DNA from: Candidatus Poribacteria bacterium
Lineage (GTDB): Bacteria > Poribacteria > WGA-4E > JAJDTR01
Assembly (NCBI GenBank): GCA_965222225.1
Contig: CBDCTK010000002.1
Location: 5,408,001 to 5,472,000 of the forward strand
DNA length: 64,000 nt
Direction: 5' to 3'
Positions 1 to 64,000 of this stretch are shown piece after piece. Positions within the stretch are counted from its first letter, which is position 1. Each line of letters starts with the position of its first letter. The notes beneath the pieces are model-generated. The model saw only the letters and a list, made by a program, of their open reading frames with translations, did no database searches and was not told the origin of the DNA. The translations under genes and the position numbers were made by a program.

Positions 1-1
1 A

Positions 2-751
2 TACCTCGGTGTTGCATTTGCCTCGGACGTTTATCTGGGGTATCATGGACAAGAGGTGTTTGCCAATGAGGGAAGGAAAGAGAACATCCGCGTGGTAACG
101 CTGCTTTATATTGCGTACAACCAATTTTCCACGCTTGCCAATAGTAATGTGTACCAATTTGAGGATGTCGTCGGGAAAAAAGTCGCGATGGGTGCGGCAG
201 GTTCCGGCTCGGCGCAAACCTTTGAGCGGCTGGCAGCATTGGCGGGAATCCAAGGCAAATATACGCCTATTTACAAAGGCGGAATGGCGGGAGGCAACGC
301 ATTGCGAGATGGGCAAGTATCCGGTTTTCAGTGGTTGGTAAGTGCTCCCAACGCGGCGATTCTCGAAGTCTCCACGATTAAATCCATTCGACTCATTGAC
401 TTTGATGCGCCAGCTAAAAAATACGGCTTTTATGAAAAATACCCGTTCTATCTGTCGGGAACTCTGCCGGGAGGCGTCTACAAAGGAATAAATCAGCCTG
501 TCAATACACTCCTCATGCCAACGCTACTGATTGCGCATAAAGACACCGACGAGGCGATCATTCACTCGGCGTTAAAGCATGTGTACTCAAAAGAGGGGCA
601 TGCAACCCTGCGACATACTCACCACGCAGCCAAGGACATGACGGTTGAAAATGCCCCAATGGCATTTGTGATTCCGCTGCACCGCGGCGCATACCGATTC
701 TGGAATGAGCAGGGGGTCGAGGTTCCTGAAGCCGCCCAACCCATCGATTAG
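2..751 (+). CDS. TAXI-family TRAP transporter solute-binding protein (5'-truncated by window edge)
   Basis: Frame is open from base 2. Motifs GKKVAMGAAGSGS, ALRDGQV, LPGGVYKG and IPLHRGAYRFW are typical of TAXI receptors. Confidence 0.85.
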   Translation, partial: YLGVAFASDVYLGYHGQEVFANEGRKENIRVVTLLYIAYNQFSTLANSNVYQFEDVVGKKVAMGAAGSGSAQTFERLAALAGIQGKYTPIYKGGMAGGNALRDGQVSGFQWLVSAPNAAILEVSTIKSIRLIDFDAPAKKYGFYEKYPFYLSGTLPGGVYKGINQPVNTLLMPTLLIAHKDTDEAIIHSALKHVYSKEGHATLRHTHHAAKDMTVENAPMAFVIPLHRGAYRFWNEQGVEVPEAAQPID

Positions 752-816
752 AAGCATGTTAACGAATCTCCATCGTACCTAGACACATCAGACCGTCATT
801 GCGATTTTCGATAGAA

Positions 817-867
817 TAGGACTTACGCAGCTGAACACCCGGTAGGAGCGATCTCCGAATCGCGACC
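817..867 (+). repeat. MITE left end TAGGACTTACGCA followed by a GTAG-type REP-like hairpin
   Basis: The same 13-mer occurs at 18967 (one mismatch) and 31040. GTAGGAGCGATCTCCGAATCGCGACC at 842 resembles copies at 23999 and 31114. Confidence 0.6.
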
Positions 868-1085
868 GTGATTCACACCATTGATGCACTGTCATTTTTA
901 AGAGGTGGTATCACAACTCAAATAGCCAAGGAAGGCTTTTCCACTTAATACTCAAAGAGACTATTAGCATTTTATGGCATTTTCTGTAGGAGTTTGATTC
1001 ATCATAGTTGAGACGTTCCCCACTCTATGATAAGCCGCTAATCCGCGACACTCCGAATGTTCAATATCCTTAGATCTACTTGTCT

Positions 1086-1125
1086 GCTCTTCCATTCTTC
1101 CATTCTTCCATTCTTCCACATTCTC
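1086..1125 (+). repeat. Tandem 8-bp repeat (TTCTTCCA) x~4
   Basis: Read directly. Degenerate CTTCCA tracts also occur at ~10550 and ~26035-26090. Confidence 0.8.
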
Positions 1126-1133
1126 GCATCTAT

Positions 1134-3611
1134 TCATTTGAGTCGAATTCTTCTGGTTGTAGGTTCCAAGCAGGCCTCATCATTGCACGCTTGATAATGG
1201 AGTTCCAAATCAAGGGGCAAATCATTTTCATGTGAAACATCAGATTTTAGCTGGAGCATCATCGGTATTGTAATCTTTCCTTCGTACACAGACAGCGACT
1301 CCTCGCTGAAATCGAAATGCACAATCTCGCCTTCAGGATAATTCACGGAAACAACCTTTGCAGGTGCGTCGGGATTGAGCGAAACAGAGGTAGGAATAAG
1401 CATATCTTGAGATGCTGGGTTGGCGTTAACGTGCCACCCCTCGGCGATCTCAAGATGAATCTCCACATCAATGAGACGATAAGGAGGACCCTTCCCTAGT
1501 GGTTTGACGGACGCACTAACCTTCACAATTTCAGTTTCAGTGCCGGTAGTTAGAGGGGAAACGAGTGAAGGGATCAGCTGTTGTCGATTGAGAAGCGCCG
1601 AGACGGGTGATGAAGTTCTCTGTAACTCCGTCCAATCCTCTGCGAGATAACAGTTCGTTGCGAGGAGCATGTGCATAAACCCGCCAGAAGATTTCGACAT
1701 CATTCCCGCAAAGGTTTGCAGGGTTCTTTCTGCTAACTTAAGGTAGTTTCTTTCACCGGTTAACGCCGCGAGTGTCAAGAGGTTATTCGCGGCGACCGCG
1801 TTTCCCGACGGAATCGCTGAATCATACGGCTTTTTTGTGCGAACGAGCAGATGTTCCGCCCCCTCCAGCGTAAAATAAAACGCTCCATCTTTCTCATCCC
1901 GGAATAGCTCGACCATTGTATCAGTCAGAGCACGTGCCTCATTAAGCCAGTGCTTATCTCTTGTTGCCTGATACAGTCCGAGCAATCCTCGAACGAGGAA
2001 GGCGTAGTCATCAAGATATCCATCGTATTTGAGGACACCATCCCGATAAGTATGCATCAGTCCCCCGTTGGAGTTTTTCATATCTTCAAGAATGAACGTC
2101 GCCCCTTGCTCGGCGGCCTCACGATAGCGGACGTCCTTGAGCACTTCGTACCCGAGAGCAAATGCATCAATCATTAATCCATTCCAGTTCACAATTACCT
2201 TTGTATCGAGCAGCGGGCGCTCCCGTTTCTCTCTCGCGTTTAGCAGTTTCGCCTTGAGTGGTTCAAGCTGCATAAGCAATTTTTCTTCGGATTTCCCTTC
2301 TGCTTTTGCCACATTTGCAATCGGAGTAGGCAGATATAGGATATTCTTGCCTTCGAAGTTCGGTCCTTCCGTCACACCATAGACCTTCATCAACCGTTTC
2401 GACTCCCGCCGTCCAAGAACATCCCGAATCTCCTCTTCTGTCCAGACGTAGTATTTCCCCTCCTCCGCATCGGTTTCGGCATCAATCGCGGAATAAAAAC
2501 CGCCCTCGGGTGACGTCATCTCTCGGAACACAAATTCAAAAATTTCTTCGGCTACACGTCGATACAGTCGCTTCTGAGTCCGTTGATAGGCTTGTAGATA
2601 GACCTTAGCCAATTGCGCGTTGTCGTACAGCATCTTCTCAAAGTGTGGCACAAGCCACTTTGCATCGACTGAATACCGATGAAACCCGCCGCCAATCTGA
2701 TCGTACATCCCGCCGTACGCCATCATATCAAGCGTGTGAGTAATCATCTTGAGCAGCCGCTCATCTTCTGTGCGGTCATATTCGCTAAGTAGAAGTTCAA
2801 GATTCGTCGGCGATGGAAATTTTGGCGCATCGCCAAAACCGCCGTAGGCGGGAATGTAGCTTGACCGTAAGAATTCGATTGCGGATGAAATCAGTTTTCT
2901 CTCCAGAGCTGATTCATCCGTGTCGCCAAGACCTCCGCCTGTCGCCTGCCTGATCACCTCCGTAATCTTCAACCCGTGCTCAACGACCTCATCTCTCCGA
3001 TTCACCCAGTAATCGTGGAGAGTTTTTAGCACACGCGGAAAACCCGGACGGTTATGACTATCCACGGGCGGAAAGTAAGTTCCCGCGTAGAAGGGATGCA
3101 GATCCGGCGTAAGAAACACGGAATTGGGCCAACCCCCTGACCTCGTCATAATCTGAGTTGCCGTCATGTAGATTTCGTCAAGATCGGGGCGTTCCTCCCG
3201 ATCCACCTTGATGCTGATAAACATCTCGTTCATCATTCCCGCAATGTCGGGATCCGCGAATACTTTCCGCTCCATGACATGACACCAGTAGCAGGTTGAA
3301 TACCCGACCGAGAGAAAAATCGCTTTATCTTCCGCTTTTGCGCGTTCCAGTGCCTCCGGTCCCCACGGATACCAATCCACCGGGTTGTGCGCATGAAGCA
3401 GAAGATACGGGCTCGTCTCATTGATGAGTTTATTCGTCCATTTCCATGTACCGTCTGGATTTTTTAATGCCTGTTCCCCATGCTCATCCGTGGAAGCATG
3501 CACAAATCCGCCCAACCAGACGACAAAGTGACAAACGACGAACCATAAAGCCAATTGTGAAACGGTACGCGAAAAGCGGCAATCATGCGCCCAAATGTTC
3601 TTTTCCTTCAT
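1134..3611 (-). CDS. YyaL/SPATA20-like thioredoxin-domain + alpha/alpha-barrel protein with signal peptide and C-terminal DsbD-N-like domain
   Basis: [57 protein letters not shown]; C-terminal GWHVNANP...[10 protein letters not shown]. Confidence 0.9.
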
Positions 3612-3662
3612 CTTTCCCCTGTAAGGTGCGAGCGACGATCGTCAAATCGTCGATTTCCTCTC

Positions 3663-3839
3663 CTATCTGTCAGACTGCGTCTGATTCTCTAAATTTCGAA
3701 CAGCTTTTGCCAGTCTTTCGTGTGCATCAGCGAGCCTCTCATGTGCCCGCATGGCGCGCCACACAACCGTAGTATAAAAGATTGACACCGATATCCCAAT
3801 CAGAAACATGAATAAAAATACTGCCAAACCGTCCATCAT
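3663..3839 (-). CDS. Small single-pass membrane protein (58 aa, not in ORF track)
   Basis: Manual translation MMDGLAVFLFMFLIGISVSIFYTTVVWRAMRAHERLADAHERLAKAVRNLENQTQSDR: TM helix plus coiled coil, co-oriented with neighbours. Confidence 0.6.
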   Translation of the reverse strand: MMDGLAVFLFMFLIGISVSIFYTTVVWRAMRAHERLADAHERLAKAVRNLENQTQSDR

Positions 3840-3934
3840 CAGCTTCTTTCTCGGTTCTACCTATACTTAGGACATCATCATAGTTACCCATTTCAGATTT
3901 CAGTTTGCGTTAGTACGAAATTGTGTGGTTCCCA

Positions 3935-3955
3935 GTAGGGTGCGCACTGCGCACC
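3935..3955 (+). repeat. GTAG-family REP (GTAGGGTGCGCACTGCGCACC)
   Basis: GTAG tetranucleotide plus palindrome. Near-identical copies at 10430, 22260, 29424 and 37524. Confidence 0.85.
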
Positions 3956-3973
3956 AGCCTTTTTCTAAATTAT

Positions 3974-5179
3974 TTACTCATGTTTCATCTTCTGGAAATG
4001 GCTGAGGCGGGACTCTTCCCGCCTCAGCCATTTCTCGACACGGTTTTCATCCGGTATGACGTTGAACAGGTTATTCGCGCCAATCTTGATTCTGCCGTAG
4101 TCGCCTAATCCGTAACTAATCTGAACGTCAGTGAGATACTTCGGCGTGAAGGTTTGGCTCTTGCCGCCGTCAATAACGGTGTATTCCCCGTATCGATGCA
4201 CTGCGTAATCCACGGTGAGAGCGTTGCCTGTATATCTGGTTGCCATCGAAATTCGGTCTTTCGGTTGCCATGTTTCTACTATGGAGCGGTCTTGCTCGGT
4301 AAATAGCGACTCGGGAAGATTCGCGGGAAGATTCACGTACGTAATCTCCGTTTCCGTGTAGTTTGCAGCGAAGCTAAACGCAAGTGACGCTTGCTCTAAC
4401 ACGGGATAGGTATACGACGCGACAAAATCTATTCCCCGCGTTTGGGTGTCTGCCGCATTCATGAAGAATTGTGCGCCCGCAACTCCTGAATCTGCGAGAC
4501 TCTCTCGAATTTCTGTTGGTTGGCTGCCTGTCTCGATATTCGAATGCACCATGAATCGTCCCATCTTCGCCGAACTTGAACCCTTTGTGGGCATTCAACG
4601 AGAAGGTTTCACCATCTCCCTCGTAAGTCGAGCCGTAAGAGTAGCCAAACGCACCTTCGTAGTCGTCCTTGAGCACGAGGTCGATAACCCCTGCGAGCGC
4701 ATCCGAACCGTACTGCGCCGAGGCCCCATCGCGCAAAATCTCAATTCGTTTAATCGCGCTCGCCGGAATCGCGTTCATGTCTACGCCCGCCGTGCCTTGA
4801 CCAACCGAAGTATTGACGTGAATCAACGCACTCCCGTGCCGCCGCTTCCCGTTGACGAGTACAAGCACCTGATCGGGTCCCAAGCCCCTAAGCGTCGCGG
4901 GCGCAGCGCATCCGTTCCGTCGCTAATTGAGGAACTCGAAAAGTTAAACGACGGCGCCAATGTCTGCAGCACTCGCCCGACTTCGGTATGTCCCGTTTTT
5001 CGGATTTCGTCCTCGTTGATGACGTCAACCGGTACTGGCGAATCAAGCCGACTCCGCTCGGGCACGCGCGTACCAATGGTGATAATCTCTTCAAGTTCGA
5101 TAGGGGCTTCCTCTTCTTCCTGTGCGGCGAGTGAAGAAGAAAACAGTACAATAACTGAAAGAACTACAAGAATCTTCAA
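3974..5179 (-). pseudogene. TonB-dependent receptor remnant (plug domain + barrel C-terminus; large internal deletion and frameshifts)
   Basis: Three frames give: LEEIITIGTR...SPVPVDVI; LVNGKRRH...IEILRDGASAQYGSDALAGVI; and C-terminal IGANNLFNV. Most of the barrel is missing at ~4515. Confidence 0.85.
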
Positions 5180-5226
5180 CGCGGCTAATCCTCATTTGAT
5201 GTTGAATAATTAAAAACTTGAGCAGA

Positions 5227-5411
5227 ATCGCCGCTCTACTCGGCAAGTTACTTCTCCCCGGACGACGCCAAGTGATGATGCAAGTAGTAACGACCCGGTG
5301 ATTCCAATCGCGATCGTCAGGCCTCCCTTAAGTGGCAGCGGGGCGAAACTTCTGCGGGACAACAGGTTCACGGTGGCACCTCCGTAGTCGGTAGGTCGGC
5401 AAGAGCGCGAT
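5227..5411 (-). ncRNA. Candidate structured RNA / leader (185 nt), family unassigned
   Basis: On the - strand the ends pair (ATCGCGCTCT / AGAGCGGCGAT) and an inner stem CGGA-GGTGCCA / TGGCGTC-G-TCCG uses G-U pairs. It lies just upstream of the TBDR start. Confidence 0.35.
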
Positions 5412-5602
5412 GGAGAAGGAATTCGGTTAGTCTAACAATGCATTCTACTACAACCAGTAGTCGAAATCAAGCAGATATCAGTGGAAACCCAGTGCAATCA
5501 CACCTGATTCTAGCAATCTTTAATTATCAAATCGTCGATTTCTCCTATTCTCGTTCAATCGTTGCTCCCATCCTGAACTTTAGGATTCACACACCTGAGA
5601 CT

Positions 5603-5627
5603 GTAGGGAACGCAGATCTGCGTTCCT
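5603..5627 (+). repeat. GTAG-family REP with perfect palindrome GGAACGCAGA-TCTGCGTTCC
   Basis: Read directly. Confidence 0.75.
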
Positions 5628-5881
5628 TGTCTGCTTTTCTGTTACCGCCCGTACTCGCATTATCGTTTCAGATAGGAGAGAAACCTTAGTCTTATTGTTT
5701 TTATTGACGCGACTCTCTACATGGATTAGGATTGAAGTAGGAAGATCAATTAATCTACCCACGCTCAGGGATGGGTTCTCGAAAGACTCGATTTTTCTGC
5801 AATAGTTGCCAACTCGGCGTAAATGTTAGGCGTTGTTAAAGTCCCAATCGCGTCAACGTCACCAACTAAGGCGAAACGCGT

Positions 5882-8800
5882 ATGAATCAAACCCCTCTAT
5901 CGCAATTCCATCCACTCGTCGCGAAATGGTTTACAAACACGATTGGTGTGCCGACAGATGCCCAAATGCAGGCATGGCCCAAAATTGCCGACGGCGAACA
6001 TGTCCTGATTACCGCGCCGACCGGTAGCGGCAAGACCCTGACAGCCTTTCTCTGGGCAATCAATCAACTGGTCACGGAGGAATTGCCCATCGGACACACC
6101 AGCGTCCTCTATGTCTCACCCCTGAAAGCGCTCAACAACGACATCCGCAGAAACCTTCTTGAGCCGCTGCGGGGATTGAGGCAGGTCTTCGAAGATGCGG
6201 GGCACCCCCTTCCCAATATCCGGGTTTTGACCCGTAGTGGAGACACGCCGCATTCCGATCGGCGTCAGATGCAGCGCCACCCGCCCGAAATTCTCATCAC
6301 CACCCCGGAGAGCCTGAATCTTCTCCTGAGTTCCGGTGGTGGAAGACCCATCCTGACAAAGATCTCTACCGTAATTCTCGACGAGATTCACGCCGTTTTC
6401 GGTACAAAGCGCGGGACGCATCTGATCACTGCCGTAGACCGTCTCGTACGGCTCTCTGGTGAATTTCAGCGAATCGCACTGTCCGCTACGATTCGACCTA
6501 TGGAAACGGTTGCCGAGTTTGTTGGCGGATACACGGCAGATGGTAACCCGCATAGTCCGACATATACGCCGAGATCTGTGACGGCAATTTCTTCCAAAGC
6601 CGATAAGCAGTACGAGGTGCAGGTCCGATATCCGGGTGAAGCCGCCGAAGATCCGGGACGCGAATCGTTCTGGGATCCGCTCGTTGAAGACTTCAAGAAA
6701 ATCATCAACCAGCATCGGTCAACCCTGCTGTTCGCTAATAGCAGAAGGCTCTGTGAGCGGCTGACACTGATGATGAACGCGGAAGAGGAGGGGCAGATTG
6801 CCTATGCGCATCACGGATCCTTGTCGCGCGAGATTCGCGAATCGGTTGAAGCCAAACTCAAAGCTGGCGAATTGAAAGCCATCGTTGCAACCAGCTCGCT
6901 GGAAATGGGCATTGACATCGGCTCACTGGATGAAGTCGTCCTTATCCAATCACCGTTCTCGATATCGTCGGCGATTCAGCGAATCGGTCGTGCCGGACAC
7001 CAAGTCGGCGAAGTAAGCCGTGCGACGGTTTTTCCAACGCACTCGCGCGATTTCCTTGATGCCGCCGTTCTCGCGGAAGCCATCGGAGGACAAGCAATCG
7101 AGGCTATCAAACCTGTCAAGTGTCCCCTTGATGTTCTGTCCCAGATAATCGTCTCAATGGTGGCGATGCAGACGTGGGACATTGATGAACTCTACGCCCA
7201 CCTGAGGACGAGCTATCCCTATCGTCACTTGGGACGTGAACAGTTTGGCCAAGTGTTGAATATGTTGGCGGGTCGTTACGCAGACAGCCGTATCCGCGAA
7301 CTCAAACCGCGTGTTTCGATTGACCGGCTCGATAACACCGTGTCCGCTAGGAAAGGCGCTGTACAGGCAGTCTACATGTTCGGTGGCACCATACCCGATC
7401 GCGGCTATTTCCACATGCGTCACGCCGAAACCAATGCCCGAATCGGTGAGCTTGACGAGGAGTTTGTTTGGGAGAATGGCGAAGGGAGTGTCTTCACCCT
7501 CGGCACGCAGACTTGGAGAGTCGAGCGCGTGACCCATAGCGATGTTTTCGTTCTGCCAAACCGATCTGCTCAGAAGGACACCCCGTTCTGGCGTGCGGAA
7601 GATCACGGTAGGGATTTCCACTTCTCCGAACGTATCGGCCTCTTTCTTGAAGAGGCAAACACACGGCTCGACAATCCCGAGTATCTTGACGACTTGCAGC
7701 GCCTAAACTGCATGGATGCGACCGCCGCGGCGCAACTGGTAGAATTCCTCCAAAGACAGAAGGATGCCACGGATTGCGACCTCCCGCATCGACACCACCT
7801 ACTCGTCGAAATCGTTCAAACCGGTCATGAAGGTGTGCCGGGAAATCAGGTCGTCATTCATACCTTCTGGGGCGCCAAAGTCAATCGTCCGTATGGTGTG
7901 GCGCTCACGTCGGCATGGGCGGACAGGTTTGGATATCAACTCGAAGTTCACGCAACCGATGATAGCGTTGTCCTGATGCTCCCTGACGAGCTGCCCCCTG
8001 CCGAACTCCTCTCCCTCGTGACGAGTGCTACGCTCCAACCTCTGCTTCGCAGACAACTTGAAGGCTCGGGTTTCTTCTGCGCAAGATTTAGAGAGTGTGC
8101 CGGAACGTCGTTGCTCTTGACATCCGGCGGCAAGATGAACCAACGCATGCCGCTCTGGTTGAGCCGACTTCGGTCACAGAAACTGATGACCGCCGTGATG
8201 CAGTACGAGGATTTCCCAATCCTTCTTGAGACGTGGCGTACCTGCCTTCAAGACGAGTTCGATCTGGATAGCCTCCAGCAAGTGCTCGCCGAGCTTGAAT
8301 CCGGATCTATTCGCTGGACAGCCGTACACACCGCCTACGCCAGCCCGATGGCGCAAAACGCCTCGTGGCGGCAAATAAACGAGTACATGTACATGGGCGA
8401 CTATTCCGCGGCGACCACTGCCTCGATGCTCCGAAATGACCTCTTGCGCGATGTCGTGTTTACGCCGGGGTTGCGTCCAACCGTTTCCCAAACCCTCGTC
8501 CGCCAGTTTGAACAGAAACGCCAACGACTCAGCCCGGGATATTCCCCCCAGACTGCGGTCGATCTAATCAATTGGGTAAAAGAACGGTTGCTCATCCCCG
8601 CGCCGGAATGGGAGGCGCTTCTTGGCGCCATTCGTAACGATCACCACCTCGAACCGGACGAGATTCTCTCGCCTATAGCCGACAAGATTGTGCGAATAAA
8701 GCCGCCGGACGCCTCTGATTCACTGATTGTTGCTCTAGAAATGATGCCCCGAATCCGTGCTCTCTACGACGATATAGAAACGCTCGAATATGAATCGCTG

Positions 8801-10417
8801 GGTAATCCTAAAGCCCTGCTCCGCCTCAAGTCTCAAGATGAGCACGCCGATTCCTCGGTGGTTGACGATGCCCAAGAGTTATCCTCGCTCATCGGTGAAT
8901 CGTTGCAGTTTTATGGTCCCACGACGTCCGAGTACATGCAAAAAACCCTTGGCATTGGGGAGGATCAACTTAGTTTGGCGCTGGACGACCTCGTAGATTC
9001 GCAGAAAATCATCATCGGTCAACTTGTGGAGGATGCCGTCGGCGAAACCCTTTGTGACGGCGAAAACTTTGAAATACTCTTGCGCCTCACACGGCGGGAT
9101 GCGACGCCGAGCTTTGAACCGCTGGAAATTGAGTGGCTGGAGGTGTTCCTTGCCACCTTCCAGAAGTTGACAACCCCTGCAGACGATCTTGACGGTCTAC
9201 TGGGTACCATTGAGCAGTTGGCTTGCTATCCCGCAACGGCAGGATTGTGGGAATCGGAAATTCTGCCTGCCAGATCTCGCGCTTATAACACGTCGTGGCT
9301 CGATTCCGCCATGATGGAAGGCAGCCTCAGGTGGATAGGCGGCGAAAATCGCCGCGTGACGTTCTACTTTGAAGAGGATTTCGACCTGATGCAGGAGGAA
9401 ATCGCTGAAAACGTGTCGCACCAAATTGAATCTAATCGCGAGATTGACGTTGGGGCACACCACGTTCAAACGCGCAAAGATAGTGGTCTCGACAGTCTCT
9501 TTCCGGACGAAACAGGACGGTACGATTTCTCCGCTCTGCTCCGAACGTCAGGCATGAATGCTGCGCGATTAACGGATCGCCTCTGGGAATTTGTCTGGGA
9601 TGGACACGTGGCAAACGACACCTTCTTGGCGCTCCGAAGAGGGGTACTGAGCAAATTCAAGCCGCCAGAAATTGGCGTAGACAAAGGGCGTGCAAGAGGT
9701 CGCCGAATCAGCCACCGAGCTGAATTTGCCAGATGGAAAGGTTCAAGCTCCTATGTCGGCAACTGGTATCGGCTGTCGCAAATTGACCTCTCAGATGACA
9801 TCGTTGAATCCGAGGAACGCAAAAAAGACCGCGCAAGGTTGCTGCTTGACCGATACGGGATTCTGTTTCGCGAGTTGCTTCAGAGAGAGTTGCCTGCGTT
9901 CCGCTGGTCGAACATTTTTCGCTCTTTGCGAATCATGGAGTTATCTGGAGAGGTATTGGCGGGCTACTTCTTTCACGGCATACCCGGCCCCCAGTTCATC
10001 TCGCATCAGGCGTTTCGAATGTTGAGCCGCCAACTTCCCGACGACAAAGTTTACTGGATAAATGCCGCCGATCCGGTTTCAATGTGCGGCGTCCAGCTTG
10101 ACGCCGTCAAAGGAACGATGCCCAAACGTATTCCCGGCACACACCTCGTCTATCGGGGACGCCGGATTGTCATGATATCCAAGCGGAATGGCAAGGCGCT
10201 GAAATTCAATGTGCCATGCGACGACCCCCAAATGCAAGAGTACCTCGGCGTCCTGCATCACCTTCTCAAGCGAGAATTTCAACCAATCCACCGCATCACC
10301 ATTGAAACCATCAACGGCGAAGACGCCGCGCGCAGCCCATACGCCGACCCGCTCCGCACCGCCTTCGAGGTAACGGTCGATTATAAGCATCTGATTCTCT
10401 ACCGCAAATTGATTTAG
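5882..10417 (+). CDS. lhr: Lhr-family SF2 helicase (long form)
   Basis: APTGSGKT, DEIH, LSAT, HHGSLS, QRIGRAGH, GTIPDRG, IGELDEEFV; C-terminal LLDRYGILFRE...GYF. Confidence 0.92.
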   Translation: MNQTPLSQFHPLVAKWFTNTIGVPTDAQMQAWPKIADGEHVLITAPTGSGKTLTAFLWAINQLVTEELPIGHTSVLYVSPLKALNNDIRRNLLEPLRGLRQVFEDAGHPLPNIRVLTRSGDTPHSDRRQMQRHPPEILITTPESLNLLLSSGGGRPILTKISTVILDEIHAVFGTKRGTHLITAVDRLVRLSGEFQRIALSATIRPMETVAEFVGGYTADGNPHSPTYTPRSVTAISSKADKQYEVQVRYPGEAAEDPGRESFWDPLVEDFKKIINQHRSTLLFANSRRLCERLTLMMNAEEEGQIAYAHHGSLSREIRESVEAKLKAGELKAIVATSSLEMGIDIGSLDEVVLIQSPFSISSAIQRIGRAGHQVGEVSRATVFPTHSRDFLDAAVLAEAIGGQAIEAIKPVKCPLDVLSQIIVSMVAMQTWDIDELYAHLRTSYPYRHLGREQFGQVLNMLAGRYADSRIRELKPRVSIDRLDNTVSARKGAVQAVYMFGGTIPDRGYFHMRHAETNARIGELDEEFVWENGEGSVFTLGTQTWRVERVTHSDVFVLPNRSAQKDTPFWRAEDHGRDFHFSERIGLFLEEANTRLDNPEYLDDLQRLNCMDATAAAQLVEFLQRQKDATDCDLPHRHHLLVEIVQTGHEGVPGNQVVIHTFWGAKVNRPYGVALTSAWADRFGYQLEVHATDDSVVLMLPDELPPAELLSLVTSATLQPLLRRQLEGSGFFCARFRECAGTSLLLTSGGKMNQRMPLWLSRLRSQKLMTAVMQYEDFPILLETWRTCLQDEFDLDSLQQVLAELESGSIRWTAVHTAYASPMAQNASWRQINEYMYMGDYSAATTASMLRNDLLRDVVFTPGLRPTVSQTLVRQFEQKRQRLSPGYSPQTAVDLINWVKERLLIPAPEWEALLGAIRNDHHLEPDEILSPIADKIVRIKPPDASDSLIVALEMMPRIRALYDDIETLEYESLGNPKALLRLKSQDEHADSSVVDDAQELSSLIGESLQFYGPTTSEYMQKTLGIGEDQLSLALDDLVDSQKIIIGQLVEDAVGETLCDGENFEILLRLTRRDATPSFEPLEIEWLEVFLATFQKLTTPADDLDGLLGTIEQLACYPATAGLWESEILPARSRAYNTSWLDSAMMEGSLRWIGGENRRVTFYFEEDFDLMQEEIAENVSHQIESNREIDVGAHHVQTRKDSGLDSLFPDETGRYDFSALLRTSGMNAARLTDRLWEFVWDGHVANDTFLALRRGVLSKFKPPEIGVDKGRARGRRISHRAEFARWKGSSSYVGNWYRLSQIDLSDDIVESEERKKDRARLLLDRYGILFRELLQRELPAFRWSNIFRSLRIMELSGEVLAGYFFHGIPGPQFISHQAFRMLSRQLPDDKVYWINAADPVSMCGVQLDAVKGTMPKRIPGTHLVYRGRRIVMISKRNGKALKFNVPCDDPQMQEYLGVLHHLLKREFQPIHRITIETINGEDAARSPYADPLRTAFEVTVDYKHLILYRKLI

Positions 10418-10429
10418 TTACGGCCTTTT

Positions 10430-10450
10430 GTAGGGTGCGCACTGCGCACC
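10430..10450 (+). repeat. GTAG REP downstream of lhr, followed by a T-run (could also act as terminator)
   Basis: GTAGGGTGCGCACTGCGCACC followed by AGCCTTTTTT. Confidence 0.8.
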
Positions 10451-10640
10451 AGCCTTTTTTCTTGAAACCTCGGTTTCTGCCTTAATCACACAGATGAGAG
10501 ACGAATATGCACTCCGTTTGACACACAGGTTGGAAGGGAATCCCCAAGTCTTCCACTCTTCCCACCTTCCAAGTTTCCTATTCTCTTGAATGACTTTTCT
10601 GCGTATCTGAGCACTTCCTTTCACGACGGAGGATTACACT

Positions 10641-11658
10641 ATGCCTAAAAAATACCTGTTTGGAATCTTCGTTCTAGCCGTAATGATAACCGACCTCGCC
10701 TTGGCACAAAACGAGACAGGCAGGTTGGTCTTCGCCGTCCGCAAACCCTTTCCGCATCGGGACGGCTTCCGAGCCGCAACCGGGACGCTGGAAAAAGGTC
10801 GCGGTACGACGAAATGGTGGGAATTCTATCAATATGACATTTGCACGATGAATCCGGACGGCACAGAATTCCGCCAGCTCACGGACGATGGGCTTTCCCG
10901 TAGACCCCGATGGAACGCTGATTGCGTACATATCCGGGGTTGATGAGGCGGAAGCGCTCTATGTGATGGAGGCAGACGGCGCCGAGAAGGTGCGGCTTGT
11001 AAAAAAACAGTACCGCATTCACGATTTCAGATGGTCTCCTCGTGGTGTTGCGGTTCTCGTTGTGGTCGAGATTGACCGTCCAAAAGATCGACTGGAAAAT
11101 TGGGTCGTAACAGTCGACGCTAAATCGACCAAACGTTGGAGAACCCACAGATGGGCGGCAGGGTGGTTTCACTGGGATGCGGAAGGCGAGGAAATCAAAG
11201 AGCCGAAAAACAAGCTGCTTGAGGCATTGCCAAAAGGCGTAAAATGGCCCGAGTGGTCCCCCGACCGCAATTGGATTGCCTTCACGACCGAAGGCTTCCT
11301 TGCGATCGCGCAGCCGGAAGTCGTCGGCACGACGGGGTTATGGTTCCTCCAACGCTACGAGCCGCCATGTCAACGAATAGAGCGGTGGTCACCCGATGGC
11401 AGCCAAATCCTGTTCTATACAGCGGGTGAAATCTGCGTCGCAACCGTAGAAAACGGAAAATTCAAGAACTACCAAAATCTGAGCCTGTACCGAGGCAGGG
11501 ATGCGACATGGAGTCCCGATGGGAACCAGGTTGGATTCATCGGCCAAGATCGCGGCGGTAGACGCACCAGCGAAATTTTCATTATCGATGTTGGAACTGG
11601 CGCGGTGACACAGATCACATCAACCAGTGACGATTTCTACAACCTTCATTGGCGTTAG
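10641..11658 (+). pseudogene. Secreted TolB-like (PD40) beta-propeller protein, frameshifted at ~10910
   Basis: Signal peptide in ORF 10641 and WSPDG repeats in ORF 10888. The frames switch inside the expected RPRWSPDG motif. Confidence 0.75.
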
Positions 11659-11736
11659 TTCAAATTCCTCCGTAGGAGAGGCATCCCTGCCCGGCGAGCT
11701 CCCTAACTGCTCGGTCTGGATTGACAAATCCAGACC

Positions 11737-12065
11737 ATCAAACGACCGATCAAAGGAACGGATAGTGACTGCGATAGAGTTCCCATAGAGATTCCTGATA
11801 GGAAGGATCAAGTGACCGAATAGGATCAACCGAGTGGCTAGCGAGGACGATAGAGTTCCTCATGCGATAGGGATCCTAAGGCGATAGTAAATCCCATAGG
11901 GAGTGCGATAGAACTTCCATAGAAATTCGACCAGCCTTTGAAAGCGCCAGCGGTGCGAAAGGTGTATAGTAACGCGGATTCACTACACACCAAAGCCCCA
12001 GCGGAGATCAAGCGAATGGATAATGAGCAATCAAACGAGCGAACAGCGAGTGCGATAGAGATCGC
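11737..12065 (+). mobile_element. Cluster of ~6 nested copies of the 36-nt structured element
   Basis: ATCAA heads at 11737, 11749, 11807, 11825, 12007 and 12030, with stacked GCGATAG..TCC tails at 11863-11929. Confidence 0.8.
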
Positions 12066-12139
12066 ATTCAAACAATATCTCCGACCGACATTATCCTCAA
12101 AATTGATTATATAATCACCAACAATTCCCCAATTTCAGG

Positions 12140-12585
12140 TTGACGCATAACAGAAAATTTGGTATGATAAACCCCGATGGTGTCCTCAATTTCGTCTGGG
12201 AACAGCGCGATGGGGCCTTTGCGTCTACGAACAACATCCGAATTCATTACTTGGACTACGCCGGCAGCAATCCACCTATGGTGCTCATGCCGGGATTGAC
12301 GGATAATGCCCACTCGTTTGGCGGTCTCATTCACGCCGGCTTGAACAAGGGGCGCCGCGTCCTCACCCTTGACTTACGGGGGCGCGGGCTGAGCGACAAA
12401 ACCCAACACCGGCTACGGCATGGCTGACCATGCGGCGGACGTAGTGGGCTTATTGGATGCATTGGGACTCGACCAAGTAGTGCTCGGCGGGCACTACTTC
12501 GGAGGCATGTTGGCGCTGTACATGGCGGCAAAGTACCCGGAACGGTTCAGCAAACTGGTCATCATTGATTCCGCCATCTCCTGGC
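12140..12585 (+). pseudogene. Alpha/beta hydrolase fragment (frameshifted, 3'-truncated)
   Basis: PMVLMPGLT, LDLRGRGLSD; second frame LGGHYFGGMLA...YPERFSKLVIID. Confidence 0.8.
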
Positions 12586-12589
12586 CCTC

Positions 12590-13135
12590 CGACATGGGTA
12601 TAAATCTGAAACGGCTTGGTACATGATGCATCGGATTCGGGCTGAAGTGGCAACAGATAGCCATGTTTTGCTACAGGGGACTATTGAAGCGAATGAAACC
12701 TATGTTGATGGTATACCCCCGCAAGCACAACGAAAGGCAAAAGAACAACGACGAACCCCCAAAGCGGGGCGGGGTACGAAGAAAACGCTTGTAATAGGCG
12801 CGTTGGAATGGAGTGGAAAAGTCGAGCTCAGTTTGCGGACAATTTGACCGGAAAAGTCGTATTGAAATTCCTCAAGCGAAACGCGAACGCCGATAACTTG
12901 ATACTGATTACAGACGAATATAGGGCGCACAACTCTGTCAGTAGTATTATACCACACGAAAGCTATTAATCGCGACGACCGTTATGTTGATGTACGCCCC
13001 CATGCCAACACCATTGAAAGGTTCTGGCCAATTCTGAAACGGGCTTGGAATGGGAAACAGTATCATTACTTCGTTAGGGTGTGCTTTACATAACTTCAAT
13101 ACTGGAGTTCCTGTAGATAACCGTTCCGTTTTCTT
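12590..13135 (+). mobile_element. Degraded IS1595-family transposase fragment
   Basis: AWYMMHRIR, GTIEANETYVDG, GRGTKKT, LITDEY and HANTIERFW across frameshifts. Homologous to the intact copy at 45021. Confidence 0.8.
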
Positions 13136-13585
13136 TCGTTCCGAGAGACCAACATGTGAAATGTTATTTCTACTGTTGTCAAGTTGTCGCTCTGCTTCCT
13201 CAACAACGGCCATCGGTTCAAGTTCGTAGATAACTTTCACCTTTATTTGATTTTTTGCATAGAATACAGCAAAATAGACCTTATGATTTCTCCAAATCCT
13301 ATTCAAGGATTCCACGCGTTTGTCTGGCGGATGCTTAAACATTCTATCAAACTGTCCAGAACCACCTTCTTTGCAGGACAAATATTCATACAGAATAGTG
13401 GGGTCGTTGGGGGCGTGAGCATCAGCATCTCGTTTTGAGGTTATTAGGGTATGTCCGAGAATATCGGCAATGATCATTTCTTTAACTAGCCCTGGCTGGA
13501 GAAGGTTGTTGATATTTACAGTTCTCGCCAAATCAGTCGCTTTAGTAACAAGCTCAATAATTTTGCGATATATTGCCTTGCCCAT
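13086..13585 (-). pseudogene. Putative type II restriction endonuclease, frameshifted near the C-terminus
   Basis: Starts 2 nt after the MTase stop. Has a PD-(D/E)xK-like DADA...YEYLS segment and low GC. A frame switch at ~13140 restores the tail KENGTVIY. Confidence 0.55.
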
Positions 13586-13586
13586 A

Positions 13587-14385
13587 TCACATAAACACCT
13601 GTTGATTAGGAAGTTCGGAAAGTCTTTTTTCCGCACTCTGAACGAAGTTCGGTTCATAGTCGAAGGCGATAAAATTTCGCCCGTGTTTTTTACACGCGAC
13701 AGGACATGTACCAACCCCTGTAAATGGGTCTAAGACTAGGTCGCCCGGAGATGAACTTGCTAATACAATTCGTTCTAGTAACTTTTCAGGTTTCTGGATA
13801 GTGTGTAAGTGCTTCTCGGCTAATAAGTTCTTTTGACTTGTAGGTAAGTTGCTTAATATCTCCCCAGACGTTTCCTGGGTTCTTACCTTTACTATTAAAC
13901 TTGGTTTTTCCAAACTTGCCATTCAGCACAGAGGGCACGCGTTCACACCGAAGCCGCTGATTTAGCTCAACAAGCTGTGCCACCCTAATGGCATCTAGGT
14001 TATAACATCGCGGGCGAGTGCCCTTGATGAAGTAACAGATTAAATCATAGTTATTTGTATAGTTTATTCTGCCTTGAGCAAGGCGGCTTGGCTGATACCA
14101 TACAATCTTTGAACGAAGGTTCAAAAACTTCCGATAATCAATGAAATCAATACAGTCCGGTTTGCCAAACAAATACAAAGCTCCACCAGACTTTAATTTA
14201 GGGGAAAAGCGCTGTATCAAATCAAGGTTAAAATCCTGAATAGAAACAACCTTATCCCATGGTTTATCTGTTCTGGCATACGGACCATCGCATACAATCA
14301 GATCTATTGATTCATCCTCAATCTTGTCTAATAGTTCAAATGCATCACCGCAGTAAATCCTGTTAGGTTCAAGGCTATTTGTCAT
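13587..14385 (-). pseudogene. Beta-class N4/N6 DNA methyltransferase, frameshifted at ~13808
   Basis: SIDLIVCDGPY, GKNPGNVW; second frame TIQKPEKLLERIV...VLDPFTGVGT. Confidence 0.88.
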
Positions 14386-14571
14386 GGTTCTGTCCTCCAT
14401 GTGTAAACATACATTACTATTATATCATACTATACCCGCCACAGGACACGAAAAACAACCACTGTGGCAAAATGCCACGCAACCGAAAATTCCAGAACTA
14501 CGCAGTGCGTTTAATGGAGTATTCATTCACACAATATTAATGCCCGCTGAAGAGCTGTAGGAGAGACATTC

Positions 14572-15567
14572 ATGGATTTAAAACCGCTGAGAACCGGCTT
14601 TATTGGCGCAGGCGGCTTCGCGAGGCATACGCTCTACCCGGCGTTGCACTTCGCCCCGATTGACTTACAGGCGATTTGCGAGATTGACGAAGAAAGAGCG
14701 AAAAACGTACTGGGAAAATTCGGCACCGGGCGGTGGTATGCGGATTACCATCAGATGTGGGAAAATGAAGATATTGAGGCGATGATTATCTGTGCCGGCC
14801 CCGAGGCGCGCCAATCCCTCGTCTGCGAAGCCCTTGAAGCCGGGTATCACGTCTTTGTGCCTAAGCCGCCCGCAGAGACCCTCGCGGCAGCGACCGAGAT
14901 AGCCGAAGTCGCGAATCGCACAAACAAAGTCGTGAAGGTGAACTTTCAACGTCGATTTAGCCTCGGCGTTCGGCGCGCCATGGAGATTATGAGTGGAGAC
15001 AGTTTCGGCAAAGTCACACAACTTCTCGGCTCGTTCTGCTCGGGCAACTACCGTTCGCGTCTTGCGAAGACAAGCGAAACAGGGGAGTGCGGAGCGGGAC
15101 AGGTCTATCTGCTAGATTTCGCAATTCACTATTTCGATCTGATTCGTTACATCGGTGGAGAGGTGAAAGCGGTTTCCTCTTTCCACAACGAGATTGGAGG
15201 ACAAGGGGCTTTCGCGGTAACCTTGCAGTTCGAGAGTGGAGCGGTCGGAACGCTGCAACTCAACAGCCACCGCCTATGGGGGCGTAACTACGACCGTGTC
15301 GAAATCACCGGTCAGGGAGAATACATTATCCTTGACGGTTTGTGGTGCGTTGCCCACTACACCGAATCCCAAAACCATTTCACGGATAATTTCAGCGATC
15401 AACGCACTGGCGAATTGACCGGTGACGGATACAGCTTGACCGAATTCGTGAGCGCCATCCGAGAAGAGCGTGAGCCGATTGCAAGCATCCACGATTGCCT
15501 CGGGACAATGAGGCTTTATGAAGCCGTGCTGGCAAAACAGAAAGGTGTAGTTGAATTAAGCGATTAA
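14572..15567 (+). CDS. Gfo/Idh/MocA-family oxidoreductase
   Basis: GFIGAGGFA, HVFVPKPPA, NFQRRF, LLDFAIHYFD. Confidence 0.9.
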   Translation: MDLKPLRTGFIGAGGFARHTLYPALHFAPIDLQAICEIDEERAKNVLGKFGTGRWYADYHQMWENEDIEAMIICAGPEARQSLVCEALEAGYHVFVPKPPAETLAAATEIAEVANRTNKVVKVNFQRRFSLGVRRAMEIMSGDSFGKVTQLLGSFCSGNYRSRLAKTSETGECGAGQVYLLDFAIHYFDLIRYIGGEVKAVSSFHNEIGGQGAFAVTLQFESGAVGTLQLNSHRLWGRNYDRVEITGQGEYIILDGLWCVAHYTESQNHFTDNFSDQRTGELTGDGYSLTEFVSAIREEREPIASIHDCLGTMRLYEAVLAKQKGVVELSD

Positions 15568-15569
15568 GC

Positions 15570-15770
15570 GATTAAGCGAGCGAATAGATCAAGTGACCGG
15601 ATAGGGAACGCGATAGCAATCCCCTGAAGCGACTGAATAAGTTGTAGGGTGGGATCAAAGGAGTGAATAACGATCAAGCGAATGAATAATGAGTGCGATA
15701 GTGAATCCCGTACGATAGAGGTCCCCCTGCCCACCATCTCTTGGGGTATCCCAATGCGATAGAGTCTCCG
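15570..15770 (+). mobile_element. Cluster of ~5 copies of the 36-nt element, two inside REP GTAGGGTGGG...CTGCCCACC
   Basis: Heads at 15571, 15588, 15625, 15654 and 15673. REP arms at 15644-15653 and 15727-15735. Confidence 0.8.
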
Positions 15771-15898
15771 CTCATTCCTGCTCGGCTCGGATTGCCAAAT
15801 CCAAGCCTTGGCCGATTGCGTCATCAGTTCGTAGGTTGGGTTGAACGGAAACCCAACACCTCATCTGAATCACGGAACTAACAAGGAACATTTGACAA

Positions 15899-16285
15899 AT
15901 GGATGAAGACAAACGCTTTGAAAAGGGCATGAAAATCCGAAGGGAAGTCTTGGGAGATGAACATGTTGATCGAGCCCTAACTAATGCCAACGCCTTTAAT
16001 GACGCCTTTCAAGATCTGACAACCCGTTACGCATGGGGAGAAGTCTGGTCACGACCCCAGTTGTCTAAACACTCTCGAAGCCTCATTACCCTTGCAATGC
16101 TGATTGCTCTCAATAGAAAACCCGAGTTTCAACTGCATGTCAAAGCCGCGCTAAACAATGGCGTTTCCATTGAAGAGATTAAAGAAGTTGTGCTCCAATC
16201 GGCGGTATACTGCGGTTTGCCCGCCGCTCATTCCGCATTTCATGATGCCCAAGAAGTCTTTGAAGAGCTGAATTTGGAGATTTAA
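15899..16285 (+). CDS. pcaC: 4-carboxymuconolactone decarboxylase family protein
   Basis: GMKIRREVLGDEHVDRA, YAWGEVWSRP, AVYCGLPAA. Confidence 0.88.
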   Translation: MDEDKRFEKGMKIRREVLGDEHVDRALTNANAFNDAFQDLTTRYAWGEVWSRPQLSKHSRSLITLAMLIALNRKPEFQLHVKAALNNGVSIEEIKEVVLQSAVYCGLPAAHSAFHDAQEVFEELNLEI

Positions 16286-16589
16286 CGCGCACAATAGCCT
16301 TCGTAGGGTTGTCTACCTTGCCCGTGATGCCCCCAAACCGTGACGAGTGAAATGTTTCTAAGTTAATCCATCAATACGCCTCTTACAAGGCACATCCGAT
16401 GAAACGGTATAGTGGTAAATTGTCGTTAAACTCTACATAAGCGCCAAAGGATATGGACGGAACTCCATATCCGCTTGGGTGCTGCTGGATAGGCGCTGCC
16501 GGAAGCTCCGACTAGTGTGGGCAGACAGAAGGGAATCGGTCATGTTAGCTGAATTCAAGTTCGGAGATTTGCAAGGCAGCAACGAAGCC

Positions 16590-16930
16590 CATGACTGAGA
16601 CGGCGTGTTCATCGTCCGCGACGTGCTAGACCTTGATCTCGTCGGTGAATTGAACCGGCACATTGACTGGCTGATTGAGCGAAACCCCGGCGATATCTCG
16701 GTGCATCATCCGCACACGGTCCATGGCTCCGATGCCAACATCAGTGACCGCTGGCGTTGCGGCGTTCCATTCAATGTATGCCTGCGACAACTCGCGTAAC
16801 AAAACCTTGGTCCTGTACATTCCTGTTTCGCGGCGAAGCCGCTGAAGACGTCATTAACGATTATAAGCGTAAACCAACATACATTGCGGGAGAACGCATG
16901 CCGTTCAAATGTTGTGAATCATGGAAGTGA
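16590..16930 (+). pseudogene. Phytanoyl-CoA dioxygenase (PhyH) family remnant with internal deletion
   Basis: The N-terminal segment DGVFIVRDVLD...HIDWL is joined directly to the C-terminal GDISVHHPHTVHGSDAN.SDRWRCG. The HxD region is missing. Confidence 0.7.
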
Positions 16931-16965
16931 ATCAAAGCAACAAACACTGAAAGAAGATTGCGCTC

Positions 16966-17802
16966 ATGAACGAACACGACGAAAAGGCGTACTATCCGGA
17001 CATCCGACAGACCGTTTGGCTACTGATATGCCTCTTTTTTCTCTTGGTTCTCATAAGCGTTCCTTTCTTTCTGGTCGATTTTTGGATTGATTACCACCTG
17101 CTTGAACATCCCGCTTGCTTCGGTGCAATCAGTGCCGTAGCGTTTGGACTAGCGCTGAAATGGGGCATCGGCAAAACAGGTCGCTCGTTTTCGGAGGTCT
17201 GTCCCGCCGCGTCTGTTGAGCGTTCATTATATCCGTTAATGGTGTTGCTTATCTTGGGACTGGAGATTCTTCTCTCCGAGGCAGACAATGTTCTGCGTAC
17301 ACTGCTGCCTGCACCGCAATGGCTGATGGATCAACTATTGGATTTGGTACGGGCAGAACAGAGTCTTTGGGGGTCGATACTTGTACTTGTAATCGTCGCC
17401 CCCCTCGCGGAAGAGTTTCTGTTCCGTGGCCTCATTTTGAATGGATTTCTGCGCAAATATTCAGTCACGAAGTCCATTCTTGTATCCGCTCTGCTCTTTG
17501 CCCTGTACCACTTGAATCCGTGGCAATTCCTAGGCGCCTTCGTGGGTGGGATAATCCTCGCGTGGTGGAGGATTCGTACAGGCTCGATTGTGCCCTGTAT
17601 CTTCGGACATGCGTTAAAGAATGGGATACCAATGATTGTTATGGGGGTAAAGATTGAAATCAGCGGGTATTCATCGGATCCCACGGGACCAGTTCAGTTG
17701 CAACCGTGGTGGTTCGATGTGACTGGCGTCATACTGTTTGTCGCCGCTCTCTTTGCCCTCCAGCAACGGTTTGCCGAACTCGCACCGCCTAACGAGGTTT
17801 GA
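16966..17802 (+). CDS. CPBP/CAAX-family intramembrane metalloprotease
   Basis: APLAEEFLFRG, LLFALYH, GHALKN; multiple TM helices. Confidence 0.9.
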   Translation: MNEHDEKAYYPDIRQTVWLLICLFFLLVLISVPFFLVDFWIDYHLLEHPACFGAISAVAFGLALKWGIGKTGRSFSEVCPAASVERSLYPLMVLLILGLEILLSEADNVLRTLLPAPQWLMDQLLDLVRAEQSLWGSILVLVIVAPLAEEFLFRGLILNGFLRKYSVTKSILVSALLFALYHLNPWQFLGAFVGGIILAWWRIRTGSIVPCIFGHALKNGIPMIVMGVKIEISGYSSDPTGPVQLQPWWFDVTGVILFVAALFALQQRFAELAPPNEV

Positions 17803-17805
17803 TTC

Positions 17806-18957
17806 ATGGCACACGCCTATACGCCGGGGCTAAAAGTCTCAAGAGGTATGACGATACACAAGCAGCGCAGGCTACCGCTTGAAGGTGAAGTGCTTGTGGG
17901 TGTCGGTGACAAAGTTTGTGCCGACGAGGTCGTCGCAAAGGCGGATCTCCCTGGCAATGTGCAGCTGGTAAATATTGCGAATCTGCTCAGCGTTCCCGCC
18001 GGTGATGTGGAGGAATACACAACCAAAAAGATAGGCGAAAGCGTCGAAAAAGATGAAATCCTCGCGGCAACCAAAGGAATTTTCGGGCTTTTCAAATCAC
18101 AAGCCCGTTCCCCGATTTCTGGAATGGTCGAAAACATTTCCGATGTCACTGGACATGTGATTCTTCGCGAGCCTCCAATCCCTGTCGAGGTGAGAGCTTA
18201 TGTAGACGGATCTGTCACTGAAGTCGCTGGTAATGAAGGGATTACCGTCGAGGCCTACGGTACCTACATTCAGGGAATCTTCGGTATCGGAGGAGAAACC
18301 CTTGGAATACTGGAGGTCGTCGTCAGCTCCCCTGATGCGCCTCTTACCCCTGACCTAATTCAGCCTCAACACCGGGACAAAATTCTTGTCGGTGGGTCGA
18401 TTGTTTCGCACGATGCGATTCAAGCGGCGATTCGAAGTGGTGTTAGAGGATTGATTGTGGGCGGTATTGATGACAAAGATCTCCGGGAACTCTTGCGTTA
18501 TGAACTCGGTGTCGCCATCACTGGCTCCGAAGACATCGGTATCACCCTCGTTGTTACGGAAGGCTTTGGGAAGATCCGAATGGCGGATCGCACTTTCAAT
18601 CTACTTAAGGAACGACAAGGCCTCAAAACATCAATCAATGGTACAACCCAAATTCGCGCCGGAGTGGTACGTCCGGAAATCGTCGTTCCTTTCGAATCAA
18701 GCGGGCATCTGATAGAGGATGCTGTCGTAGCCGGAATACTTGAGGTCGGCACGCCGGTTCGTGTCATTCGTGAACCCTATTTCGGACAACTTGGTCGTGT
18801 TACCGCGTTGCCTGTCGAACGCCAACAGCTGGAAACCGGAGCCAAGGTGCGCATCTTGGAAGCTGAGTTGGACGACGGCGCACAAATAACGCTTCCGCGG
18901 GCAAATGTCGAAATCATTGAGGAGACACAATCTGCCTTCTCCGACACGAGCGGATAA
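17806..18957 (+). CDS. Conserved hypothetical protein (barrel-sandwich-like N-terminus, KOW-like C-terminus)
   Basis: 383-aa ORF with MAHAYTPGL, QGIFGIGGE, LVVTEGFG, VRVIREPYFG and PRANVEII. Function not recognised. Confidence 0.75.
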   Translation: MAHAYTPGLKVSRGMTIHKQRRLPLEGEVLVGVGDKVCADEVVAKADLPGNVQLVNIANLLSVPAGDVEEYTTKKIGESVEKDEILAATKGIFGLFKSQARSPISGMVENISDVTGHVILREPPIPVEVRAYVDGSVTEVAGNEGITVEAYGTYIQGIFGIGGETLGILEVVVSSPDAPLTPDLIQPQHRDKILVGGSIVSHDAIQAAIRSGVRGLIVGGIDDKDLRELLRYELGVAITGSEDIGITLVVTEGFGKIRMADRTFNLLKERQGLKTSINGTTQIRAGVVRPEIVVPFESSGHLIEDAVVAGILEVGTPVRVIREPYFGQLGRVTALPVERQQLETGAKVRILEAELDDGAQITLPRANVEIIEETQSAFSDTSG

Positions 18958-19007
18958 TCAATACGCTAGGACTTACGCGGAAACAGGAGGTCGCGACGGT
19001 AGGCGGA

Positions 19008-19149
19008 GATCAACTGAGCGATCAGGCGACTGGATAAGGAGCGCGATAGAGTTCCTATAGCGAAGGATCAAGGTAACGGATAGTGACCGATCAACTGAAT
19101 GGACAGTGAAGGCGATAGAAAGTCTTGATAGCAATCCCATAGAGATCCG
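19008..19149 (+). mobile_element. Four-copy, three-level nest of the 36-nt element
   Basis: Removing the inner copies reconstitutes outer copies with intact pairing (see findings). Confidence 0.85.
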
Positions 19150-19416
19150 TTAATCCGCGATTCAGACAATTACTAAAATTCACAATCCCCATACCTTATT
19201 CTCTTAGCGAATAAACCACTAATACACTAATTGATAAATTTCCACCCCATGAGAAGATTAAGGGTGGAGCTAATCGATAATTCAAGCAAAATTGGCGTCA
19301 TAAACCTGATTGCGTTTCACTGCAATTATTCCATAACCACATGGGGCACCGCTAGTACCGAACCGGTCCTACACTCCTATCGCCCGATTCTTTGGAGAGA
19401 TTTGATTTTGAACACT

Positions 19417-20685
19417 ATGTATCGATTGAGGACAAATCCTTTTATGAAAGCAACAAACAGAAAACTCCGACTGGTTTTAGTCTGTTTCTCGGCAGTTTTC
19501 CTTTCATCTTCGCTGTTGGAAACCATCAACTCTGGCATAATCCTCTGCTGGGCGTCAAGTACAGATATGAACTCTACGTCTGAAGTTCAAGAGCCGTTAA
19601 AAGGAAACGCAGAGGTCGCGGACATCAATACCGGATGTTTCGGCCCAATTCATAATGAGGATGTTGACCTCGTGGAGAGTACCGAACTGATTCGACAGCA
19701 TAATCCGTTGCTATGCCAAGCCAATTTGACAAAGCAGCGAGGATTTGAAGAAATCGATCTGCTCCAAGATCGCGGGGAAGCGCCCCCAAAATTGCTAAGC
19801 AAGACCAGTCCGAAAAAATCACAGTCGCCAGAGCTGTCCGTCGATTCGCCCCTTGAGGCGGGAATTGATAGATATATCAAGAGTAACCGATACCGGCGTA
19901 CGTTGGCATCGACAGACCAAACGAGTTTCGTTGTTTACGACATTTCGAAGGGAAAAAAGGTTGTCTCGATTAACGAAGACCAACCCATGATGGCGGCGTC
20001 CCTTATCAAAAACTTTGTGATGTTAGTCTATTTTCACGAGGTCCGACAGGGACGGTTGCACCACACAAACCAGAATCGCCTACATCTGAAAAACATGATC
20101 CAGCGGAGCTATAATTCCTCGACAAACTACTTTATCAGATTGCTTGGCGGCCCCCACCGCGTGAATCAACTCCTCAGATGGAATTATCCCTTATTCGAGC
20201 ATACGCGTATCGTTGAAAATATTCCAAGCGGCGGGCGCACCTATCGAAACATGACCTCTGCGCACGATATGAACCGTTTCTATTATCAATTATGGCTGGG
20301 GCATCTGCCCCATTCTCCGAAAATGAAACATTATCTGGGTTTGCCCAAAGGGGATCGCCTTTACGATAAAACCTGCATTCCGCGGGGTGTTCACGTCTAC
20401 AATAAAACCGGCACGGTTTATGGAATGGTTGGAGATAGTGGGATTTTGGTCATCACCGACCCGAAAGGCAAACAGCGTGCATACATTCTAATCGCAATCA
20501 TTGAAGACAGGACCAAAACCAATCTTCGGAATCGCTCCCAATCCTTCGGATCCTGGGTGAGTCGCCGCACAGAAATCCTGCGTAGTGTCTCGGAAGGTGT
20601 CTACGAATATATCTACGAGCGGCATTATGGTGGAGTATACCAGTGCCGGCAGCATCGCGGTAGACACCTAATCGCTAGGAAGTAG
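19417..20685 (+). CDS. Class-A beta-lactamase-like serine hydrolase / PBP-like protein (start uncertain)
   Basis: Motifs SxxK (ASLIK), SxN (SYN) and KTG; N-terminal hydrophobic segment. Confidence 0.85.
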   Translation: MYRLRTNPFMKATNRKLRLVLVCFSAVFLSSSLLETINSGIILCWASSTDMNSTSEVQEPLKGNAEVADINTGCFGPIHNEDVDLVESTELIRQHNPLLCQANLTKQRGFEEIDLLQDRGEAPPKLLSKTSPKKSQSPELSVDSPLEAGIDRYIKSNRYRRTLASTDQTSFVVYDISKGKKVVSINEDQPMMAASLIKNFVMLVYFHEVRQGRLHHTNQNRLHLKNMIQRSYNSSTNYFIRLLGGPHRVNQLLRWNYPLFEHTRIVENIPSGGRTYRNMTSAHDMNRFYYQLWLGHLPHSPKMKHYLGLPKGDRLYDKTCIPRGVHVYNKTGTVYGMVGDSGILVITDPKGKQRAYILIAIIEDRTKTNLRNRSQSFGSWVSRRTEILRSVSEGVYEYIYERHYGGVYQCRQHRGRHLIARK

Positions 20686-20693
20686 CTCTTCTT

Positions 20694-20940
20694 GTAGGGT
20701 GGGATCAAGCGAGTGAATAGCGATCAAGGGAACGAACAGTGATCGATCAACTGAATGGACAGTGAAGGCGATAGAAATTCCCTCAAGCGAACGATCAACT
20801 GAGATCAAACGAGCGAATAGCGATTGACCGAGTGGACAACGAGGGACAACTGAGTGAATAACGAAGGCGATAGCAATCCCGTGCGATAGAGCTCCATCAG
20901 CGATTATTAAGTCGTCGTTTTTCCTTCTTATTGCCCACCA
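20694..20940 (+). mobile_element. Cluster of ~8 copies of the 36-nt element inside REP GTAGGGTGGG...TGCCCACC
   Basis: Heads at 20704, 20723, 20746, 20783, 20794, 20804, 20823 and 20846. REP right arm at ~20932-20939. Confidence 0.8.
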
Positions 20941-21038
20941 TCCCCAAACACGTAGTCAACTGATTATACAATATATTGTACGATATGTGACAGTATTACA
21001 CTATATATTGATAATTATTTTATTTCCAAATAAGCTGT

Positions 21039-22172
21039 ATGAACGATTCAATCATCAATCGAATTGAATGGACGCGCCTGACCGGAACGAGACCGCGAAA
21101 CGCCGGCTGCAACTCACGTCTGGGAGGGCATGGAATACACGTTAGACCGGGCATTGCTCGCGTTACTGCCGAAAATGGAGCAACTGGCTTTGGTTGGTCG
21201 TCGTTGTCCAAAGAATATGCGGAGTCGCTGATCGGCTTTAAGCTTTGTGAGATCTTTAATCTACAATGCGGGGTTGACGCACGGTTTCGCGCGCTTGAAT
21301 ATCCGCTCTGGGACCTGGCGGGACAGCTTGCCGGCAAACCCGTGTACGCCCTCTTGGGAGGCCAACCCGACAACGAAGGAATCTTTCGTGTGCCTTGCTA
21401 CGATACGTCATTGTACATTGACGACCTTCACCTTGAAGACGACAATGAAGCGGCGGCACTAATTGCGTCGGAAGCCTTGGAAGGAGTAGCGCGGGGGCAC
21501 ACGGCATTCAAGATTAAGGTCGGACGTGGTGCCATGCACATGCCCCTTGAGAAAGGGATGGCGAGAGATATCCGCGTCATATACGCTGTTCGCGAAGCTG
21601 TGGGCACAGACGCGACCATCCTGATAGATGCCAACAACGGATATAATTTGAGTTTGACGAAACGCGTATTAGGTGAGACCGCGGATGCTAACGTGTACTG
21701 GATGGAGGAAGCCTTCCATGAAGATCCGAAATTCTACGCGAGCCTGCGCGAATGGCTAGACGCGGAAGGGTTGGAGACACGCATCGCTGATGGAGAGGGT
21801 GATGCATCGCCTAGCTTGGTTAATTGGGCGCGAGAGGGCTTGATTGACATCATTCAATACGACATTTTCAATCCCGGCTTCACCCACTGGCTGCAACTTG
21901 GTCCTCAACTTGACGAATGGGAGATTGGCACCGCGCCCCACCATTACGGTGGTCATTACGGCAACTACGCTGCAGCTCACTTGGCAGCCAAGGTCCGGCG
22001 CTTTGAATTCGTCGAATGGGATGAGGCGTTAACCCCCGGTTTGGATGCCTCTGACTACGGAGTCTCTGACGGACACGTCAATGTTCCCGGCACCCCCGGA
22101 TTCGGTCTTAGGTTAGATGAAGACGTTTTTACCAAATCTGTTGCCACCGACGGCTTTGTAATTAGCCGATAA
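21039..22172 (+). CDS. Mandelate racemase/muconate lactonizing (enolase superfamily) enzyme
   Basis: LWDLAGQLAGKPVYALLGG, FKIKVG, IDAN, WMEEAF, ADGE, PGFG. Confidence 0.9.
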   Translation: MNDSIINRIEWTRLTGTRPRNAGCNSRLGGHGIHVRPGIARVTAENGATGFGWSSLSKEYAESLIGFKLCEIFNLQCGVDARFRALEYPLWDLAGQLAGKPVYALLGGQPDNEGIFRVPCYDTSLYIDDLHLEDDNEAAALIASEALEGVARGHTAFKIKVGRGAMHMPLEKGMARDIRVIYAVREAVGTDATILIDANNGYNLSLTKRVLGETADANVYWMEEAFHEDPKFYASLREWLDAEGLETRIADGEGDASPSLVNWAREGLIDIIQYDIFNPGFTHWLQLGPQLDEWEIGTAPHHYGGHYGNYAAAHLAAKVRRFEFVEWDEALTPGLDASDYGVSDGHVNVPGTPGFGLRLDEDVFTKSVATDGFVISR

Positions 22173-22191
22173 ATCCGGATGTTTCTCCTTA

Positions 22192-22371
22192 GAACTTGTT
22201 TGAAGATTCATTTTTGGTAGCGCCATTCGCCCTGAAACCGACTGTTTGTCAGCACTCTTGTAGGGTGCGCACTGCGCACTAGCCTTTGGAAGCCGGCGTC
22301 AGATCAAACGAGATCAAGTGAGCGAACAGCGAGCGATCAAGCGACTGAACAAGGAGTGCGATAGAAATCCC
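22192..22371 (+). mobile_element. MITE left end, GTAG REP (22260) and three copies of the 36-nt element (22302-22371)
   Basis: TTA|GAACTTGTTTGAA resembles the MITE end at 37500. Heads at 22303, 22313 and 22336. Confidence 0.7.
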
Positions 22372-22473
22372 TCTCGATCATCAAATCAAGATGAAATCTC
22401 CTAAGGGGTTGGGCTTTCATCGCACTATTGATGCTTCCCCTGTATTCCTAACCACTAACCACTGTCTTACCTG

Positions 22474-22899
22474 TTATTCCAAGCCGAGATGATTCATGTA
22501 TCCTAGCATCTTCGTTTCGACCTGCTGAGCAATCGGTTCCAACGTTTCAGAATCGACCGTGGTCTGCTGAATCCTCTCATCAATATTCGTCTGTAGACAG
22601 TAGTTCAGATTCTCTCGCATATCGTGCATCGCCTGCCCAATGTGATCCCTGACAGATCCGGGAAGGTAATTCCACTGCCGCGCTTTGGTTTGCCTTAAGT
22701 TAATATGGCAATGTCCTTTTCCCTTTTTATCGTTTTCTCCCCCGAAACAGTCGAGTCGAAAAACCTCCTGATCGTAGGCATAGATGGATATTGCGGGGCC
22801 ATAACCAGCCCGATCATCCCGCCAGTAAACTTCTAGACGGACGTTGTCCTGTATCTGATATTCAACCAGATCGTGTCTGCCCTGTTGTTCCGGAGCCAT
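22474..22899 (-). CDS. Hypothetical protein (141 aa)
   Basis: GGAG RBS before MAPEQ; contains FRLDCFG...GHCH; follows the aldolase gene. Confidence 0.7.
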   Translation of the reverse strand: MAPEQQGRHDLVEYQIQDNVRLEVYWRDDRAGYGPAISIYAYDQEVFRLDCFGGENDKKGKGHCHINLRQTKARQWNYLPGSVRDHIGQAMHDMRENLNYCLQTNIDERIQQTTVDSETLEPIAQQVETKMLGYMNHLGLE

Positions 22900-23013
22900 C
22901 TTTAATCTCCTTTCAAATGTACAGTATACAAAGCACTGCACGAGATTCCAAGAATCCCAATGCATTAACTCTGGGAGTATGTCAACTCGCTGCAACAACT
23001 CCAGTGTACCACG

Positions 23014-23745
23014 TTACAGGAACACGTTCACCCCCATATCAATATATCTATCGCGATCTTCCGGTGCGACGCCGCGAAGGCAGATTGAAACGCCGCTACC
23101 CTTAAGCTGATCGCCAACGTGGCGCACAATCTCGTCTGATAAGAGGTGATGAGCAGATGAAGGTAGACTCAACGGATGGTGCGGGTAAGTGCCAAGGTTG
23201 ATAGTCAAATCCGCAGGACCGAAAGAAATACAGTCAACCCCCGCTTTGGCGAATTTCCTTGCATTCGTGACTGCATTGATGGACTCCACCTGTAACAAGA
23301 GTATACAAGTTTCATTCCACCAATTGGCATACTCGACACGGTCTCGGTCCGGCGTGAAGCCAAATCCGTAGGCGGGTCCCCAACTGCGCTTGCCGACTGG
23401 TGGGTAATACAGGGCATCCAGCGCTTCATCGACCATAGCTTCCGTTTCCACTTGTGGCACCTCAAAGCCCGTGGGGCCCAGATCCGCCCAGTTTCCAATC
23501 TGGTAGGCTAGACGTGTGTTCTTTATCCGAAACAGAACCGGGACGTTGTATTCCTCGGCAAGGTTACAAAAGGGAATGAGTCGTTCCTCCTTAAACGGAG
23601 CGTGTTGGCTATCGCACTGCAACAGATCGAACCCGCCTGCTTCTAACGTAGCCCTAATGTCGGCGGGGTCTGATGCTAGTCCCGTTTTCCCGCAGATAAT
23701 AACCTCCCCATCGTGCATCCGCTGTTTCACATTCTTTTCTGCCAT
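23014..23745 (-). CDS. HpcH/HpaI aldolase family protein
   Basis: DSQH, VPQVET, YYPPVGKRSWG, QVES, FGPADL. Confidence 0.88.
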   Translation of the reverse strand: MAEKNVKQRMHDGEVIICGKTGLASDPADIRATLEAGGFDLLQCDSQHAPFKEERLIPFCNLAEEYNVPVLFRIKNTRLAYQIGNWADLGPTGFEVPQVETEAMVDEALDALYYPPVGKRSWGPAYGFGFTPDRDRVEYANWWNETCILLLQVESINAVTNARKFAKAGVDCISFGPADLTINLGTYPHHPLSLPSSAHHLLSDEIVRHVGDQLKGSGVSICLRGVAPEDRDRYIDMGVNVFL

Positions 23746-24422
23746 TTAATGCATCCTTTCAGTTTGAGCCTATACGCTGACCTCAAGAAGTAGACCACTG
23801 TCGCAGTCTCATTCTACCAAAATTCGGGACGATTGTCCACGATTTTTCCGAACCCTGTCACGCGCTGACACTAGAAGACGCATTCTGTTCATTGATGCAT
23901 GCTCAGACAGGCATATCGAGCCATTGATTAAGTCAGCCAAATGAAGTAAAATCAGGTTTACACATTTCGGTTGGTAGTAGCATCTTCTTTAGCCCCTTGT
24001 AGGAACAATTTCCCGATCGCGACTCCTGAAGGGTGAGATTTTCAAAAACGACCAAAATGACGCTGTCGCCTGTTGTGTAAACTCGCTCTAAACGATGTCT
24101 TCCCAAACATAAATCTAAAAACTCAATTGTTCTGAATGGCAACCACGGTTTCATACCAACATTTCATACCAACGTCTCATTAGCTTTGATGTCAAAACAG
24201 CGTATAATCCAGTCATAGAAAGGGTTTACGTGCTTTTCTATCGCTATTGAAAATCCCCATTTTGGTATGAAAAGTATGAAAAGTATGAAATTTTCCGGGA
24301 CGGCTAAACAGCGTTTTTCGAGTAGTACCTAGGGATTTCAAACAGGTTCTAAATGTCGTCGTTATAGAGATGCGGATTTTGAGATATTACGAAGAAAGTG
24401 TAAGATCGACTTTGTACATTTT

Positions 24423-24690
24423 TAGGGTGGAATCAAGCGAACGGATAGTGAGTGCGATAGGAATCCCCTGTCCACCATTTCTTGTAGGGTGTGCATTGCG
24501 ATCAAGTGACCGAATAGGGAACGCGATAGAGATCTTACCAGCCTCTAAAAGCCCCAGAGGGGATCAAACGAACGGATAGTGAGTGTGATAGCGATTCCAC
24601 AGGTATATAGCAGGCAACTACAAAAACATGAAAACACCCCTTTCTCAAATTACTGGAAATAGATTTGCCGCCTATTATTCAAACAGGTTC
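24423..24690 (+). mobile_element. REP/MITE mosaic with three 36-nt elements (24431, 24500, 24562); MITE right end TTCAAACAGGTTC abuts the RBS of the next gene
   Basis: Aligns with the MITE copies at 29401 and 37500. Confidence 0.75.
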
Positions 24691-24703
24691 TGAAGGAGAT
24701 AAT

Positions 24704-25771
24704 ATGGACGAAAAATCAATTGAACTACTTAAAGAATTGACCCAAGCCGCCGGAATCCCCGGACATGAAACCGAAGTACAAGCGATTTTCCAATCCCGGC
24801 TGGCTAATGTTGGCGCTATCGACAGAGATCGGTTGGGAAGCATTATCTGTACCAAACGCGGGGATGCCGACAAGCCTCGCATTCTTCTCGATTCTCATCT
24901 TGATGAGGTCGGTTTTATCGTGCAACGCGTGACAGATTCCGGGTATGTGAAATTCCTTCCGGTAGGCGGATGGTGGGCGCATACTTTACTTGCCCAACGG
25001 GTGAATATCTTGACCAAACACGGAAAAGTTCCCGGGATCATCGGCTCCATCCCGCCTCACCTCCTGGGTGCCGGTTCGCGTGAGAAGGTCATGGAAATTC
25101 AGAACCTCTTTATTGATATCGGGGCAGAAAGTGACAATCAGGCTTCCGAAGAATTTGGCGTAGTGCCCGGATGTCCAATCGTTCCGTACGGCCCCTTTAT
25201 GCCGATGAAGAATCCGAAACTATTTTCGGCAAAAGCGTTTGATAACCGCGTCGGGGTGGCGCTTGTGATTCAAGCTCTGCTAAAACTCGGTAAACACCCG
25301 AACACGGTAATTGGCGCCGGCAGCGCACAAGAAGAGGTGGGGTTGCGCGGAGCACGCACAGTGGCGCAGATAGTCCAACCCGATGTCGCCATAGTCTTGG
25401 AAGGCCCCCCGGCGGACGATACCCCCGGTACGGATAGTGACGCCGTGCAGGGAAAACTTGGAGCCGGCGTACAGATTCGGCTGTACGACCCGACGATGAT
25501 TCCTAACCCCCGGCTATGTGAGTTCGTCATTGAGACCGCGAAGTCGCATCAAATTCCCCATCAACTTGCCGTGCGTCAATCCGGTGGAACTGATGCGGGC
25601 TCGATTCACCAAGACGGACGTGGCGTATTGTCAATTGTATTGGGCGTACCCGCACGTTATGTTCATAGCCACGTGTCAATCATCAATAGCGACGACTATT
25701 CTGCGGCGCTGGATTTACTTCTGCATTTGGTTCCCAAACTTGACGAAAATACCGTGGCTGCACTCATATAA
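24704..25771 (+). CDS. M42-family metallo-aminopeptidase
   Basis: SHLDEVG, KAFDNRVG, QEEVGLRGA, GGTDAG, RYVHSH; AAGGAG RBS. Confidence 0.92.
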   Translation: MDEKSIELLKELTQAAGIPGHETEVQAIFQSRLANVGAIDRDRLGSIICTKRGDADKPRILLDSHLDEVGFIVQRVTDSGYVKFLPVGGWWAHTLLAQRVNILTKHGKVPGIIGSIPPHLLGAGSREKVMEIQNLFIDIGAESDNQASEEFGVVPGCPIVPYGPFMPMKNPKLFSAKAFDNRVGVALVIQALLKLGKHPNTVIGAGSAQEEVGLRGARTVAQIVQPDVAIVLEGPPADDTPGTDSDAVQGKLGAGVQIRLYDPTMIPNPRLCEFVIETAKSHQIPHQLAVRQSGGTDAGSIHQDGRGVLSIVLGVPARYVHSHVSIINSDDYSAALDLLLHLVPKLDENTVAALI

Positions 25772-25778
25772 AGATCGA

Positions 25779-25819
25779 TGCAGAGAAACCGAGTTTTTTC
25801 CCGAAAACTCGGTTTTTGC
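25779..25819. terminator. Inverted repeat between convergent genes (terminator-like or repeat family)
   Basis: GCAGAGAAACCGAGTTTT...AAAACTCGGTTTTTGC. Half copies at ~5780 and ~10465. Confidence 0.55.
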
Positions 25820-26095
25820 AATAGTTACCCTTGTAAGGTGTAATCGGTGATTGTCAGATCGCCGATTCCCGCCTCTTATTGCACGCTAGCCTTTCGCTAT
25901 TAACCTCTTGCCCGACGCACATTGTCGACCGTTGCGATCTGCCATCCTGTCCATTAAGGTTTTCTTCCTCTGATTTATCCTCTCATACATTGCTCATTAT
26001 TTCCTTGTATCACCAAATCTAACCACCATTCCGTCCTGCCTCCATTCCAACCTTCCTTCTCGCCGCTCTTCCACCCTTCCAATCTTCCTGTCACC

Positions 26096-27985
26096 TCATT
26101 CCACGACCATCAGCCTCCGCGTGTGTCTTTCCCCTGATGCCTCCAACACATAAAAATAAACGCCACTCGACACTGGTTCATTGTTCAGATTACGTCCGTT
26201 CCAATACACCGCATCGGATTTCGCCGAATAATTCCCAACCGGAAGTTCCCCCTTTGCAATACTATGAATCGAACTTCCTCGCAAATCGTAAATGCGAAGC
26301 GTCACCCGACTCGGTTGTATCAGTCTGAATGGGATCCAAGTCTCCGCGTTGAACGGGTTTGGATAGTTTTGCAATAAGACGCCGCGTTTTAAGCCGCCTA
26401 CTGTAACGGGCAACGAGTTGGGAGGGAGTTTAACACCGCTAGGTTCAGGCATACCGGTTTCCCCAAACTGCGCCAATAATGCCTCAAAAGCGGTGCGGCT
26501 ACGGATAATGCCGTATCCAACCGCGTTATCTGGTGCGCGCGATTGAGAGGCAGTCGATCGAACCGCGTTGGCGATATCCCGAGGTGTAGCGAGAGGGAAC
26601 GCCTGCATCAATAGCGCAACCACTCCCGTGCCTAGGGGCGCGGATGCCGAGGTTCCACGGTGGGTATGGGCGAAACGGTTTCGCGTCTGCGGATTGATGC
26701 CTGTTACGCCGAGCCCCATAGCGACGAGGTCAGGCTTTATCCGTCCGTCAAATGTTGGTCCACGTGAACTGAATCGCAAATTCCTACCATGACGGTCAAC
26801 CGATCCGATAGCAAGCACATCGAACCCGTCTGCCGGTACACTAATGCGTCCGCCCAAACCCAAATCTCCTAAGGGCTGATCCCCCAAATTTCCTGTTGCA
26901 ACAATTACGGATATTCCCTTCTCTACCGCGAGATTAGCGGCAATCGTTAGTTTTGAGGTTTTCCCGTCAAGGTCTTCAAAGCGGTACCATTTCGAGTAAC
27001 CGAGCGAGCTGCTAATGATTTCAGCGCCCATCTGTTCTGCCCATTCCAGCCCCTCTATCCACCAGTCTTCTTCGATTAAGTGTTCAAATTCCTGCCCGTT
27101 TTGGGAGACCTTTTCTGTCTTGGCAAGTAGATAGCTGGCACGGTATGCAACCCCCATCAAAGTTCCCGGTGCGTTTGCCGCAAGTATGCCAAGAACAACC
27201 GAACCGTGGTCATCTTCCCCGGGATCGTCTTGCCCAATTTCATCAGCCGGATTGTTGTCATTGTTGACAAAATCGTACTGAGCAAGAACGTCTACGGGCT
27301 GAAGTGCCGTGTGGTCTAAGCTGAATCCCGTGTCTAGCAGACCAATTACGATTCCGTCTCCGGAGAATCCCGACTCGTGCAGAAAGTTGGCTTGAATCTG
27401 TTCAATCTGCGTTCGCGAGTTTCCGTAGTTCAAGGGTGCTAATCCGGGTGGGGCTTCTTGAGACGAGGAATACCATAATGAGTCCGAGCGTTGAGATGTG
27501 CTTCTATAGATCTCAATCGGATCAATCGCGAGGACAAAGGGCAGACAGGCTATCTTGGAAATCTCAGTGGGCGTTGTCTCAATCGAAATTGCGTTGAGCC
27601 ATCGACTCTTGGCGCGCAATCTTCCGCCTATTTTAAGCACAGCATCAGTGTACGGAGTTGAGACAGGGAGATCGGTAATGTCGGGAAAGGGAAGGCGTGT
27701 CCGGCGAAGACGACGGCGTTTGGAGCGCGTAGACATTTGGGTTTCGTACGCTTCCAGTGCCGTTTGCAACTGATTTTTCGTCGCAATTCCTTTGTCTTTG
27801 AAAAGTACCCACACCTTCAGTTTTTCGTGGATATCAGCACCAAGAAGCCGACTAGAGATTTTGGCGAGCCCTACAGGTGAACCATCGGCGGGATGGGCAG
27901 GTAAATCGAAACAAAGCGTTGCTAAGAAGCAGAGCAGCAACGCGATAAATGCTTTCACGGGAGCAACATATTGTGTCAGCCACAT
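26096..27985 (-). CDS. Secreted S8 subtilisin-like peptidase with C-terminal FlgD-Ig/sorting-like domain
   Basis: Catalytic triad LLDTG / DHGS / GTSAS; tail LLQNYPNPFNAETWIPF...YWNGRN...SGVYFY. Confidence 0.92.
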   Translation of the reverse strand: MWLTQYVAPVKAFIALLLCFLATLCFDLPAHPADGSPVGLAKISSRLLGADIHEKLKVWVLFKDKGIATKNQLQTALEAYETQMSTRSKRRRLRRTRLPFPDITDLPVSTPYTDAVLKIGGRLRAKSRWLNAISIETTPTEISKIACLPFVLAIDPIEIYRSTSQRSDSLWYSSSQEAPPGLAPLNYGNSRTQIEQIQANFLHESGFSGDGIVIGLLDTGFSLDHTALQPVDVLAQYDFVNNDNNPADEIGQDDPGEDDHGSVVLGILAANAPGTLMGVAYRASYLLAKTEKVSQNGQEFEHLIEEDWWIEGLEWAEQMGAEIISSSLGYSKWYRFEDLDGKTSKLTIAANLAVEKGISVIVATGNLGDQPLGDLGLGGRISVPADGFDVLAIGSVDRHGRNLRFSSRGPTFDGRIKPDLVAMGLGVTGINPQTRNRFAHTHRGTSASAPLGTGVVALLMQAFPLATPRDIANAVRSTASQSRAPDNAVGYGIIRSRTAFEALLAQFGETGMPEPSGVKLPPNSLPVTVGGLKRGVLLQNYPNPFNAETWIPFRLIQPSRVTLRIYDLRGSSIHSIAKGELPVGNYSAKSDAVYWNGRNLNNEPVSSGVYFYVLEASGERHTRRLMVVE

Positions 27986-28065
27986 TTCCCATTTCCTTCA
28001 TTGATCGATGCACAAGCGCACTCGGAATATATCAAAGCAGTTATCCCAGTGTCAAGATTTTTCCA

Positions 28066-28172
28066 GATCAATCAACCGGATAGGGAACGCGATAGAAATC
28101 TCGGCGCGATGAATCTGATGAATCTCTAGTGCGATAGGGGGGTTGTAGCAACTGCGATAGAAATTCTCATAG
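28066..28172 (+). mobile_element. One 36-nt element plus orphan tails
   Basis: GATCAATCAACCGGATAGGGAACGCGATAGAAATCTC, then GTGCGATAG and CTGCGATAGAAATTCTC. Confidence 0.7.
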
Positions 28173-28362
28173 ACACCTCTGCAACCGAAAATTAGATGCG
28201 AGTGTCCGGTTCCCTCCACAGATTGCTGTTGACCGTGAGACGAAAATCGGATAAAATGTTGCCGTCCGAGGTAAATGACAAAGCCCACCGAACGATCGTT
28301 TCAGACTAGGTCGATTGGCCCCTCCTTAGACTATAATGTCATCAAGAGAGGAGAGTAGAGAG

Positions 28363-29344
28363 ATGAGATTTGCCATACATCTCGGTTATCGCTATACACG
28401 GGAGGTAATGAGACTCGTAAAACAGATAGGTTGTACCGATGTAATGGGTCACGGCCCGCCTACTCCCTCTATCGGCATAGAAGACACGGGTTCCGAAGTA
28501 TGGACGGTGGAAGACCTAATCAAGATGAAACGCCAAGTTGAAGCCCATGACTTAAGATTGGAAGTTCTTGAGCATTGCCCGCCAATTAACAAGATAATGC
28601 TGAACCTAGAGGGTCGGGAAGAGCAACTGGAGATTTTCTGAAAATCGGTTGAAAATGTTGCTGAAGCCGGCATACACACCATCAACGCATCAAGTGCGGA
28701 ATGGGTCAATTGGGGATTGGTGGCTACGACCTCGTAAGATGAGATTAGAGGCGGTGCGACATCACGAGGCTTTGACTACGACCTGATAAAGGACATTCCG
28801 CAGTCCGAGCACGGCGAGGTGGGCGAAGAACGCACCCGGGGAAAATCTCTCATACTTGGTCAAGGGAGTTGTGCCTACCCTAGAGGCTACGGGGGTGCGA
28901 TTGGCATTTCATCCGTGTGACCCGCCTATTTCACCAACACAGGGATTCGCTAGACCACTGAGGAGTACCGAGACATTTGACCGACTTCTCAATATCGTGC
29001 CGACGACGGACAAGATTGGGCTCAATTTCTGCCAGGGGTGATTTGCTGAAATGGGGGAGGACATACCGACTGCTATCTGTCACTTTGTCGAGTGTGTCAA
29101 AATCTTTTTTGCCCACTTCAGGGATGTGGAAGGCGCGGTCCCTAGATATACCGAAGTCATGCATGATGATGGACCAACAGACATGTTCAAGACGATGCAA
29201 ACCTACTACGACGTGGGCTTCGAAGCACCTATGCGCCCCGATCACGGTGCCAATTTGGAAGAAGCAGAAGGAGGCACAATGGCGAAGATTTTTGCCATTG
29301 GATACATGCGCGGGCCTGCCGAAATTGTGGAGAAAACCCGCTGA
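28363..29344 (+). pseudogene. uxuA: Mannonate dehydratase (UxuA)-like pseudogene
   Basis: GVRLAFHPCDPP, GLNFCQG, HFRDV, MRPDH, FAIGYMRG. Broken by TGA 28639, TAA 28735, a frameshift at ~28840 and TGA 29039. Confidence 0.85.
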
Positions 29345-29400
29345 GATGGAATGCGTGCGCATTACGAAAGAGAGGATTGTTCATTATTTTGTTACCTTTA

Positions 29401-29647
29401 ACCGTGTTTGAAAAGTACAGTTTGTAGGGTGCGCACTGCGCACCAGCTTCTAAAAGCCCCAGATGGGCGGAAGGTGTATAGAAACACCAAAACCCCGTGC
29501 ACCTCTAAGCCCCAGCGTGGGATCAAGGAAGCGAATAGCGACTGCGATAGAGATCCTACAGGTATGTAGCAGCCAACAATGAAAACATGAAAAAACTTTC
29601 TACAAATGACCAAAAATGGCTTTGCCACCGATTATTCAATCAGGCTC
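29401..29647 (+). mobile_element. MITE (TTA-flanked) carrying a GTAG REP, two GCCCC-AG-GGGC hairpin units and one 36-nt element (29521-29557)
   Basis: Nearly identical to 37500-37787 outside the insertions. TTA at 29398 and 29648. Confidence 0.85.
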
Positions 29648-29786
29648 TTAACCGTGTTTGTGAAATACATCAGTCTTAATATTTTGTCCTCCACCAATCT
29701 GAATTCTAAACAGTTTGTACCGCACGAGTTGAGCGACTACTGCCTCTGTCACCACTATTCAAAAGCCTTATAGAGATTTCAGCCTT

Positions 29787-30992
29787 ATGGAACTTATGAC
29801 CATCAAACCCATCGTCATCGGCATGATTGGTGCCGGATTCGCTGCCTCCTTTCATGTTGAAAACTACAGGCGCATTCCGGGACTCAATATCCGAATTAAA
29901 GGTGTAACTTCAAAGTCCAAAGAAAAAGCAGCTGCCTTTGCGGAGAAACACAACCTTGAGGAAATCTACGATTCTTACGAGGCAATTCTGGCAGATCCCG
30001 AGATAGAGATTGTTGACCTCTGCGTCCCAAATTATTTGCACTATCCGTTGTCAATCCGAGCCGCTGAAGCCGGCAAACACATTATCTGTGAAAAGCCACT
30101 CACGGGCTATTTCGGCGACGGCAAAACGACACTCGTTGGTCACACCACGACCCGTCGCCAGATGTTCGAAGAGGCACTCAGAGCAGCGGACGAAGTAGTG
30201 GACGCCGTCACACGAAACGGGGTCACGTTCTGCTATGGCGAAAACTGGGTCTATGCGCCAAGCGTGACCAAAGCAAACGATATCCTCGCGCAGAGCGACA
30301 ACACAATACTACGCATTTCCGGCGAAGAATCACATAGCGGATCGCACTCGGAATACGCAAAGGAATGGTGCTATTCCGGCGGAGGTAGTCTTATCAATAA
30401 GGGATGCCATCCCCTCGGTGCTGCACTCTACCTAAAATATAGTGAAGGTCAACGGAAATACGGCAGCCCCATCAAGCCAAAGAGCGTCACGGCAGAAGTG
30501 GCGAATCTCACCCACATAAAGAGTTTCTTGGCAGAAGATGAAAAATGGGTGCGCGAAGGCTGGAAGGACTGCGAGGATTGGGCATCCATGATGATTACAT
30601 TCTCGGACGATTCAATCGCGCAAATTACGGCATCGGACATGGTGCTTGGGGGAATCCAAAACGTCATTTCAGTCTATTCCAGCAAAACGGTGGTACATTG
30701 CAACATCAACCCGAATACGGGCACCTTGACCTATGCGCCTAGCGACGACATCTTAGGGGATACGTACATCCGAGAAAAGGTTGAAACCCGCTCAGGATGG
30801 CAGTTTACCAACCCGGACGAGGATTGGATGAACGGTTTTCCTCATGAACTCCAAGACTTCTGCGAGTCGATTGCGTGTGGGCGACAACCCAAAAGCACCG
30901 TTGAATTGGGACGGGATATCGTTGCTGTCTGCTACGGGGCTTATATCTCGGCGGAAACAGGTGAACGCTTCTCACTGGCTGAGTGGATGTGA
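29787..30992 (+). CDS. Gfo/Idh/MocA-family oxidoreductase
   Basis: GMIGAGFAA, GKHIICEKPL, GGGSLINKGCHP. Confidence 0.9.
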   Translation: MELMTIKPIVIGMIGAGFAASFHVENYRRIPGLNIRIKGVTSKSKEKAAAFAEKHNLEEIYDSYEAILADPEIEIVDLCVPNYLHYPLSIRAAEAGKHIICEKPLTGYFGDGKTTLVGHTTTRRQMFEEALRAADEVVDAVTRNGVTFCYGENWVYAPSVTKANDILAQSDNTILRISGEESHSGSHSEYAKEWCYSGGGSLINKGCHPLGAALYLKYSEGQRKYGSPIKPKSVTAEVANLTHIKSFLAEDEKWVREGWKDCEDWASMMITFSDDSIAQITASDMVLGGIQNVISVYSSKTVVHCNINPNTGTLTYAPSDDILGDTYIREKVETRSGWQFTNPDEDWMNGFPHELQDFCESIACGRQPKSTVELGRDIVAVCYGAYISAETGERFSLAEWM

Positions 30993-31039
30993 TTCGGGCG
31001 ATAGAATCAAATGTATGTGCTTTATGAATTTTTCTTTGT

Positions 31040-31204
31040 TAGGACTTACGCATCTGAACTCCTAGAGATTCGCTGCAGGGTAGTTTATTTCCAGCTTCAA
31101 CGCTACAATCCCTGTAGGATCGATCTCCCGGTCGCGACCGTCTATGCGTGGCAGGGCAAGATCCCCTGCCTAACGAAGCGATTTCTGTTGCTGCGTACGT
31201 CCTA
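31040..31204. mobile_element. MITE with TAGGACTTACGCA / TGCGTACGTCCTA inverted ends and an internal GTAG REP
   Basis: 12/13 inverted-repeat match including the terminal TA. REP at 31114. Confidence 0.8.
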
Positions 31205-31255
31205 TTTGTATAGAAAAGTATTTCACTGCGTAATTGAAAGCGAGCAGCAACACGA

Positions 31256-34189
31256 ATGAACGACCTGACCAAAGAATTGGAACAACTCCTATTAGACCAA
31301 ATCGAAGGCGAAGTACGATTCGATCCCTATTCCAAAGTGCTGTATAGCACGGATGCAAGCCTGTATCAGATTGAACCTATTGGCGTCGTTGTACCAAAGC
31401 ACAAAGCGGATGTCCTTGCGGTAATCAAGATTGCCTATGAACGAAATGTGCCAATCCTACCACGTGGCGGGGGAACGAGCTTGGCGGGCCAGACCGTAGG
31501 AGAAGCAATCATCATCGACATGTCCAAATACATGAATGAAATCATTGAGGTCAATGTCGAGGAAAGATGGGCGAGGGTCCAACCGGGAGTCGTGGTCGAT
31601 AATTTGAATCACCATCTCGAACCGCACGGTTTGATGTATCCATTGGACGTGGCGACGAGCAGTCGAGCGAACGTGGGCGGTACAATCGGTAACAACTCAG
31701 CCGGATCACACTCCCTCATCTATGGCAAGACCATCGACCACGTCATGTCGCTTGACCTTGTGCTTCCTAACGGCGAGGAAATCATCGCAGAGCCAATGTC
31801 GGATGAAGAACTTGCGATGAAACAGGCGGGAAACTCACACGAGGCGCACATCTACCGAGAAATTTGCAGAATCGCGGCGGAAAATGAAGTCGAGATTCGG
31901 GAACGCTATCCACGCATTCTGAGGCGTGTTGCGGGATATAATCTGGATGAATACGTCCCGGATGCGGGGACGAAAGAAGTCACCCCTTACCGCCGTGATG
32001 GGTGCGACGCCGACCGGCCATTTAGCCTAGCCAAAATTGTCGTTGGATCGGAAGGCACGCTCGCAACAATTACCGAAGCTAAAATCGACCTCGTCGAAAC
32101 TCCGAAGATGACCGCACTCAACGTGCTGCACTTTGAGACCTTGATTGAGTCGATGGAGGCGATGCAGCCTATACTGGAATGCAATCCGACCGCCGTTGAA
32201 CTAATTGATGACAAAATTATTAACATGACGAAGCAGTCGCTTGAGTTCTCGCGTGTAACGAATTTCATCGAAGGTAATCCGGGTGCAATTCTGGCAGTAG
32301 AATTCTACGGCGAATCTAAGGACGAACTTCAGGAAAAACTCGACGGACTTGAGCGTAAAATGAAATCTGTCGGTTTGGGACACGCTTTCGTGCGCTGTTT
32401 TACCGCGGAAGAAAAGCAACGTGTTTGGGAAACGCGGAAGGCGGGGCTTGGATTGCTCATGGGGACGACAGGAGATCACAAACCGGTTGGGTTTGTTGAA
32501 GATGCCGCTGTTGCCATTAAGGATCTGCCGGAATATATTCGGCGCTTCGACAAGATTGTCGCTGATCACGATACAACGGCTTCCCACTATGCACACGCTA
32601 GTGTCGGATTACTCCATAATCGCCCGGTCATTAATCTCAAGTCAGAGTCGGATATCCAGAAGATGCACTCTATCGCTAGGCATGTTCGAGATTTGTTGAT
32701 GGAGCTCGGTGGGGCAATGAGTGGTGAGCACGGTGACGGGCTTGTACGCAGCGAGTGGATTGAGGGCATGTTTGGCCCACAGATTTACGGCGCCTTGCGC
32801 GAGGTCAAATCCGCTTTCGACCCGACCAACATAATGAATCCGGGCAAGATTATTGATCCGCCACCGATGACCCAATCATTGCGATTTGGGCCAAGTTATC
32901 GCACAATCAAAATCGACACCTACTTTGACTTCTCAAGCCAAGACGGGTTCGCGGGGGCGATTGAGATGTGCAATGGCGTAGGTGCGTGCCGCAAAACCTT
33001 GACAGGTACAATGTGCCCCTCTTTTGTTGGGACGCGCGAAGAAGAACATTCCACCCGCGGCAGAGCGAACGCGCTCAGAGCTGTCATTTCGGGAACGCTC
33101 GCGCGTGAAAACTTCAAGAGTGAACGACTTCATGAAGTACTCGATCTTTGCCTGGAGTGCAAAGCTTGCAAAGCGGAATGTCCATCAAATGTGGATATGG
33201 CAAAGATAAAGTACGAGTTCCTGGCCCACTACTATAAGGAACATGGACTACCCCTCCGAAACCGTCTTTTTGGAGATATAGCCCGACTTAGCAAACTCGG
33301 ATCTAGGTTTGCCCCAGTATCAAATTGGTTTTTCGGCAATTCGTTTTTCAAGGGAATACTGGAAAAGTACGTCGGAGTCGATCAACGGCGTTCATTGCCG
33401 AACTTCGTCCATAAAACTTTCGAGAAGCGATTTTCACAGCATCGGCGCCCAACCGGAAACCAGAGGAAGCAAGTCGTACTCTTTCACGATACCTTCATGA
33501 ACTATAACTATCCTCAGGTCGGAGAAGCGGCGCTCCATGTGCTTGAAACTGCGGGGTTTGAGGTAATCTTGCCTAAGAAGAAGTGCTGCGGGCGTCCGAT
33601 GATCTCCAAGGGAATGCTTGAACAGGCCATCGAGAACGCGCGATACAATATCGAACAGTTAAAGCCCTACGCGGAAAAGGGAATCCCGATTGTCGGCTGC
33701 GAGCCTAGCTGTATCTTGGCGCTACGAGATGACTACGTCGATCTGGTTGAAGGTAGAGATGCCAAACTCGTTGGAGAGCATGCCTTCACAATTGAAGAGT
33801 TCCTGATGAATTCTCATGAGGCGGGCGAACTCAACCTCGATTTTACTGATGCCCAGAAAGACATCATTCTCCATGGACACTGTCATCAACGCGCGATTGT
33901 AGGTATCCAGCCGTCTGTGAAAGCCCTAAGCCTACCGCCGGGCTATAGTGTCGAGGTCATTGATTCAAGCTGTTGCGGTATGGCAGGCTCGTTCGGCTAT
34001 GAAAAGGAACACTACGACCTATCAATGAAAATTGGTGAACTGCGGCTCTTTGGTAAAATCAGAGAGAAGAAAGGCGATTTTGAAGTGGCAGTGGCAGGAG
34101 TTTCTTGCCGAGAACAAATTAAGCAGGGCACCGGTAAGGAACCTAAACATCTAATCGAATTGTTGGCTAATGCCATCCGCGAAAGGTAA
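31256..34189 (+). CDS. FAD-linked, Fe-S-containing oxidoreductase (GlcD-GlcF fusion, YdiJ-like)
   Basis: PRGGGTSLAGQ, GSEGTL, SGEHGDG, CNGVGAC, CLECKACKAECP, CCG domains. Confidence 0.92.
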   Translation: MNDLTKELEQLLLDQIEGEVRFDPYSKVLYSTDASLYQIEPIGVVVPKHKADVLAVIKIAYERNVPILPRGGGTSLAGQTVGEAIIIDMSKYMNEIIEVNVEERWARVQPGVVVDNLNHHLEPHGLMYPLDVATSSRANVGGTIGNNSAGSHSLIYGKTIDHVMSLDLVLPNGEEIIAEPMSDEELAMKQAGNSHEAHIYREICRIAAENEVEIRERYPRILRRVAGYNLDEYVPDAGTKEVTPYRRDGCDADRPFSLAKIVVGSEGTLATITEAKIDLVETPKMTALNVLHFETLIESMEAMQPILECNPTAVELIDDKIINMTKQSLEFSRVTNFIEGNPGAILAVEFYGESKDELQEKLDGLERKMKSVGLGHAFVRCFTAEEKQRVWETRKAGLGLLMGTTGDHKPVGFVEDAAVAIKDLPEYIRRFDKIVADHDTTASHYAHASVGLLHNRPVINLKSESDIQKMHSIARHVRDLLMELGGAMSGEHGDGLVRSEWIEGMFGPQIYGALREVKSAFDPTNIMNPGKIIDPPPMTQSLRFGPSYRTIKIDTYFDFSSQDGFAGAIEMCNGVGACRKTLTGTMCPSFVGTREEEHSTRGRANALRAVISGTLARENFKSERLHEVLDLCLECKACKAECPSNVDMAKIKYEFLAHYYKEHGLPLRNRLFGDIARLSKLGSRFAPVSNWFFGNSFFKGILEKYVGVDQRRSLPNFVHKTFEKRFSQHRRPTGNQRKQVVLFHDTFMNYNYPQVGEAALHVLETAGFEVILPKKKCCGRPMISKGMLEQAIENARYNIEQLKPYAEKGIPIVGCEPSCILALRDDYVDLVEGRDAKLVGEHAFTIEEFLMNSHEAGELNLDFTDAQKDIILHGHCHQRAIVGIQPSVKALSLPPGYSVEVIDSSCCGMAGSFGYEKEHYDLSMKIGELRLFGKIREKKGDFEVAVAGVSCREQIKQGTGKEPKHLIELLANAIRER

Positions 34190-34247
34190 AAGACGAGCAA
34201 AAGCGGAATAACATGGTTGTTCCGCCTCCAATGCCTCAAGACATTTG

Positions 34248-35819
34248 CTACGCGAGAAGTGGGAGATCGACTACGGTGATTTTGGGCCGCTTCAACACAG
34301 AGACCAGCGTAGGTCTCAACTCGGTAACCGTCTCGACTCGGAGTCCGTGCAGCCCGAATGATTCTGCGAGTTTTATGATATCCGGTTGAGGGCTCCGATG
34401 TTGGTGTTCAATAACTAATACGGAGACATTTATCCTCTGCTGTGCCGCTGTAGTGAGTTCGGAGGCCATCAGCGAGAATTCATCACGGTCCGTTACCGCG
34501 ACAATTTGGCGGTTCCGATGCGCAATCTTCGCGCCGATTGCGGCTGGAAGCGCATATCCCGCAATCCCCAAATCACACGAATGCAGGAGAGTTCGCGGCG
34601 AAGAAACATCAAAGTGATCTAGCAGAAGTTCGATTAGATGTACTCCGCTCACCGCCAGAATTGCCTCTTTGTCCAATACGGATCGCAGGATTTCTACAAT
34701 TTCGTGGTTTGTACCTTGGTTGGGCCTAAGGCCACCAAATGCGCTTGAGCCTGCCGTGGGGATTTTCCACTCGTTATGCGTCTCTAGTTCCTCGTCTCCA
34801 ATGATTTGCCTCAAAGCAGTCTTCGCATCTGCCACCATACCAATCCGCACTGGATAGTTTCTGCCAATTACCTTTTCTTCAATATCAATCTGAATGAGAT
34901 CTCTCGGCAAACGTAACTGTCCATCCTTTGTTGTGCGCCGTGACAAACTGCACCCAATCGCCATTACCGCATTGGATTGGAAAACGACAGAAGACGTTGC
35001 ATCATTGACCGCGTTCCCAATCATCCCTGCTGCGAGTGGATGCGTCGACGGAATTATTCCTTTGCTCATTGGTGTGACGTATACCGGGGCGTTTAGGAAT
35101 TCAGCGAGTTGGATGAGTTCGACTCTCGCACCTGCCGACACAACTCCGCCACCTGCGACAATCGCGGGATACTTTGCATGAGTCATCATTTCTGCGACGA
35201 GCGTGGTAAGGTGCGAGGTAAGCATGTTGAAGTATGCCGCTAGTGGAGCACCCTGAGAAACATTTCCTCTGGAAGGGAGAAACTCGGTTGATTCACTCTC
35301 TAATACATCAGACGGGATTTCTAAATGAACGGGCCCCGGGCTGCCAGATTCTATTAGCTCAAATGCTTGGCCAATCGTTTGAAAAATCTCTTCACGATTT
35401 TCGACTCGCCAATTCCATTTTGTTACGGCGTCGAATAGTTTCTGCAAGTCCACATGATTGAAGGGGGCGCGATGACGGTCTAACGGTATCTCGGATGCTA
35501 AATCATCGACAAACATCTGCTCCGTAATTAGAAGCAACGGTATGTTATCCGCATGAGCAGATGCAATCCCGGGTACTGCGCTGACCGCCGCATCTCCACC
35601 AGAAAGATGGCAAATCCCTACATTACCGGTCGCACGAGCGTATCCATCGGCCATAAGAACGGCAGCCTGAGCTGATTGTGCGGAGAAATATTGAACCTTG
35701 TCGGATTTCTCTACGGCATCACGAATCTTTGAAGCACCTTCTCCCGGCAGTCCGAAGACAGTATTAACCCCGTGCAATTCAAGCAACTCAACAATTAAAT
35801 CATCACCGGATCTTACCAA
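34248..35819 (-). CDS. Acetolactate-synthase-like ThDP-enzyme homolog lacking catalytic/cofactor motifs
   Basis: VFGLPG, MADGYARATG, PGPVHLEIP and LPAAIGAK are present, but RHE reads QSA and GDG reads TDR. Confidence 0.85.
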   Translation of the reverse strand: MVRSGDDLIVELLELHGVNTVFGLPGEGASKIRDAVEKSDKVQYFSAQSAQAAVLMADGYARATGNVGICHLSGGDAAVSAVPGIASAHADNIPLLLITEQMFVDDLASEIPLDRHRAPFNHVDLQKLFDAVTKWNWRVENREEIFQTIGQAFELIESGSPGPVHLEIPSDVLESESTEFLPSRGNVSQGAPLAAYFNMLTSHLTTLVAEMMTHAKYPAIVAGGGVVSAGARVELIQLAEFLNAPVYVTPMSKGIIPSTHPLAAGMIGNAVNDATSSVVFQSNAVMAIGCSLSRRTTKDGQLRLPRDLIQIDIEEKVIGRNYPVRIGMVADAKTALRQIIGDEELETHNEWKIPTAGSSAFGGLRPNQGTNHEIVEILRSVLDKEAILAVSGVHLIELLLDHFDVSSPRTLLHSCDLGIAGYALPAAIGAKIAHRNRQIVAVTDRDEFSLMASELTTAAQQRINVSVLVIEHQHRSPQPDIIKLAESFGLHGLRVETVTELRPTLVSVLKRPKITVVDLPLLA

Positions 35820-36031
35820 TTCGTACCTCCTAATGTGCTGCGTGTGATGAATGAGACCTTAACGTCGTCACTGCGTCCAATAGTATGAGTTGTATCGTCA
35901 ACCGTGTGGGGTTTGTCATGAACTCAATAAAAGCGTTAGGGGTAAGACAACAACTGAAAAACTACTACTATCGCCTCATTTATCGAGTTGGAAACTGCTT
36001 AGTCTAAGACCTTATATTGCCTGGAGGAAAT

Positions 36032-37327
36032 GTGATTACACTGAATCCGTTAGCTAAAGAATTAAATGAGAAAATCCAATCCATGAATCCCGTTGTTTTC
36101 AACCTGTTGTCTTCACTTGGCCAGCGCTGTTATGTTCCCAAAGGTATTCTAAGCCAAAGTACGGAAGCGAATTTAAAAGCGTATCGTTCCAATGCGACCC
36201 GCGCAGTAGCACTTGAAAATGATATCGCCATGTATCTCCCGAGCTCTCGAAGGTTTGTTCCAGAGATTGCGCCCAATCTGGTCTACGGCTACGCACCGGC
36301 GCTGGGCCAAATAGAGCTGCGGAGACAATGGAGAACCAAGATAATTGTTGAAAATCCGACACTTGCCGGAAAGTCGTTCAGCACACCCATTGTTACGAGT
36401 GGAATGACACACGGTTTCAGTTTAATTGGTGACCTTTTTGTAAATGGGGGAGATGTGTTGGTCTTGCCCGATAAAATTTGGGGTAACTATCGATTAGTTT
36501 TTCAGACGAAATATGCGGCAGAGATTGTGACTTATCCTTTCTTCAATTCACTAGGAAGGTTGAATACGGAAGGGTTTTTCGAGTCCCTCATGCAAGCGGG
36601 GAAAGGACGCCAAAAGTTAATCGTAATTCTGAATTTTCCGCATAATCCCACAGGGTATGCCATTAACTTGGTGGAAGCAAAGCAAATTACCCAGGCAATC
36701 AGACAGGTCGCCGAACAGGGTGTCCGGCTTTTGGTCTTAGTTGATGACGCCTACTTTGGGTTGTGGTATGATGATAATGTCTTGCGGGAATCCCTCTTCG
36801 GATGGTTGACTAACCTCCATCCCAACATTATACCGGTCAAGATTGATGGGGCAACAAAAGAGGAGTATGCATGGGGATTGCGTGTCGGCTTTCTTACCTT
36901 CGGCCTGGACGAGGGCGAGATTAAACCGTTGGAAGAAAAGATTACCGCTCTGATTCGTGTGAGCACGTCAGGCGCCTCCCAGTTGTCACAGACGATGGTG
37001 TATCAGACGATGGACACACCCGGGTATAGAGCAGAAAAACAGCGAAAATATGAAACTCTGAAGGCTCGCGCTCTTAGAGTGAGAGAGGTTGTATACGGTC
37101 CAAGTTATAAAGGATTGTGGGAGGTGTACCCGTTTCACGCCGGATATTTTATGTGCATACGACTAAAACAAGGAAATGCTGAGGCGGTACGACAGCGTCT
37201 TCTTGACGAATACGGTATTGGCGTGATTTCGCTTGGGGATAAGGATCTCCGGATTGCCTATTCCTGTGTGGAGGAATCAGACATTCAATCACTATTTGAC
37301 ACTATCGCGAAAGCAACAAGAGCTTAG
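36032..37327 (+). CDS. PLP-dependent aminotransferase class I/II
   Basis: NFPHNPTG, DDAY, DGATKE..WGLRVG; GGAGG before the GTG start. Confidence 0.9.
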   Translation: MITLNPLAKELNEKIQSMNPVVFNLLSSLGQRCYVPKGILSQSTEANLKAYRSNATRAVALENDIAMYLPSSRRFVPEIAPNLVYGYAPALGQIELRRQWRTKIIVENPTLAGKSFSTPIVTSGMTHGFSLIGDLFVNGGDVLVLPDKIWGNYRLVFQTKYAAEIVTYPFFNSLGRLNTEGFFESLMQAGKGRQKLIVILNFPHNPTGYAINLVEAKQITQAIRQVAEQGVRLLVLVDDAYFGLWYDDNVLRESLFGWLTNLHPNIIPVKIDGATKEEYAWGLRVGFLTFGLDEGEIKPLEEKITALIRVSTSGASQLSQTMVYQTMDTPGYRAEKQRKYETLKARALRVREVVYGPSYKGLWEVYPFHAGYFMCIRLKQGNAEAVRQRLLDEYGIGVISLGDKDLRIAYSCVEESDIQSLFDTIAKATRA

Positions 37328-37499
37328 GTAGCACCGCGCTGCACCGCGTCGATTATTTGCCCGTCTTCTCTTGCTCCAACGATTCTCTTCGCTCCCACAA
37401 ATCGCTGGGTTCATAGCGTTCCACAGGTTGCAAACCTCTTGAACTATAGTGGAGACATGTTAGAGGCGAATCCCCAGTTATCCGCCCTTCCATCCTTTA

Positions 37500-37787
37500 G
37501 AGCCTGTTTGAAAAGTACAGTTTGTAGGGTGCGCACTGCGCACCAGCCTCTAAAAGCCCCAGAGTGGGATCAAGGGAGCGAATAGCGACTGCGATAGAAA
37601 TCCATGAAGGTGTAAGGTGTATAGAAACACCAAAACCCCGTGCACCTAAGCCACAGCGGGGATCAAGCGAGTGAATAACGAGTGCGATAGCAATCCCATA
37701 GGTATATAGCAGCCAACAATGAAAACATGAAAAAACTTTCTACAAATGACCAAAAATGGCTTTGCCACCGATTATTCAAACAGGTTC
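37500..37787 (+). mobile_element. MITE (TIR GAGCCTGTTTGAA / TTCAAACAGGTTC, TTA duplication) with a REP and two 36-nt elements (37568, 37661)
   Basis: TIR matches 12/13. TTA at 37497 and 37788. Confidence 0.88.
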
Positions 37788-39755
37788 TTAGAACTTACCA
37801 AATACGCGAACAAAGTTTTCCATATAGTTCTGGGCGTTTACATCGCTTGTCGCGCGCTGGTCAATGTATCGAATGCCGACGTGTAAGAACAGTTCCTTCT
37901 CATATGCCGTGAAACTTTTCTCCATTTCGGCGAGGAGGGCTTGGCGTATAAAATCGTTGTCGTCCGCAAGCATATCGTTGAAGAACAAGACTTGACCGCC
38001 GCCAGTGATTTTGATGGTTTTCGTGAACTGATAGACCGCTTTCAGAATCACCGCGGCAGTCATGTCCCGAACGTGACCATGCCCAATTTCGCGGAGGCGA
38101 ACGTGTTCGGACGTGGGCTCACCATCAATCTCACCCGTTACCCTCATGGCGTCAATGCGACTCTCCGCCATCAAAAAGCCGTTGCGAACCGTGTATTTGA
38201 GCATGGGGCTAATCTCGAGTGATTTCGATGGGCGTAGCCGATAAAGCGTTTTGACGATACCGACCTCGTAATGTCCATCCTCCTGATCGACATCAAGATT
38301 GTATCTCAGTTTTACGCGCGAGGTAGTCACCATTCGTTCAATCCCCGAATATTCCCATGTTAGTTTGACCGTATCAATAAGGTCATTCTGCATCAGCAGA
38401 GGATCTGTGCGGCGTTTCTCAACCTCGATGCCTCCTTCACCCTCGTAGAACTGGATGTCACCAGCCTCCTCCATCACCGTAACTTCGGGCAGATCTCGAT
38501 AGAGTTGCGCCTTGTCTGAACTCAAGAAGCCTGCGAAATACCACGTCTCATCCGGGATACGGTCTTTGACGAACTTAAGTTCATTCTCAAATACGACCGA
38601 GGTGTTCTGTGTAGGTTTTTTCCTGTAAACCAAGTCCCAGAATGCTTTGGTTGATGAAGCGGTAACCTCCGCGTTCCGTTCCTTGCGACTCCGCTCAAAC
38701 TGCATACCCAGTTCAAAATCGGTGGAGCTGTCTTCTCTACTGGTTTTTCGCTGCATGAGCAGCCGCACACCACGCAATCCAACATCAAACTCATAATTGG
38801 GGTCTTTGTCGTTTTCCTCTTCATCTCGGATACCATTGTTATTCCGATCGCTTTCGTCGAGAAAATCCTCATCAACATCGAACAGTAGGATATCATCCTC
38901 GTAATCAAATGTTCCGTTGTTGTTCTTGTCAAGGTCACCAGGGATAATTAGGGAAGGCGGGTCTTCTCCCGTATTATCCGTATACCTGTCCCCGTCATCG
39001 TTATCTCCGACAGAACGGGAGGCGTCAAATAGATGTCCGACGCGAAAGGCTTCAGCTTGAAATATTGTGTCCCCAACCGTCCGAAATCCTTTGAATACGG
39101 TGGTCGTAGCATCAAAACGAGAAGTGAAGGTTTCATCTAGTGCGCCTTTCGGCGTGACCGCCAATTCTCCTCTCAGACCGTAATTTGCAAAGTTCGTTTC
39201 CATGTCTATCGCCCAGACGGGCGTGTCTCGAAAATACCAAGAGAGACCGAGCTTGGATTTTCCGAACTTTGTAATTTCACGAATCCCGAAACCGGAACCT
39301 TCCAAGTCTTCACGGCCAACTACGGGATTTACAAGGCTTGGAACCATAATAAAGGTCCAATCGGTCCGCTCCGCGCGTACATCCCAACGCACCCCTGAGA
39401 AATCAATACGATCGAAGGTCGACTTTGTAAACGTAGTTGGTACTTCCCCTAGACTGAGGATATTCTTGACGTTACCGGCGGTTTCTTCAATGACCATCAC
39501 GCTGTGGAATCCGCGGCGAAACACACGATCGAAGTCAAAGTCATTCTGTCTAATCTGTTCCACATCCGTGTCCGAGAGGAAATCACGCCTGTTGGTAAAA
39601 TCATACTCCGCACGGCCTGACAGGAATAGTTTGCCGAATAAACTATATACATCTTCTGCTTCGGCTTGAAAAACCGGAATGCCCGAGAGCCAAAGAACCA
39701 TCACGCCTAAAATTGCGTAGGCCCGTAAATTAACATATGTTGAACGTTTTCTCAT
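37788..39755 (-). CDS. Putative outer-membrane beta-barrel protein with an acidic Ca-binding-like insert
   Basis: Signal peptide, amphipathic beta strands, C-terminal Phe (VRVFGKF), and D-rich repeats DLDKNNNGTFD and DRNNNGIRD. Confidence 0.65.
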   Translation of the reverse strand: MRKRSTYVNLRAYAILGVMVLWLSGIPVFQAEAEDVYSLFGKLFLSGRAEYDFTNRRDFLSDTDVEQIRQNDFDFDRVFRRGFHSVMVIEETAGNVKNILSLGEVPTTFTKSTFDRIDFSGVRWDVRAERTDWTFIMVPSLVNPVVGREDLEGSGFGIREITKFGKSKLGLSWYFRDTPVWAIDMETNFANYGLRGELAVTPKGALDETFTSRFDATTTVFKGFRTVGDTIFQAEAFRVGHLFDASRSVGDNDDGDRYTDNTGEDPPSLIIPGDLDKNNNGTFDYEDDILLFDVDEDFLDESDRNNNGIRDEEENDKDPNYEFDVGLRGVRLLMQRKTSREDSSTDFELGMQFERSRKERNAEVTASSTKAFWDLVYRKKPTQNTSVVFENELKFVKDRIPDETWYFAGFLSSDKAQLYRDLPEVTVMEEAGDIQFYEGEGGIEVEKRRTDPLLMQNDLIDTVKLTWEYSGIERMVTTSRVKLRYNLDVDQEDGHYEVGIVKTLYRLRPSKSLEISPMLKYTVRNGFLMAESRIDAMRVTGEIDGEPTSEHVRLREIGHGHVRDMTAAVILKAVYQFTKTIKITGGGQVLFFNDMLADDNDFIRQALLAEMEKSFTAYEKELFLHVGIRYIDQRATSDVNAQNYMENFVRVFGKF

Positions 39756-39804
39756 TAAGGAGTCCTTCGTTAGATTGGTGCGCAAGAGACGATCACTCGA
39801 ATCT

Positions 39805-42800
39805 TTATATTCCATCATGGTCGAAATGCTCGGTAAAAACCGTCCACGTCTTCGTGAGGGTATCATACCGCGTTAAACCACCATGGGTGCCTATCCAAAC
39901 AAAGTCGCCATCCATCGCTAGTGATAGAATACCGTTGTGCGGTAATCCATCCGCCATGGTAAGAATTGAAAACTCAGCCGTTGCCTTAGTCAACACGGTG
40001 ACTCCATTATCGAATGTGCCGAACCAAATCTCCGTGTCGTTGATGGCGATTGACGTAATCAGATCAGATCCTAGTCCATCCTTCTTTTTATAAACGTGCC
40101 AAATCCCGGTAGCTGTGTCGTAAACAGTCGTGCCATGGCCACTGCCGAACCATACGCGAGTCTTATCAACACCGATGCAACTCACCTCCTGGCTGGCAAG
40201 ACCGTCCCTCTGAGTAAAGGTTCGCCACGTTCTCTCGCTAAAATCATAGACAGAAACTCCCGTCTTGGTTCCAATCCAGATGCGATTGTTGTTGACCGCC
40301 AAGCAGCGGACATCATCGTTTTCCAGACTCTTGGTGTACTTCTGAGCAACTGTTGGGGTGATTTCGATTGCGGCGTTGTAGGTTTCCCAAGCGTTTGGAT
40401 CATCGGAGAAGATATTGTGCTTGCTGACGCCGTTCATTGTGCCAATCCAGACATCGGTACGGTTCTCGCCAATCGCGCGGATGTCCGCACTCGGCAAATG
40501 GTTCTCCTCCGTATATGCGTCGAACCTGTCGGCGATTCTGTCGTACCTGCCAACGCCGCCTTCGGTAGCAATCCAGACATAGCGTTTGCCAACCGATAAA
40601 TCAACGACATTATTGTCGACCAATTCGCTGATTTCGGCCTCTTTTGTGTCACCTACTTCTTCCTCCGATTCGTCAGTCGCCCTCTCGTTGTTTTGGTCCT
40701 CCTTCATCACCTTCTCGAAGTGCCGCCAAGTGTCATATTTCTTATCGTAACGACCCAATCCACGCTGTGTACCTGCCCAGACATACCGTTCGTCAACGGC
40801 TACGGCCACAACGCGACGACTCGCTAACGTCTCTTGCTTGACGAAGGTCGCCCACGTGTCGTTCTCCTTGTTATAGCGGCTCAAGCCATGCGCTGAGCCA
40901 ACCCACACGTACTCTGGATCCACCTTGATGCCATAATTGCGAATCTCATTGCTCGCCAAACCGTCCTCGGTTCCATAAGCTAACCATGCCCCTGAGGGTT
41001 CGTAATACCTGAGAACGCCGTCCTCATGTGTACCAACCCAGAAGGTATCGCCATCTTCCGCCACTGCTTCCACTCGGCCCTGACCGGTCACACCGTCCGC
41101 GCGGGTGAACGACGTCCATGTCTCTGTAGCGCGATTGCACCGATCAATGCCGTTCCACCCGTAGCTCCAGATGTACCGTTCGCCAATATGCCCGGAGTTT
41201 GGGCGTGCTGCGCGCACTCCCATCCGCTCATTATAGATAATCCACATATCTAGATTGGCGCGGTAACGACTTACACCATGGAGTTCGCGGCCTGAAATCC
41301 ATGAATAAGCGCTATCGCCGCCAGTCCAAACATCCTCTCCATCAGCGACGATCCAGCGTCCAAATCGGGAGGCTAGGCCGTGGGCTTCGGTGTACGCTTT
41401 CCACGTTTTCGTGCGCCAATCGTATCTCCGGATGCCATGTTCACCGGTTCCGAACCAAACATAATCATTCGTACACGCAACCGACTCAACCCGTCCTCCG
41501 TCTCCCGGCTCGACCACGTAGAATGTCTCCCATTGTCCAGTTATCTTATCGTAATGTGCCCCGCCTCCGCCTCGCAACGAGGCCCAAATCCCCCCAGATT
41601 GGTCAATCGCAACATGTTCAGCCCGACGATTAAGTGGCAGATGCTTCCAAGTGTCAGATCGCTTATTGTATTGAAGCATGCCGTTATCGGTCGTGATCCA
41701 GACATCTTCCTCCCCTACCGCTATACGTGGCACGTCTGTGATTAGTGAAGGATTGCCAGAGAGAGGTAGAGATTCCTTAGTATAGGTCATCCAAGTATCC
41801 GTCCGCCGATCGAACCTCAGAATTGCTCCATTTGGAGACGCGGACCAGTTGAGAACCCAAAAGTAATCGCCGTCTTTTGCCATCCAACGAATATCATCTT
41901 CCTGCAAAATGTCCACGCCATGATAAGGTTTGTGGCGATCCCATCGCCTTGTCGATTCATCCAGAATGGTCAGCCCCGCGACCGTACCGAAAAACACTCG
42001 GTTGCCACCGATAGCAATACTGTGTACATTGTTATGTAACAGCCCCTCCGACTCCATTGTGAGTATTTGCTGCACCTTAAGGTTGTCCTCAAAGCGACCA
42101 ACTCCGCCGGGGGTACCAATCCACATCACGTCATTATCTACGACAATAGACCTCACATTCGGGTTTGGTAACCCTTCTGTAATGTGAAGCGGGGTGTTGT
42201 CTTTAATTACCCATAATCCGTTTCGTGTACCCACAAGCAATTCACCATTCGAGCCTTGTGCTAACGTGTTAACGTAATCGCGAATCGTCGGATATGGTTC
42301 AAACGCTTCCGTCTCTGACGCTTTGCGATACAGCCCCGCCGTTGTCCCAGCCCAGAGGTCTTTGCCAAGCCGGAGCGTAGAGGTCACCCACCAATCTTCG
42401 AGATGGGATTTGACGCGCGGTTGGTGATTCTCAGGTGTCAACTGTAGTACATTGAGTCCGCTTCGTGTGGCAGCCCACACCTCTCCCTGGAAGATGCTCA
42501 CGTTTGTTACAAAATCGTCCGTCAATCCATTGCGCTGCGTGAAGAACCTCCAACGATTGTCTTGGATGACTCCTAGCCCGAGAGATGTGCCAATCCATGC
42601 TACACTGTTTTTGCGATCAACCGCAACAGAAGTGATGTAGTTTGTGACTAAGCCATTTGCTTTGGTATACGTCGTCCAATCGTTCTCGATCGGGTCGTAA
42701 CGGCTGAGTCCTCGGTTCGTACCAATCCATAGCGCGGTTCCTGACCAAGCTAAGTCATGAATCTGAGTCGATGCGAGTCTGTCTTTTCTAGAATACCAGC

Positions 42801-43866
42801 GCCATGAGGTGTTCGACTTGTCAAATCTTCCCAACCCGCCTTCGGCGGTACCAATCCAAATGTATTGACCACTACTCATCAACTCGGTGATATGGTCGCT
42901 AATTAGCCCTTCCTCTGCCGTGTATTTGAGCCAGGTATCAACTGTTGTTAGGTAACGTCGAATGCCACGGTCGGAAGAACCGAACCAAACATTATCGCCG
43001 TCAACGACAATTGTTTTAATGTAGTCGCTCTCTAGTACCGTTGTTTTGTCGTGGCTTTCGGTAAAGGCCTGATGAGCGATACTGAACCTGCTTACGCCCG
43101 AATTTCTTGTACCAACCCAAACTGCATCTGGACTGAGTGCAATGCAAACCACACTGTTGTCGACCAATCCCTCTTCTTTAGTGTATGTGTTCCAAGCGTC
43201 CTTGGCTTTATCGTAGCGCCTTAATCCGCCCTCCGTACCGAACCAAACATACTCGGTATCCGCTGCAATGGCGGTAATCGCATTAAGCCCTTCCTTCTCT
43301 TTTTCGATCTGCGACGCCCAGGCACCTATGGAGGAATCGTAGCGCGAAATGCCATTTTCGGTTCCGATCCAGACGTAGTGTCCATCAATTGCAACTGCGT
43401 TGACGTGATTGTGAGTCAAGCCATCACGTTTCTGAAATTTTCGCCACTTCTTAGTTTCAGCATTATAGTGGCTAAGCCCGATGTGCGTACCGATCCAAAC
43501 ATTCACTCCATCGACGGCGATGTCGGTGACATCGTCAGAAATGAGACCGTCTTCTCGATCTAACTTGTCCCAGCGATTATCCGCCTCGTGATAGACACTC
43601 ACGCCACGGTCTGTTCCAACCCAAATGTTCCCGTGGCTGGCATAGATGCAGCGGACTTTATCGCTGACCAATTGTTTCTCGGTTATTGCTGTAGTAATTG
43701 CTTTTTGCTCGATAACCGACCGCTGCTCCTGCCGATCGACTTGAGTTGCACTGCAGGCAGTCAAGCACAGCAGAAGTGCGAAGATTGCGAAACCCGATGC
43801 ATAAAACATAATGCATGATTTATATTGCGCTAGTTTGTTCATTTTGTAGTGAAAGGAGGTTCCCAA
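39805..43866 (-). CDS. Giant multi-beta-propeller lipoprotein (regulator-propeller repeats), paralog C
   Basis: Many 'GL..N.V..IA.DG..VWIGT..GLSRYD' repeats; lipobox LTAC; no kinase or TM domain. True start is probably slightly downstream. Confidence 0.85.
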   Translation of the reverse strand: MGTSFHYKMNKLAQYKSCIMFYASGFAIFALLLCLTACSATQVDRQEQRSVIEQKAITTAITEKQLVSDKVRCIYASHGNIWVGTDRGVSVYHEADNRWDKLDREDGLISDDVTDIAVDGVNVWIGTHIGLSHYNAETKKWRKFQKRDGLTHNHVNAVAIDGHYVWIGTENGISRYDSSIGAWASQIEKEKEGLNAITAIAADTEYVWFGTEGGLRRYDKAKDAWNTYTKEEGLVDNSVVCIALSPDAVWVGTRNSGVSRFSIAHQAFTESHDKTTVLESDYIKTIVVDGDNVWFGSSDRGIRRYLTTVDTWLKYTAEEGLISDHITELMSSGQYIWIGTAEGGLGRFDKSNTSWRWYSRKDRLASTQIHDLAWSGTALWIGTNRGLSRYDPIENDWTTYTKANGLVTNYITSVAVDRKNSVAWIGTSLGLGVIQDNRWRFFTQRNGLTDDFVTNVSIFQGEVWAATRSGLNVLQLTPENHQPRVKSHLEDWWVTSTLRLGKDLWAGTTAGLYRKASETEAFEPYPTIRDYVNTLAQGSNGELLVGTRNGLWVIKDNTPLHITEGLPNPNVRSIVVDNDVMWIGTPGGVGRFEDNLKVQQILTMESEGLLHNNVHSIAIGGNRVFFGTVAGLTILDESTRRWDRHKPYHGVDILQEDDIRWMAKDGDYFWVLNWSASPNGAILRFDRRTDTWMTYTKESLPLSGNPSLITDVPRIAVGEEDVWITTDNGMLQYNKRSDTWKHLPLNRRAEHVAIDQSGGIWASLRGGGGAHYDKITGQWETFYVVEPGDGGRVESVACTNDYVWFGTGEHGIRRYDWRTKTWKAYTEAHGLASRFGRWIVADGEDVWTGGDSAYSWISGRELHGVSRYRANLDMWIIYNERMGVRAARPNSGHIGERYIWSYGWNGIDRCNRATETWTSFTRADGVTGQGRVEAVAEDGDTFWVGTHEDGVLRYYEPSGAWLAYGTEDGLASNEIRNYGIKVDPEYVWVGSAHGLSRYNKENDTWATFVKQETLASRRVVAVAVDERYVWAGTQRGLGRYDKKYDTWRHFEKVMKEDQNNERATDESEEEVGDTKEAEISELVDNNVVDLSVGKRYVWIATEGGVGRYDRIADRFDAYTEENHLPSADIRAIGENRTDVWIGTMNGVSKHNIFSDDPNAWETYNAAIEITPTVAQKYTKSLENDDVRCLAVNNNRIWIGTKTGVSVYDFSERTWRTFTQRDGLASQEVSCIGVDKTRVWFGSGHGTTVYDTATGIWHVYKKKDGLGSDLITSIAINDTEIWFGTFDNGVTVLTKATAEFSILTMADGLPHNGILSLAMDGDFVWIGTHGGLTRYDTLTKTWTVFTEHFDHDGI

Positions 43867-44901
43867 GTGATTACATTTGGCATTTTACGAGAGAGTTCCA
43901 CCCGATGAATGCGACCGCCAATCTTCAATTTCCGAATGCCTCAGCATAGCTTGTCCATGTTCCCACTTTCCGATCATATCGGCACAAACCAAGCTCCGTT
44001 CCAAACCAGATTTGTTCGCCATCAAGTGCGATTGCTTCAACGCGGTTGTGGATTAACCCGTGCTCGGTATTAAAAATTTTCCATTCTCCTGTCGTTTTGC
44101 TGTATCGTGTTGCCCCTTCGTTTGGGGAGCCATACCAAATCTCCGTACCGTTGACCGCGATACACGTCACAATACGGCTTGCCAATCCGTCCGTAGGTGT
44201 GAAGCTGACCGTGTCTTTTGACGCGGTATCATACTTGGTTACTCCCCGGTTTGTGCCAAACCAAATAATCTTGCCATCAATAGCAATGGCGCTAATGTCT
44301 TCGGCATTCAGGTCTTCATTTGATAAAATCGTTTCCCACGTTCCATTTTCTCGATTGTAGCGACACACGCCTCCCTCTGTTCCAAACCAGACGGAGTCCT
44401 CGGTCATTGTCACACAGCGGAGATCGTTGCTCAAGAGGGTATGTGCGTATTTCTGATCACTCCCCATTGCTTTAATCTCAAGGGAATGTAAGTGGGTTTC
44501 CCACGCATTCGAGTCATCTGAAAGACGGTTGAATCTTGCGGCTCCGTCATCGGTTGCAATCCACAAATCGTAGCCTTCGACATCAACGTCGCGAATGACA
44601 TTGGAAGGCAGCCCGTTTTTCACCGAGTATTCTTCCCACCGATCTGCCGCTTTGTCATACCGTCGCAAACCTGCGTCCGTGCCAAGCCATAGATACTTCT
44701 CGTCAACAGTTATACTTCTGACGCTCCAATACCCTCTATGCGGAGGACGGGACCACTGATTCTTCTCCTTATCATAGCGATGTAGTCCTTCAGGTGTGCC
44801 CACCCAAATATACCGACTTTCAGCGGCAATCGCGTAAACTTTCCTAGGGCTAATCGCGATAGCCGTGGGTGAGGGAGTAAACGTCGTCCATAATTCTGTT
44901 T

Positions 44902-46150
44902 CGGAATTAGTAGCTTGTAGCTTTTAGACTGACGACAAACATAAAACTTGGTACCCTGTCGTAAATCTTTTCGTCACACGTAGATGTCCATAGTGACTAT
45001 TCTTCTCGTAGGAGTTTGCTATGGACATTTTGAATCTTATGAAAGAGTTTCCAAATCAAGAATCTTGTCTCAGATTTATAGAGGAAAAACGTTGGAAGGA
45101 CGGTGTTTGCTGTATCCACTGTGGCAGTGAAAAAGTTGGACGCAAGAACAAAAACGACATTACTACTGGTTGGAATTGCTACGATTGTGAATCTAGCTTT
45201 TCGGCTACAGCAGGAACCATCTTCCATGGTACCAAGATACCTCTCCAGAAATGGTTTTTGGCTATCTCAATTCTTTCCAATGCCAAGAAAAGCATATCGA
45301 GTTGTCAGCTTGCTCGTGACTTGGACATGAATCAAAAGTCCGCTTGGTATATGGCAATGCGCCTCCGTGAGAAAATGAGTGATAGTGATGAATTGCTGAA
45401 AGGGATAGTTGAAGCGGACGAAACCTATGTCGGCGGCAAACCCAGAGCAAAATCTAAGAGAGGTAGAGGCACAAATAAATCTCCCGTCATCGGCGTAGTC
45501 GAGAGAGGCGGTCGGGTGGTTGCTAAATTCATGAAGGTTCTATCTGGTGAAAATATCAGAGAATTCATCCTTAGCAATGTCTCACCCGATGAGTCTATTC
45601 TTATGACTGATGAATTTCGCTCTTACAATAGTCTGGACGAAGATATCGAAAGACATGTTATCCATCACCAAGAGAGATATGTTTCTGAGGACGGCGTAAC
45701 TCACACCAACACCATCGAGTCGTTTTGGGCTTGTGTCAAGAGGTCATTCTACGGAACGCATCATCACTACAGCAAGAAGTGGCTGCCACTGTATATCATG
45801 GAGTCTTGCTGGAAATATAATCGCAGAAAAGATGATGAGATTTTCATAAGATTTTTTGATGAATGCTTCACCTGAGCCACATGAATTGTTTGGCTATCGG
45901 TATATTCTGTCAACGACAACATCATGGTGTGCTGAAAATCCCATAGTGTTGGAAATTAAAATCCCGCAGATAACCCGCAATGCTCCCGCGAGCATGTACA
46001 AACGCTTGGTCAACATGATATGCCTCCATTTCTCTCTTATAGAGATGTATTTTAGTGTGAATCAAGATTCCGAACACTGTCTAAAATGATTGTACATTAA
46101 GAAGAGAAAAGCAAGCAAATCGACCAAAAAGCAGTTAACTACTAAGTCCC
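44902..46150 (+). mobile_element. IS1595-family insertion sequence (1249 bp)
   Basis: 8-bp target duplication TTCTGTTT (44894-44901 and 46151-46158). Imperfect TIRs: CGGAATTAGTAGCT versus GGGACTTAGTAGTT (reverse complement of the right end). Confidence 0.92.
45021..45875 (+). CDS. IS1595-family DDE transposase
   Basis: Zn ribbon CIHC...CYDC, VEADETYVGG, TDE, HTNTIESFW. Confidence 0.93.
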   Translation: MDILNLMKEFPNQESCLRFIEEKRWKDGVCCIHCGSEKVGRKNKNDITTGWNCYDCESSFSATAGTIFHGTKIPLQKWFLAISILSNAKKSISSCQLARDLDMNQKSAWYMAMRLREKMSDSDELLKGIVEADETYVGGKPRAKSKRGRGTNKSPVIGVVERGGRVVAKFMKVLSGENIREFILSNVSPDESILMTDEFRSYNSLDEDIERHVIHHQERYVSEDGVTHTNTIESFWACVKRSFYGTHHHYSKKWLPLYIMESCWKYNRRKDDEIFIRFFDECFT

Positions 46151-49100
46151 TTCTGTTTTCTTGTCATAACGAGACAATCCTCCATCGCTACCGACCCAAA
46201 CGTAAGCATCGTCCACCGCCATTGAACCCTCAGCCAGCCCGTTGCTTGCAAGTCCTGTTTCATAGTTCAAAAATCTCCAGTCCTTGCTGGCTTTGTTATA
46301 ACGTCCAATCCCGGCTCCTTCGGTCGCCAACCAGATACTATCCGATGTCTCTATAAGTTGCCTTGGAGTCCCAAACCACTCGTTGTAATTGTTTTTACGG
46401 CTAGTTCTAGGCGTCTTTAATTCTGACCACGATCGCGTGCTATAATGATATTTTGATGCGATGGGGTCTCCCCAGTCAAGCCAAGCGTAAAGCATCCAAA
46501 AGCCGTCAATCCCGGGGTGAATGCCAAAGGTTACGCGTGAAGTGGCCCGGTGTTCGGAGATGATTTCCCACTCTTCGATGCGCCGACTGTACCGAGAGGC
46601 GTCACCCCAAGCTGTTATCCAGACATAATCGTCATCAATGAAAATATCGTTAGTTTCGCTGTGGCCCAAGCCGTCTCGCTGAGAAAAAGTTTCCCACTCC
46701 TCGGTTGATTTGTCAAACCGTTTGATTCCCTCCCAAGCGGTAGAAACCCAAACATATTCAGAATCGACAGCAATCGCACCCAAGGTGCTCCAAACAGCGC
46801 TTGGTGAGATTTCCCAATGCTGCCAACGGTCTTCCTCCATAGAAAGGCGACCAACCACGCCTCCAATGTGGAGCGTCCAAATATCCTTACCATCAGGTGT
46901 GATACTCCAAACCTCATTGTTTGGCAAGCCATCTTGCGTCGAGTAATGACGCCATGTGTCACTGAGTTTGTTGTAACGCAAAACCCCAGCGTTGGTGCTA
47001 AACCAAACAGCTTTATCATCGGTCGTAATCCCGTGGACAAGGGTAATTGGTGGCGCATTTGGTTGGAGTGGAAGGTCATCCTTACTGAAGAAACGGAATC
47101 TCTCAGTGACCCGATTGTGCTGACCGATTGCGCCTTCTGTTGTTTTCTTCCAGTTACCGAACCAGATAAAATCTCCGTCTTCTTGAAGATGGACGACTCG
47201 ATTGGCGTGTAGCACCTCGGTAGTTCTCGACGCAACGTGCTTTGTCCACCGTTGGGTCGTCTTGTTGAAACGACAGACACCACCTATTGTCCCAATCCAC
47301 ACGTCAGTCTCAGTGATTGAAATGGATGTGACATTATTCGCCGGAAGCCCGCCATTCGTGTTCTCTCGCGTGTAGACTGTCCATCTGTCAGCTTTCCAAT
47401 CGTATCTCCCTAATCCGTCCGGAGTACCAAGCCAGATTTCTTCACCGCCGGTCTTGACTGCGACAACGTTGGCGTGAGCCATAGGATGTGTCAAGTGTGA
47501 AACCTGAAACGGAAGGTCCTCGTCGAAGCAAGCTCCCGATTCTCCTAGCGGCGTACCTAGCATCGCTTCTGTCAACGAACGAAGCGATTTCGTGACCTGT
47601 GGCTGTGGATCCGATAAATCTTTCAATTTCACTAAACCCGATCTTGTTCCAACCCATAGCGAGTCACCGTTAATTGAAATTGCATTAACCCAGTTTTCAG
47701 GCAATCCATCCTTCCTGTTGAGCTTAGCGGCGGTTTCGGTTAACCTATCGTAATAGACAAGTCCGTCTGGGGTTGCAATCCAAATGACCTCGCCAGAGAG
47801 TCGAATATCGTTTATCCAACCGAGGTTTGCGAGTTTGCGGGGATGTGAATTCCACGAACCCATAAGCAAATTGTACGTTGAAAGTCCAGTTCTTGTTCCA
47901 ATCCACAGTTGACTATGAAGCGGATCCCACGCAAGGCATGTGACGAAATTATCGGCCAATCCATTCTTGGTGTTATAGAATTGCCAATTCGCATTTCCAT
48001 GACGCACTCCTAGCCCTTTTGGTGTGCCCACCCAGAGAGAGTTATCACTTTCCGCCACGATAGTGATGTAGTTATCGGCTAATCCGTCCGTTTTGCTAAT
48101 CGTACGCCAACCGAGTGAAGATTTGTCGCCTGTGTATTCGTTGAGACCATCCCGTGTTCCAACCCAAACCTTCGATGTCGTAGCAAGAAGGCTCTTTACA
48201 TCATTGTCGCTGAGCGCCCGAACTTCCCCGTAACTCGTCCACTCTTCACTTTGAAGATCGTATCGTGCCACGCCGTGTTCGTGCGTACCGAACCACACTA
48301 CGTTTCCATCGGCTGCGATTGATGTGACATGATTGGAGGGAAGACCATCCGCTGTTGAATACTGTCGCCATGCATTGACTGTTAAGATATATCGCTGTAC
48401 ACCGCTGTCAGCCATACCAATCCAAAGTGAGGTGCCATCCATCGCCAGAACGCGAATCTGATCGCTTGTTAGTCGATCTCTCTTGGTGTATGTACGTACA
48501 AACTCGGAATTCCGCACATCATATAGACTGATTCCTTTGTTCTCTGTACCGAACCAAACTGCATCTTCATTAGCTGCGATAGCGCTTACATGATTGTCAA
48601 CGAGGCCGCTTTCCCGGTCGTAGTTGCTCCACGAATCAGTGAGCTTGTCGAATCTTGATACCCCGGTTTCAGTTGCGACCCAGACGTAGCCCGCATCAAC
48701 CGCTATCTTTTTCACGTTATCGCCAGCGAGTCCGTCCGCCTTTTGCTTTCGCGCCCAAGTGTTTGTTTCTTTATCGTAGCGTGAGAGCCCCTTCGGCGTT
48801 CCAAACCAAACAAACCTTGAGTCAATGGCAATACAAGTCACGATGCGATCGGCTAATCCATCATGAGGCATGTAGCGGCTCCATTCGTCTGTTGCGGTAT
48901 TGTATCGACTGACGCCTCCACTTGTGCCGACCCAGACATCCTCACCATCCAGTGCAATCGCTAACACATCATTGTTGAGAAGTCCATCCATAATTGTGAA
49001 GTTTTTCCATTGTCGTTCGACTTTGTCATAGCAGCTAACACCTCGGCCCGTGCCAACCCACACATAACGAGAATTCATCGCTAACGACGAGATATGATCG

Positions 49101-49506
49101 CTCAAGAGAGGATTTGTCGATGTCGTTCCCGTGCCCTCAAGAAACCGATTGGAAGGTGACGCGGGTGTGTGGATAGCGTAACTAAGCACGGTTATGAGCA
49201 AAATAAGGCGAAACACGGTACTTGCGTGACTTGTCATGGGAGTTCCTTCTCATTGTGCTAAGGGATGTGAGAACTAAAGGTATTTCTCAGCGCGGCGGAT
49301 GGTATCGCCATCAACATTGGTGTGTTAAGATTTGCCTTGGTTGATTGGAAGTTGATTTGCCCACACGGAAAGGAATGATGCGCCGAGGCGGTTTCACCCG
49401 AATGTATCGAGCTCAAAGGACAGAGAGCTTGTCCGCCAACGCAAAGAGCATTTGCACCATTGGCATGTCCCATGGCGGTTTTCTTTTCAAGGCATGCTGG
49501 GGCAAC

Positions 49507-52500
49507 TCACTGGCGATCTTCTTCCTGATCAAAATGCCGAGTAAAGATTGTCCAGGTGTCGGTAAGGATATCGTACCGACTCAGCCCCCGCGCCGTTCCT
49601 ATCCAGAGAAAATCTTCGTCCATAGCAATATCGAACACGCGATTATGACTTAATCCATCGGTCCGCGTGAAGTGTTTCCATGCCTGTGTTTCCTTGTTAT
49701 AATGCAGTAAGCCGTGGTCAAACGTTCCAAACCACACATCGTCATCTGCAGCGACAATCTGAGTGACTTGGTTAATAGCGAGACCGTTGGCTCGGGTAAA
49801 GGAAGACCACTCTTTCGTCTTCGTATTTAATCGGCTAACACCGCCCTCTGTTCCAAACCAGACCGATTCACCGTCAATGCATATACTGCTAATCTCATCA
49901 CCGAGTAGTCCATCGTCCTGTTTGTAGGTTATCCAAGTTCTGCGCCGCAAGTCGTGTTGGCTAACTCCTCTTTCCGTGCCTACCCAGACGTAGCGTGTGC
50001 CGACAGCAATACTTCTTACACGATTGTCAACGAGACTTTCGGCGTATTCTGGAGAGAGCGACATCGTGTCTACCTCATCAGCACGCGCGAATATCTCCCA
50101 AGCATTGGCATCTTCCGACAACGTGTTGTATTTGCTGACACCATGGTCGGACCCAACCCACAGCGTCCGTCTGCCTACCGCCGCTACCTTCACATGGTTT
50201 GTTGGCAAACCGTTCTTCTCGTCGTACTTATCCGTCCAATGGGCCCACTTATCAAATCGCCTGACACCTTTTCCACTGACAATCCACACATATTTATCGT
50301 CGACGACAAGGTCCGTCACGAGATCGTGATCGATAGTCCGATCGTGCGCGACAGTCAGCCAAATGTCGTTTTCTTTATCGTAACGGCTTGCGCCTTGATC
50401 AGTTCCGCAGTAAATATAACGTGAGTCGACAGCAACCGACCGAATGACATCAGAAGGCAGGGATCGGCTGCCGGTATAAACCGTCCAAATTTCCTTTTTC
50501 AAATCATAGCGACTGATTCCACGGTTACTGCCTGCCCAAACGTACTCATCATCGGCGCGAAGTGTATGGTCATGAACTGTGTTGCTTAACAATCCATCCT
50601 CCGTCGAAAATACCGTCCATGATGATGAGGCTTTATCGAACCGACTAACGCCGTGTTCCTCCGCCCCAAACCATACCCCGCTAGGCGTTTCCTGTACATC
50701 GTGGAAGTTGTTGCCGACTGTTTGAGGATGCCCCCGGAACACTTGCCAGGTCCGGTTTTTCTTGTGGTACCCACTTACCGGCACGGTTCCAGGGTCCTCG
50801 TTCCACTCATCTTGATGAAGTACCCACAGATAATCTATGCCGGAACTTAACTCTCTAATCCCCGCCTTTGCCAAACCCCGCTTGCTATCAATGATAGTCC
50901 AACGATCGGTTTTGGCATCGTATTGGCACAATTCCCACCCGTAAGCCCACACATCGTCCTCGGTAGCGACGATGTATCCAATAGGGGCCAAACCATCAGC
51001 AGTGGTATATCGTTTCCAGGAGTCGGTTTTTTTATCATAGCGCAGTACGCCGTCATGCTGTGCGGGAATCCAAACATAGCGAGTATTCGCGGCAAAGCGA
51101 GTCTGATGCCACTTGTTAGCGAGATCCTTTGTCGCTGCCATATGTGTTTCCCACGTGTCGGAAGCTAGTCGATAACGGCAAATGCGCCCATCTCGCAGAC
51201 CAATCCATACATCATCCCCATCAACAAGCACTGACCGAGACTTGTTACTCGGCATCCCATCTTTTGTCGTATAATGTCGCCACGTGTCGGAGTCTTTGGA
51301 GTACGCCAAAATTCCGCTCTCGGTGGAAAACCAAACACGATCGTCTGCCACATCAAGCCAGTCGATTAAATCAATAGGCGGAGCATCAATCGCTTGGACA
51401 TCTTCGTTCATGTAGTGGGTCCACGTCCCCGTTCGTTTGTCGTACCGAACGATATTTCCATTGGAAGTGTGCATCCACGTTACAAACCATACCCAATCGC
51501 CGTCCAACGCCGTGTGCTGTATATGGCTGTGACGTAGTACGTCGGTCTCTTCCCTTGCACGAATCGCAGTCCACGAATTCTCTTTCGTGTCCAACTGCCC
51601 TAAGCCGCCAATGGTCCCCAGCCAGACTTTATCTCCGAAGGTGATAACATCGCGGATATTTTCATGTCCCATTACTGCACCCGGCTGTGTCAGATCGAAA
51701 CGTTCCCACGACTTCGACGCTTTTGAATACTTGCCCAATCCGCGCGGCGTTCCCACCCAAACTGTGTTGTCGGCGATTGCAATTGCCCTCACATTATTGT
51801 TTGGCAATCCTTCCATTGTCGTAAAACTACGCCACCGATTGTCTTCCTTATCAAATTGGGTTAGCCCTTTCCGGGTACCGATCCAGACGATTTCACCATC
51901 AACCACTATTCGATTGACGCGATTGCTAATTAATCCGTCCGCTTCGGTATAGGATTTCACGATACCATTATTCGACGGCAATTGAGAAACACCGCGATCC
52001 GTCCCAACCCAGATAGAATCATCATCAAGGGCGATGCAACTCACCCAAAGGTTCCCAAAATCTTCATGGGTGTACCATTTACCGTCCGCCATGTCATACC
52101 AACACAATCCGCTTCGAGTACCAACCCATATCCTTTCATCCGCGACAACCACATCCTGTACGAAATCACCAGCAAGTCCATGCCTTTTCCGCCAAAACTT
52201 CCAGCGATTATCCTGATACCGCCCCAAGCCCTTGGCTGTCCCGATCCAAACGGCATCATCGGTCATGGCAATGGCGGTTACATAGTTTGTGATTAGTCCG
52301 TGGGCTTTGGTAAAAGTCTTCCATTCCCCAGAACACGAATCGAAACGGCTTAATCCCATCGCAGTTCCAATCCAGAAAACTCCGTCCCGCTGCACAATGG
52401 TCTTCACATTGTCGTTAATCAGACCTTCCGCTTTCCTTACAGTTGTCCAAAGTGCGTTGATCTTATCAAATCGAAGGACGCCATCCTCACGGGTACCGCA

Positions 52501-53442
52501 CCAGACATCGTCTCCATCTGGAACAATTGATGTAATATTCGCGGAGGACAAGCCGTCAACTAAACTATAATGAATCCACGTATCCACCGACTTGATGTAT
52601 CGTTGCACCCCCTCGTTTGCTGTGCCAATCCACACATACAATCCATCAATGACTATCCGGTTGATTTTGTTCGTCTTAAGCAGGCCATCTCGTGTAAGCG
52701 TCCTCACGAAGGCTTGATCTGTTTTGCTGTATAAACTGACACCGAAATTCGCGGTGCCAAACCAAACAAAATCCTCGTCAATAGCAATCGTTGTCACTTT
52801 ATCATCGGCTAAACCATCACTCTTGGTGAACTGTGTCCATGAGTCAATTTTCTTATCGTACCTTGATACGCCTTTATCAGTGGCAAACCAAACGTACTCC
52901 TCTTCAACGGCAATATCAATAATCTGATTGCTCGGCAAACCGCCATCATCCGTCGTCCTGAGTGCCCAAACGTCAATCGGCATATTGTATCTCGCCAAAC
53001 CTTTATCTGTGCCAAACCAAACATAATTCCCATCTACACTAACAGCCGTGATTCGATTACTCGGCAATCCGTTATCGCGATTATAAGTCGTCCATGCGCC
53101 GGTCGTAATCTTGAATTTGGAAATACCAGATTCCGTGCCAAACCAGATGCACTCACGATCAACAGCGATGCCCAAAACTTTATTGTTTGCGAGTCCATCT
53201 TGGACAGTATAGCTCATCCACCGATTCTCGCTTTTGATGAAACGGTTAATGCCTTTGTCTGTTGCCACCCAAATGTTATTCTTGTCTGCAGTGACATCGT
53301 GAATGCGATCGCTAAGTAACGCAAATTCCGCTGATACGCTAGCCGTCGCACTCACCGTGGGCGCCTGTTTGTTGGACTGAACAATGGTACAGCCAACAAG
53401 GACTGTAAATAGAATGGCGAACCAACATTTATTCAAAACCAT
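49507..53442 (-). CDS. Giant multi-beta-propeller lipoprotein, paralog A
   Basis: Same repeat type as paralogs B and C; lipobox LVGC; shares the S(D/E)DxNAWE insert with them. Confidence 0.88.
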   Translation of the reverse strand: MVLNKCWFAILFTVLVGCTIVQSNKQAPTVSATASVSAEFALLSDRIHDVTADKNNIWVATDKGINRFIKSENRWMSYTVQDGLANNKVLGIAVDRECIWFGTESGISKFKITTGAWTTYNRDNGLPSNRITAVSVDGNYVWFGTDKGLARYNMPIDVWALRTTDDGGLPSNQIIDIAVEEEYVWFATDKGVSRYDKKIDSWTQFTKSDGLADDKVTTIAIDEDFVWFGTANFGVSLYSKTDQAFVRTLTRDGLLKTNKINRIVIDGLYVWIGTANEGVQRYIKSVDTWIHYSLVDGLSSANITSIVPDGDDVWCGTREDGVLRFDKINALWTTVRKAEGLINDNVKTIVQRDGVFWIGTAMGLSRFDSCSGEWKTFTKAHGLITNYVTAIAMTDDAVWIGTAKGLGRYQDNRWKFWRKRHGLAGDFVQDVVVADERIWVGTRSGLCWYDMADGKWYTHEDFGNLWVSCIALDDDSIWVGTDRGVSQLPSNNGIVKSYTEADGLISNRVNRIVVDGEIVWIGTRKGLTQFDKEDNRWRSFTTMEGLPNNNVRAIAIADNTVWVGTPRGLGKYSKASKSWERFDLTQPGAVMGHENIRDVITFGDKVWLGTIGGLGQLDTKENSWTAIRAREETDVLRHSHIQHTALDGDWVWFVTWMHTSNGNIVRYDKRTGTWTHYMNEDVQAIDAPPIDLIDWLDVADDRVWFSTESGILAYSKDSDTWRHYTTKDGMPSNKSRSVLVDGDDVWIGLRDGRICRYRLASDTWETHMAATKDLANKWHQTRFAANTRYVWIPAQHDGVLRYDKKTDSWKRYTTADGLAPIGYIVATEDDVWAYGWELCQYDAKTDRWTIIDSKRGLAKAGIRELSSGIDYLWVLHQDEWNEDPGTVPVSGYHKKNRTWQVFRGHPQTVGNNFHDVQETPSGVWFGAEEHGVSRFDKASSSWTVFSTEDGLLSNTVHDHTLRADDEYVWAGSNRGISRYDLKKEIWTVYTGSRSLPSDVIRSVAVDSRYIYCGTDQGASRYDKENDIWLTVAHDRTIDHDLVTDLVVDDKYVWIVSGKGVRRFDKWAHWTDKYDEKNGLPTNHVKVAAVGRRTLWVGSDHGVSKYNTLSEDANAWEIFARADEVDTMSLSPEYAESLVDNRVRSIAVGTRYVWVGTERGVSQHDLRRRTWITYKQDDGLLGDEISSICIDGESVWFGTEGGVSRLNTKTKEWSSFTRANGLAINQVTQIVAADDDVWFGTFDHGLLHYNKETQAWKHFTRTDGLSHNRVFDIAMDEDFLWIGTARGLSRYDILTDTWTIFTRHFDQEEDRQ

Positions 53443-53561
53443 CGTTCCTAATCATTTATATCGAAAACGCGAAAAAATAATAACAAAAATCCTTAGTGAG
53501 GCGAAAGTTATATAGCGAAACTACCCGTCGTTGAGGTGCAAAACAGCGCTGTCTTTTCTCT

Positions 53562-55094
53562 TTAGGATTCTTGTCCTTCTTGTACAACGTAAATGTCCGC
53601 ATGAAAAGTGTTCGTGCTACCAGCCTTGCTGTCCAAACTTGTAGCCCCCAATTTAAAGAGCTGCCTTCGTTTGAAACCGTGAAAAATGTGTCCGGTTCCG
53701 CCGGGTGGAACATCCCAGGTTCCAGTCAGCGCCTCATCTGGAGATCTATCTGTAGTTAGGTCTGTGTGGCTATCAAACAATTCAAACGTACCGGCTGCGT
53801 CACCCCTGCCCACCTGTATCTTAATGTAGAGTATCCCGTCGTGTTCAAAAGGGGTCGTGTCTATTTCAACAGGCGTGTACTTCGGCGCGTCAGTGCCAGA
53901 GGCGCGAAAAGTGTGCAAAACCTCTTTCAACTTTCGTCCCAAACTGATGGGTTTTGCTTCTAAATTCAACAGACATTTTCCTTCAAACGCTTCTAGGGAA
54001 CGCCGTAGCAGCGTTAAGTAGGCTTCTGCCCTATTCCTGTATGGGAGCGCCATCTCCGGCTGATGCATAATAACCTCCGCCTCCGACGACAGCACCAGAA
54101 TGTCCACCGAATCCGTATAATTCTGTTGAAGTTTTGTCGCGACAAGACGGGCGCCATCCCCTTTCGCACCGCCCATCAGCTCTGGCAACTCCCTTAGGAG
54201 CACCCATGTGTTTACAAACTTCTCATTGAGCGTATTTATCACTTCTGAATTGGAGAACTGACCCGCCCTCAAGTATTTGGCGTTCGCTCAGCAGGATTCA
54301 TCGTCGAGTGGCCCCCAAACAAGGATTGCATGAATTGGGTGGCTCGTTGCCTTGGCAAGCGGAACGGCTTCTTCAAGCGGACGCCATTCAATCTCGGCGA
54401 ATTTGTAGAACCTCAATTCCAACGCTCTACGCGCTTCTTCCACCGTGATGGCGCCTTCCCACGCAATCCTGCCCCGGTCTTCGGCGACGGTGGCGAGAAG
54501 TTCCATGCGCGGCACAAAGACCATATCAACGCCTTCAAAGGCGCCGATGTCAACATTGCTATTCCGTGGTGGAAGATAGAGTGAGAACGCGCGAACTGTC
54601 CGTCTCTTCAGGTTAATCACTAATCGTCCCGCGAATTGCGATAAGATGTAACGAGATTTTCCCTCATCATCATTCAGCGAATTGGCGACCCGCCACGCCT
54701 CATAAGCATCACTTGACAGAACCAACTCCGCATGAATTCGGAATGCTATCTCCGCGTAATGTGACGAGATCGCGCGGAGACACGCGTAAGCACCTTCCTC
54801 GCCGTGATGTAGTGCTGTCGTTGCGCCCGAGTGAAACTGGTGAAGGAACGGAACAACCCCATGCGAATCGAGTTGCCACACGTCCCCTACCTCTACATCC
54901 GACGATGGAAGAAACACTTTGAAGGCGTCTATGCCGTATTCTTTGATTGGGTGGCTGGGCGAAAAATTGAACAATTCAACGTGTATTGGTGAGGCCTTGT
55001 GTAGATTAAACGCGGAATCTGCAATCGCATCCCAATGTGCCGCCACCTGCACGCTAGTTGAACACTGAAGCGCATCAGTTAAATCAATTTTCAT
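53562..55094 (-). CDS. Selenoprotein N (SELENON)-like protein, ~510 aa, with in-frame UGA (Sec) at 54290-54288
   Basis: ORFs 54288..55130 and 53562..54272 share a frame: WGPLDDESC-TGA-ANAKYLRAG. Collinear SELENON-like motifs lie on both sides. GGAGG RBS before ATG 55094. Confidence 0.85.
54250..54287 (-). promoter_or_regulatory. Candidate bacterial SECIS element
   Basis: 15 nt after the UGA: stem UUGAGGGC / GUUCUCCAA with apical GGGUCA, resembling the GGUC apex of the E. coli fdhF SECIS. Confidence 0.6.
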
Positions 55095-55669
55095 TTTACC
55101 TCCAGGCAAAACTACCGTTGCTCGATTCATCAGGACTGGAACGTTGTATTTTCCAGCAATGGATTGACGAATTGATTGGTTTTGGACGTCCGACTCTTAG
55201 TAAGTGGAATACTGCTGAAGAGGGGTACGGTCCTATCTGCGCTGTTTATCCGATTGAGTGGTGGTAAATGCTATTTCACCCTACGATATCAAAGCGCCGT
55301 CAGCTATTGCACTGAATCCTACGCGGCAAAATTTCCATGCCCGCAGCAAGGGACTCTGCGCATGAACTTTCAATCTCTAACTATAACACAATTTCGGATG
55401 CACTTTTCGGTGGATTTGCAGGCACAATTCAATGGCTTGAGAGGGTTTTGGCTCGCGGAATAAAAAGTGTTTGTGTGGCGTACCGGCAGGGATCTTGCTA
55501 ATTTTAATCAGCGTGAAGGCTTGGGCGTTATGAATGTTGTAGGGAGATTGATTTGCTTCCAAGAATCCGGACTCGCCCTATAGTCATGGGAAGGAATAGG
55601 TCATGAGCGAAGTCCTTCGGAGAATCCGAATACATAATTCCGAGTTGTCCGAATCCCCAATAGCTGGAT

Positions 55670-55996
55670 TCACTCATCGGTCGTGGCATTCCATTTCGAC
55701 ATCTTGTACAGGACGTTGTTCCGATACAGATAGTGTTGATTTCCATGCCATTGTACACGCCAATAGTCAAAGCCGCGTTCAAACTCAATGATGCGGTCTG
55801 GGGAGCCGAGTTTGGCTCGTAATTTTTCACTAGCACGAATATCACGCTTGATGAGGTATCGCGTCAGGATTGCAACGCCGGATAGAATTGCAACCATCCC
55901 TAATTTCCCTTGGGTTTTTGGCGTAACGCTATATGTTTTGGGAATAACGGCGAATAAAAGCGAGGTTACGAGTATACATCCGATTATCTTTTTCAT
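55670..55996 (-). CDS. Hypothetical exported/membrane protein
   Basis: Signal-peptide-like N-terminus and a second hydrophobic helix; co-oriented with upstream genes. Confidence 0.65.
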   Translation of the reverse strand: MKKIIGCILVTSLLFAVIPKTYSVTPKTQGKLGMVAILSGVAILTRYLIKRDIRASEKLRAKLGSPDRIIEFERGFDYWRVQWHGNQHYLYRNNVLYKMSKWNATTDE

Positions 55997-56056
55997 TTTG
56001 TTTGAATGGGATGCTCAGAGGGAAATATTGTAGCGAGAGTCTTCTGGGTTACCTGC

Positions 56057-57445
56057 TTAACGTTTTGCTAACCAAGTTTGGTCGAAAGCTACAACGCCAC
56101 CCCAACCGATGTTGAGGTTGCGGAGGTGTGACTGACACAAGAAATTTGATGGTAGCAGGTAGAGTGGAATTAAAGCGTCGGAATGGTTAAACCGATCAAT
56201 CGCAGTGTCGGCGCCTTGAGGGAGTGGAACTGATAGCAACGCAAGATTGGCGCCACGGTCTCTTAGGGTATTCTGAAGAGGGACCGAATCTGCGTTGACC
56301 ATAGAGACTTGCAACCCGATCTGAGACAGAAAACTTCGCTGTAATCGCGCGGCAATTTCATTACCGGTGTTGTCAGGCAGAGGAGCAAATATGAGATTAA
56401 CGGCGGGCACGCCCTTCAGACGCCGACGCGCTTTGATTGGATTGTAGTATCGCGGAGACAGTATTGAAGTTACCTGAGTGCATTGAGCACCGTACTGCAA
56501 TCGTAGTAGCTCATCAACATCAACAGCGTATTTCAGAACATTGTACCATACCTGCGACTTAGATTTCTCCGGCACACGTCGAAGATAAACACCAACAGCC
56601 GCATCCGTTTGAGTTAGGATTTCATCTGAATCATCGTCTCTACGTCTGGGAGTTTCAGTGAGTGGCAGGTATAATGAATCCAGAGTACCTGATTCAAAAT
56701 CAAACAGCGCTTGGCGGACTTCCCCATAGTAGCGGAACGTGATGTCGTCCAGATAAGGTTTTCCCCATGCGTACGCGGCATTCGCCTTGATTCGAATTTC
56801 CTCGGGTTGGAAGGACGCTAGACGGAAGCGACCAGTGCCTATAGAGGGCAATTCATGTCTGCCTGTTATGTCCGGCTTGATAATCCATGCGTTTGGCCCC
56901 GTGAGTTTAATTAGAAACTCGATATCCGGCTCCTTGAGCACCACCTGTAGATGACGATTATCTAAAACGTGGATGCCGGAAACCGTATCAGTGTTACCGC
57001 GTCTACAATCAATCGCCCCATCAATGAAAAATAGCGGGTTGAACCAACTGCTAACGATCTCGCCTATGCAATCCTCCTTTATGAATCGTTCCCAAGCCCG
57101 TTTTACGTCGGTTGCTTGTACCGCCTCGCCATCGTGAAATCTAGCATTTTCGGCGATTGCAAACGTCCACGTGCGATAGTCCGATGAATGTTTCCAACTT
57201 TGAGCAATTCCGGCAACAATCTCTCCAAAGCTATTACGCCTCACAAGCCCTTCGTACAATTGAGAAGCTATCTGCAACTCGGCATGATTTAGATAATTGG
57301 AATTGTCAAGCGTAGTTACACGTTGAAAGACGGCGTGCCGTAGTTTGCCGCCGAATCGCGGTGGCGACGAAGACTCAACGCCTGTGGGCATCAAACAAGA
57401 AGCAATCACTAAGAGGAAAAGAAAAGAGTGGTTCCGTGTGTCCAT
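56057..57445 (-). CDS. ABC-type family-5 solute-binding protein (divergent C-terminus)
   Basis: LYEGLV, WTF....ARFHDG..V.A.DVK..WER, IGTGRF, GKPYLD.I.F. Confidence 0.85.
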   Translation of the reverse strand: MDTRNHSFLFLLVIASCLMPTGVESSSPPRFGGKLRHAVFQRVTTLDNSNYLNHAELQIASQLYEGLVRRNSFGEIVAGIAQSWKHSSDYRTWTFAIAENARFHDGEAVQATDVKRAWERFIKEDCIGEIVSSWFNPLFFIDGAIDCRRGNTDTVSGIHVLDNRHLQVVLKEPDIEFLIKLTGPNAWIIKPDITGRHELPSIGTGRFRLASFQPEEIRIKANAAYAWGKPYLDDITFRYYGEVRQALFDFESGTLDSLYLPLTETPRRRDDDSDEILTQTDAAVGVYLRRVPEKSKSQVWYNVLKYAVDVDELLRLQYGAQCTQVTSILSPRYYNPIKARRRLKGVPAVNLIFAPLPDNTGNEIAARLQRSFLSQIGLQVSMVNADSVPLQNTLRDRGANLALLSVPLPQGADTAIDRFNHSDALIPLYLLPSNFLCQSHLRNLNIGWGGVVAFDQTWLAKR

Positions 57446-57494
57446 CAGATTAGTCTAAAGCATTTGGGCCTACGGGAAAGTTCGTTTGAATATG

Positions 57495-60400
57495 CTAGCC
57501 GACGCGATTGTATCCATAACCCTCTCCCGTAATTTGAAACAGTGCATCTGCGGCATGGAAGTGGATGTCGGCGTCCTGATCTTTCAAGACCGTTTCGAGA
57601 ACTGACACTGCTTTGGAGTTCTTGGCATTGCCTAAGGCTTTAGTAATGTCGATTCTTAGATTCTTAGCTGTCTTGCTCGCTTGTAGGGTTTGCAATTTCT
57701 CAAGCAACGCAGAAACTGCTTCATCAGTGCCGAGTTTTCCGAGGGCAATTGCCGCGTCGCGGCGAATCTCTTCGTGATTGGTTTCGTCGTTAAACACTTC
57801 TATTAAATCTGGTACCGTTGCGAGGTCAGCGAGTTCTCCCATTCCCTGTGTTGCGCCACGTCTGACATCTTTGTCGAGTTCCGTTTCACCTTTCATTATC
57901 TTCACGAGTTCATCTTTGAGTTCACGAATCCCGCTTTTACCAATGCCAAGGGCTGTTGCCTGACGTACCTCTTTTTTTGGGGCGCCAAGCAGTGTCCTTA
58001 GCCTCGCGATAACTTGTGAAGTATCTTGTGCAACATCACAGTGTACAAGTGCGAGCGATGCCGCGGTTCTTATCGGGTCATCCTCCCATGGATCCTCCAT
58101 CCGCTGCTCTAGTTTGGGGGCAACAAAAGCGGGTAGCCGGAAAGATTTGGCAGCGGCAACGAATGCCTCCCAAGACCAATTGCGTTTTAGTTCCTCGTGT
58201 ATTGCTACGATATATTCCGTTTCATCAGCGACACGTCGCCCTAAAGCTTCAGCGGCGCGTTGGCCCCCAATCTCGGCAAGTGCCGCAGCCGCCTTTGTAC
58301 GAGCTGAGGCCTTCGCTAGCTCATCCGTACTGGCGTCAAGGGGTACGCTCCGATCTTCCAGAATTGCAATCAGTTCTGGCACAGCTTTCGTACTCTTAAG
58401 CTTTCCCAGTGCTGAGATAGCATTGTTGTAAGTATCTCCAGATTCCGTTGTTAGGGCGTAAAGAAGCTGAGGCTCAACACTTCTGTCGCCAATGGCGCCT
58501 AGTGCAGCCACACTTGCTGCCCGTACTGCAGTGTCTTGCAACCTGTCTTGAACCAGCGAGATAAGTTTCCCATCAGCCTTGGCATCCTTAATCGCACCTA
58601 ATGCTGCAGCGGCTTTTGCTCGTACTTCAGCGTTCCTGTCGTCAAGCGCAGCCAAGAGCGGGGCAGATGCGCGTTCATCCAGCTGCGCACCTAACGCTAC
58701 TGCTGCTTCCGCGCGAATGGATTTGTACTCGCTTTCATCCTGAAGCATCCTGATTAAAGCGTCGACGGAGCGCCTATCTTTATATTTGCCGAGAGCAGTA
58801 ATTGCGGCTTTACGAACAACATAACTCGGATGCTGCAATTCCAATTTGAACACATCTGCGAGATTCTTAACCGATGCGATGTGTTCAAGAGTCCCTAACG
58901 TCGTTAGTAGTGTCCAGTGCGTCCATTCATCATCCGCAGATTTAAGTGCATCTTGAATAAATTTTGCCGTGGGTGCCCCGCCGTCCTTTGTCAGAGAGGC
59001 AACAACCTCAGTCATGACAGATTGAACTTCGTGATCCTCCTCAAACGTGCCCATCCCCTTCTGAAGTACATCAACCAAACCTGCATCTGTTTGTGTCGGG
59101 TTCAGTTCACGAAGCGCAATTGCAGCTTGCTTACGAGTTGATTCATACTTGTCCTTCTTCAGGACAGAGAGTAAAGGCGCAATGACACGGTCACCCTTAA
59201 TCTTGCCCAAGGCAGTTGCAACTTCCTGCCGGACAACTCCTTGCTCATCCTTGAGCGCATTCAGTAAATGCGAAACAGTAGATTCGCCATTAAGTTCGCC
59301 CAACGCTAAAGCTGCACCTCGCCGAACCGTGGCACGTTCATCGTCTTTCAGGGCAGATATCAAGGTATCTAGTACCTCGTCTCCCTTTTTGTAGATATTG
59401 AGAATTTCGTCGACTTTTCTACAATGGTAGTGCACTTGACTCTCTTTGTCTGTCAGAAACCAAATCTCGTCCGATTTATCAACAGTAACGTCGCTGTTCT
59501 GAGATAACGCGCTTCCATGGCTCATGAATTCCTGGCGTAATTCCTCAGGAATATCGCCGCTGTTGAGATCTGCTTCATACATTGCTCGTCTAGTGCTACT
59601 AAACAGCAATTCTCCTTTAATCTTGCCAAGAGCGACTGCAGCCTCGCTCCGTACAAGACTCGGTATAGACTTTAACTCTCCCCATGTTCGGTACACCGGT
59701 TGCGGGTAATCCGAAGTCCATTTAACTTTTAGGCCTTCAATTGCAATCCTAAATCCGGCAAGAGTATTGTATCTTCGTTTCATGCGGCGTTGGAAATCCT
59801 TAACCTCATCATATCGCGTTGATAGAATCCAGAGAAGCGCGTCTACCGATTCATTGGATTTAATCTCACCCAAAGCTGTAACCGCCGCTTTACGAATGAC
59901 TGGGCTTGTATCGTCACTCAACACTAACAACATCAAGGATTGAACGACCTTGGTCGACTTGAGTTGCCCTAGCGAGGTAATCGCAGTCGTACGCACTGTC
60001 TCGCGCTGCTGTTTATCCATTGCCATCGTGACAAGTCCATGAATAACCTCGTCTGTACTTACACTAATCAGCCCGAGTGCGACAGCGGCATTTGTAGCGG
60101 TGGTTTCATCCAAACTAAGTGCGTGTGCCAACGCTGAAATCGCGCTGTTGTTGGGACCTCTTGCTCTCATTAAACCTAGTGCTTTGGCAGCGTGAGCCTT
60201 GACTTCCTTTCTCTGATCGTTGCTCCTGAGAGCCGCTATCAGTGGTCCAATCGTGCGCCGGTCTTGAATTTGGCTTAAGGCTTCTGCGATACTAATTCGA
60301 ATCTTTTCTGTCTCATGTTCCAAAGCGGGATAAAGGTATGGTGTTGCCGCTGTCCCCATTGCGACCAAAGCATTCAGCGCGCTTACGCGAAGGTCGTCAT

Positions 60401-61556
60401 CTGCCAAGAGGTTGACAAGTCGCGGAATCGTCGCACGGGACCGTAACGTACCGAGGACCTCAATTGCCAATGCTTGAGTGCTTACCCTTCGTTTTTGAAG
60501 ACGGGAATCATCTATGAAAACGTTGGCGATATATTGATATTCCTGCATAAACTCTGAGTCCCCGCTGGGGATAACATCCCTTGCACGAGTATCTAGCACT
60601 TCAAGCAGCGGAGGAACCGAAGCGTCTCCAATCTCAACTAGAGCCTTCGCAGCCGCACTTGTTACATAGGTATTTGAATCCGCTAGGAGACGAATCATCT
60701 CATCAATCCCCGCCTCTGCTTTCAGCCGCCCAATCAATTTCGCCGCGTGAATCCGTACTTGAGTTGTGTTCGTTTTGGTGGCTTCTTTTAAAGCCGGCAC
60801 AACAGCAGCTTCGTCTATTAACTTTTCCAGCGCAACTATGACACGATAGAGTACATCAGGGAATTCGTCCTTTTTCTGCAACACAGACTCAAAGGTCGGA
60901 ATCAGTTCCACGCTGCGCAGATTGCCAAGATGCTTGATTGCTTCCCGCCGGATGCGAGGATCGCGGTGCTGCGTTGCCTGAATCAGCAGGTTGATGACCG
61001 CATCGTTTGTTGTAGCTCCTTGAATTAACCGAACTGCGGTTTCACGAGGGGCGGGCTGAAAGCACTTCTCACCCTCCAACAACGCCGTGATAATCACCGG
61101 ATTGGGTTGATTTACCAAATCAGATAGCAAACTTGATTGCTTTACAGCGGTTTCGGCAAACGAATCAACCAAGAAGCCGCTAATTGAGTTTCTTGACCGG
61201 ATGAGTCGTTCTTGTCGATCCAGTTCGTCAGAATCCGGATCTTCCCGATTACTGATTTCTTGAATGTCCTCATTCAGCGGTTTTAGATGACTTAACACTT
61301 GCTCAAGACCTGATTGCCAAGCGGAAACGTCTGAACTTGAGCGCAGTCGAAGCAATTGCTGGAGCGACAGTGCTTCAGCTTGCTTGGGATTGTTTGCAAG
61401 AGCCCTTTCAACTGCCGATTGAACCGCAGAATAATCACCCTCGGCAGTCGCCAATCGCGCATCAAGGATGTCCTTATCTTCTTTTTCCCCACAGCCTATG
61501 GAAAAGCCTACAATCAATATAACAACACTAATAGAAAAAAGAGTTTTCTGATTCAT
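57495..61556 (-). CDS. HEAT (PBS-lyase-type) repeat lipoprotein, 1353 aa
   Basis: Lipobox SIGC; many VR..AA.ALG repeats. Confidence 0.88.
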   Translation of the reverse strand: MNQKTLFSISVVILIVGFSIGCGEKEDKDILDARLATAEGDYSAVQSAVERALANNPKQAEALSLQQLLRLRSSSDVSAWQSGLEQVLSHLKPLNEDIQEISNREDPDSDELDRQERLIRSRNSISGFLVDSFAETAVKQSSLLSDLVNQPNPVIITALLEGEKCFQPAPRETAVRLIQGATTNDAVINLLIQATQHRDPRIRREAIKHLGNLRSVELIPTFESVLQKKDEFPDVLYRVIVALEKLIDEAAVVPALKEATKTNTTQVRIHAAKLIGRLKAEAGIDEMIRLLADSNTYVTSAAAKALVEIGDASVPPLLEVLDTRARDVIPSGDSEFMQEYQYIANVFIDDSRLQKRRVSTQALAIEVLGTLRSRATIPRLVNLLADDDLRVSALNALVAMGTAATPYLYPALEHETEKIRISIAEALSQIQDRRTIGPLIAALRSNDQRKEVKAHAAKALGLMRARGPNNSAISALAHALSLDETTATNAAVALGLISVSTDEVIHGLVTMAMDKQQRETVRTTAITSLGQLKSTKVVQSLMLLVLSDDTSPVIRKAAVTALGEIKSNESVDALLWILSTRYDEVKDFQRRMKRRYNTLAGFRIAIEGLKVKWTSDYPQPVYRTWGELKSIPSLVRSEAAVALGKIKGELLFSSTRRAMYEADLNSGDIPEELRQEFMSHGSALSQNSDVTVDKSDEIWFLTDKESQVHYHCRKVDEILNIYKKGDEVLDTLISALKDDERATVRRGAALALGELNGESTVSHLLNALKDEQGVVRQEVATALGKIKGDRVIAPLLSVLKKDKYESTRKQAAIALRELNPTQTDAGLVDVLQKGMGTFEEDHEVQSVMTEVVASLTKDGGAPTAKFIQDALKSADDEWTHWTLLTTLGTLEHIASVKNLADVFKLELQHPSYVVRKAAITALGKYKDRRSVDALIRMLQDESEYKSIRAEAAVALGAQLDERASAPLLAALDDRNAEVRAKAAAALGAIKDAKADGKLISLVQDRLQDTAVRAASVAALGAIGDRSVEPQLLYALTTESGDTYNNAISALGKLKSTKAVPELIAILEDRSVPLDASTDELAKASARTKAAAALAEIGGQRAAEALGRRVADETEYIVAIHEELKRNWSWEAFVAAAKSFRLPAFVAPKLEQRMEDPWEDDPIRTAASLALVHCDVAQDTSQVIARLRTLLGAPKKEVRQATALGIGKSGIRELKDELVKIMKGETELDKDVRRGATQGMGELADLATVPDLIEVFNDETNHEEIRRDAAIALGKLGTDEAVSALLEKLQTLQASKTAKNLRIDITKALGNAKNSKAVSVLETVLKDQDADIHFHAADALFQITGEGYGYNRVG

Positions 61557-61650
61557 GCGTCAGGCTCCTTAATTGAATTTGATATACGTCAAATCAGGAT
61601 TGCAAAACGATAAAGCTTCTATATCTGTTTTCTAGGTACTTCTATTCACT

Positions 61651-63999
61651 TTAATTTCCCGAGATCGCCAGCTTTGTGAGATCACCAACAACATTTAACT
61701 TAATGGCAATTGAATTCAATAGTGCCAAGCGGTTGAATCGGAGTTCAGCGTTTTCAGACATTACAAGGACTTCATCGAAAAACCGATCAATTGCTGGCTG
61801 GAGGTATCCCAGATGAGTAAGTAGCTGGGCATAAGCATGTTTATCAACGGCATTCTGAAGTTTCGGTTCAGCTTTCGCTATCGCAGCCGCCAATTCAATC
61901 TCAGCCACATCTTGCAAGAGATTGGGATTAACTTCGGTCGGAGGAGTATCCGGTAAGATTCGTAAAACGCGATTCAAGGCAGGGTATATACTGTTGAAGT
62001 CATGTTCATCTCGAAATGCGGCAATGACTTCCGCTCGTTTCAAAACGTCTATGATGTCAAGCTCGCCGGTCGCGAGTACCATATCAAGAATGTCCGGTTC
62101 ATAGCCCTTGGCCTGCAACAGGACTTCAATTCGCCCCTCAAAGAACTCAAGTAAAGCGGACTTCGTATCTTCCGCCAACTCTACTCGATACAGTCTGACG
62201 GACTCTTCGATTATGGACCCGAGCGGAAGGTGGAATTTCTTTTCCAACAGAATACGTGCCACTCCAATTGCTTGGCGCCTCAACGAATAGGGGTCCTGTG
62301 AACCCGTTGGTCGCTCATTGATGCCAAAGTAGCCGACCAAGGTATCAATTTTGTCCGCGATTGATAAGGTAACACCGGCATCCGTTTGAGGCAATGCTCC
62401 ATCGGCAGAGATAGGTTGATAATGTTCCTCAATGGCGAGCGCAACTTCGGGCGCCTCTTCAGAGTTCTGAGCGTAATACTTTCCTACGATACCTTGCAGA
62501 GACGGGAACTCAATCACCATGAGCGTGGTCAAATCCGCTTTGCAAAGTTGTGCTGCTCGAACCGCGTGCTTCTTTGAAACCTCGGAAAACCCACCTTGTG
62601 AGGCATTCCGACCAATCTCATCCATGATGAAACCGGCAAGTGCATCTAATCGTTTGGCTTTGTCTAGCAACGAGCCAAGTTTGGCATGGAAAACGACGTC
62701 ACGCAACCGATCGACCTTGTCCGACAGGAGTGTCTTTTGATCTTCCCGGTAGAAAAACTCGGCATCATTTAATCTTGCGTGAAGAACGCGTTCATTGCCA
62801 TGCCTTACACCATCGTGATTCCCATCAGTTCCGTTGGAAATGATGATAAACTTCGCCTTGAGTTTGCCGTCACTTGACCACATCGGAAAGTAACGTTGAT
62901 AGCTTTTCATCGGCGTAATTAAGACTTCGGTTGGCAAAGAGAGGTGAGACTTACTAAAGCTTCCGACAATCGGCTGAGGATTTTCGACGAGATAAGTAAC
63001 GGTATTCAACAACTCATAATCAATCTCCACTAGGCATCCTTCAGCTTCCAAGATCTCGGTCACTTGTCGCTCAATCCTATTCCGTCGTTCCTCCTGATCT
63101 ACGACGACATTTATTTTCCGAAGCTGCTTGATGTAACTCTCTAAGGACGCGTCCGTTAATTCAATGGGTTCAGGATTGAGAGAACGATGTCCGTAAGTGC
63201 GCCGTCCAGACCGAAGTGTGTCAAGTTGAAAATCAACTACCCGATCGCCGAAGAGGACAACCAACCAGCGAATGGGACGAGCAAACCGCAACTTGTCCCA
63301 GCGCATGGTCTTGGGGAAGCTCAACGATTGAATCCATATGGGAAGGATTTCCTTTAAGAATTCTATGGCAGGACGCCCTTTTTCTAGCTTGGAAGACGCT
63401 ACATATTCTCCGCGTTCCGTCTCAACAATCTTTAAATCCGTGACATCAACTCCCTGCGTTTTCGCAAACCCGATAGCGGCCTTCGTTGGTCCTCCATTCT
63501 CATCGTAGGCAACTCGCCTCGGTGGACCAACTACCTCGGACACATCGTCGCTTTGAGTGGTTGCCAACCCTTTGACACAGAGTGTTAAACGGCGCGGGGT
63601 TGCTAATGTGTGTATTTCCTCAAATGAAAGACGATGCGTCTCAAGAGAGTTCGACGCAATATTTCTAAGTTGTTCCAATGCGGGGGCAAGATAACCGGTT
63701 GGAATCTCTTCCGTGCCAATTTCAAACAACAGATCCGCCGATTCATCGGATGTCACTGTCGCCTTCTTCGGTTCTTCCTCTATGGCATCTTCTTGTGTTC
63801 TCGGTGCCCAGCGATTCAATAGAGGATGTCCCATCTTCTCGCGTTGCTCTACATATGCGCGAGCGGTCTGCTGTGCTAGGCGCCGTACTCGTTCGATATA
63901 GTTGACACGCTCCGTGACACTGATAACCCCCCGAGTGTCAAGCATATTGAAAGTATGCGAGCATTTGAGCACATAATCAGTTCCGGGTAATACGAGTCC
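61651..63999 (-). CDS. glyQS: Fused glycine-tRNA ligase alpha/beta (5' part outside window)
   Basis: The alpha C-terminus [21 protein letters not shown] is in frame with the beta subunit ([35 protein letters not shown]). Confidence 0.92.
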
Positions 64000-64000
64000 A

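Follow-up and report, generated by a model that had tools for sequence, protein, structure and literature searches.

Bacterial genomes commonly contain dispersed repeats of very small size. The closest described counterparts of the repeat considered here are the REP elements associated with RAYT genes (REPtrons and the REPINs of Pseudomonas), which are short extragenic hairpins, occur in hundreds of copies and are presumed to be moved by an HUH enzyme acting on ssDNA (PMC3116915, PMC3733652, PMC6006769). In the part of the REP catalogue drawn on here, the hallmark of the palindrome is that one of its ends bears a conserved tag, GTAG or CGTC, and sub-families carry alternative complementary stem residues with frequent G-T pairing (PMC3733652). 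The IS200/IS605 elements that move by 'peel and paste', among them IS608 and ISDra2, have ends defined by hairpins, insert 3' of a short target without target duplication and are coupled to the replication fork, according to the passages of PMC6006769 used for this comparison.

A repeat of ~35-36 nt with features of both systems was found in a window of 64 kb (the whole stretch of DNA analysed) from the 5.7-Mb genome of a sponge symbiont, which holds 998 copies of the motif. With this copy number it agrees with the description of REPs as short (20-40 nt), extragenic, imperfect palindromes present in hundreds of copies. Like REPs, in those features that the above sources cover, it has complementary stem variants and G-T pairs and lies in part within other palindromes, as some REPs do, and several RAYT genes are present in the genome. 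Unlike REPs, it has an invariant tandem G.A mismatch that divides the stem into two 2-bp helices, and it nests inside itself. Neither a GTAG nor a CGTC tag belongs to the motif itself, whose ends are GATCAA and GCGATAG-ARATCCC. With the IS200/IS605 elements, as portrayed in the passages used, it appears to share definition by a hairpin, insertion 3' of a short target without target duplication and coupling to the fork, and an IS200-type TnpA (P0001) is encoded in the same genome; unlike them it has one hairpin rather than two subterminal ones, the unit is ~20 times smaller and no copy carries tnpA.

The SDRs of heterocystous cyanobacteria, reportedly described by Elhai et al. in 2008, are said to be mobile units of <40 nt (21-27 nt) that nest in each other and in other repeats, have hairpin potential and have no known enzyme. 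As so recounted, they are like the present motif in size, nesting and hairpin, but the phylum differs and the sequence is apparently unrelated. A cyanobacterial origin, or HIP1, was discarded, with GCGATCGC occurring 117 times against ~86 expected. A CRISPR array was also rejected, given that the units vary in their stems and abut without spacers.

Its behaviour places the repeat next to the bacterial REP elements, as a new relative, and not in an altogether new category. The reading preferred here, with somewhat better than even confidence, is that of a very small, non-autonomous, REP-like ssDNA element that would depend on its fold for recognition and on an enzyme in trans, probably of the Y1/HUH type, for mobilisation.

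Covariation and the fold

The consensus of the motif is GATCAA-NN-GA-NN-GRAYA-NN-GA-NN-GCGATAG(-ARATCCC), in which NN denotes the variable slots 1-4, and the unit consists of TCAA, a 17-nt hairpin, GCGATAG and ARATCC(C). In the hairpin, the tandem G.A/A.G mismatch separates a first 2-bp stem from a second one, which closes on a GRAYA loop. A pattern search with <=2 mismatches found 17 full copies in the window, at 11748-37690 and on the + strand only, and 100 shuffles of the window yielded 0 matches (0 expected). The covariance model R1 recovered the identical 17 as strong matches of 39-61 bits, again on the + strand only. Together with ~12 fragments these copies form nine intergenic clusters, which is roughly the number of ~30 full or partial copies in nine clusters given in the preliminary description, and the seven slot examples quoted there read as claimed. 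In the genome, 134 of the 998 copies fall within an ORF and 24 across a gene end; the gene map used for these and for the orientation counts is our own crude longest-ORF call.

The covariation of slot 1 with slot 4 and of slot 2 with slot 3, first noticed in the window, holds genome-wide. The outer and inner pairs of slots 1/4 are paired in 947 and 934 of the 998 copies, against 522 and 523 expected from column composition, and those of slots 2/3 in 959 and 964 copies, against 495 and 792. When mutual information was calculated for all column pairs, the top four values belonged to exactly these stem pairs. For 140 distinct copies, 96.7% of stem cells are paired versus 76.6% in shuffles, and 203 cells show a double change versus 59; neither value was matched in any of 500 shuffles, and only 20-46% of cells pair in slid-partner controls. 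Wobbles, already noticed in the window, are tolerated and A-C is not: G-T and T-G are common (236, 134, 31 and 28 cases in the four stem pairs), and the mismatches A-C and C-A are rare (7, 20, 11 and 17). It is the fold that defines the element, and of the two strands of the motif the + strand is the one that folds. Such covariation with G-T pairs inside one genome, on which the preliminary description laid weight, is not unique to this element: the portion of the REP catalogue drawn on contains similar complementary stem variants and G-T pairs (PMC3733652).

In nearest-neighbour models the isolated hairpin is thermodynamically weak and its z-scores are non-significant. Of six window copies, three have the proposed fold as their minimum-free-energy structure when folded as RNA, and none of the six has it as DNA. 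A kink-turn RNA was rejected, given that the G.A/A.G step is symmetric and sits between two 2-bp helices without a 3-nt bulge. Nothing in the analysis suggests a catalytic nucleic acid, which had been raised as an idea.

The better result for RNA than for DNA folding would suit a structured RNA motif, such as a protein-binding or stability element or Poribacteria-1, whose genomic spread would be secondary. Tolerance of G-U pairs suits an RNA fold as well, all window copies are compatible with a sense position in a + strand transcript, and repeats are found in contigs of an RNA library, from a run that is strandless and may include DNA. Poribacteria-1, according to Weinberg et al. in 2017, is reportedly a candidate RNA motif found by covariation in intergenic regions. 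It comes from the same phylum, and the present motif may be the same one. The main text of PMC5737381 has no mention of Poribacteria, and literature searches for Poribacteria-1 by name, or for Poribacteria with extragenic palindromic repeats, found nothing relevant. The comparison with Rfam suggested at the outset gave no Rfam 15 family that matches the motif: the 64-kb window had 0 matches at the gathering score, against a library from which Poribacteria-1 is possibly absent, 600 nt with three copies gave only noise at E up to 10, and another 136 kb with many copies had a tRNA-Sec as its sole match. The lack of an Rfam 15 match in ~200 kb with >100 copies counts against an RNA motif, which would also leave the nesting and turnover described below unexplained.

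Nesting, insertion and turnover

The window copies, all on the + strand, are embedded in fragments of their own family and in other repeats. A full copy at 11748-11784 (slots AG/CT and AC/GT, tail AGTTCCC), found by both pattern and R1, has stacked tail fragments downstream to ~11925, and at 11806-11860 a host copy is represented by an 18-nt 5' fragment (11806-11823), with a full copy with two mismatches directly after it (11824-11860). At 12006-12065 a hairpin unit without GCGATAG (12006-12028) stands head-to-tail with a full copy (12029-12065), and a REP-A type hairpin, aaagccccagcgg, lies upstream of it. The full copy at 15587-15623 (GT/AC and CC/GG) has decayed 5' fragments ahead of it (15562-15586). 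Reading of the sequence at 15644-15735 reveals a Russian doll, in which the arms of a GTAG-REP (GTAGGGTGG at 15644-15652 and CTGCCCACC at 15727-15735) enclose a split host copy (5' part 15653-15671, 3' part 15710-15726), which in turn encloses a full copy with its tail (15672-15709).

The cluster at 19008-19150 comprises a 12-nt 5' fragment, a full copy (19020-19056), a hairpin unit (19066-19088) abutting another full copy (19089-19125) and, finally, GATAG/ATAG tail modules. A filled GTAG-REP occupies 20694-20939, with arms at 20694-20702 and 20933-20939, and holds stacked 5' fragments (20703 and 20722), a full copy (20745-20781), further fragments (20793-20843), a second full copy (20844-20880) and the host 3' part GTGCGATAGAGCTCC; in the congener G004, the matching intergenic region has gtagggtgggcattgcccacc, which is also a REP of this type but carries no insert. 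At 22302-22371, two 5' fragments (22302 and 22312) precede a full copy (22335-22371). Each of the three full copies at 24431-24598 lies within another repeat, namely 24431-24467 within the (G)TAGGGTGG...CTGTCCACC hairpin, 24500-24536 within the 3' arm of a repeat split into GTAGGGTGTGCATTGC and ACCAGCC, and 24562-24598 within a REP-A split into AAAGCCCCAGAGGG and ACAGGTATATAG. The full copy at 28066-28102 has one mismatch and decayed GCGATAG modules on its 3' side (28131-28172), and that at 29521-29557 is inserted into a REP-A hairpin, between aagccccagcgtgg and acaggtatgtag. The composite repeat at 37524-37697 consists of an intact GTAG-REP (37524-37544) and two REP-A hairpins with one full copy each (37568-37604 and 37661-37697).

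For 329 of the 998 copies a paralogous 'empty' site was found, and in 215 of these comparisons the net gain in length is 33-36 nt. A parenthesis parse of the genome gave 123 split copies, with a spacing peak at 21 + 34-36 nt, and complementarity between their outer halves persists over the insert, with full pairing in 63 of them. Shuffles averaged 45 (sd 4.2), and none of 2000 attained 63. The broader parse superseded a strict cross-insert pattern with 17 cases only, in which 13 were fully paired versus 10.9 expected, like shuffles. These sequence comparisons show that copies arise by insertion, without target duplication. The inner copy of the 52 single-nested cases starts at host offset 12 (18 cases), 19 (14), 18 (9), 17 (6) or 10 (5), and 32 of the 52 fit precise insertion directly 3' of a host GA; the 18 offset-12 composites are found at differing loci. 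Junctions are sometimes unclean, with 1-2 host nt missing in 20 of the 52 cases, and a few bases are replaced in many of the 'empty'-site comparisons. The simple insertion rule fails to explain 89 units that are joined hairpin-to-GATCAA. Two other definitions of the unit were rejected: a GATC-to-GATC fragment misfits the junctions, and a model with a 25-nt core, released by a cut at GA^T at either end, is supported by only five GCGATCAA junctions.

By what lies upstream of them, the 998 copies divide into 291 with a family fragment, 49 with a family tail, 255 with a GTAG tag at <=17 nt, 83 with a REP-A type and 320 with something else; the GTAG belongs to the host REP in the cases read. Complementary flanks of >=5 bp are present in 10.5% of singletons versus 4.6% of controls, so that hairpin loops are a preferred target. 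With so small a share, they were rejected as an obligatory one.

The state of the junctions bears on whether a dedicated Y1 enzyme is needed, given that a unit could also be copied from elsewhere in the genome, through template switching or through repair synthesis at stalled hairpins, or be made by reverse transcription of a small RNA and its insertion. Imprecise junctions with a few bases often replaced would fit such a route, as would the G or GA common to the 5' junction, a possible microhomology, and the many copies that lie within or next to hairpin-forming repeats. The lack of a cognate transposase among the Y1 loci, orthologues and paralogues compared would fit too. Template switching, however, would not be expected to give constant ends and a unit as sharp as that in the 'empty'-site comparisons, and copying by a route of this kind is considered rather unlikely.

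Three syntenic genes are kept in 9/9 congeners examined, with 79-89% nucleotide identity. In the two intergenic regions that separate these genes there are 0-4 copies, whose stems differ and whose orientation is constant. An orthologous site 3' of a Y1 gene is empty in G002 and filled in G005, G001 and G000. Such differences between orthologous intergenic regions agree with the original proposal that the element is mobile rather than static; by this comparison, copies turn over between species and are not fixed. All 10 genomes searched in the genus have the motif, at 560-1250 copies per genome, and its presence in the phylum is patchy (17 of 151 genomes, and 2 of 20 in the genus g6). Carriers include g1, g4, G133 and G010, and g6 also has motif-free sister genomes.

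Strand polarity

The strand of the motif is correlated with GC skew (r = -0.34, p = 7e-28), with 379 clusters on the C-rich strand versus 151 on the G-rich strand (~72%). Long runs of same-strand copies extend along the genome, and the global skew minimum is the site of dnaA. The preference for the C-rich strand is seen with genes on either strand, and where genes are on the G-rich strand the clusters are antisense in 110 cases versus 50. For co-directional intergenic regions genome-wide, the crude ORF map gives 315 copies in sense orientation relative to the flanking genes and 269 in antisense. Orientation therefore follows GC skew and not gene direction, which favours an ssDNA stage over an RNA role. 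A logistic model detects a weak positive effect of gene strand on orientation after skew (coefficient +0.44), which speaks for a structured RNA motif, but the near balance in co-directional regions and the excess of antisense clusters speak against it, and that explanation is judged quite improbable.

The C-rich strand, which carries the folding strand, would be the leading-strand template. In IS608-type elements the active strand is on the lagging-strand template. The polarity of the motif appears to be opposite, and it would therefore need survivorship or a different mechanism. The GTAG-REPs of this genome have the same polarity as the motif (171 vs 49, 62 vs 18 and 13 vs 3).

A polarity common to the GTAG-REPs could also arise if the motif were a DNA site serving the host, bound by a nucleoid, topoisomerase or replication protein, kept on one strand by selection and carried passively by other REP systems. 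In other bacteria, gyrase, IHF or Pol I are said to bind certain REPs, and the presence of many copies throughout the genus suggests long retention. However, the polarity reaches only ~72%, and selected polar motifs such as KOPS have a stronger one. Single copies are not conserved across species, the phyletic spread is patchy, and copies interrupt other repeats, one of them truncating a RAYT gene. A host-serving site is thus regarded as improbable.

Neighbours <100 nt apart have the same orientation in 153 cases and the opposite in 24, and 455 of the 670 clusters are singletons. With neighbours predominantly direct, the inverted doublet of a REPIN was rejected as the unit.

Candidate mobilising enzymes

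The genome (G000) has five Y1_Tnp loci, one of them an intact IS200 type and the rest RAYT-type, several broken. Intact Y1 proteins of the genus comprise the IS200-type P0001 and RAYTs with a YCYENP or a YIxNNP motif. The IS200-type TnpA, P0001, has a Q four residues after the catalytic Y and is flanked by REP-A hairpins that are unlike the motif in sequence. The motif was not accepted as an IS200/IS605-derived MITE, having a single hairpin only, and the ends of P0001 being REP-A of another sequence. Homologues of P0001 are found in g6 (7/7 genomes) and g3 (5/10), where the motif is absent or rare, and by this distribution they do not track the motif. Inverted motif copies flank two of the five loci, but orthologues of these two, including those in motif-free genomes, are flanked by other hairpins, inside which the motif copies sit; the inverted copies result from insertions into those loci's own REPs. 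A third RAYT type is bracketed by a GTAGGAGCGATCTC-type REP, as read from its flanks, and motif copies near its paralogues are irregular, with no bracketing pattern. Unlike in REP/RAYT systems, no conserved RAYT bracketed by inverted motif copies was found among the five Y1 loci and their orthologues. Each Y1 gene has another cognate REP in its orthologues, and therefore none can be assigned to the motif family. Of the HUH (Y1/RAYT-like) mover put forward in the preliminary description, what stands is that Y1 genes exist elsewhere in the genome; none is tied to the motif.

For the preferred REP-like ssDNA element, the enzyme would read the fold plus the invariant flanks, so that stem pairs would be free to vary if changed together. 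New copies enter without target duplication, nested ones mostly directly after a host GA, and elsewhere many are found within or next to hairpins of their own family or of other REPs; repeated insertion into repeats yields the nested clusters. Insertion or survival would depend on the replication strand, with the folding strand accumulating on the C-rich strand. The mobiliser would most likely be a Y1/HUH transposase acting in trans, RAYT or IS200-like, of the sort that the genome encodes.

A more radical proposal is that of a distinct minimal transposable class rather than a RAYT/REP satellite: a 35-nt hairpin read purely by shape, inserting 3' of GA (including in the loop and G.A step of other copies) and moved by an enzyme still to be found. 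If this were true, which seems doubtful, the strand bias would reflect a new coupling of insertion or retention to the replication fork.

With ~1000 natural variants per genome, the family shows exactly where pairing is required and where the sequence is fixed; insertion sites can be read to the single base from the nested copies, and the strand polarity is clear. In combination, these allow for a concrete biochemical test, namely whether any of the few poribacterial Y1/HUH enzymes binds and cuts the folded GA strand.

The motif family also has a practical effect, in that it breaks short-read assemblies of uncultured sponge symbionts, and at least one gene is disrupted by it. Contigs break at the repeats in three public read runs whose type is unrecorded, and which were treated as DNA, and in one RNA run; the joints in these contigs are short-sided and probably derive from paralogous loci.

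Copies and fold of the element

A pattern search allowing at most two mismatches recovers 17 copies of the hairpin repeat, GATCAA-NN-GA-NN-GRAYA-NN-GA-NN-GCGATAG, between positions 11748 and 37690 of the window, all on the + strand and grouped, with fragments, in nine intergenic clusters. Shuffled window sequences give no matches in the same search, and a covariance model built later picks out those 17 again, with scores of 39-61 bits. The analyzed genome comprises two contigs (5.70 Mb, 50% G+C), with the window at positions 5,408,001-5,472,000 of the 5.64-Mb contig, and carries 998 copies at the same threshold (550 +, 445 − and 3 on the small contig). A cyanobacterial origin was ruled out by the HIP1 criterion.

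In the position profile of the 998 copies, GATCAA, the GA at two places and GCGATAG are invariant, the loop reads G-R-A-Y-A, and the tail, A-R-A-T-C/T-C-C, is softer. The preliminary description proposed that the variable slots pair, first with fourth and second with third, by compensatory change, and the genome-wide counts bear this out. Pairing holds at each of the four variable pairs in 934-964 of the 998 copies, compared to 495-792 expected from composition, and these pairs give the four highest mutual-information values of all column pairs. Among 140 distinct copies, 96.7% of cells are paired versus 76.6% in shuffles, and 203 cells carry double changes versus 59; none of 500 shuffles matches either observed value, and slid-partner controls pair at 20-46%. 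Because G-T and T-G pairs (236, 134, 31 and 28 in the four variable pairs) are commoner than the mirror A-C and C-A (7, 20, 11 and 17), the GA strand of the element is the folding strand, as had been proposed.

In both arms of the profile, the position before each GA avoids A and the one after it avoids T, a pattern that may resemble the context rule for sheared tandem G.A pairs. Thermodynamically, the hairpin is weak: six folded window copies have z-scores of -1.3 to +1.1, and the proposed fold comes out as the minimum-free-energy structure in three of the six as RNA and in none as DNA, which argues that the fold is kept up by something reading it rather than by its own stability. The earlier alternative of a catalytic nucleic acid finds no sign of catalysis. 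No family in Rfam 15 matches the window, one cluster scanned permissively, or 136 kb of copy-rich sequence. The name of the candidate RNA motif Poribacteria-1 was not found in the literature searched, and the word Poribacteria does not occur in the main text of Weinberg et al. 2017, where the motif was described; given how that screen worked, the two motifs could be the same, with the odds leaning slightly against it.

Nested insertion and turnover

Many copies can be compared with an empty counterpart. For 329 of the 998, the 12-mers from both sides are contiguous elsewhere in the genome, and the net gain at these paralogous empty sites is 33-36 nt in 215. When the genome was parsed for 'GATCAA NN GA' as an opening token and 'NN GCGATAG' as a closing token, 763 contiguous copies were found, with the outer slot fully paired in 702, along with 123 split copies, for which the commonest spacing is 55-57 nt, or 21 plus 34-36. 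The outer halves of split copies are fully paired across the insert in 63 cases, where shuffles average 45.0 (sd 4.2) and none of 2000 reaches 63; a stricter pattern yields only 17 cases, for which cross-insert complementarity is not significant.

Across the 52 cases of single nesting, the inner copy starts at host offset 12 (18 cases), 19 (14), 18 (9), 17 (6) or 10 (5). Offsets 12 and 19 (32 of 52) match precise insertion of TCAA...ATCC(C) directly 3' of a host GA, which is the loop G12A13 in the former and the mismatch G19A20 in the latter; in the other 20, one or two host bases upstream of the GA are gone. No target duplication was seen at nested insertions. The 18 offset-12 composites are near-identical host and insert variants at different loci, and apparently an element copy with a passenger in its loop still propagates. 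Outside this simple rule, the next GATCAA comes immediately after the hairpin in 89 cases, and GCGATCAA does so in 5. There is also a head-to-tail array with a 38-nt period (G000:C2:1578258-1578570, on the whole-genome coordinates; 1458-1770 of the local stretch L096), in which the unit is GTAG, GATCAA..GCGATAG and TCTT; the stems vary between units, so that simple tandem duplication does not account for the array.

Upstream of the 998 copies lies a fragment of the same family in 291, a tail of the family in 49, a GTAG tag within 17 nt in 255, a REP-A type hairpin (..CCCCAGnG..) in 83 and other sequence in 320. Window 15644-15735 holds a full copy within a split copy within a GTAG-REP, and window 24431-24598 holds three copies in three different host hairpins. 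Among 455 singletons, 10.5% have complementary flanks of at least 5 bp versus 4.6-4.7% in two controls, so that hairpin flanks are enriched at insertion sites and not obligatory. A larger composite repeat, at window 37524-37720 and 24480-24620 and also at 11925-12005, joins a GTAG-REP (GTAGGGTGCGCACTGCGCACC) to AGCCTyTrAAAGCCCCAGnGGGGCGACAGGTrTATAG; the latter is the flanking hairpin of the IS200-type Y1 gene in several genera.

The phyletic distribution of the element is patchy. The plain pattern finds 560-1250 copies in each of the nine other genomes of the genus, 3 in one sister genus, about 200 in each of four genomes of g4, a genus of another family, and none in 26 other genomes of the order. 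The covariance model has matches in 17 of 151 genomes sampled across the phylum: the window's own genome and 8/8 others of its genus (g1), with 1/1, 4/4, 1/1 and 2/20 in genera g2, g4, g12 and g6, and none in 100 genomes of family f2. Copies are not fixed between congeners, as a static site would be. Each of the nine congeners keeps three syntenic genes (window 17800-22500), with nucleotide identities of 79-89%, and the two intergenic regions between them range over 84-691 nt and 94-1020 nt and hold 0-2 and 0-4 copies, with differing stem variants and always the same orientation. At an orthologous site downstream of a Y1 gene, one species reads aaagccccagaggggcgacaggtgaa, and three others have a 38-nt unit inside that hairpin.

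Orientation and replication strand

On a gene map that is a crude longest-ORF call, intergenic regions between co-directional genes hold 315 sense and 269 antisense copies. Orientation comes in long regional runs, with neighbors within 100 nt direct in 153 cases versus opposite in 24. Motif strand is hardly correlated with gene-strand bias (r = 0.06) and is anticorrelated with GC skew (r = -0.34, p = 7e-28, the p-values for orientation being overstated given the non-independence of clusters and regions). After correction of the skew for gene orientation, the C-rich strand carries 379 clusters and the G-rich strand 151. With genes on the C-rich strand, clusters are sense in 148 cases versus antisense in 58; with genes on the G-rich strand, they are antisense in 110 versus sense in 50. 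Convergent and divergent regions show the same C-rich-strand bias. GTAG-tagged REPs of the genome have the same polarity (171 vs 49, 62 vs 18, 13 vs 3 and, more weakly, 59 vs 42).

Both raw and gene-corrected skew on the 5.64-Mb contig flip sign near 0.8, 2.55, 3.1, 4.4, 4.6, 4.9, 5.1 and 5.5 Mb, not just twice, which suggests past large rearrangements or assembly joins at repeats, and motif orientation flips along with the skew. Since cumulative skew has its global minimum (2.54 Mb) at dnaA (2.61 Mb), the leading strand appears to be G-rich, as is usual, and the folding strand would be on the leading-strand template. Chromosomal integron attC sites have their recombinogenic strand on the leading-strand template, limiting excision. 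The strand bias of the element could reflect survivorship of a comparable kind. IS200/IS605 enzymes work on the lagging-strand template (PMC6006769), whereas the element's folding strand would lie on the other.

Candidate enzymes and relation to REPs

The genome has five Y1_Tnp matches. P0001 is an intact 157-aa protein whose HUH and tyrosine motifs read HIH and RYIKNQ. As an IS200-type transposase it scores 65.8 bits (cut-off 55), compared to 30.6 bits with a REP-type model, under the cut-off of 80, and its best solved relatives are ISDra2-type proteins. In the window's genome it is bracketed by inverted element copies. Homologues occur in all nine congeners and in genera g4, g6 and g3, and every homologue locus read is flanked by another hairpin, AAAGCCCCAGnGGGGCGACAGGTG or GCGCTCCAGnGGAGCGCAATGT, including in genomes without the element; nearby element copies lie within those hairpins. 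A second Y1 type (..RYCYENP..) has several paralogues per genome, with irregular element copies nearby, and on our reading of its flanks the copy in the window's genome is bracketed by an inverted pair of GTAGGAGCGATCTC-type REPs.

The third, RAYT-type Y1 (YDYS..MPNHxHGI..YIxNNP) is truncated to 92 codons in the window's genome (G000:C2:3560268-3560543, − strand, outside the window; L028 1444-1719), with an element copy exactly at the truncation, where the N-terminal half should be. At the corresponding locus, five congeners (G001, G003, G005, G006 and G008) have open frames of 186-202 aa, and G009 has a 189-aa open frame with one TAA stop in the match. Congener flanks read as GTAGGGGACGCAGATCTGCGTCCCCTAC or GGGAATAAC-type hairpins, and no element copy lies within 700 nt of the frame in other genomes of the genus. 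Two more RAYT-type genes look damaged, at G000:C2:3088937-3089269 and 3727502-3728014, one with an in-frame TAG and the other apparently split over two frames.

Since distinct hairpins flank the Y1 types, the genome has several REP/RAYT pairs; the element invades their REPs, and no partner enzyme for it was established among them. Of the earlier picture of a mobile single-stranded-DNA element moved by an HUH enzyme, the spread by insertion, the single-stranded-DNA signature and the presence of Y1 genes stand, but no Y1 is tied to the element.

A REP catalogue (PMC3733652) describes sub-families, within a family, whose stem residues differ but stay complementary, frequent G-T pairing, one family with unpaired GA residues and some REPs inside other palindromes; structure-preserving variation within a genome is thus already known for REPs. 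REPINs are inverted doublets (PMC3116915), which the element is not. The element is structure-defined, insertionally spreading and marked by a single-stranded-DNA signature, within the broad REP-like world. In behavior, its closest precedent would be the cyanobacterial small dispersed repeats (Elhai, 2008).

Two further features of the genome were recorded. A subtilase (window 26096-27985, − strand) weakly matches C-terminal sorting domains of type IX secretion, with scores under the cut-off. A tRNA-Sec gene lies at L096 16869-16958 (G000:C2:1593669-1593758, +; 76 bits, Rfam RF01852), and therefore the organism probably uses selenocysteine.

Follow-up and report, generated by a model that had tools for sequence, protein, structure and literature searches.

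The locus: four nested copies of one short unit

The window analysed here is a 64-kb stretch of a Candidatus Poribacteria genome, read as a whole. Between a 383-aa ORF (17806-18957) and a beta-lactamase-like ORF (19231-20685) it carries an intergenic cluster (19008-19149) made of four copies of one unit of about 36 nt, arranged in three nesting levels. The parts of this nest, and the short repeat around it, are the following:

18999..19007, + strand: GTAG tag and GCGGA arm of a short REP-like inverted repeat around the whole nest, read from the sequence
19008..19020, + strand: outer copy, 5' part G-ATCAA-CT-GA-GC-G, with the loop cut after G12 (or G12-A13); peel test, 44.8 bits, 4/4 pairs
19021..19056, + strand: copy 2, intact, within the loop of the outer copy; PWM 44.6 bits, pairs G-C, C-G, C-G and T-A
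19057..19066, + strand: outer copy, middle part ATA-GC-GA-AG-G, ending at G23; sequence and peel test
19067..19089, + strand: copy 3, 5' part ATCAA-GG-TA-AC-GGATA-GT-GA-CC-G, placed after G23 of the outer copy; restored at 39.0 bits, 4/4 pairs
19090..19125, + strand: copy 4, intact, placed after G23 of copy 3; 44.6 bits, 4/4 pairs, its removal (36 nt) restores copy 3
19126..19138, + strand: copy 3, 3' part TGATAGCAATCCC, in which position 24 is T, not C; peel test and comparison with the congener G024
19139..19148, + strand: outer copy, 3' part ATAGAGATCC, whose junction lacks the CG of the GCGATAG consensus; peel test

The cluster was scored with a PWM built from 757 regex-defined copies of the genome, a matrix that has no pairing term. 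Two intact copies were found in the region (19020/19021-19056 and 19089/19090-19125), both with 44.6 bits and 4/4 stem pairs. Deletion of the 36 nt at 19090-19125 brought copy 3 (19066/19067-19138) back at 39.0 bits with 4/4 pairs. Moreover, deletion of copy 2 (35 nt, 19022-19056) together with copy 3 restored the outer copy (19008-19148) at 44.8 bits, and all four pairs of its stem (C-G, T-A, G-C and C-G) were present. A sequence-only reading of this DNA had transcribed positions 19008-19149 and parsed them as nested insertions, with the outer pairs CT/AG and GC/GC intact and copy 3 interrupted by copy 4. The transcribed letters agree exactly with the sequence, and peeling recovers the same parse, coordinates and outer pairs, including the exact 36-nt removal of copy 4.

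Copy 3 bears a rare GGTAAC signature, and ATCAAGGTAAC occurs three times in the genome. Across the genome no junction class is commoner than the loss of CG after G23 seen in the outer copy (49 of 222 nests). The partner arm of GCGGA, TCCGC, lies at 19154-19158, and the REP-like inverted repeat GTAG-GCGGA...TCCGC would host the whole nest.

The motif of the element is found again in many intergenic parts of the window: when up to 2 mismatches were allowed, GATAGAGATCC gave 38 matches there, compared with 15.9 expected, and none of 100 shuffles reached 38. All 20 element copies in the window are on the + strand. Two further nests and one dense cluster were delineated:

11806..11877, + strand: second nest, an outer copy with an inner copy at 11824-11860; outer copy restored at 38.0 bits, 4/4 pairs
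15653..15725, + strand: third nest, an outer copy with an inner copy at 15672-15708; outer copy restored at 47.6 bits, 3/4 pairs
20703..20895, + strand: dense cluster of intact (20745-20781, 20844-20880) and fragmentary copies, with no clean peel

Several 5' pieces of the last cluster have no evident partner. Note that directly upstream of the start of an M42 peptidase, at 24375-24660 of the window, there is a composite (about 290 nt) in which a REP and a GCCCC/GGGGC hairpin module are combined with three 36-nt copies; it is missing at the orthologous site of four relatives (L001, L006, L027, L029). Also upstream of the M42 gene, at 24149-24290, are the tandem repeats TTTCATACCAACA (x1.9) and GTATGAAAA (x2.9), which are kept in several relatives with varying copy number and may be regulatory.

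The 36-nt unit and its stem

The unit can be written as (G)ATCAA-NNGANN-GRATA-NNGANN-GCGATAGRRATCC(C); its consensus, (G)ATCAA NN GA NN G[A/G]ATA NN GA NN GCGATAG[A]RATCC(C), spans 36 nt from A1 to C36. We searched the genome (Candidatus Poribacteria, 5.70 Mb in 2 contigs, 50% GC) with the family regex ATCAA-NN-GA-NN-loop-NN-GA-NN-NCGATAG, which gave 763 copies, 757 of them with a 5-nt loop. Ungapped full-length PWM matches of at least 18 bits numbered 1154 in the genome and 0 in the reversed sequence. The base before A1 is G in 92% of the 757 copies; in the left flank, position -1 is C in 50% and G in 38%, and position -2 is G in 58%. According to crude ORF calls, 149 of the 1151 chromosomal copies are inside ORFs (at least 100 aa) and the remainder are intergenic.

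Four variable pairs (6:22, 7:21, 10:18 and 11:17) form the stem, and between them the invariant G8-A9 and G19-A20 make a tandem G.A/A.G. Watson-Crick or G.T pairs occupy all four positions in 655 of the 757 copies, three in 90 and two in 12. In support of this stem, among 112 distinct copies taken from the window and its relatives 92.6% of the 448 cells were paired, compared with 59.4 +/- 1.8 after shuffling; the covariation score of 0.973 (0.342 shuffled) was reached by none of 500 shuffles, and slid registers gave at most 58%. Wobble is one-sided: G.T pairs far exceed A.C (318 vs 41, of 3028 cells), and because of this the hairpin is seen to be selected on the ATCAA strand only. The stem letters themselves are very diverse, with 170 octets and 56 different 5' tetrads among the 757 copies, and the 56 tetrads seen are close in number to the 54 combinations allowed by the per-column preferences.

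Nearest-neighbour DNA folding of single copies and of the whole nest, on both strands, gave no energy signal (z from -0.6 to +0.6), and its predicted minimum was a structure other than the covarying stem. Rfam covariance models had no match at gathering score in the window; between 18900 and 21000 two chance-level matches were seen (E 0.98 and 6.9), neither of them on the element. Note also that 36 nt correspond to 12 codons and that the consensus is open in two reverse frames. Elsewhere in the genome (G000 C2:1578410-1578600) there is a head-to-tail array of at least five variant copies with a 38-nt period and a stem that differs in each unit. The tail of these variants is GATAGTCTTGTAGG, so GTAGG precedes each next copy.

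Nesting and junctions across the genome

Peeling was extended to the whole genome and the junctions were tabulated. Removal of an intact copy restored an outer copy of at least 30 bits in 254 of 1154 cases, and 222 junctions were classed. We took the 108 distinct restored copies whose stem was split by the insert and re-paired their left and right halves at random. The peeled halves pair well above chance: 239 of 299 split stem pairs are intact, compared with 170.2 in the shuffled sets (sd 6.2, maximum 190 in 2000 shuffles; z = 11.1). Since many of the nests and REP inserts were multiplied as parts of propagated composites, the nest counts overstate the number of independent events.

Inserts in the 222 nests entered the outer copy after G23 in 110 cases, after G19 in 33 and after G12 in 23, and at positions 17 (23) and 18 (16); position 10 (7), G25 (5), position 21 (4) and position 22 (1) were rarer. 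The net gain in these nests was 36 nt (95), 35 (32), 34 (79), 33 (11), 32 (4) or 37 (1). Filled and empty paralogues, of which we compared 118 pairs, gave 36 (40), 35 (34), 34 (31), 33 (6), 37 (4), 38 (2) and 32 (1). The joint on the ATCAA side is exact, and the far side drops 0-2 target bases, typically the CG of G^CGA. Neither the 222 nests nor the 118 pairs showed any target duplication, and terminal inverted repeats were not found, the ends of the unit being ATCAA and ATCC(C). At one common threshold, 5' and 3' modules numbered 1447 and 1503 (nulls 47 and 64), or about 1400 and 1440 net. This balance indicates that whole units are inserted and that systematic truncation is absent.

The sequence-only reading had proposed, from one cluster, a mobile unit of about 35-36 nt whose inserts begin with ATCA directly 3' of a G, make no target duplication and change 0-2 bases. 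All of these features recur genome-wide: a G precedes 92% of the 757 copies, nests and paralogue pairs agree on the gain (mostly 34-36 nt), and both define a unit that starts with ATCAA after G. Its preference for insertion over slippage is upheld by complementary split halves, by balanced modules, by the REP targets and by a less-nested orthologue (the last two are described below). We consider it highly probable that the nest arose by real insertions. The cluster is the work of a 36-base element that is present in more than 1000 copies, has repeatedly inserted into its own copies and is among the smallest mobile DNA elements known. It is extremely improbable that no insertion took place and that the cluster reflects a tandem or slipped array, recombination or faulty assembly instead: some clusters (20703-20895) do peel uncleanly and tandem 38-nt variant arrays exist elsewhere in the genome, but neighbouring copies differ at the variable bases while split halves match, there is a less-nested orthologue (G024), and each junction is confirmed by short-read contigs from four studies.

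Targets outside the element

The other main targets are GTAG-tagged REP hairpins and a GCCCC/GGGGC hairpin. In the GTAG-tagged REP GTAGGGTGCGCACTGCGCACCAGCC the insertion points are TGCG^CACTGC and CTGCG^CACCA, and in the GCCCC/GGGGC hairpin there is a single point, GCCCCAGCGGGG^CGACAGG; empty copies exist of both targets. Since one REP point is filled by differing element subfamilies, with 62 empty REP copies alongside, this point has been hit more than once. AGCG^ATCTC is represented by two filled sites. The preferred insertion contexts are GCG^C/A and G^CGA, and GTAGGGTGCGCACTGCGCACC would be a putative target sequence for element insertion.

Inserts in the palindromic REPs nearly all share the GTAG strand (73, with 2 on the opposite strand). 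For 297 of 1095 intact copies a GTAG lies upstream, no more than 20 nt away and with the spacing expected of an insertion into host REPs. The tag does not belong to the unit itself, and inner copies of nests lack it.

Relatives, distribution and independent assemblies

The nearest relatives of the window are Candidatus Poribacteria MAGs. The intergenic region of the nest is syntenic in nine congeners and different in each of them, and inserts of the element are the reason why orthologous intergenic lengths vary by hundreds of bases between congeners. In one congener (G024) the locus has the outer 5' part, then an uninterrupted copy with the ATCAAGGTAAC start and then ATAGAGA; when copies 2 and 4 are removed from the window locus, the two align colinearly. 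The empty site of copy 4 in G024 reads GACCG^CGATAG. Because the outer copy and copy 3 are common to the G024 locus, they are older than the split of the two species. Judging from this alignment, copies 2 and 4 were probably inserted later, precise loss in G024 being the less parsimonious alternative.

Short-read contigs from four runs of four studies, one run possibly being the source sample, span every junction of the nest and differ from it by 0-2 mismatches; an RNA library is among the four runs, and DNA carry-over is possible in it. Misassembly is unlikely because contigs from four studies span each junction. The sequence-only reading had suggested a search of reads for alleles that lack the inner copies, and contigs gave one lead of this kind. 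A joint from 19089 to 19127 with a C between them, corresponding to copy 3 without copy 4, was found in two runs (X5, depth 6.5; X9, depth 27.5), and the present genome does not contain this form, even when searched as a 17-mer. Since its sides measure only 21-22 nt, the joint is a lead only and may stem from a related strain or species. Most of the other contig joints are paralogues, since their 20-25-nt sides carry foreign letters.

We surveyed 176 Poribacteria genomes from 31 genera by pattern matches. All ten genomes of the window's own genus (g1) have the element, with 459-1094 matches, and so do the four genomes of a genus of another family (g7), with 142-166. Elsewhere, seven genomes had 1-17 matches and 155 had none. 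The only genome examined of the sister genus g2 (G018) had 2 matches, and no Y1 match to PF01797 was seen in it. In g7 the tail of the copies is GATAGTCTT/TTTT (GCGATAG-TCTT/TTTT...) and a few stem types dominate, which would be compatible with a more recent spread or transfer. In the g7 genome G035, none of 17 intact copies at 10 loci was nested, a small sample. Note that the dominant g7 stem, CTGAGC/GCGAAG, is the stem of the outer copy of the nest (L110, L113, L116, L130, L132, L138). In two of the genomes with few matches, both from otherwise element-free genera, G041 (17; contigs C72, C83, C91 and C116) and G146 (5; C61 and C362), the matches cluster on small contigs, and we suspect that these are mis-binned contigs of a g1-type genome.

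Strand bias and the single-strand evidence

Of the 1151 chromosomal copies, 767 are on the C-rich strand and 384 on the G-rich strand. This bias follows GC skew (Spearman -0.52, p 6e-8) and hardly gene strand (0.085). The GTAG strand of the REPs shares it (81 vs 34), and so do solo copies (167 vs 99). Here the C-rich strand was taken as the leading-strand template, an assumption that fits the correlation between skew and gene strand (r = 0.49). A transcription-linked function was considered and set aside, with 363 copies co-oriented with genes and 312 anti-oriented by crude ORF calls.

Note that the GC skew of the contig (G000 C2) switches sign about ten times, not twice, a pattern that hints at numerous inversions or at a mosaic assembly. 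Bins of 100 kb that are rich in the element (for example at 1.5, 1.9, 3.0 and 5.3 Mb) are strongly one-stranded.

We favour a route through single-stranded DNA because of the tiny size of the unit, the lack of a duplication, a hairpin and a targeting of palindromes that are both strand-specific, and an orientation that follows GC skew. Taken together, these features make a single-stranded DNA intermediate the somewhat likelier case.

How the element may move

In our reading the cluster was built up as insertions of a non-autonomous mini-element, some 36 nt long, followed one another. Whole units enter in one orientation directly 3' of a G, with a net gain of 34-36 nt and often at the cost of 1-2 target bases. 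Copies land in copies because the element itself offers sites, after G23, G19 and G12 and at positions 17/18. What moves would be single-stranded DNA in its hairpin fold, and an enzyme encoded by the host would cut and join it in trans; the most plausible candidate is a Y1 HUH transposase (RAYT/IS200 type). Movement by Y1 HUH/RAYT enzymes has been proposed for REPs. For this explanation as a whole, inferred steps included, we see about even chances.

Five Y1_Tnp matches are present in the genome. The one intact IS200-type gene (L081; G000 C2:3080258-3080728; 157 aa) scores 65.8 bits with NF033573 (cut-off 55) and 30.6 bits with the REP-tyrosine-transposase model, under the cut-off of 80. Repeat modules in inverted orientation lie on both sides of this gene and contain the element, whose copies there sit within other repeat modules. 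A RAYT remnant (L085:1389-1749; G000 C2, near 3.56 Mb) retains only the C-terminal 73 aa with the catalytic-Tyr region and has two inverted 36-nt copies close on either side; the N-terminal half of the gene seems to have been lost where an element lies. The Y1 matches, the inverted copies beside these two genes and the lack of a PF01797 match in G018, with its 2 element matches, all speak for HUH.

Co-occurrence did not single out an enzyme, the two Y1 types tested being widespread in element-free genera: homologues of the IS200-type gene are found in 105 of 176 Poribacteria genomes and those of the RAYT type in 90 of 176, most element-free genera included. Moreover, the IS200-type query had no match in two element-carrying genomes (G032, G034), nor the RAYT-type query in four (G019, G021, G026, G033). 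An autonomous parent was sought as 5' and 3' modules at a recurrent long distance, and this gave only gene-length spacings between neighbouring intergenic clusters. A Y1 HUH enzyme stays a plausible agent at a little under even chances, because a fixed target is missing, the joints are ragged, the bias is opposite and the Y1 types are widespread.

These results divide the chemistry that had been suggested from sequence alone. The lack of target duplication argues against DDE transposition, as had been claimed, and several features speak for a single-stranded route. The imprecise joint and the opposite bias do not suit an IS200/IS605-like reaction, and splicing-like chemistry found no backing, with no RNA family match and no gene orientation. 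In a bolder reading, which we put forward tentatively, a unit recognisable only by its tandem-G.A hairpin would be moved by an enzyme or reaction outside the classical IS200/IS605 HUH pathway, one that leaves the G^ATCAA joint exact and the far joint ragged. The element would then stand for a new class of self-targeting mobile DNA of ultra-small size, and SDR-like systems would for the first time be known from a host other than cyanobacteria. The stem would, as part of that reading, be freely reprogrammable, the 56 tetrads and 170 octets nearly filling the allowed space.

Copy-choice during replication would need no transposase. A nascent strand ending in G would re-prime on another copy at G|ATCAA after leaving its template at a hairpin-prone site, copy as far as ...TCC(C) and return with little or no homology, giving ragged 3' joints. 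The exact ATCAA joint, the variable TCC side and the loss of 0-2 target bases agree with this route; 1-3 nt of the left flanks are the same as in typical flanks of donors (GCG, GGG), and the replication-strand bias, the hairpin targets and the lack of a co-distributing enzyme (two Y1 types tested) also agree with it. However, inserts are almost always complete units with balanced 5' and 3' modules, and 1-3 nt is very little microhomology for switching that recurs so faithfully. The orientation in palindromic REPs (73 vs 2) also speaks against copy-choice, and the restriction to g1 and g7 among 31 genera fits an acquired agent better than a property of the polymerase. We regard copy-choice as unlikely.

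A dedicated non-HUH enzyme of g1 and g7 might recognise the tandem-G.A hairpin and cut and join at G^. The element is confined to these two genera (10/10 and 4/4), both Y1 families tested are widespread, and the conserved tandem G.A and GRATA loop, unexplained by folding energy, resemble a protein-recognition module; however, no candidate gene was identified, and we give such an enzyme a fairly small chance.

In target-primed reverse transcription the far end is joined imprecisely. A spread of this type, with the RNA of the element reverse-transcribed from a nick at the target G, would account for one exact and one ragged joint with small target deletions and no target duplication; G.U-compatible pairs suit an RNA structure, and RNA-library contigs cover the region, with DNA carry-over being possible. 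We nevertheless hold it to be very improbable. The sole reverse-transcriptase match is weak (27.5 bits, in a 670-aa ORF unlinked to the repeats), there is no preference for gene direction (363 vs 312) and truncated copies are not in excess. Moreover, if the ATCAA strand is the one primed, the RNA is its complement and the G.T pairs become A.C mismatches.

Comparison with known systems

Repeats of 20-40 nt are common in bacteria, and to our knowledge direct evidence that they move as units is scarce. The evidence provided by the self-inserting element described here is unusually clean: split stems that match, many filled and empty targets, a less-nested orthologue in a sister species and a strand-specific structure. 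It also defines a minimal substrate, 36 nt with one hairpin, in a host from an uncultured phylum of sponge symbionts, and the element shapes about 1% of the genome. Should the agent be other than a known transposase, the interest of the system would rise considerably; if the reading as a new class is true, more than 1000 copies, empty and filled sites and two host genera would make the movement of 20-40-nt repeats directly testable.

MITEs of the DDE type have terminal inverted repeats and target-site duplications and usually exceed 100 bp. The element is similar to them (Correia, Nezha-like) in being non-autonomous, intergenic and of high copy number, but it has neither terminal inverted repeats nor target duplication, and it is 36 nt long.

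Members of the IS200/IS605 family carry two subterminal hairpins, whereas the element has one. It shares with them the lack of target duplication, insertion 3' of defined base(s), a hairpin on one strand and a correlation with replication direction. IS608 and ISDra2 are described as carrying out precise HUH reactions at a fixed 4-5-nt target (TTAC, TTGAT) beside the left end (PMC2806898, PMC5027513), and for IS608 the rule given is that the active (top) strand is on the lagging-strand template (PMC5027513). In contrast, the target of the element is fixed at G only, 0-2 target bases are lost and the 3' joint is imprecise; its hairpin strand is mostly on the C-rich strand (767 of 1151), a bias opposite to that of IS608.

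With the REP/REPIN-RAYT systems the element has in common that it is a short intergenic hairpin repeat with hundreds of copies, in a genome with Y1 genes; strand bias and co-orientation are also common to it and the GTAG-REPs of this genome. Inverted copies flank some of the Y1 genes, at L081 within other repeat modules and at L085 beside a truncated RAYT. REPs and REPINs have a GTAG or CGTC tag at one end of the palindrome. The element unit has no such tag, and only four Watson-Crick pairs surround its tandem G.A. Unlike REPINs, the window copies are one-way (20/20) with no inverted doublets, and the element inserts into REPs. It differs from REP-RAYT systems, too, in having no specific RAYT co-distribution, as judged from one RAYT type and the IS200 type that were profiled.

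Judged by the features that define each group, the element belongs neither to the REPs nor to the IS200/IS605 derivatives or the DDE MITEs. Among the papers listed in our literature search, none combined Poribacteria with REP, RAYT, REPIN, SDR or MITE terms.

For the small dispersed repeats (SDRs) of cyanobacteria, Elhai and colleagues reportedly described in Genome Research in 2008 SDRs inserted in SDRs, with a shared predicted hairpin and lengths said to range from 21 to 27 nt. We know of no mechanism established for them since 2008. As with SDRs, the element is a very small dispersed repeat, taken as mobile, with no transposase of its own; it differs in its length of 36 nt and in its host, a member of the Poribacteria rather than a heterocyst-forming cyanobacterium. 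SDRs are said to be confined to Nostocaceae (PMC5861425), and SDR5 is given as 21 nt long (PMC13756078). The insertion of SDR5 is described as precise, between the third and fourth base of GCGATCGC, that is, after GCG (PMC4390886). The insertion point of the element follows a G, often that of a GCG. HIP1 itself is not its target here, and the genome is not HIP1-rich, with 117 GCGATCGC per strand in about 5.6 Mb. On this comparison, the closest analogues of the element appear to be the cyanobacterial SDRs and the REPs, and in its behaviour it would be closest to the SDRs.

Follow-up and report, generated by a model that had tools for sequence, protein, structure and literature searches.

A selenoprotein N homologue with an in-frame UGA codon, probably read as selenocysteine, in Poribacteria, from a large bacterial family

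Introduction

Two adjacent open reading frames in a 64,000-nucleotide stretch of Candidatus Poribacteria DNA (the window, meaning that whole stretch) raise the question whether the TGA codon between them ends a gene or is read as selenocysteine (Sec) within a longer one. The two frames, of 280 and 236 codons, lie in phase on the minus strand (55130..53562) with one TGA between them (54290..54288), and just five codons, encoding A N A K Y, separate this TGA from the earliest possible start of the 236-codon frame. An earlier note on this DNA had described this layout and proposed a bacterial homologue of the animal selenoprotein SELENON. The layout was confirmed and the peptide quoted there is exact, except that the end coordinate given, 55094, is the second ATG of the frame and not its first (55130). 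Both ATG codons are candidate starts, and start conservation in relatives suggests that the second (M13, MKIDL) may be the likelier true one. Read-through would yield a product of 522 amino acids (P0001) with Sec at position 281. The features of the locus are as follows.

54288..55130, minus strand: upstream open reading frame, 280 aa, ending in ...WGPLDDESC and then TGA
53562..54272, minus strand: downstream open reading frame, 236 aa, in the same frame as the upstream one
53562..55130, minus strand: candidate SelN-like selenoprotein gene, 522 codons plus TAA
54288..54290, minus strand: in-frame TGA (U281, probably read as selenocysteine), conserved at this site in related loci
54291..54293, minus strand: TGC, Cys280, putative Sec partner in a C-U redox pair; the C280 column does not vary in alignments A1 and A2

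The human gene SELENON is linked to disease (SELENON-related myopathy). PMC7474598 describes its product as a SERCA2 redox partner involved in calcium sensing and as a protein without a solved structure.

Results

Homology to selenoprotein N

Strong sequence homology links the read-through product to selenoprotein N (SelN), as the earlier note had proposed. BLASTP aligned query residues 61-356 with SelN of Pan paniscus (P0277) over 355 columns at 28% identity (E 3e-39); in this alignment the TGA follows the same Cys as in the primate protein, the database entry of which is garbled at the two residues of the Sec site. The human flanking sequences given in the earlier note are matched by this real primate SelN, and the upstream motifs are collinear (GAYACLRAIS/GAVACLTAIS, FRIHAE/FRIHAE, QFAG/QFTG, NVD/NVD and PRMEL/PQMEL). 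A phmmer search of a library of 1.84 billion proteins matched a wombat SelN-family protein (P0224, E 6.6e-23) whose relatives bear the name Selenoprotein N, and the Atlas cluster nearest to the bacterial relative P0144 is likewise named 'Selenoprotein N' (score 0.93). Vertebrate SelN gene models stop or break where C280-U281 aligns. Searches of Pfam, NCBIfam and PDB sequences with the single protein returned no matches.

Predicted domains and fold

Three domains are predicted in the read-through product.

54486..55058, minus strand: SelN-specific N-terminal beta-rich domain, residues ~25-215 (alignment with vertebrate SelN; pLDDT mostly >90)
53976..54383, minus strand: putative thioredoxin-like domain, residues ~250-385 (order of elements in the model; weak profile matches)
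53580..53936, minus strand: extra C-terminal all-beta domain, residues ~399-517 (alignment; model)

The conserved domain begins ~25 residues from the N-terminus, and the N-terminal extension of vertebrate SelN has no counterpart here in the alignment. Vertebrate SelN lacks the C-terminal all-beta domain, as do many of the bacterial copies. Pfam (no match), the alignment and the model all agree with the earlier description of a protein missing the TM/EF-hand region and carrying an additional C-terminal domain of ~120 aa.

In the structure model (pLDDT 87.4), the first helix (282-289) of a beta-alpha-beta-alpha-beta-beta-alpha unit has C280-U281 at its N-terminal end; the unit comprises strand 266-271, the C280/U281 pair, helix 282-289, strands 306-311, 342-347 and 353-358, and helix 367-382. 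The sole PDB matches of the family profile were 3ira_A ('conserved protein', E 0.049) and 2lst_A (thioredoxin, E 0.37), and because of these E-values we treat the likeness as a lead only. The first Cys of the CxxC of 3ira aligns with the Sec column, while the SelN family has Gly where the CxxC of 3ira_A and 2lst_A has its second Cys. The putative thioredoxin-like assignment is drawn from the model and these two weak profile matches. Modeling of this part alone from a single sequence gave a pLDDT of 41. Foldseek searches of the PDB with the full model returned no thioredoxin among the top rows listed; weak, generic beta-sandwich or GOLD-like matches (best E 6.4e-05) probably concern the C-terminal domain, and we draw no fold name from them.

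Conservation of the UGA and of the frame beyond it

Of 80 related Poribacteria loci (the best 80 of 280 relatives), 78 carry TGA at the Sec site, as do 11 further neighbouring copies and, phylum-wide, 148 of 150 among the matches listed. The genome itself carries five SelN-like copies, each with exactly one TGA; the motif is SCUA in the copy studied here and SCUG in three of its paralogues. Among 268 proteins (the query and its search matches), a motif pattern was found in 156, the remaining 112 not fitting it, and 152 of the 156 end exactly at this Cys. This placement of protein ends at the Sec site is far beyond chance. Other proteins have C-C at the Sec position (P0132, P0144, P0150, P0157, P0172, P0007 and P0193), and locus L108 has TGC there. 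Relatives therefore keep TGA or Cys at the site, as the earlier note required of a selenoprotein, and its concern that the two halves might be separate genes in relatives is answered by full-length, single-gene Cys forms (P0132, P0144, P0150, P0157 and P0007).

The five codons immediately after the TGA are conserved at the protein level, and at codon +3 a Gly, encoded by varying codons, shows 98% conservation. Against five orthologues dN/dS was 0.17-0.35 after the TGA versus 0.07-0.25 before it, which indicates that the downstream frame is under purifying selection. The closest orthologue (L027, 87% identical) gave values of 0.25-0.35 in all three parts of the gene.

A few relatives carry other codons at the site. 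Of the 17 relatives closest to P0024, 8 carry TGA and the other 9 lack a stop; in the latter the codon, wherever the pattern located it, was GGA (4) or GGC (4). L072 has TGG. Genetic code 25, which reads TGA as Gly, was considered as the source of Gly in the database proteins and was dropped because the codon at the Sec site is really GGA or GGC.

Selenocysteine machinery

The Sec machinery on which the earlier proposal depended was found in the genome. Genes for selA (601 bits), selB (343 bits) and tRNA-Sec, that is selC (76 bits), are mutually adjacent at C2:1590238-1593758, and ARAGORN reports a tRNA-SeC with anticodon TCA. The selD gene (364 bits) is of the Sec type, with one in-frame TGA of its own. 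Across the phylum, selA was detected in 118 of 121 genomes. Of the 1318 open frames that span 400 codons or more, 439 end in TGA, so this codon is an ordinary stop in the genome and has not been reassigned.

A SECIS-like hairpin in the coding sequence

A putative recoding signal lies shortly after the UGA.

54253..54270, minus strand: SECIS-like hairpin, nt 21-38 from the U of UGA; GAGGGC / loop GGGUCA / GUUCUC

The family hairpin measures 18-22 nt, usually has a GGUC loop, starts 17 nt downstream of the UGA, and was found in 87 of 87 unique sequences. Of the alignment cells in the stem, 92.2% are paired, versus 39-75% when the partner columns are slid, and 14 cells show double changes. In a second class (B) the stem persists and its 3' arm falls in a different codon register; when this class is taken by itself, the observed pairing is reached in 55 of 500 shuffles. 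Codons inside the hairpin are nearly frozen (GCG 60/60, GGT 65/65, CCG 61/62, CTC 61/63, TTG 52/54), the codon choice for the same amino acids outside it being 1.2-2.3 bits, and the mean energy is -10.4 kcal/mol versus -5.0 for synonymous recodings. RNAalifold missed the hairpin in the mixed 79-row alignment, predicting a different, weak 4-pair helix, and recovered it only after the alignment was split into the two classes. No Rfam family covers the hairpin, and Rfam detected no SECIS in 53400..55300.

The hairpin of the copy in the window has 6 bp, 2 of them G.U pairs, and by comparison with its relatives it represents a weaker version of the 7-bp stem and GGUC loop typical of the family, both of which L027 retains. 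It is the second weakest of 79 (-6.7 kcal/mol versus a median of -10.6); just 9 of 200 synonymous recodings match its stability. Substitutions of this copy replace Gly+3 by Ala, Pro+10 by Gln and Leu+11 by Phe, at positions 95-98% conserved in class A. Minimum free energy folding of 82 nt around this UGA alone was not distinctive (z -0.77).

We had expected forms without UGA to have no hairpin; this was not borne out. All 8 Gly-codon variants keep the hairpin, as do the single TGG variant and the single Cys variant with readable DNA. That Cys variant, with a 6-bp GGUC hairpin, is one of two loci that a metagenome scan yielded, the other being a Sec form.

Genomic context and expression

Next to the gene lie others for Reg_prop and HEAT repeat proteins, for a solute-binding protein of family 5 and for a protein of 108 aa, and this neighbourhood gave no functional hint. 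Synteny was seen in 7 of 80 loci (the best 80 of 280 relatives), all with orthologues at least 72% identical. A promoter scan at the locus found 0 sites, and terminator-like sites were at chance level. Metatranscriptome contigs from four runs of two studies match the gene in places before and after the TGA, with 95-100% likeness; since none spans the TGA with 31 letters on each side, and since DNA carry-over is possible, they show neither read-through nor its absence.

Family size and distribution

The bacterial SelN-like family comprises 609 clusters at 50% identity in the library of 1.84 billion proteins. In Poribacteria, 834 matches were found in 95 of 121 genomes, with as many as ~19 per genome, including fusions to ECF sigma factors. 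The family is apparently broadly bacterial, its range outside Poribacteria being given by Atlas 'Planctomycetota' labels only, and apparently undescribed. Literature searches found no paper describing a bacterial SelN, supplementary family lists and subscription journals being outside their scope, and a term search of the available text of PMC13188914, PMC9312934, PMC2398784, PMC13326102, PMC12839072, PMC7474598 and PMC7016017 found no mention of one. Algal SELENON is treated in PMC7539508.

In a quick tree, in which the eukaryotic sequences are vertebrate only, the vertebrate clade groups with a different bacterial set and the Poribacteria clade lies among other bacterial sequences. Since Poribacteria do not stand next to animals, the transfer between sponge host and symbiont that the earlier note had raised is not supported.

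Discussion

Taken together, the conservation of the TGA, the Sec machinery, the hairpin and the purifying selection make it very probable that this locus holds a true selenoprotein gene, one member of a large SelN-like family in bacteria. In the fuller reading that we favour and consider likely, one gene would encode a soluble, three-domain SelN homologue. Comparative evidence suggests that UGA 281 would be decoded as selenocysteine by SelB and Sec-tRNA(Sec), and that the hairpin in the coding sequence, 17 nt past the UGA, would recruit the SelB system. The Cys-Sec pair would occupy the active-site motif position of a thioredoxin-like fold, and the product would most probably be a thiol/selenol oxidoreductase cycling via a selenenylsulfide. 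Human SELENON has been proposed to cycle in this way through its SCUG motif. Judged by its sequence, this copy has neither a signal peptide nor a TM helix or EF-hand, and it is therefore probably cytoplasmic and not calcium-regulated.

One possibility is that the family consists of true selenoproteins while this copy is drifting, with poor UGA decoding or a gene heading to loss. The second weakest hairpin of 79, the three copy-specific substitutions at highly conserved positions, the 7-bp GGUC hairpin retained by the closest orthologue and the presence of four other copies in the genome could all be understood in this way. Nevertheless, all 522 codons of the frame are intact, dN/dS against L027 stays low in all three parts, six pairs and a G-rich loop remain at the same place in a hairpin that few recodings equal in stability, and synteny with close relatives is retained; we regard drift as unlikely. 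Another possibility is that a changed code or near-cognate read-through inserts a residue other than Sec (Gly, Trp or Cys). It seems very unlikely in a genome where a third of the long open frames end in TGA, where each SelN-like gene has exactly one TGA, always beside the active-site Cys, where conserved Gly positions use GGN and never TGA, and where complete Sec machinery accompanies a Sec-type selD. In its favour are the relatives of P0024 without a stop and the TGG of L072; yet other lineages have Cys at the site, vertebrate gene models break or end there as an in-frame UGA predicts, and published work locates Sec within the SCUG motif (PMC12839072).

A true stop, whether between two separate genes or as a nonsense mutation in a broken one, would have to be reconciled with the presence of the same codon in 78 of 80 loci (the best 80 of 280) and in all five paralogues, with the protein-level conservation of the five codons before the first possible start, with fused single-frame Cys and Gly forms, and with purifying selection on the downstream part in the same frame. 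We consider this the least probable explanation, even though gene callers split the locus, 152 database proteins end at the Cys, some C-terminal halves have entries of their own (P0122, P0125 and P0158) and no RNA contig spans the TGA by 31 letters on each side. On the preferred reading of a Sec-decoding SelN homologue, the locus belongs to a large selenoprotein family that automatic annotation cuts short at the UGA.

The family shows that the core domain of SelN is not an animal invention, a point relevant to where the eukaryotic gene, and possibly its selenocysteine redefinition element (SRE), came from. Human disease mutations lie in the SRE, and in the human peptide as aligned here the published SRE mutations map to codons +1, +4 and +7; the bacterial hairpin spans codons +6 to +12 (L-R-x-G-x-L-S). 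A broader scenario, in which SELENON derives from the bacterial family, the SRE is a relic of a bacterial SECIS and the Poribacteria expansion forms a selenium redox-sensing network in sponge symbionts, is conceivable but in our view doubtful. In this phylum of sponge symbionts, a family of redox genes appears to depend on selenium to a striking degree. Structural work and enzymology may find a tractable model in a soluble bacterial homologue that has the same Cys-Sec centre as SELENON, or in one of the natural Cys forms.

Several known systems can be compared with this one. In thioredoxin reductase, Cys and Sec are likewise adjacent in the GCUG centre, and the pair is thought to form a selenenylsulfide. 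That pair sits on a flexible C-terminal tail, whereas the SelN-like pair is predicted at the CxxC position of a thioredoxin-like fold, and the SelN-like protein has no flavoprotein domain. The fdhF-type SECIS of E. coli is also located in the coding sequence soon after the UGA and has a small apical loop with G and U, presumably also GGUC; its spacing from UGA to stem, ~11 nt, is shorter than the 17 nt found here. The selD of the same genome has a hairpin with a GGG loop starting 9 nt after its UGA (nt 13 from the U), again closer than the SelN-like stem at 17 nt.

Vertebrate SELENON (SEPN1) is the closest comparison, with homologous N-terminal beta-rich and thioredoxin-like domains. It differs in having a cytosolic tail, a TM helix and an EF-hand, in missing the extra C-terminal beta domain, in its location in the ER lumen rather than, probably, the cytoplasm, and in not having the many paralogues per genome seen in Poribacteria. 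The Poribacteria copy would need no 3'-UTR SECIS, unlike eukaryotic SELENON, because its recoding would be of the bacterial type. Sec follows the same Cys in both, in SCUA here and in the SCUG of human SELENON, a motif likened to the GCUG of thioredoxin reductase (PMC12839072). The Poribacteria copy has its hairpin shortly 3' of the UGA; in human SELENON the hairpin 3' of the UGA is the SRE, which has been likened to a bacterial SECIS (PMC12936836).

A selenoprotein N-like gene with an in-frame UGA

Two open reading frames of the window share one frame, and nothing but a TGA and five sense codons separates them:

55130..54291 (-), upstream open reading frame of 280 codons, followed by the TGA at 54290..54288
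54272..53562 (-), downstream open reading frame of 236 codons

The read-through product has 522 residues, with U281 within ...WGPLDDESC-U-ANAKYLRAGQF..., and the peptide quoted in the earlier note matches this translation exactly. That note placed the gene boundary at 55094, where there is indeed an in-frame ATG (M13, MKIDL), although it is the second one, the first lying at 55130. Relatives mostly align from M13 on, so the gene may in fact begin at 55094 and not at 55130.

The single protein had no match in Pfam, NCBIfam or PDB sequences. Among 1.84 billion representative proteins, 609 matched at E <= 1e-3; of these, 268 reached E <= 1e-10 and 54 reached E <= 1e-30. The database protein P0224 (E 6.6e-23) is from wombat; its relatives are called Selenoprotein N in UniRef and NCBI, and all named rows among the 120 listed of 309 are vertebrate. 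BLASTP aligned the read-through product with Pan paniscus selenoprotein N (SelN, SELENON/SEPN1) at E 3e-39 and 28% identity over 355 columns (residues 61-356). C280-U281 falls on ...DDQSC.. of the ape protein, and the upstream motifs that the earlier note had matched to human SelN recur here in the same order. The human motif is given as SCUG in the text of PMC12839072. Among the 120 listed vertebrate entries, 11 stop at ...SC, 37 jump to SGR, one has WG, and 60 do not fit the Sec-site pattern; these gene models are garbled exactly at the Sec site, as expected of gene callers that meet an in-frame UGA. In the Atlas, the bacterial Cys-form P0144 lies nearest to a chordate cluster named 'Selenoprotein N' (score 0.93), and the second and third clusters are bacterial hypotheticals labelled Planctomycetota. 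The likeness has already been caught by automatic pipelines, since one JGI record names the relative P0107 'selenoprotein N'.

Conservation of the UGA and translation beyond it

The site motif was located by pattern in 156 of 268 proteins (the query and its database matches; the other 112 lie outside the pattern). Exactly at the Cys, 152 of these stop, and four, the query included, run on. Scanning one genome per species yielded 280 relatives, and the best 80 loci comprise 77 titled Poribacteria and three 'uncultured bacterium'. Within these 80, the codon at the Sec site is TGA in 78, TGG in L072 and TGT in L103, where a deletion follows and the gene is broken; TGA is likewise present in eleven more copies that lie in the flanks. 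Of 121 genomes scanned in the phylum, 95 contain at least one match (E <= 1e-10). The matches number 834 in total, with a maximum of about 19 per genome, and a TGA lies within 148 of the 150 listed. The window's own genome has five SelN-like copies with one TGA apiece, the gene under study being one of them. One is 63% identical to the gene under study and lacks its C-terminal domain. Three form a tandem trio outside the window (contig C2:2763738-2767592, L023-L026) with SCUGSGK motifs and hairpins of class B (described below); the N-terminal part of the middle gene is out of frame, owing to a frameshift or an assembly error.

Cys homologues were sought at the Sec site, and C-C was found in P0132, P0144, P0150, P0157, P0172, P0007 and P0193. 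An orthologous group of 17 genes around P0024 (70-87% identical) is divided, eight having TGA and nine (L113-L116, L118, L119, L124-L126) lacking it. The residue that takes the place of Sec is Gly (GGA or GGC) rather than Cys. In L125 the preceding Cys is lost too, the site reading S-G. These Gly variants retain the hairpin, with a loop of AACU, lacking G, in L113-L115.

Sequence constraint indicates that the frame 3' of the UGA is translated. Against five orthologues, dN/dS upstream of the UGA is 0.07-0.25; past it, the values are 0.18-0.29 across residues 282-390 and 0.17-0.35 across the C-terminal domain. Gly at codon +3 (counted from the UGA), a position ahead of any possible restart, is 98% conserved with variable codons (GGC 38, GGT 16, GGA 10). 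Metatranscriptome RNA contigs cover both halves of the gene, and none spans the TGA with 31 letters on either side.

Selenocysteine machinery

A check of the genome for Sec machinery found selA, selB, tRNA-Sec (selC) and selD, all on contig C2:

C2:1590238-1593758, cluster of selA (601 bits), selB (343 bits) and tRNA-Sec (76 bits; ARAGORN: tRNA-SeC, anticodon TCA), adjoining one another
C2:2933348-2934274 (L010, outside the window), selD (364 bits) with one in-frame TGA (...ECAG-U-ASKL...)

The selD hairpin starts 9 nt past its TGA (nt 13 from U) and has the loop GGG. With this TGA and hairpin in selD, the genome makes at least one other selenoprotein. Of the 121 genomes sampled from the phylum, 118 have selA. 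TGA is also an ordinary stop here, terminating 439 of the 1318 open frames that are 400 codons or longer.

A SECIS-like hairpin 3' of the UGA

With positions numbered from the U of UGA (nt 1), a stem begins at nt 17-22 in 87 of 87 unique sequences. Class A, the common form, reads GAGGGCG-GGUC-CGCUCUC. In class B (GAGGGC-AGGU/AGUU-GYYYUC) the 3' arm lies two bases nearer and in a different codon register. In a 79-row alignment 92.2% of cells are paired, compared with 38.7-74.9% for slid partners, and 0 of 500 shuffles reached the observed pairing or covariation. Fourteen cells are double changes (four G-C to C-G, ten G-C to A-U). In class B (16 rows) 100% of cells are paired against 50-73% when slid, yet 55 of 500 shuffles equal that. 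RNAalifold did not recover the hairpin from the mixed 79-row alignment; within each class it returned exactly these helices (-12.2 and -11.6 kcal/mol), which is not an independent test because the classes were defined by letters inside the hairpin.

Synonymous codon choice across the hairpin is nearly frozen:

Codon use in the hairpin, with the entropy of the same amino acid elsewhere
TTG (Leu), 52/54, 2.3 bits
GCG (Ala), 60/60, 1.3 bits
GGT (Gly), 65/65, 1.4-1.9 bits
CCG (Pro), 61/62, 1.5 bits
CTC (Leu), 61/63, 2.3 bits

Mean fold energy is -10.4 kcal/mol, compared with -5.0 for the peptides recoded with the genome's codon usage. The real sequence has a median rank of 5 among 200, and for 45 of 79 sequences at most five recodings are equally stable. 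Synonymous change is scarce in the spacer between UGA and hairpin as well (54241..54296 (-), codons +1 to +4; GCG 44/45, AAC 39/42, AAA 63/65). A lower SECIS stem may exist in some copies, where nt 7-11 are able to pair with bases past the 3' arm.

The hairpin of the gene under study, GAGGGC-GGGUCA-GUUCUC, is the second weakest of the 79 (6 pairs, two of them G.U; -6.7 kcal/mol) and carries the substitutions CCG to CAG and CUC to UUC. Codon +3, where Gly is nearly invariant, encodes Ala. Given the weak hairpin and the replaced Gly, decoding may be less efficient in this copy, or the copy may be drifting. Hairpins also occur in genes without the UGA (the TGG variant, -10.0; one Cys-form DNA, -7.6; 8 of 8 Gly-codon variants), and hairpin presence does not discriminate between UGA genes and the non-UGA variants examined. 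As these variants are closely related to UGA forms, inertia is a possible reason.

Protein architecture and neighbouring genes

An AlphaFold2 model from a 52-row alignment (mean pLDDT 87.4, pTM 0.76) predicts three parts:

residues ~25-215, beta-rich N-terminal domain common to vertebrate SelN
residues ~250-385, beta-alpha-beta-alpha-beta-beta-alpha unit in which C280-U281 opens helix 282-289
residues 399-517, all-beta C-terminal domain

The family profile matched only two PDB chains, both thioredoxin-like and weak (E 0.049 and 0.37). In the better match the Sec column corresponds to the first Cys of a CxxC, and a Gly conserved three positions further on corresponds to the second. The adjacent Cys-Sec pair could form a selenenylsulfide, and we infer a putative oxidoreductase using it. 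No signal peptide was found in this gene or the other copies of the genome; many relatives have a signal peptide or TM helix.

Several relatives differ in architecture. P0007, P0060, P0089-P0098 and P0157 are fusions of an ECF sigma-70 factor (PF07638, PF04542, PF08281), a hydrophobic segment and a SelN-like domain, and many of the listed phylum matches are open frames of 630-700 aa grouped with them. Most stop at the UGA; in P0007 and P0157 Cys takes the place of Sec. These fusions may be sigma factors tethered to the membrane and equipped with a Sec/Cys redox sensor domain; the window's own genome has none. A long coiled-coil insert splits the N-terminal domain in P0121, P0165 and P0146; P0121 and P0165 have a caspase-like domain ahead of it (recorded as PF00656 in P0121) and lack the thioredoxin-like part. 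The C-terminal beta domain of the gene under study is also present in P0122 and P0125, is duplicated in P0140, and accompanies other C-terminal extensions in P0119.

The neighbouring genes of the SelN-like gene gave no functional hint. Other genes in the window include:

39805..43866 (-), open reading frame of 1353 aa
46142..49237 (-), 1031 aa, 'two component regulator propeller' repeats
49507..53442 (-), 1311 aa, 'two component regulator propeller' repeats
57495..61556 (-), open reading frame of 1353 aa, HEAT/Arm repeats
61651..63999 (-), glycyl-tRNA synthetase beta subunit, its N-terminus being an alpha-subunit end (PF02091 positions 234-278)

The propeller-repeat proteins are an adjacent pair directly downstream of the SelN gene, and the 1311-aa one holds the same position in five close relatives. 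The two 1353-aa frames may be duplicates, and the last gene looks like a fused glyQS extending past the window edge.

Evolution and the human SRE

A quick maximum-likelihood analysis used 83 rows and the 249 alignment columns that lead up to the Cys, with eight vertebrates as the only eukaryotes. The vertebrates form a single long-branched clade (support 100) inside a starred 28-row set with 20 bacterial sequences, all bearing the DDQSC motif form. Fourteen Poribacteria rows, including the gene under study, form a separate clade (support 99) amid other bacterial sequences, and the P0024/P0123 pair is placed elsewhere. The earlier note had raised host-symbiont transfer; this tree, which is unrooted and open to long-branch artefacts, lends no support to a specific Poribacteria-animal transfer. 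It is consistent with a family widespread among bacteria, which may have given rise to eukaryotic SelN.

The open full-text literature searched contains no description of bacterial SelN homologues. Term searches found no mention of them in reviews on the selenoproteomes of prokaryotes, in a 2026 paper describing a database of bacterial selenoproteins or in a 2026 SelN review. The same holds for a paper about how ER calcium systems evolved, in which SelN is treated as a metazoan accretion. Searched by SelN/SEPN1 or SRE/SECIS terms, PMC7539508, PMC3541580, PMC12936836 and PMC5727441 likewise gave no such description.

The human gene has a hairpin directly 3' of the Sec codon, the SRE, which has been likened to a bacterial SECIS (PMC12936836). 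Human SRE mutations affect G463, R466 and R469 (PMC3541580, PMC12839072); as Sec is residue 462, they fall at codons +1, +4 and +7. In the aligned peptide of the bacterial homologues, the hairpin spans codons +6 to +12. Since both hairpins sit just 3' of the Sec codon, the human SRE could, by this analogy, be what remains of a bacterial SECIS.
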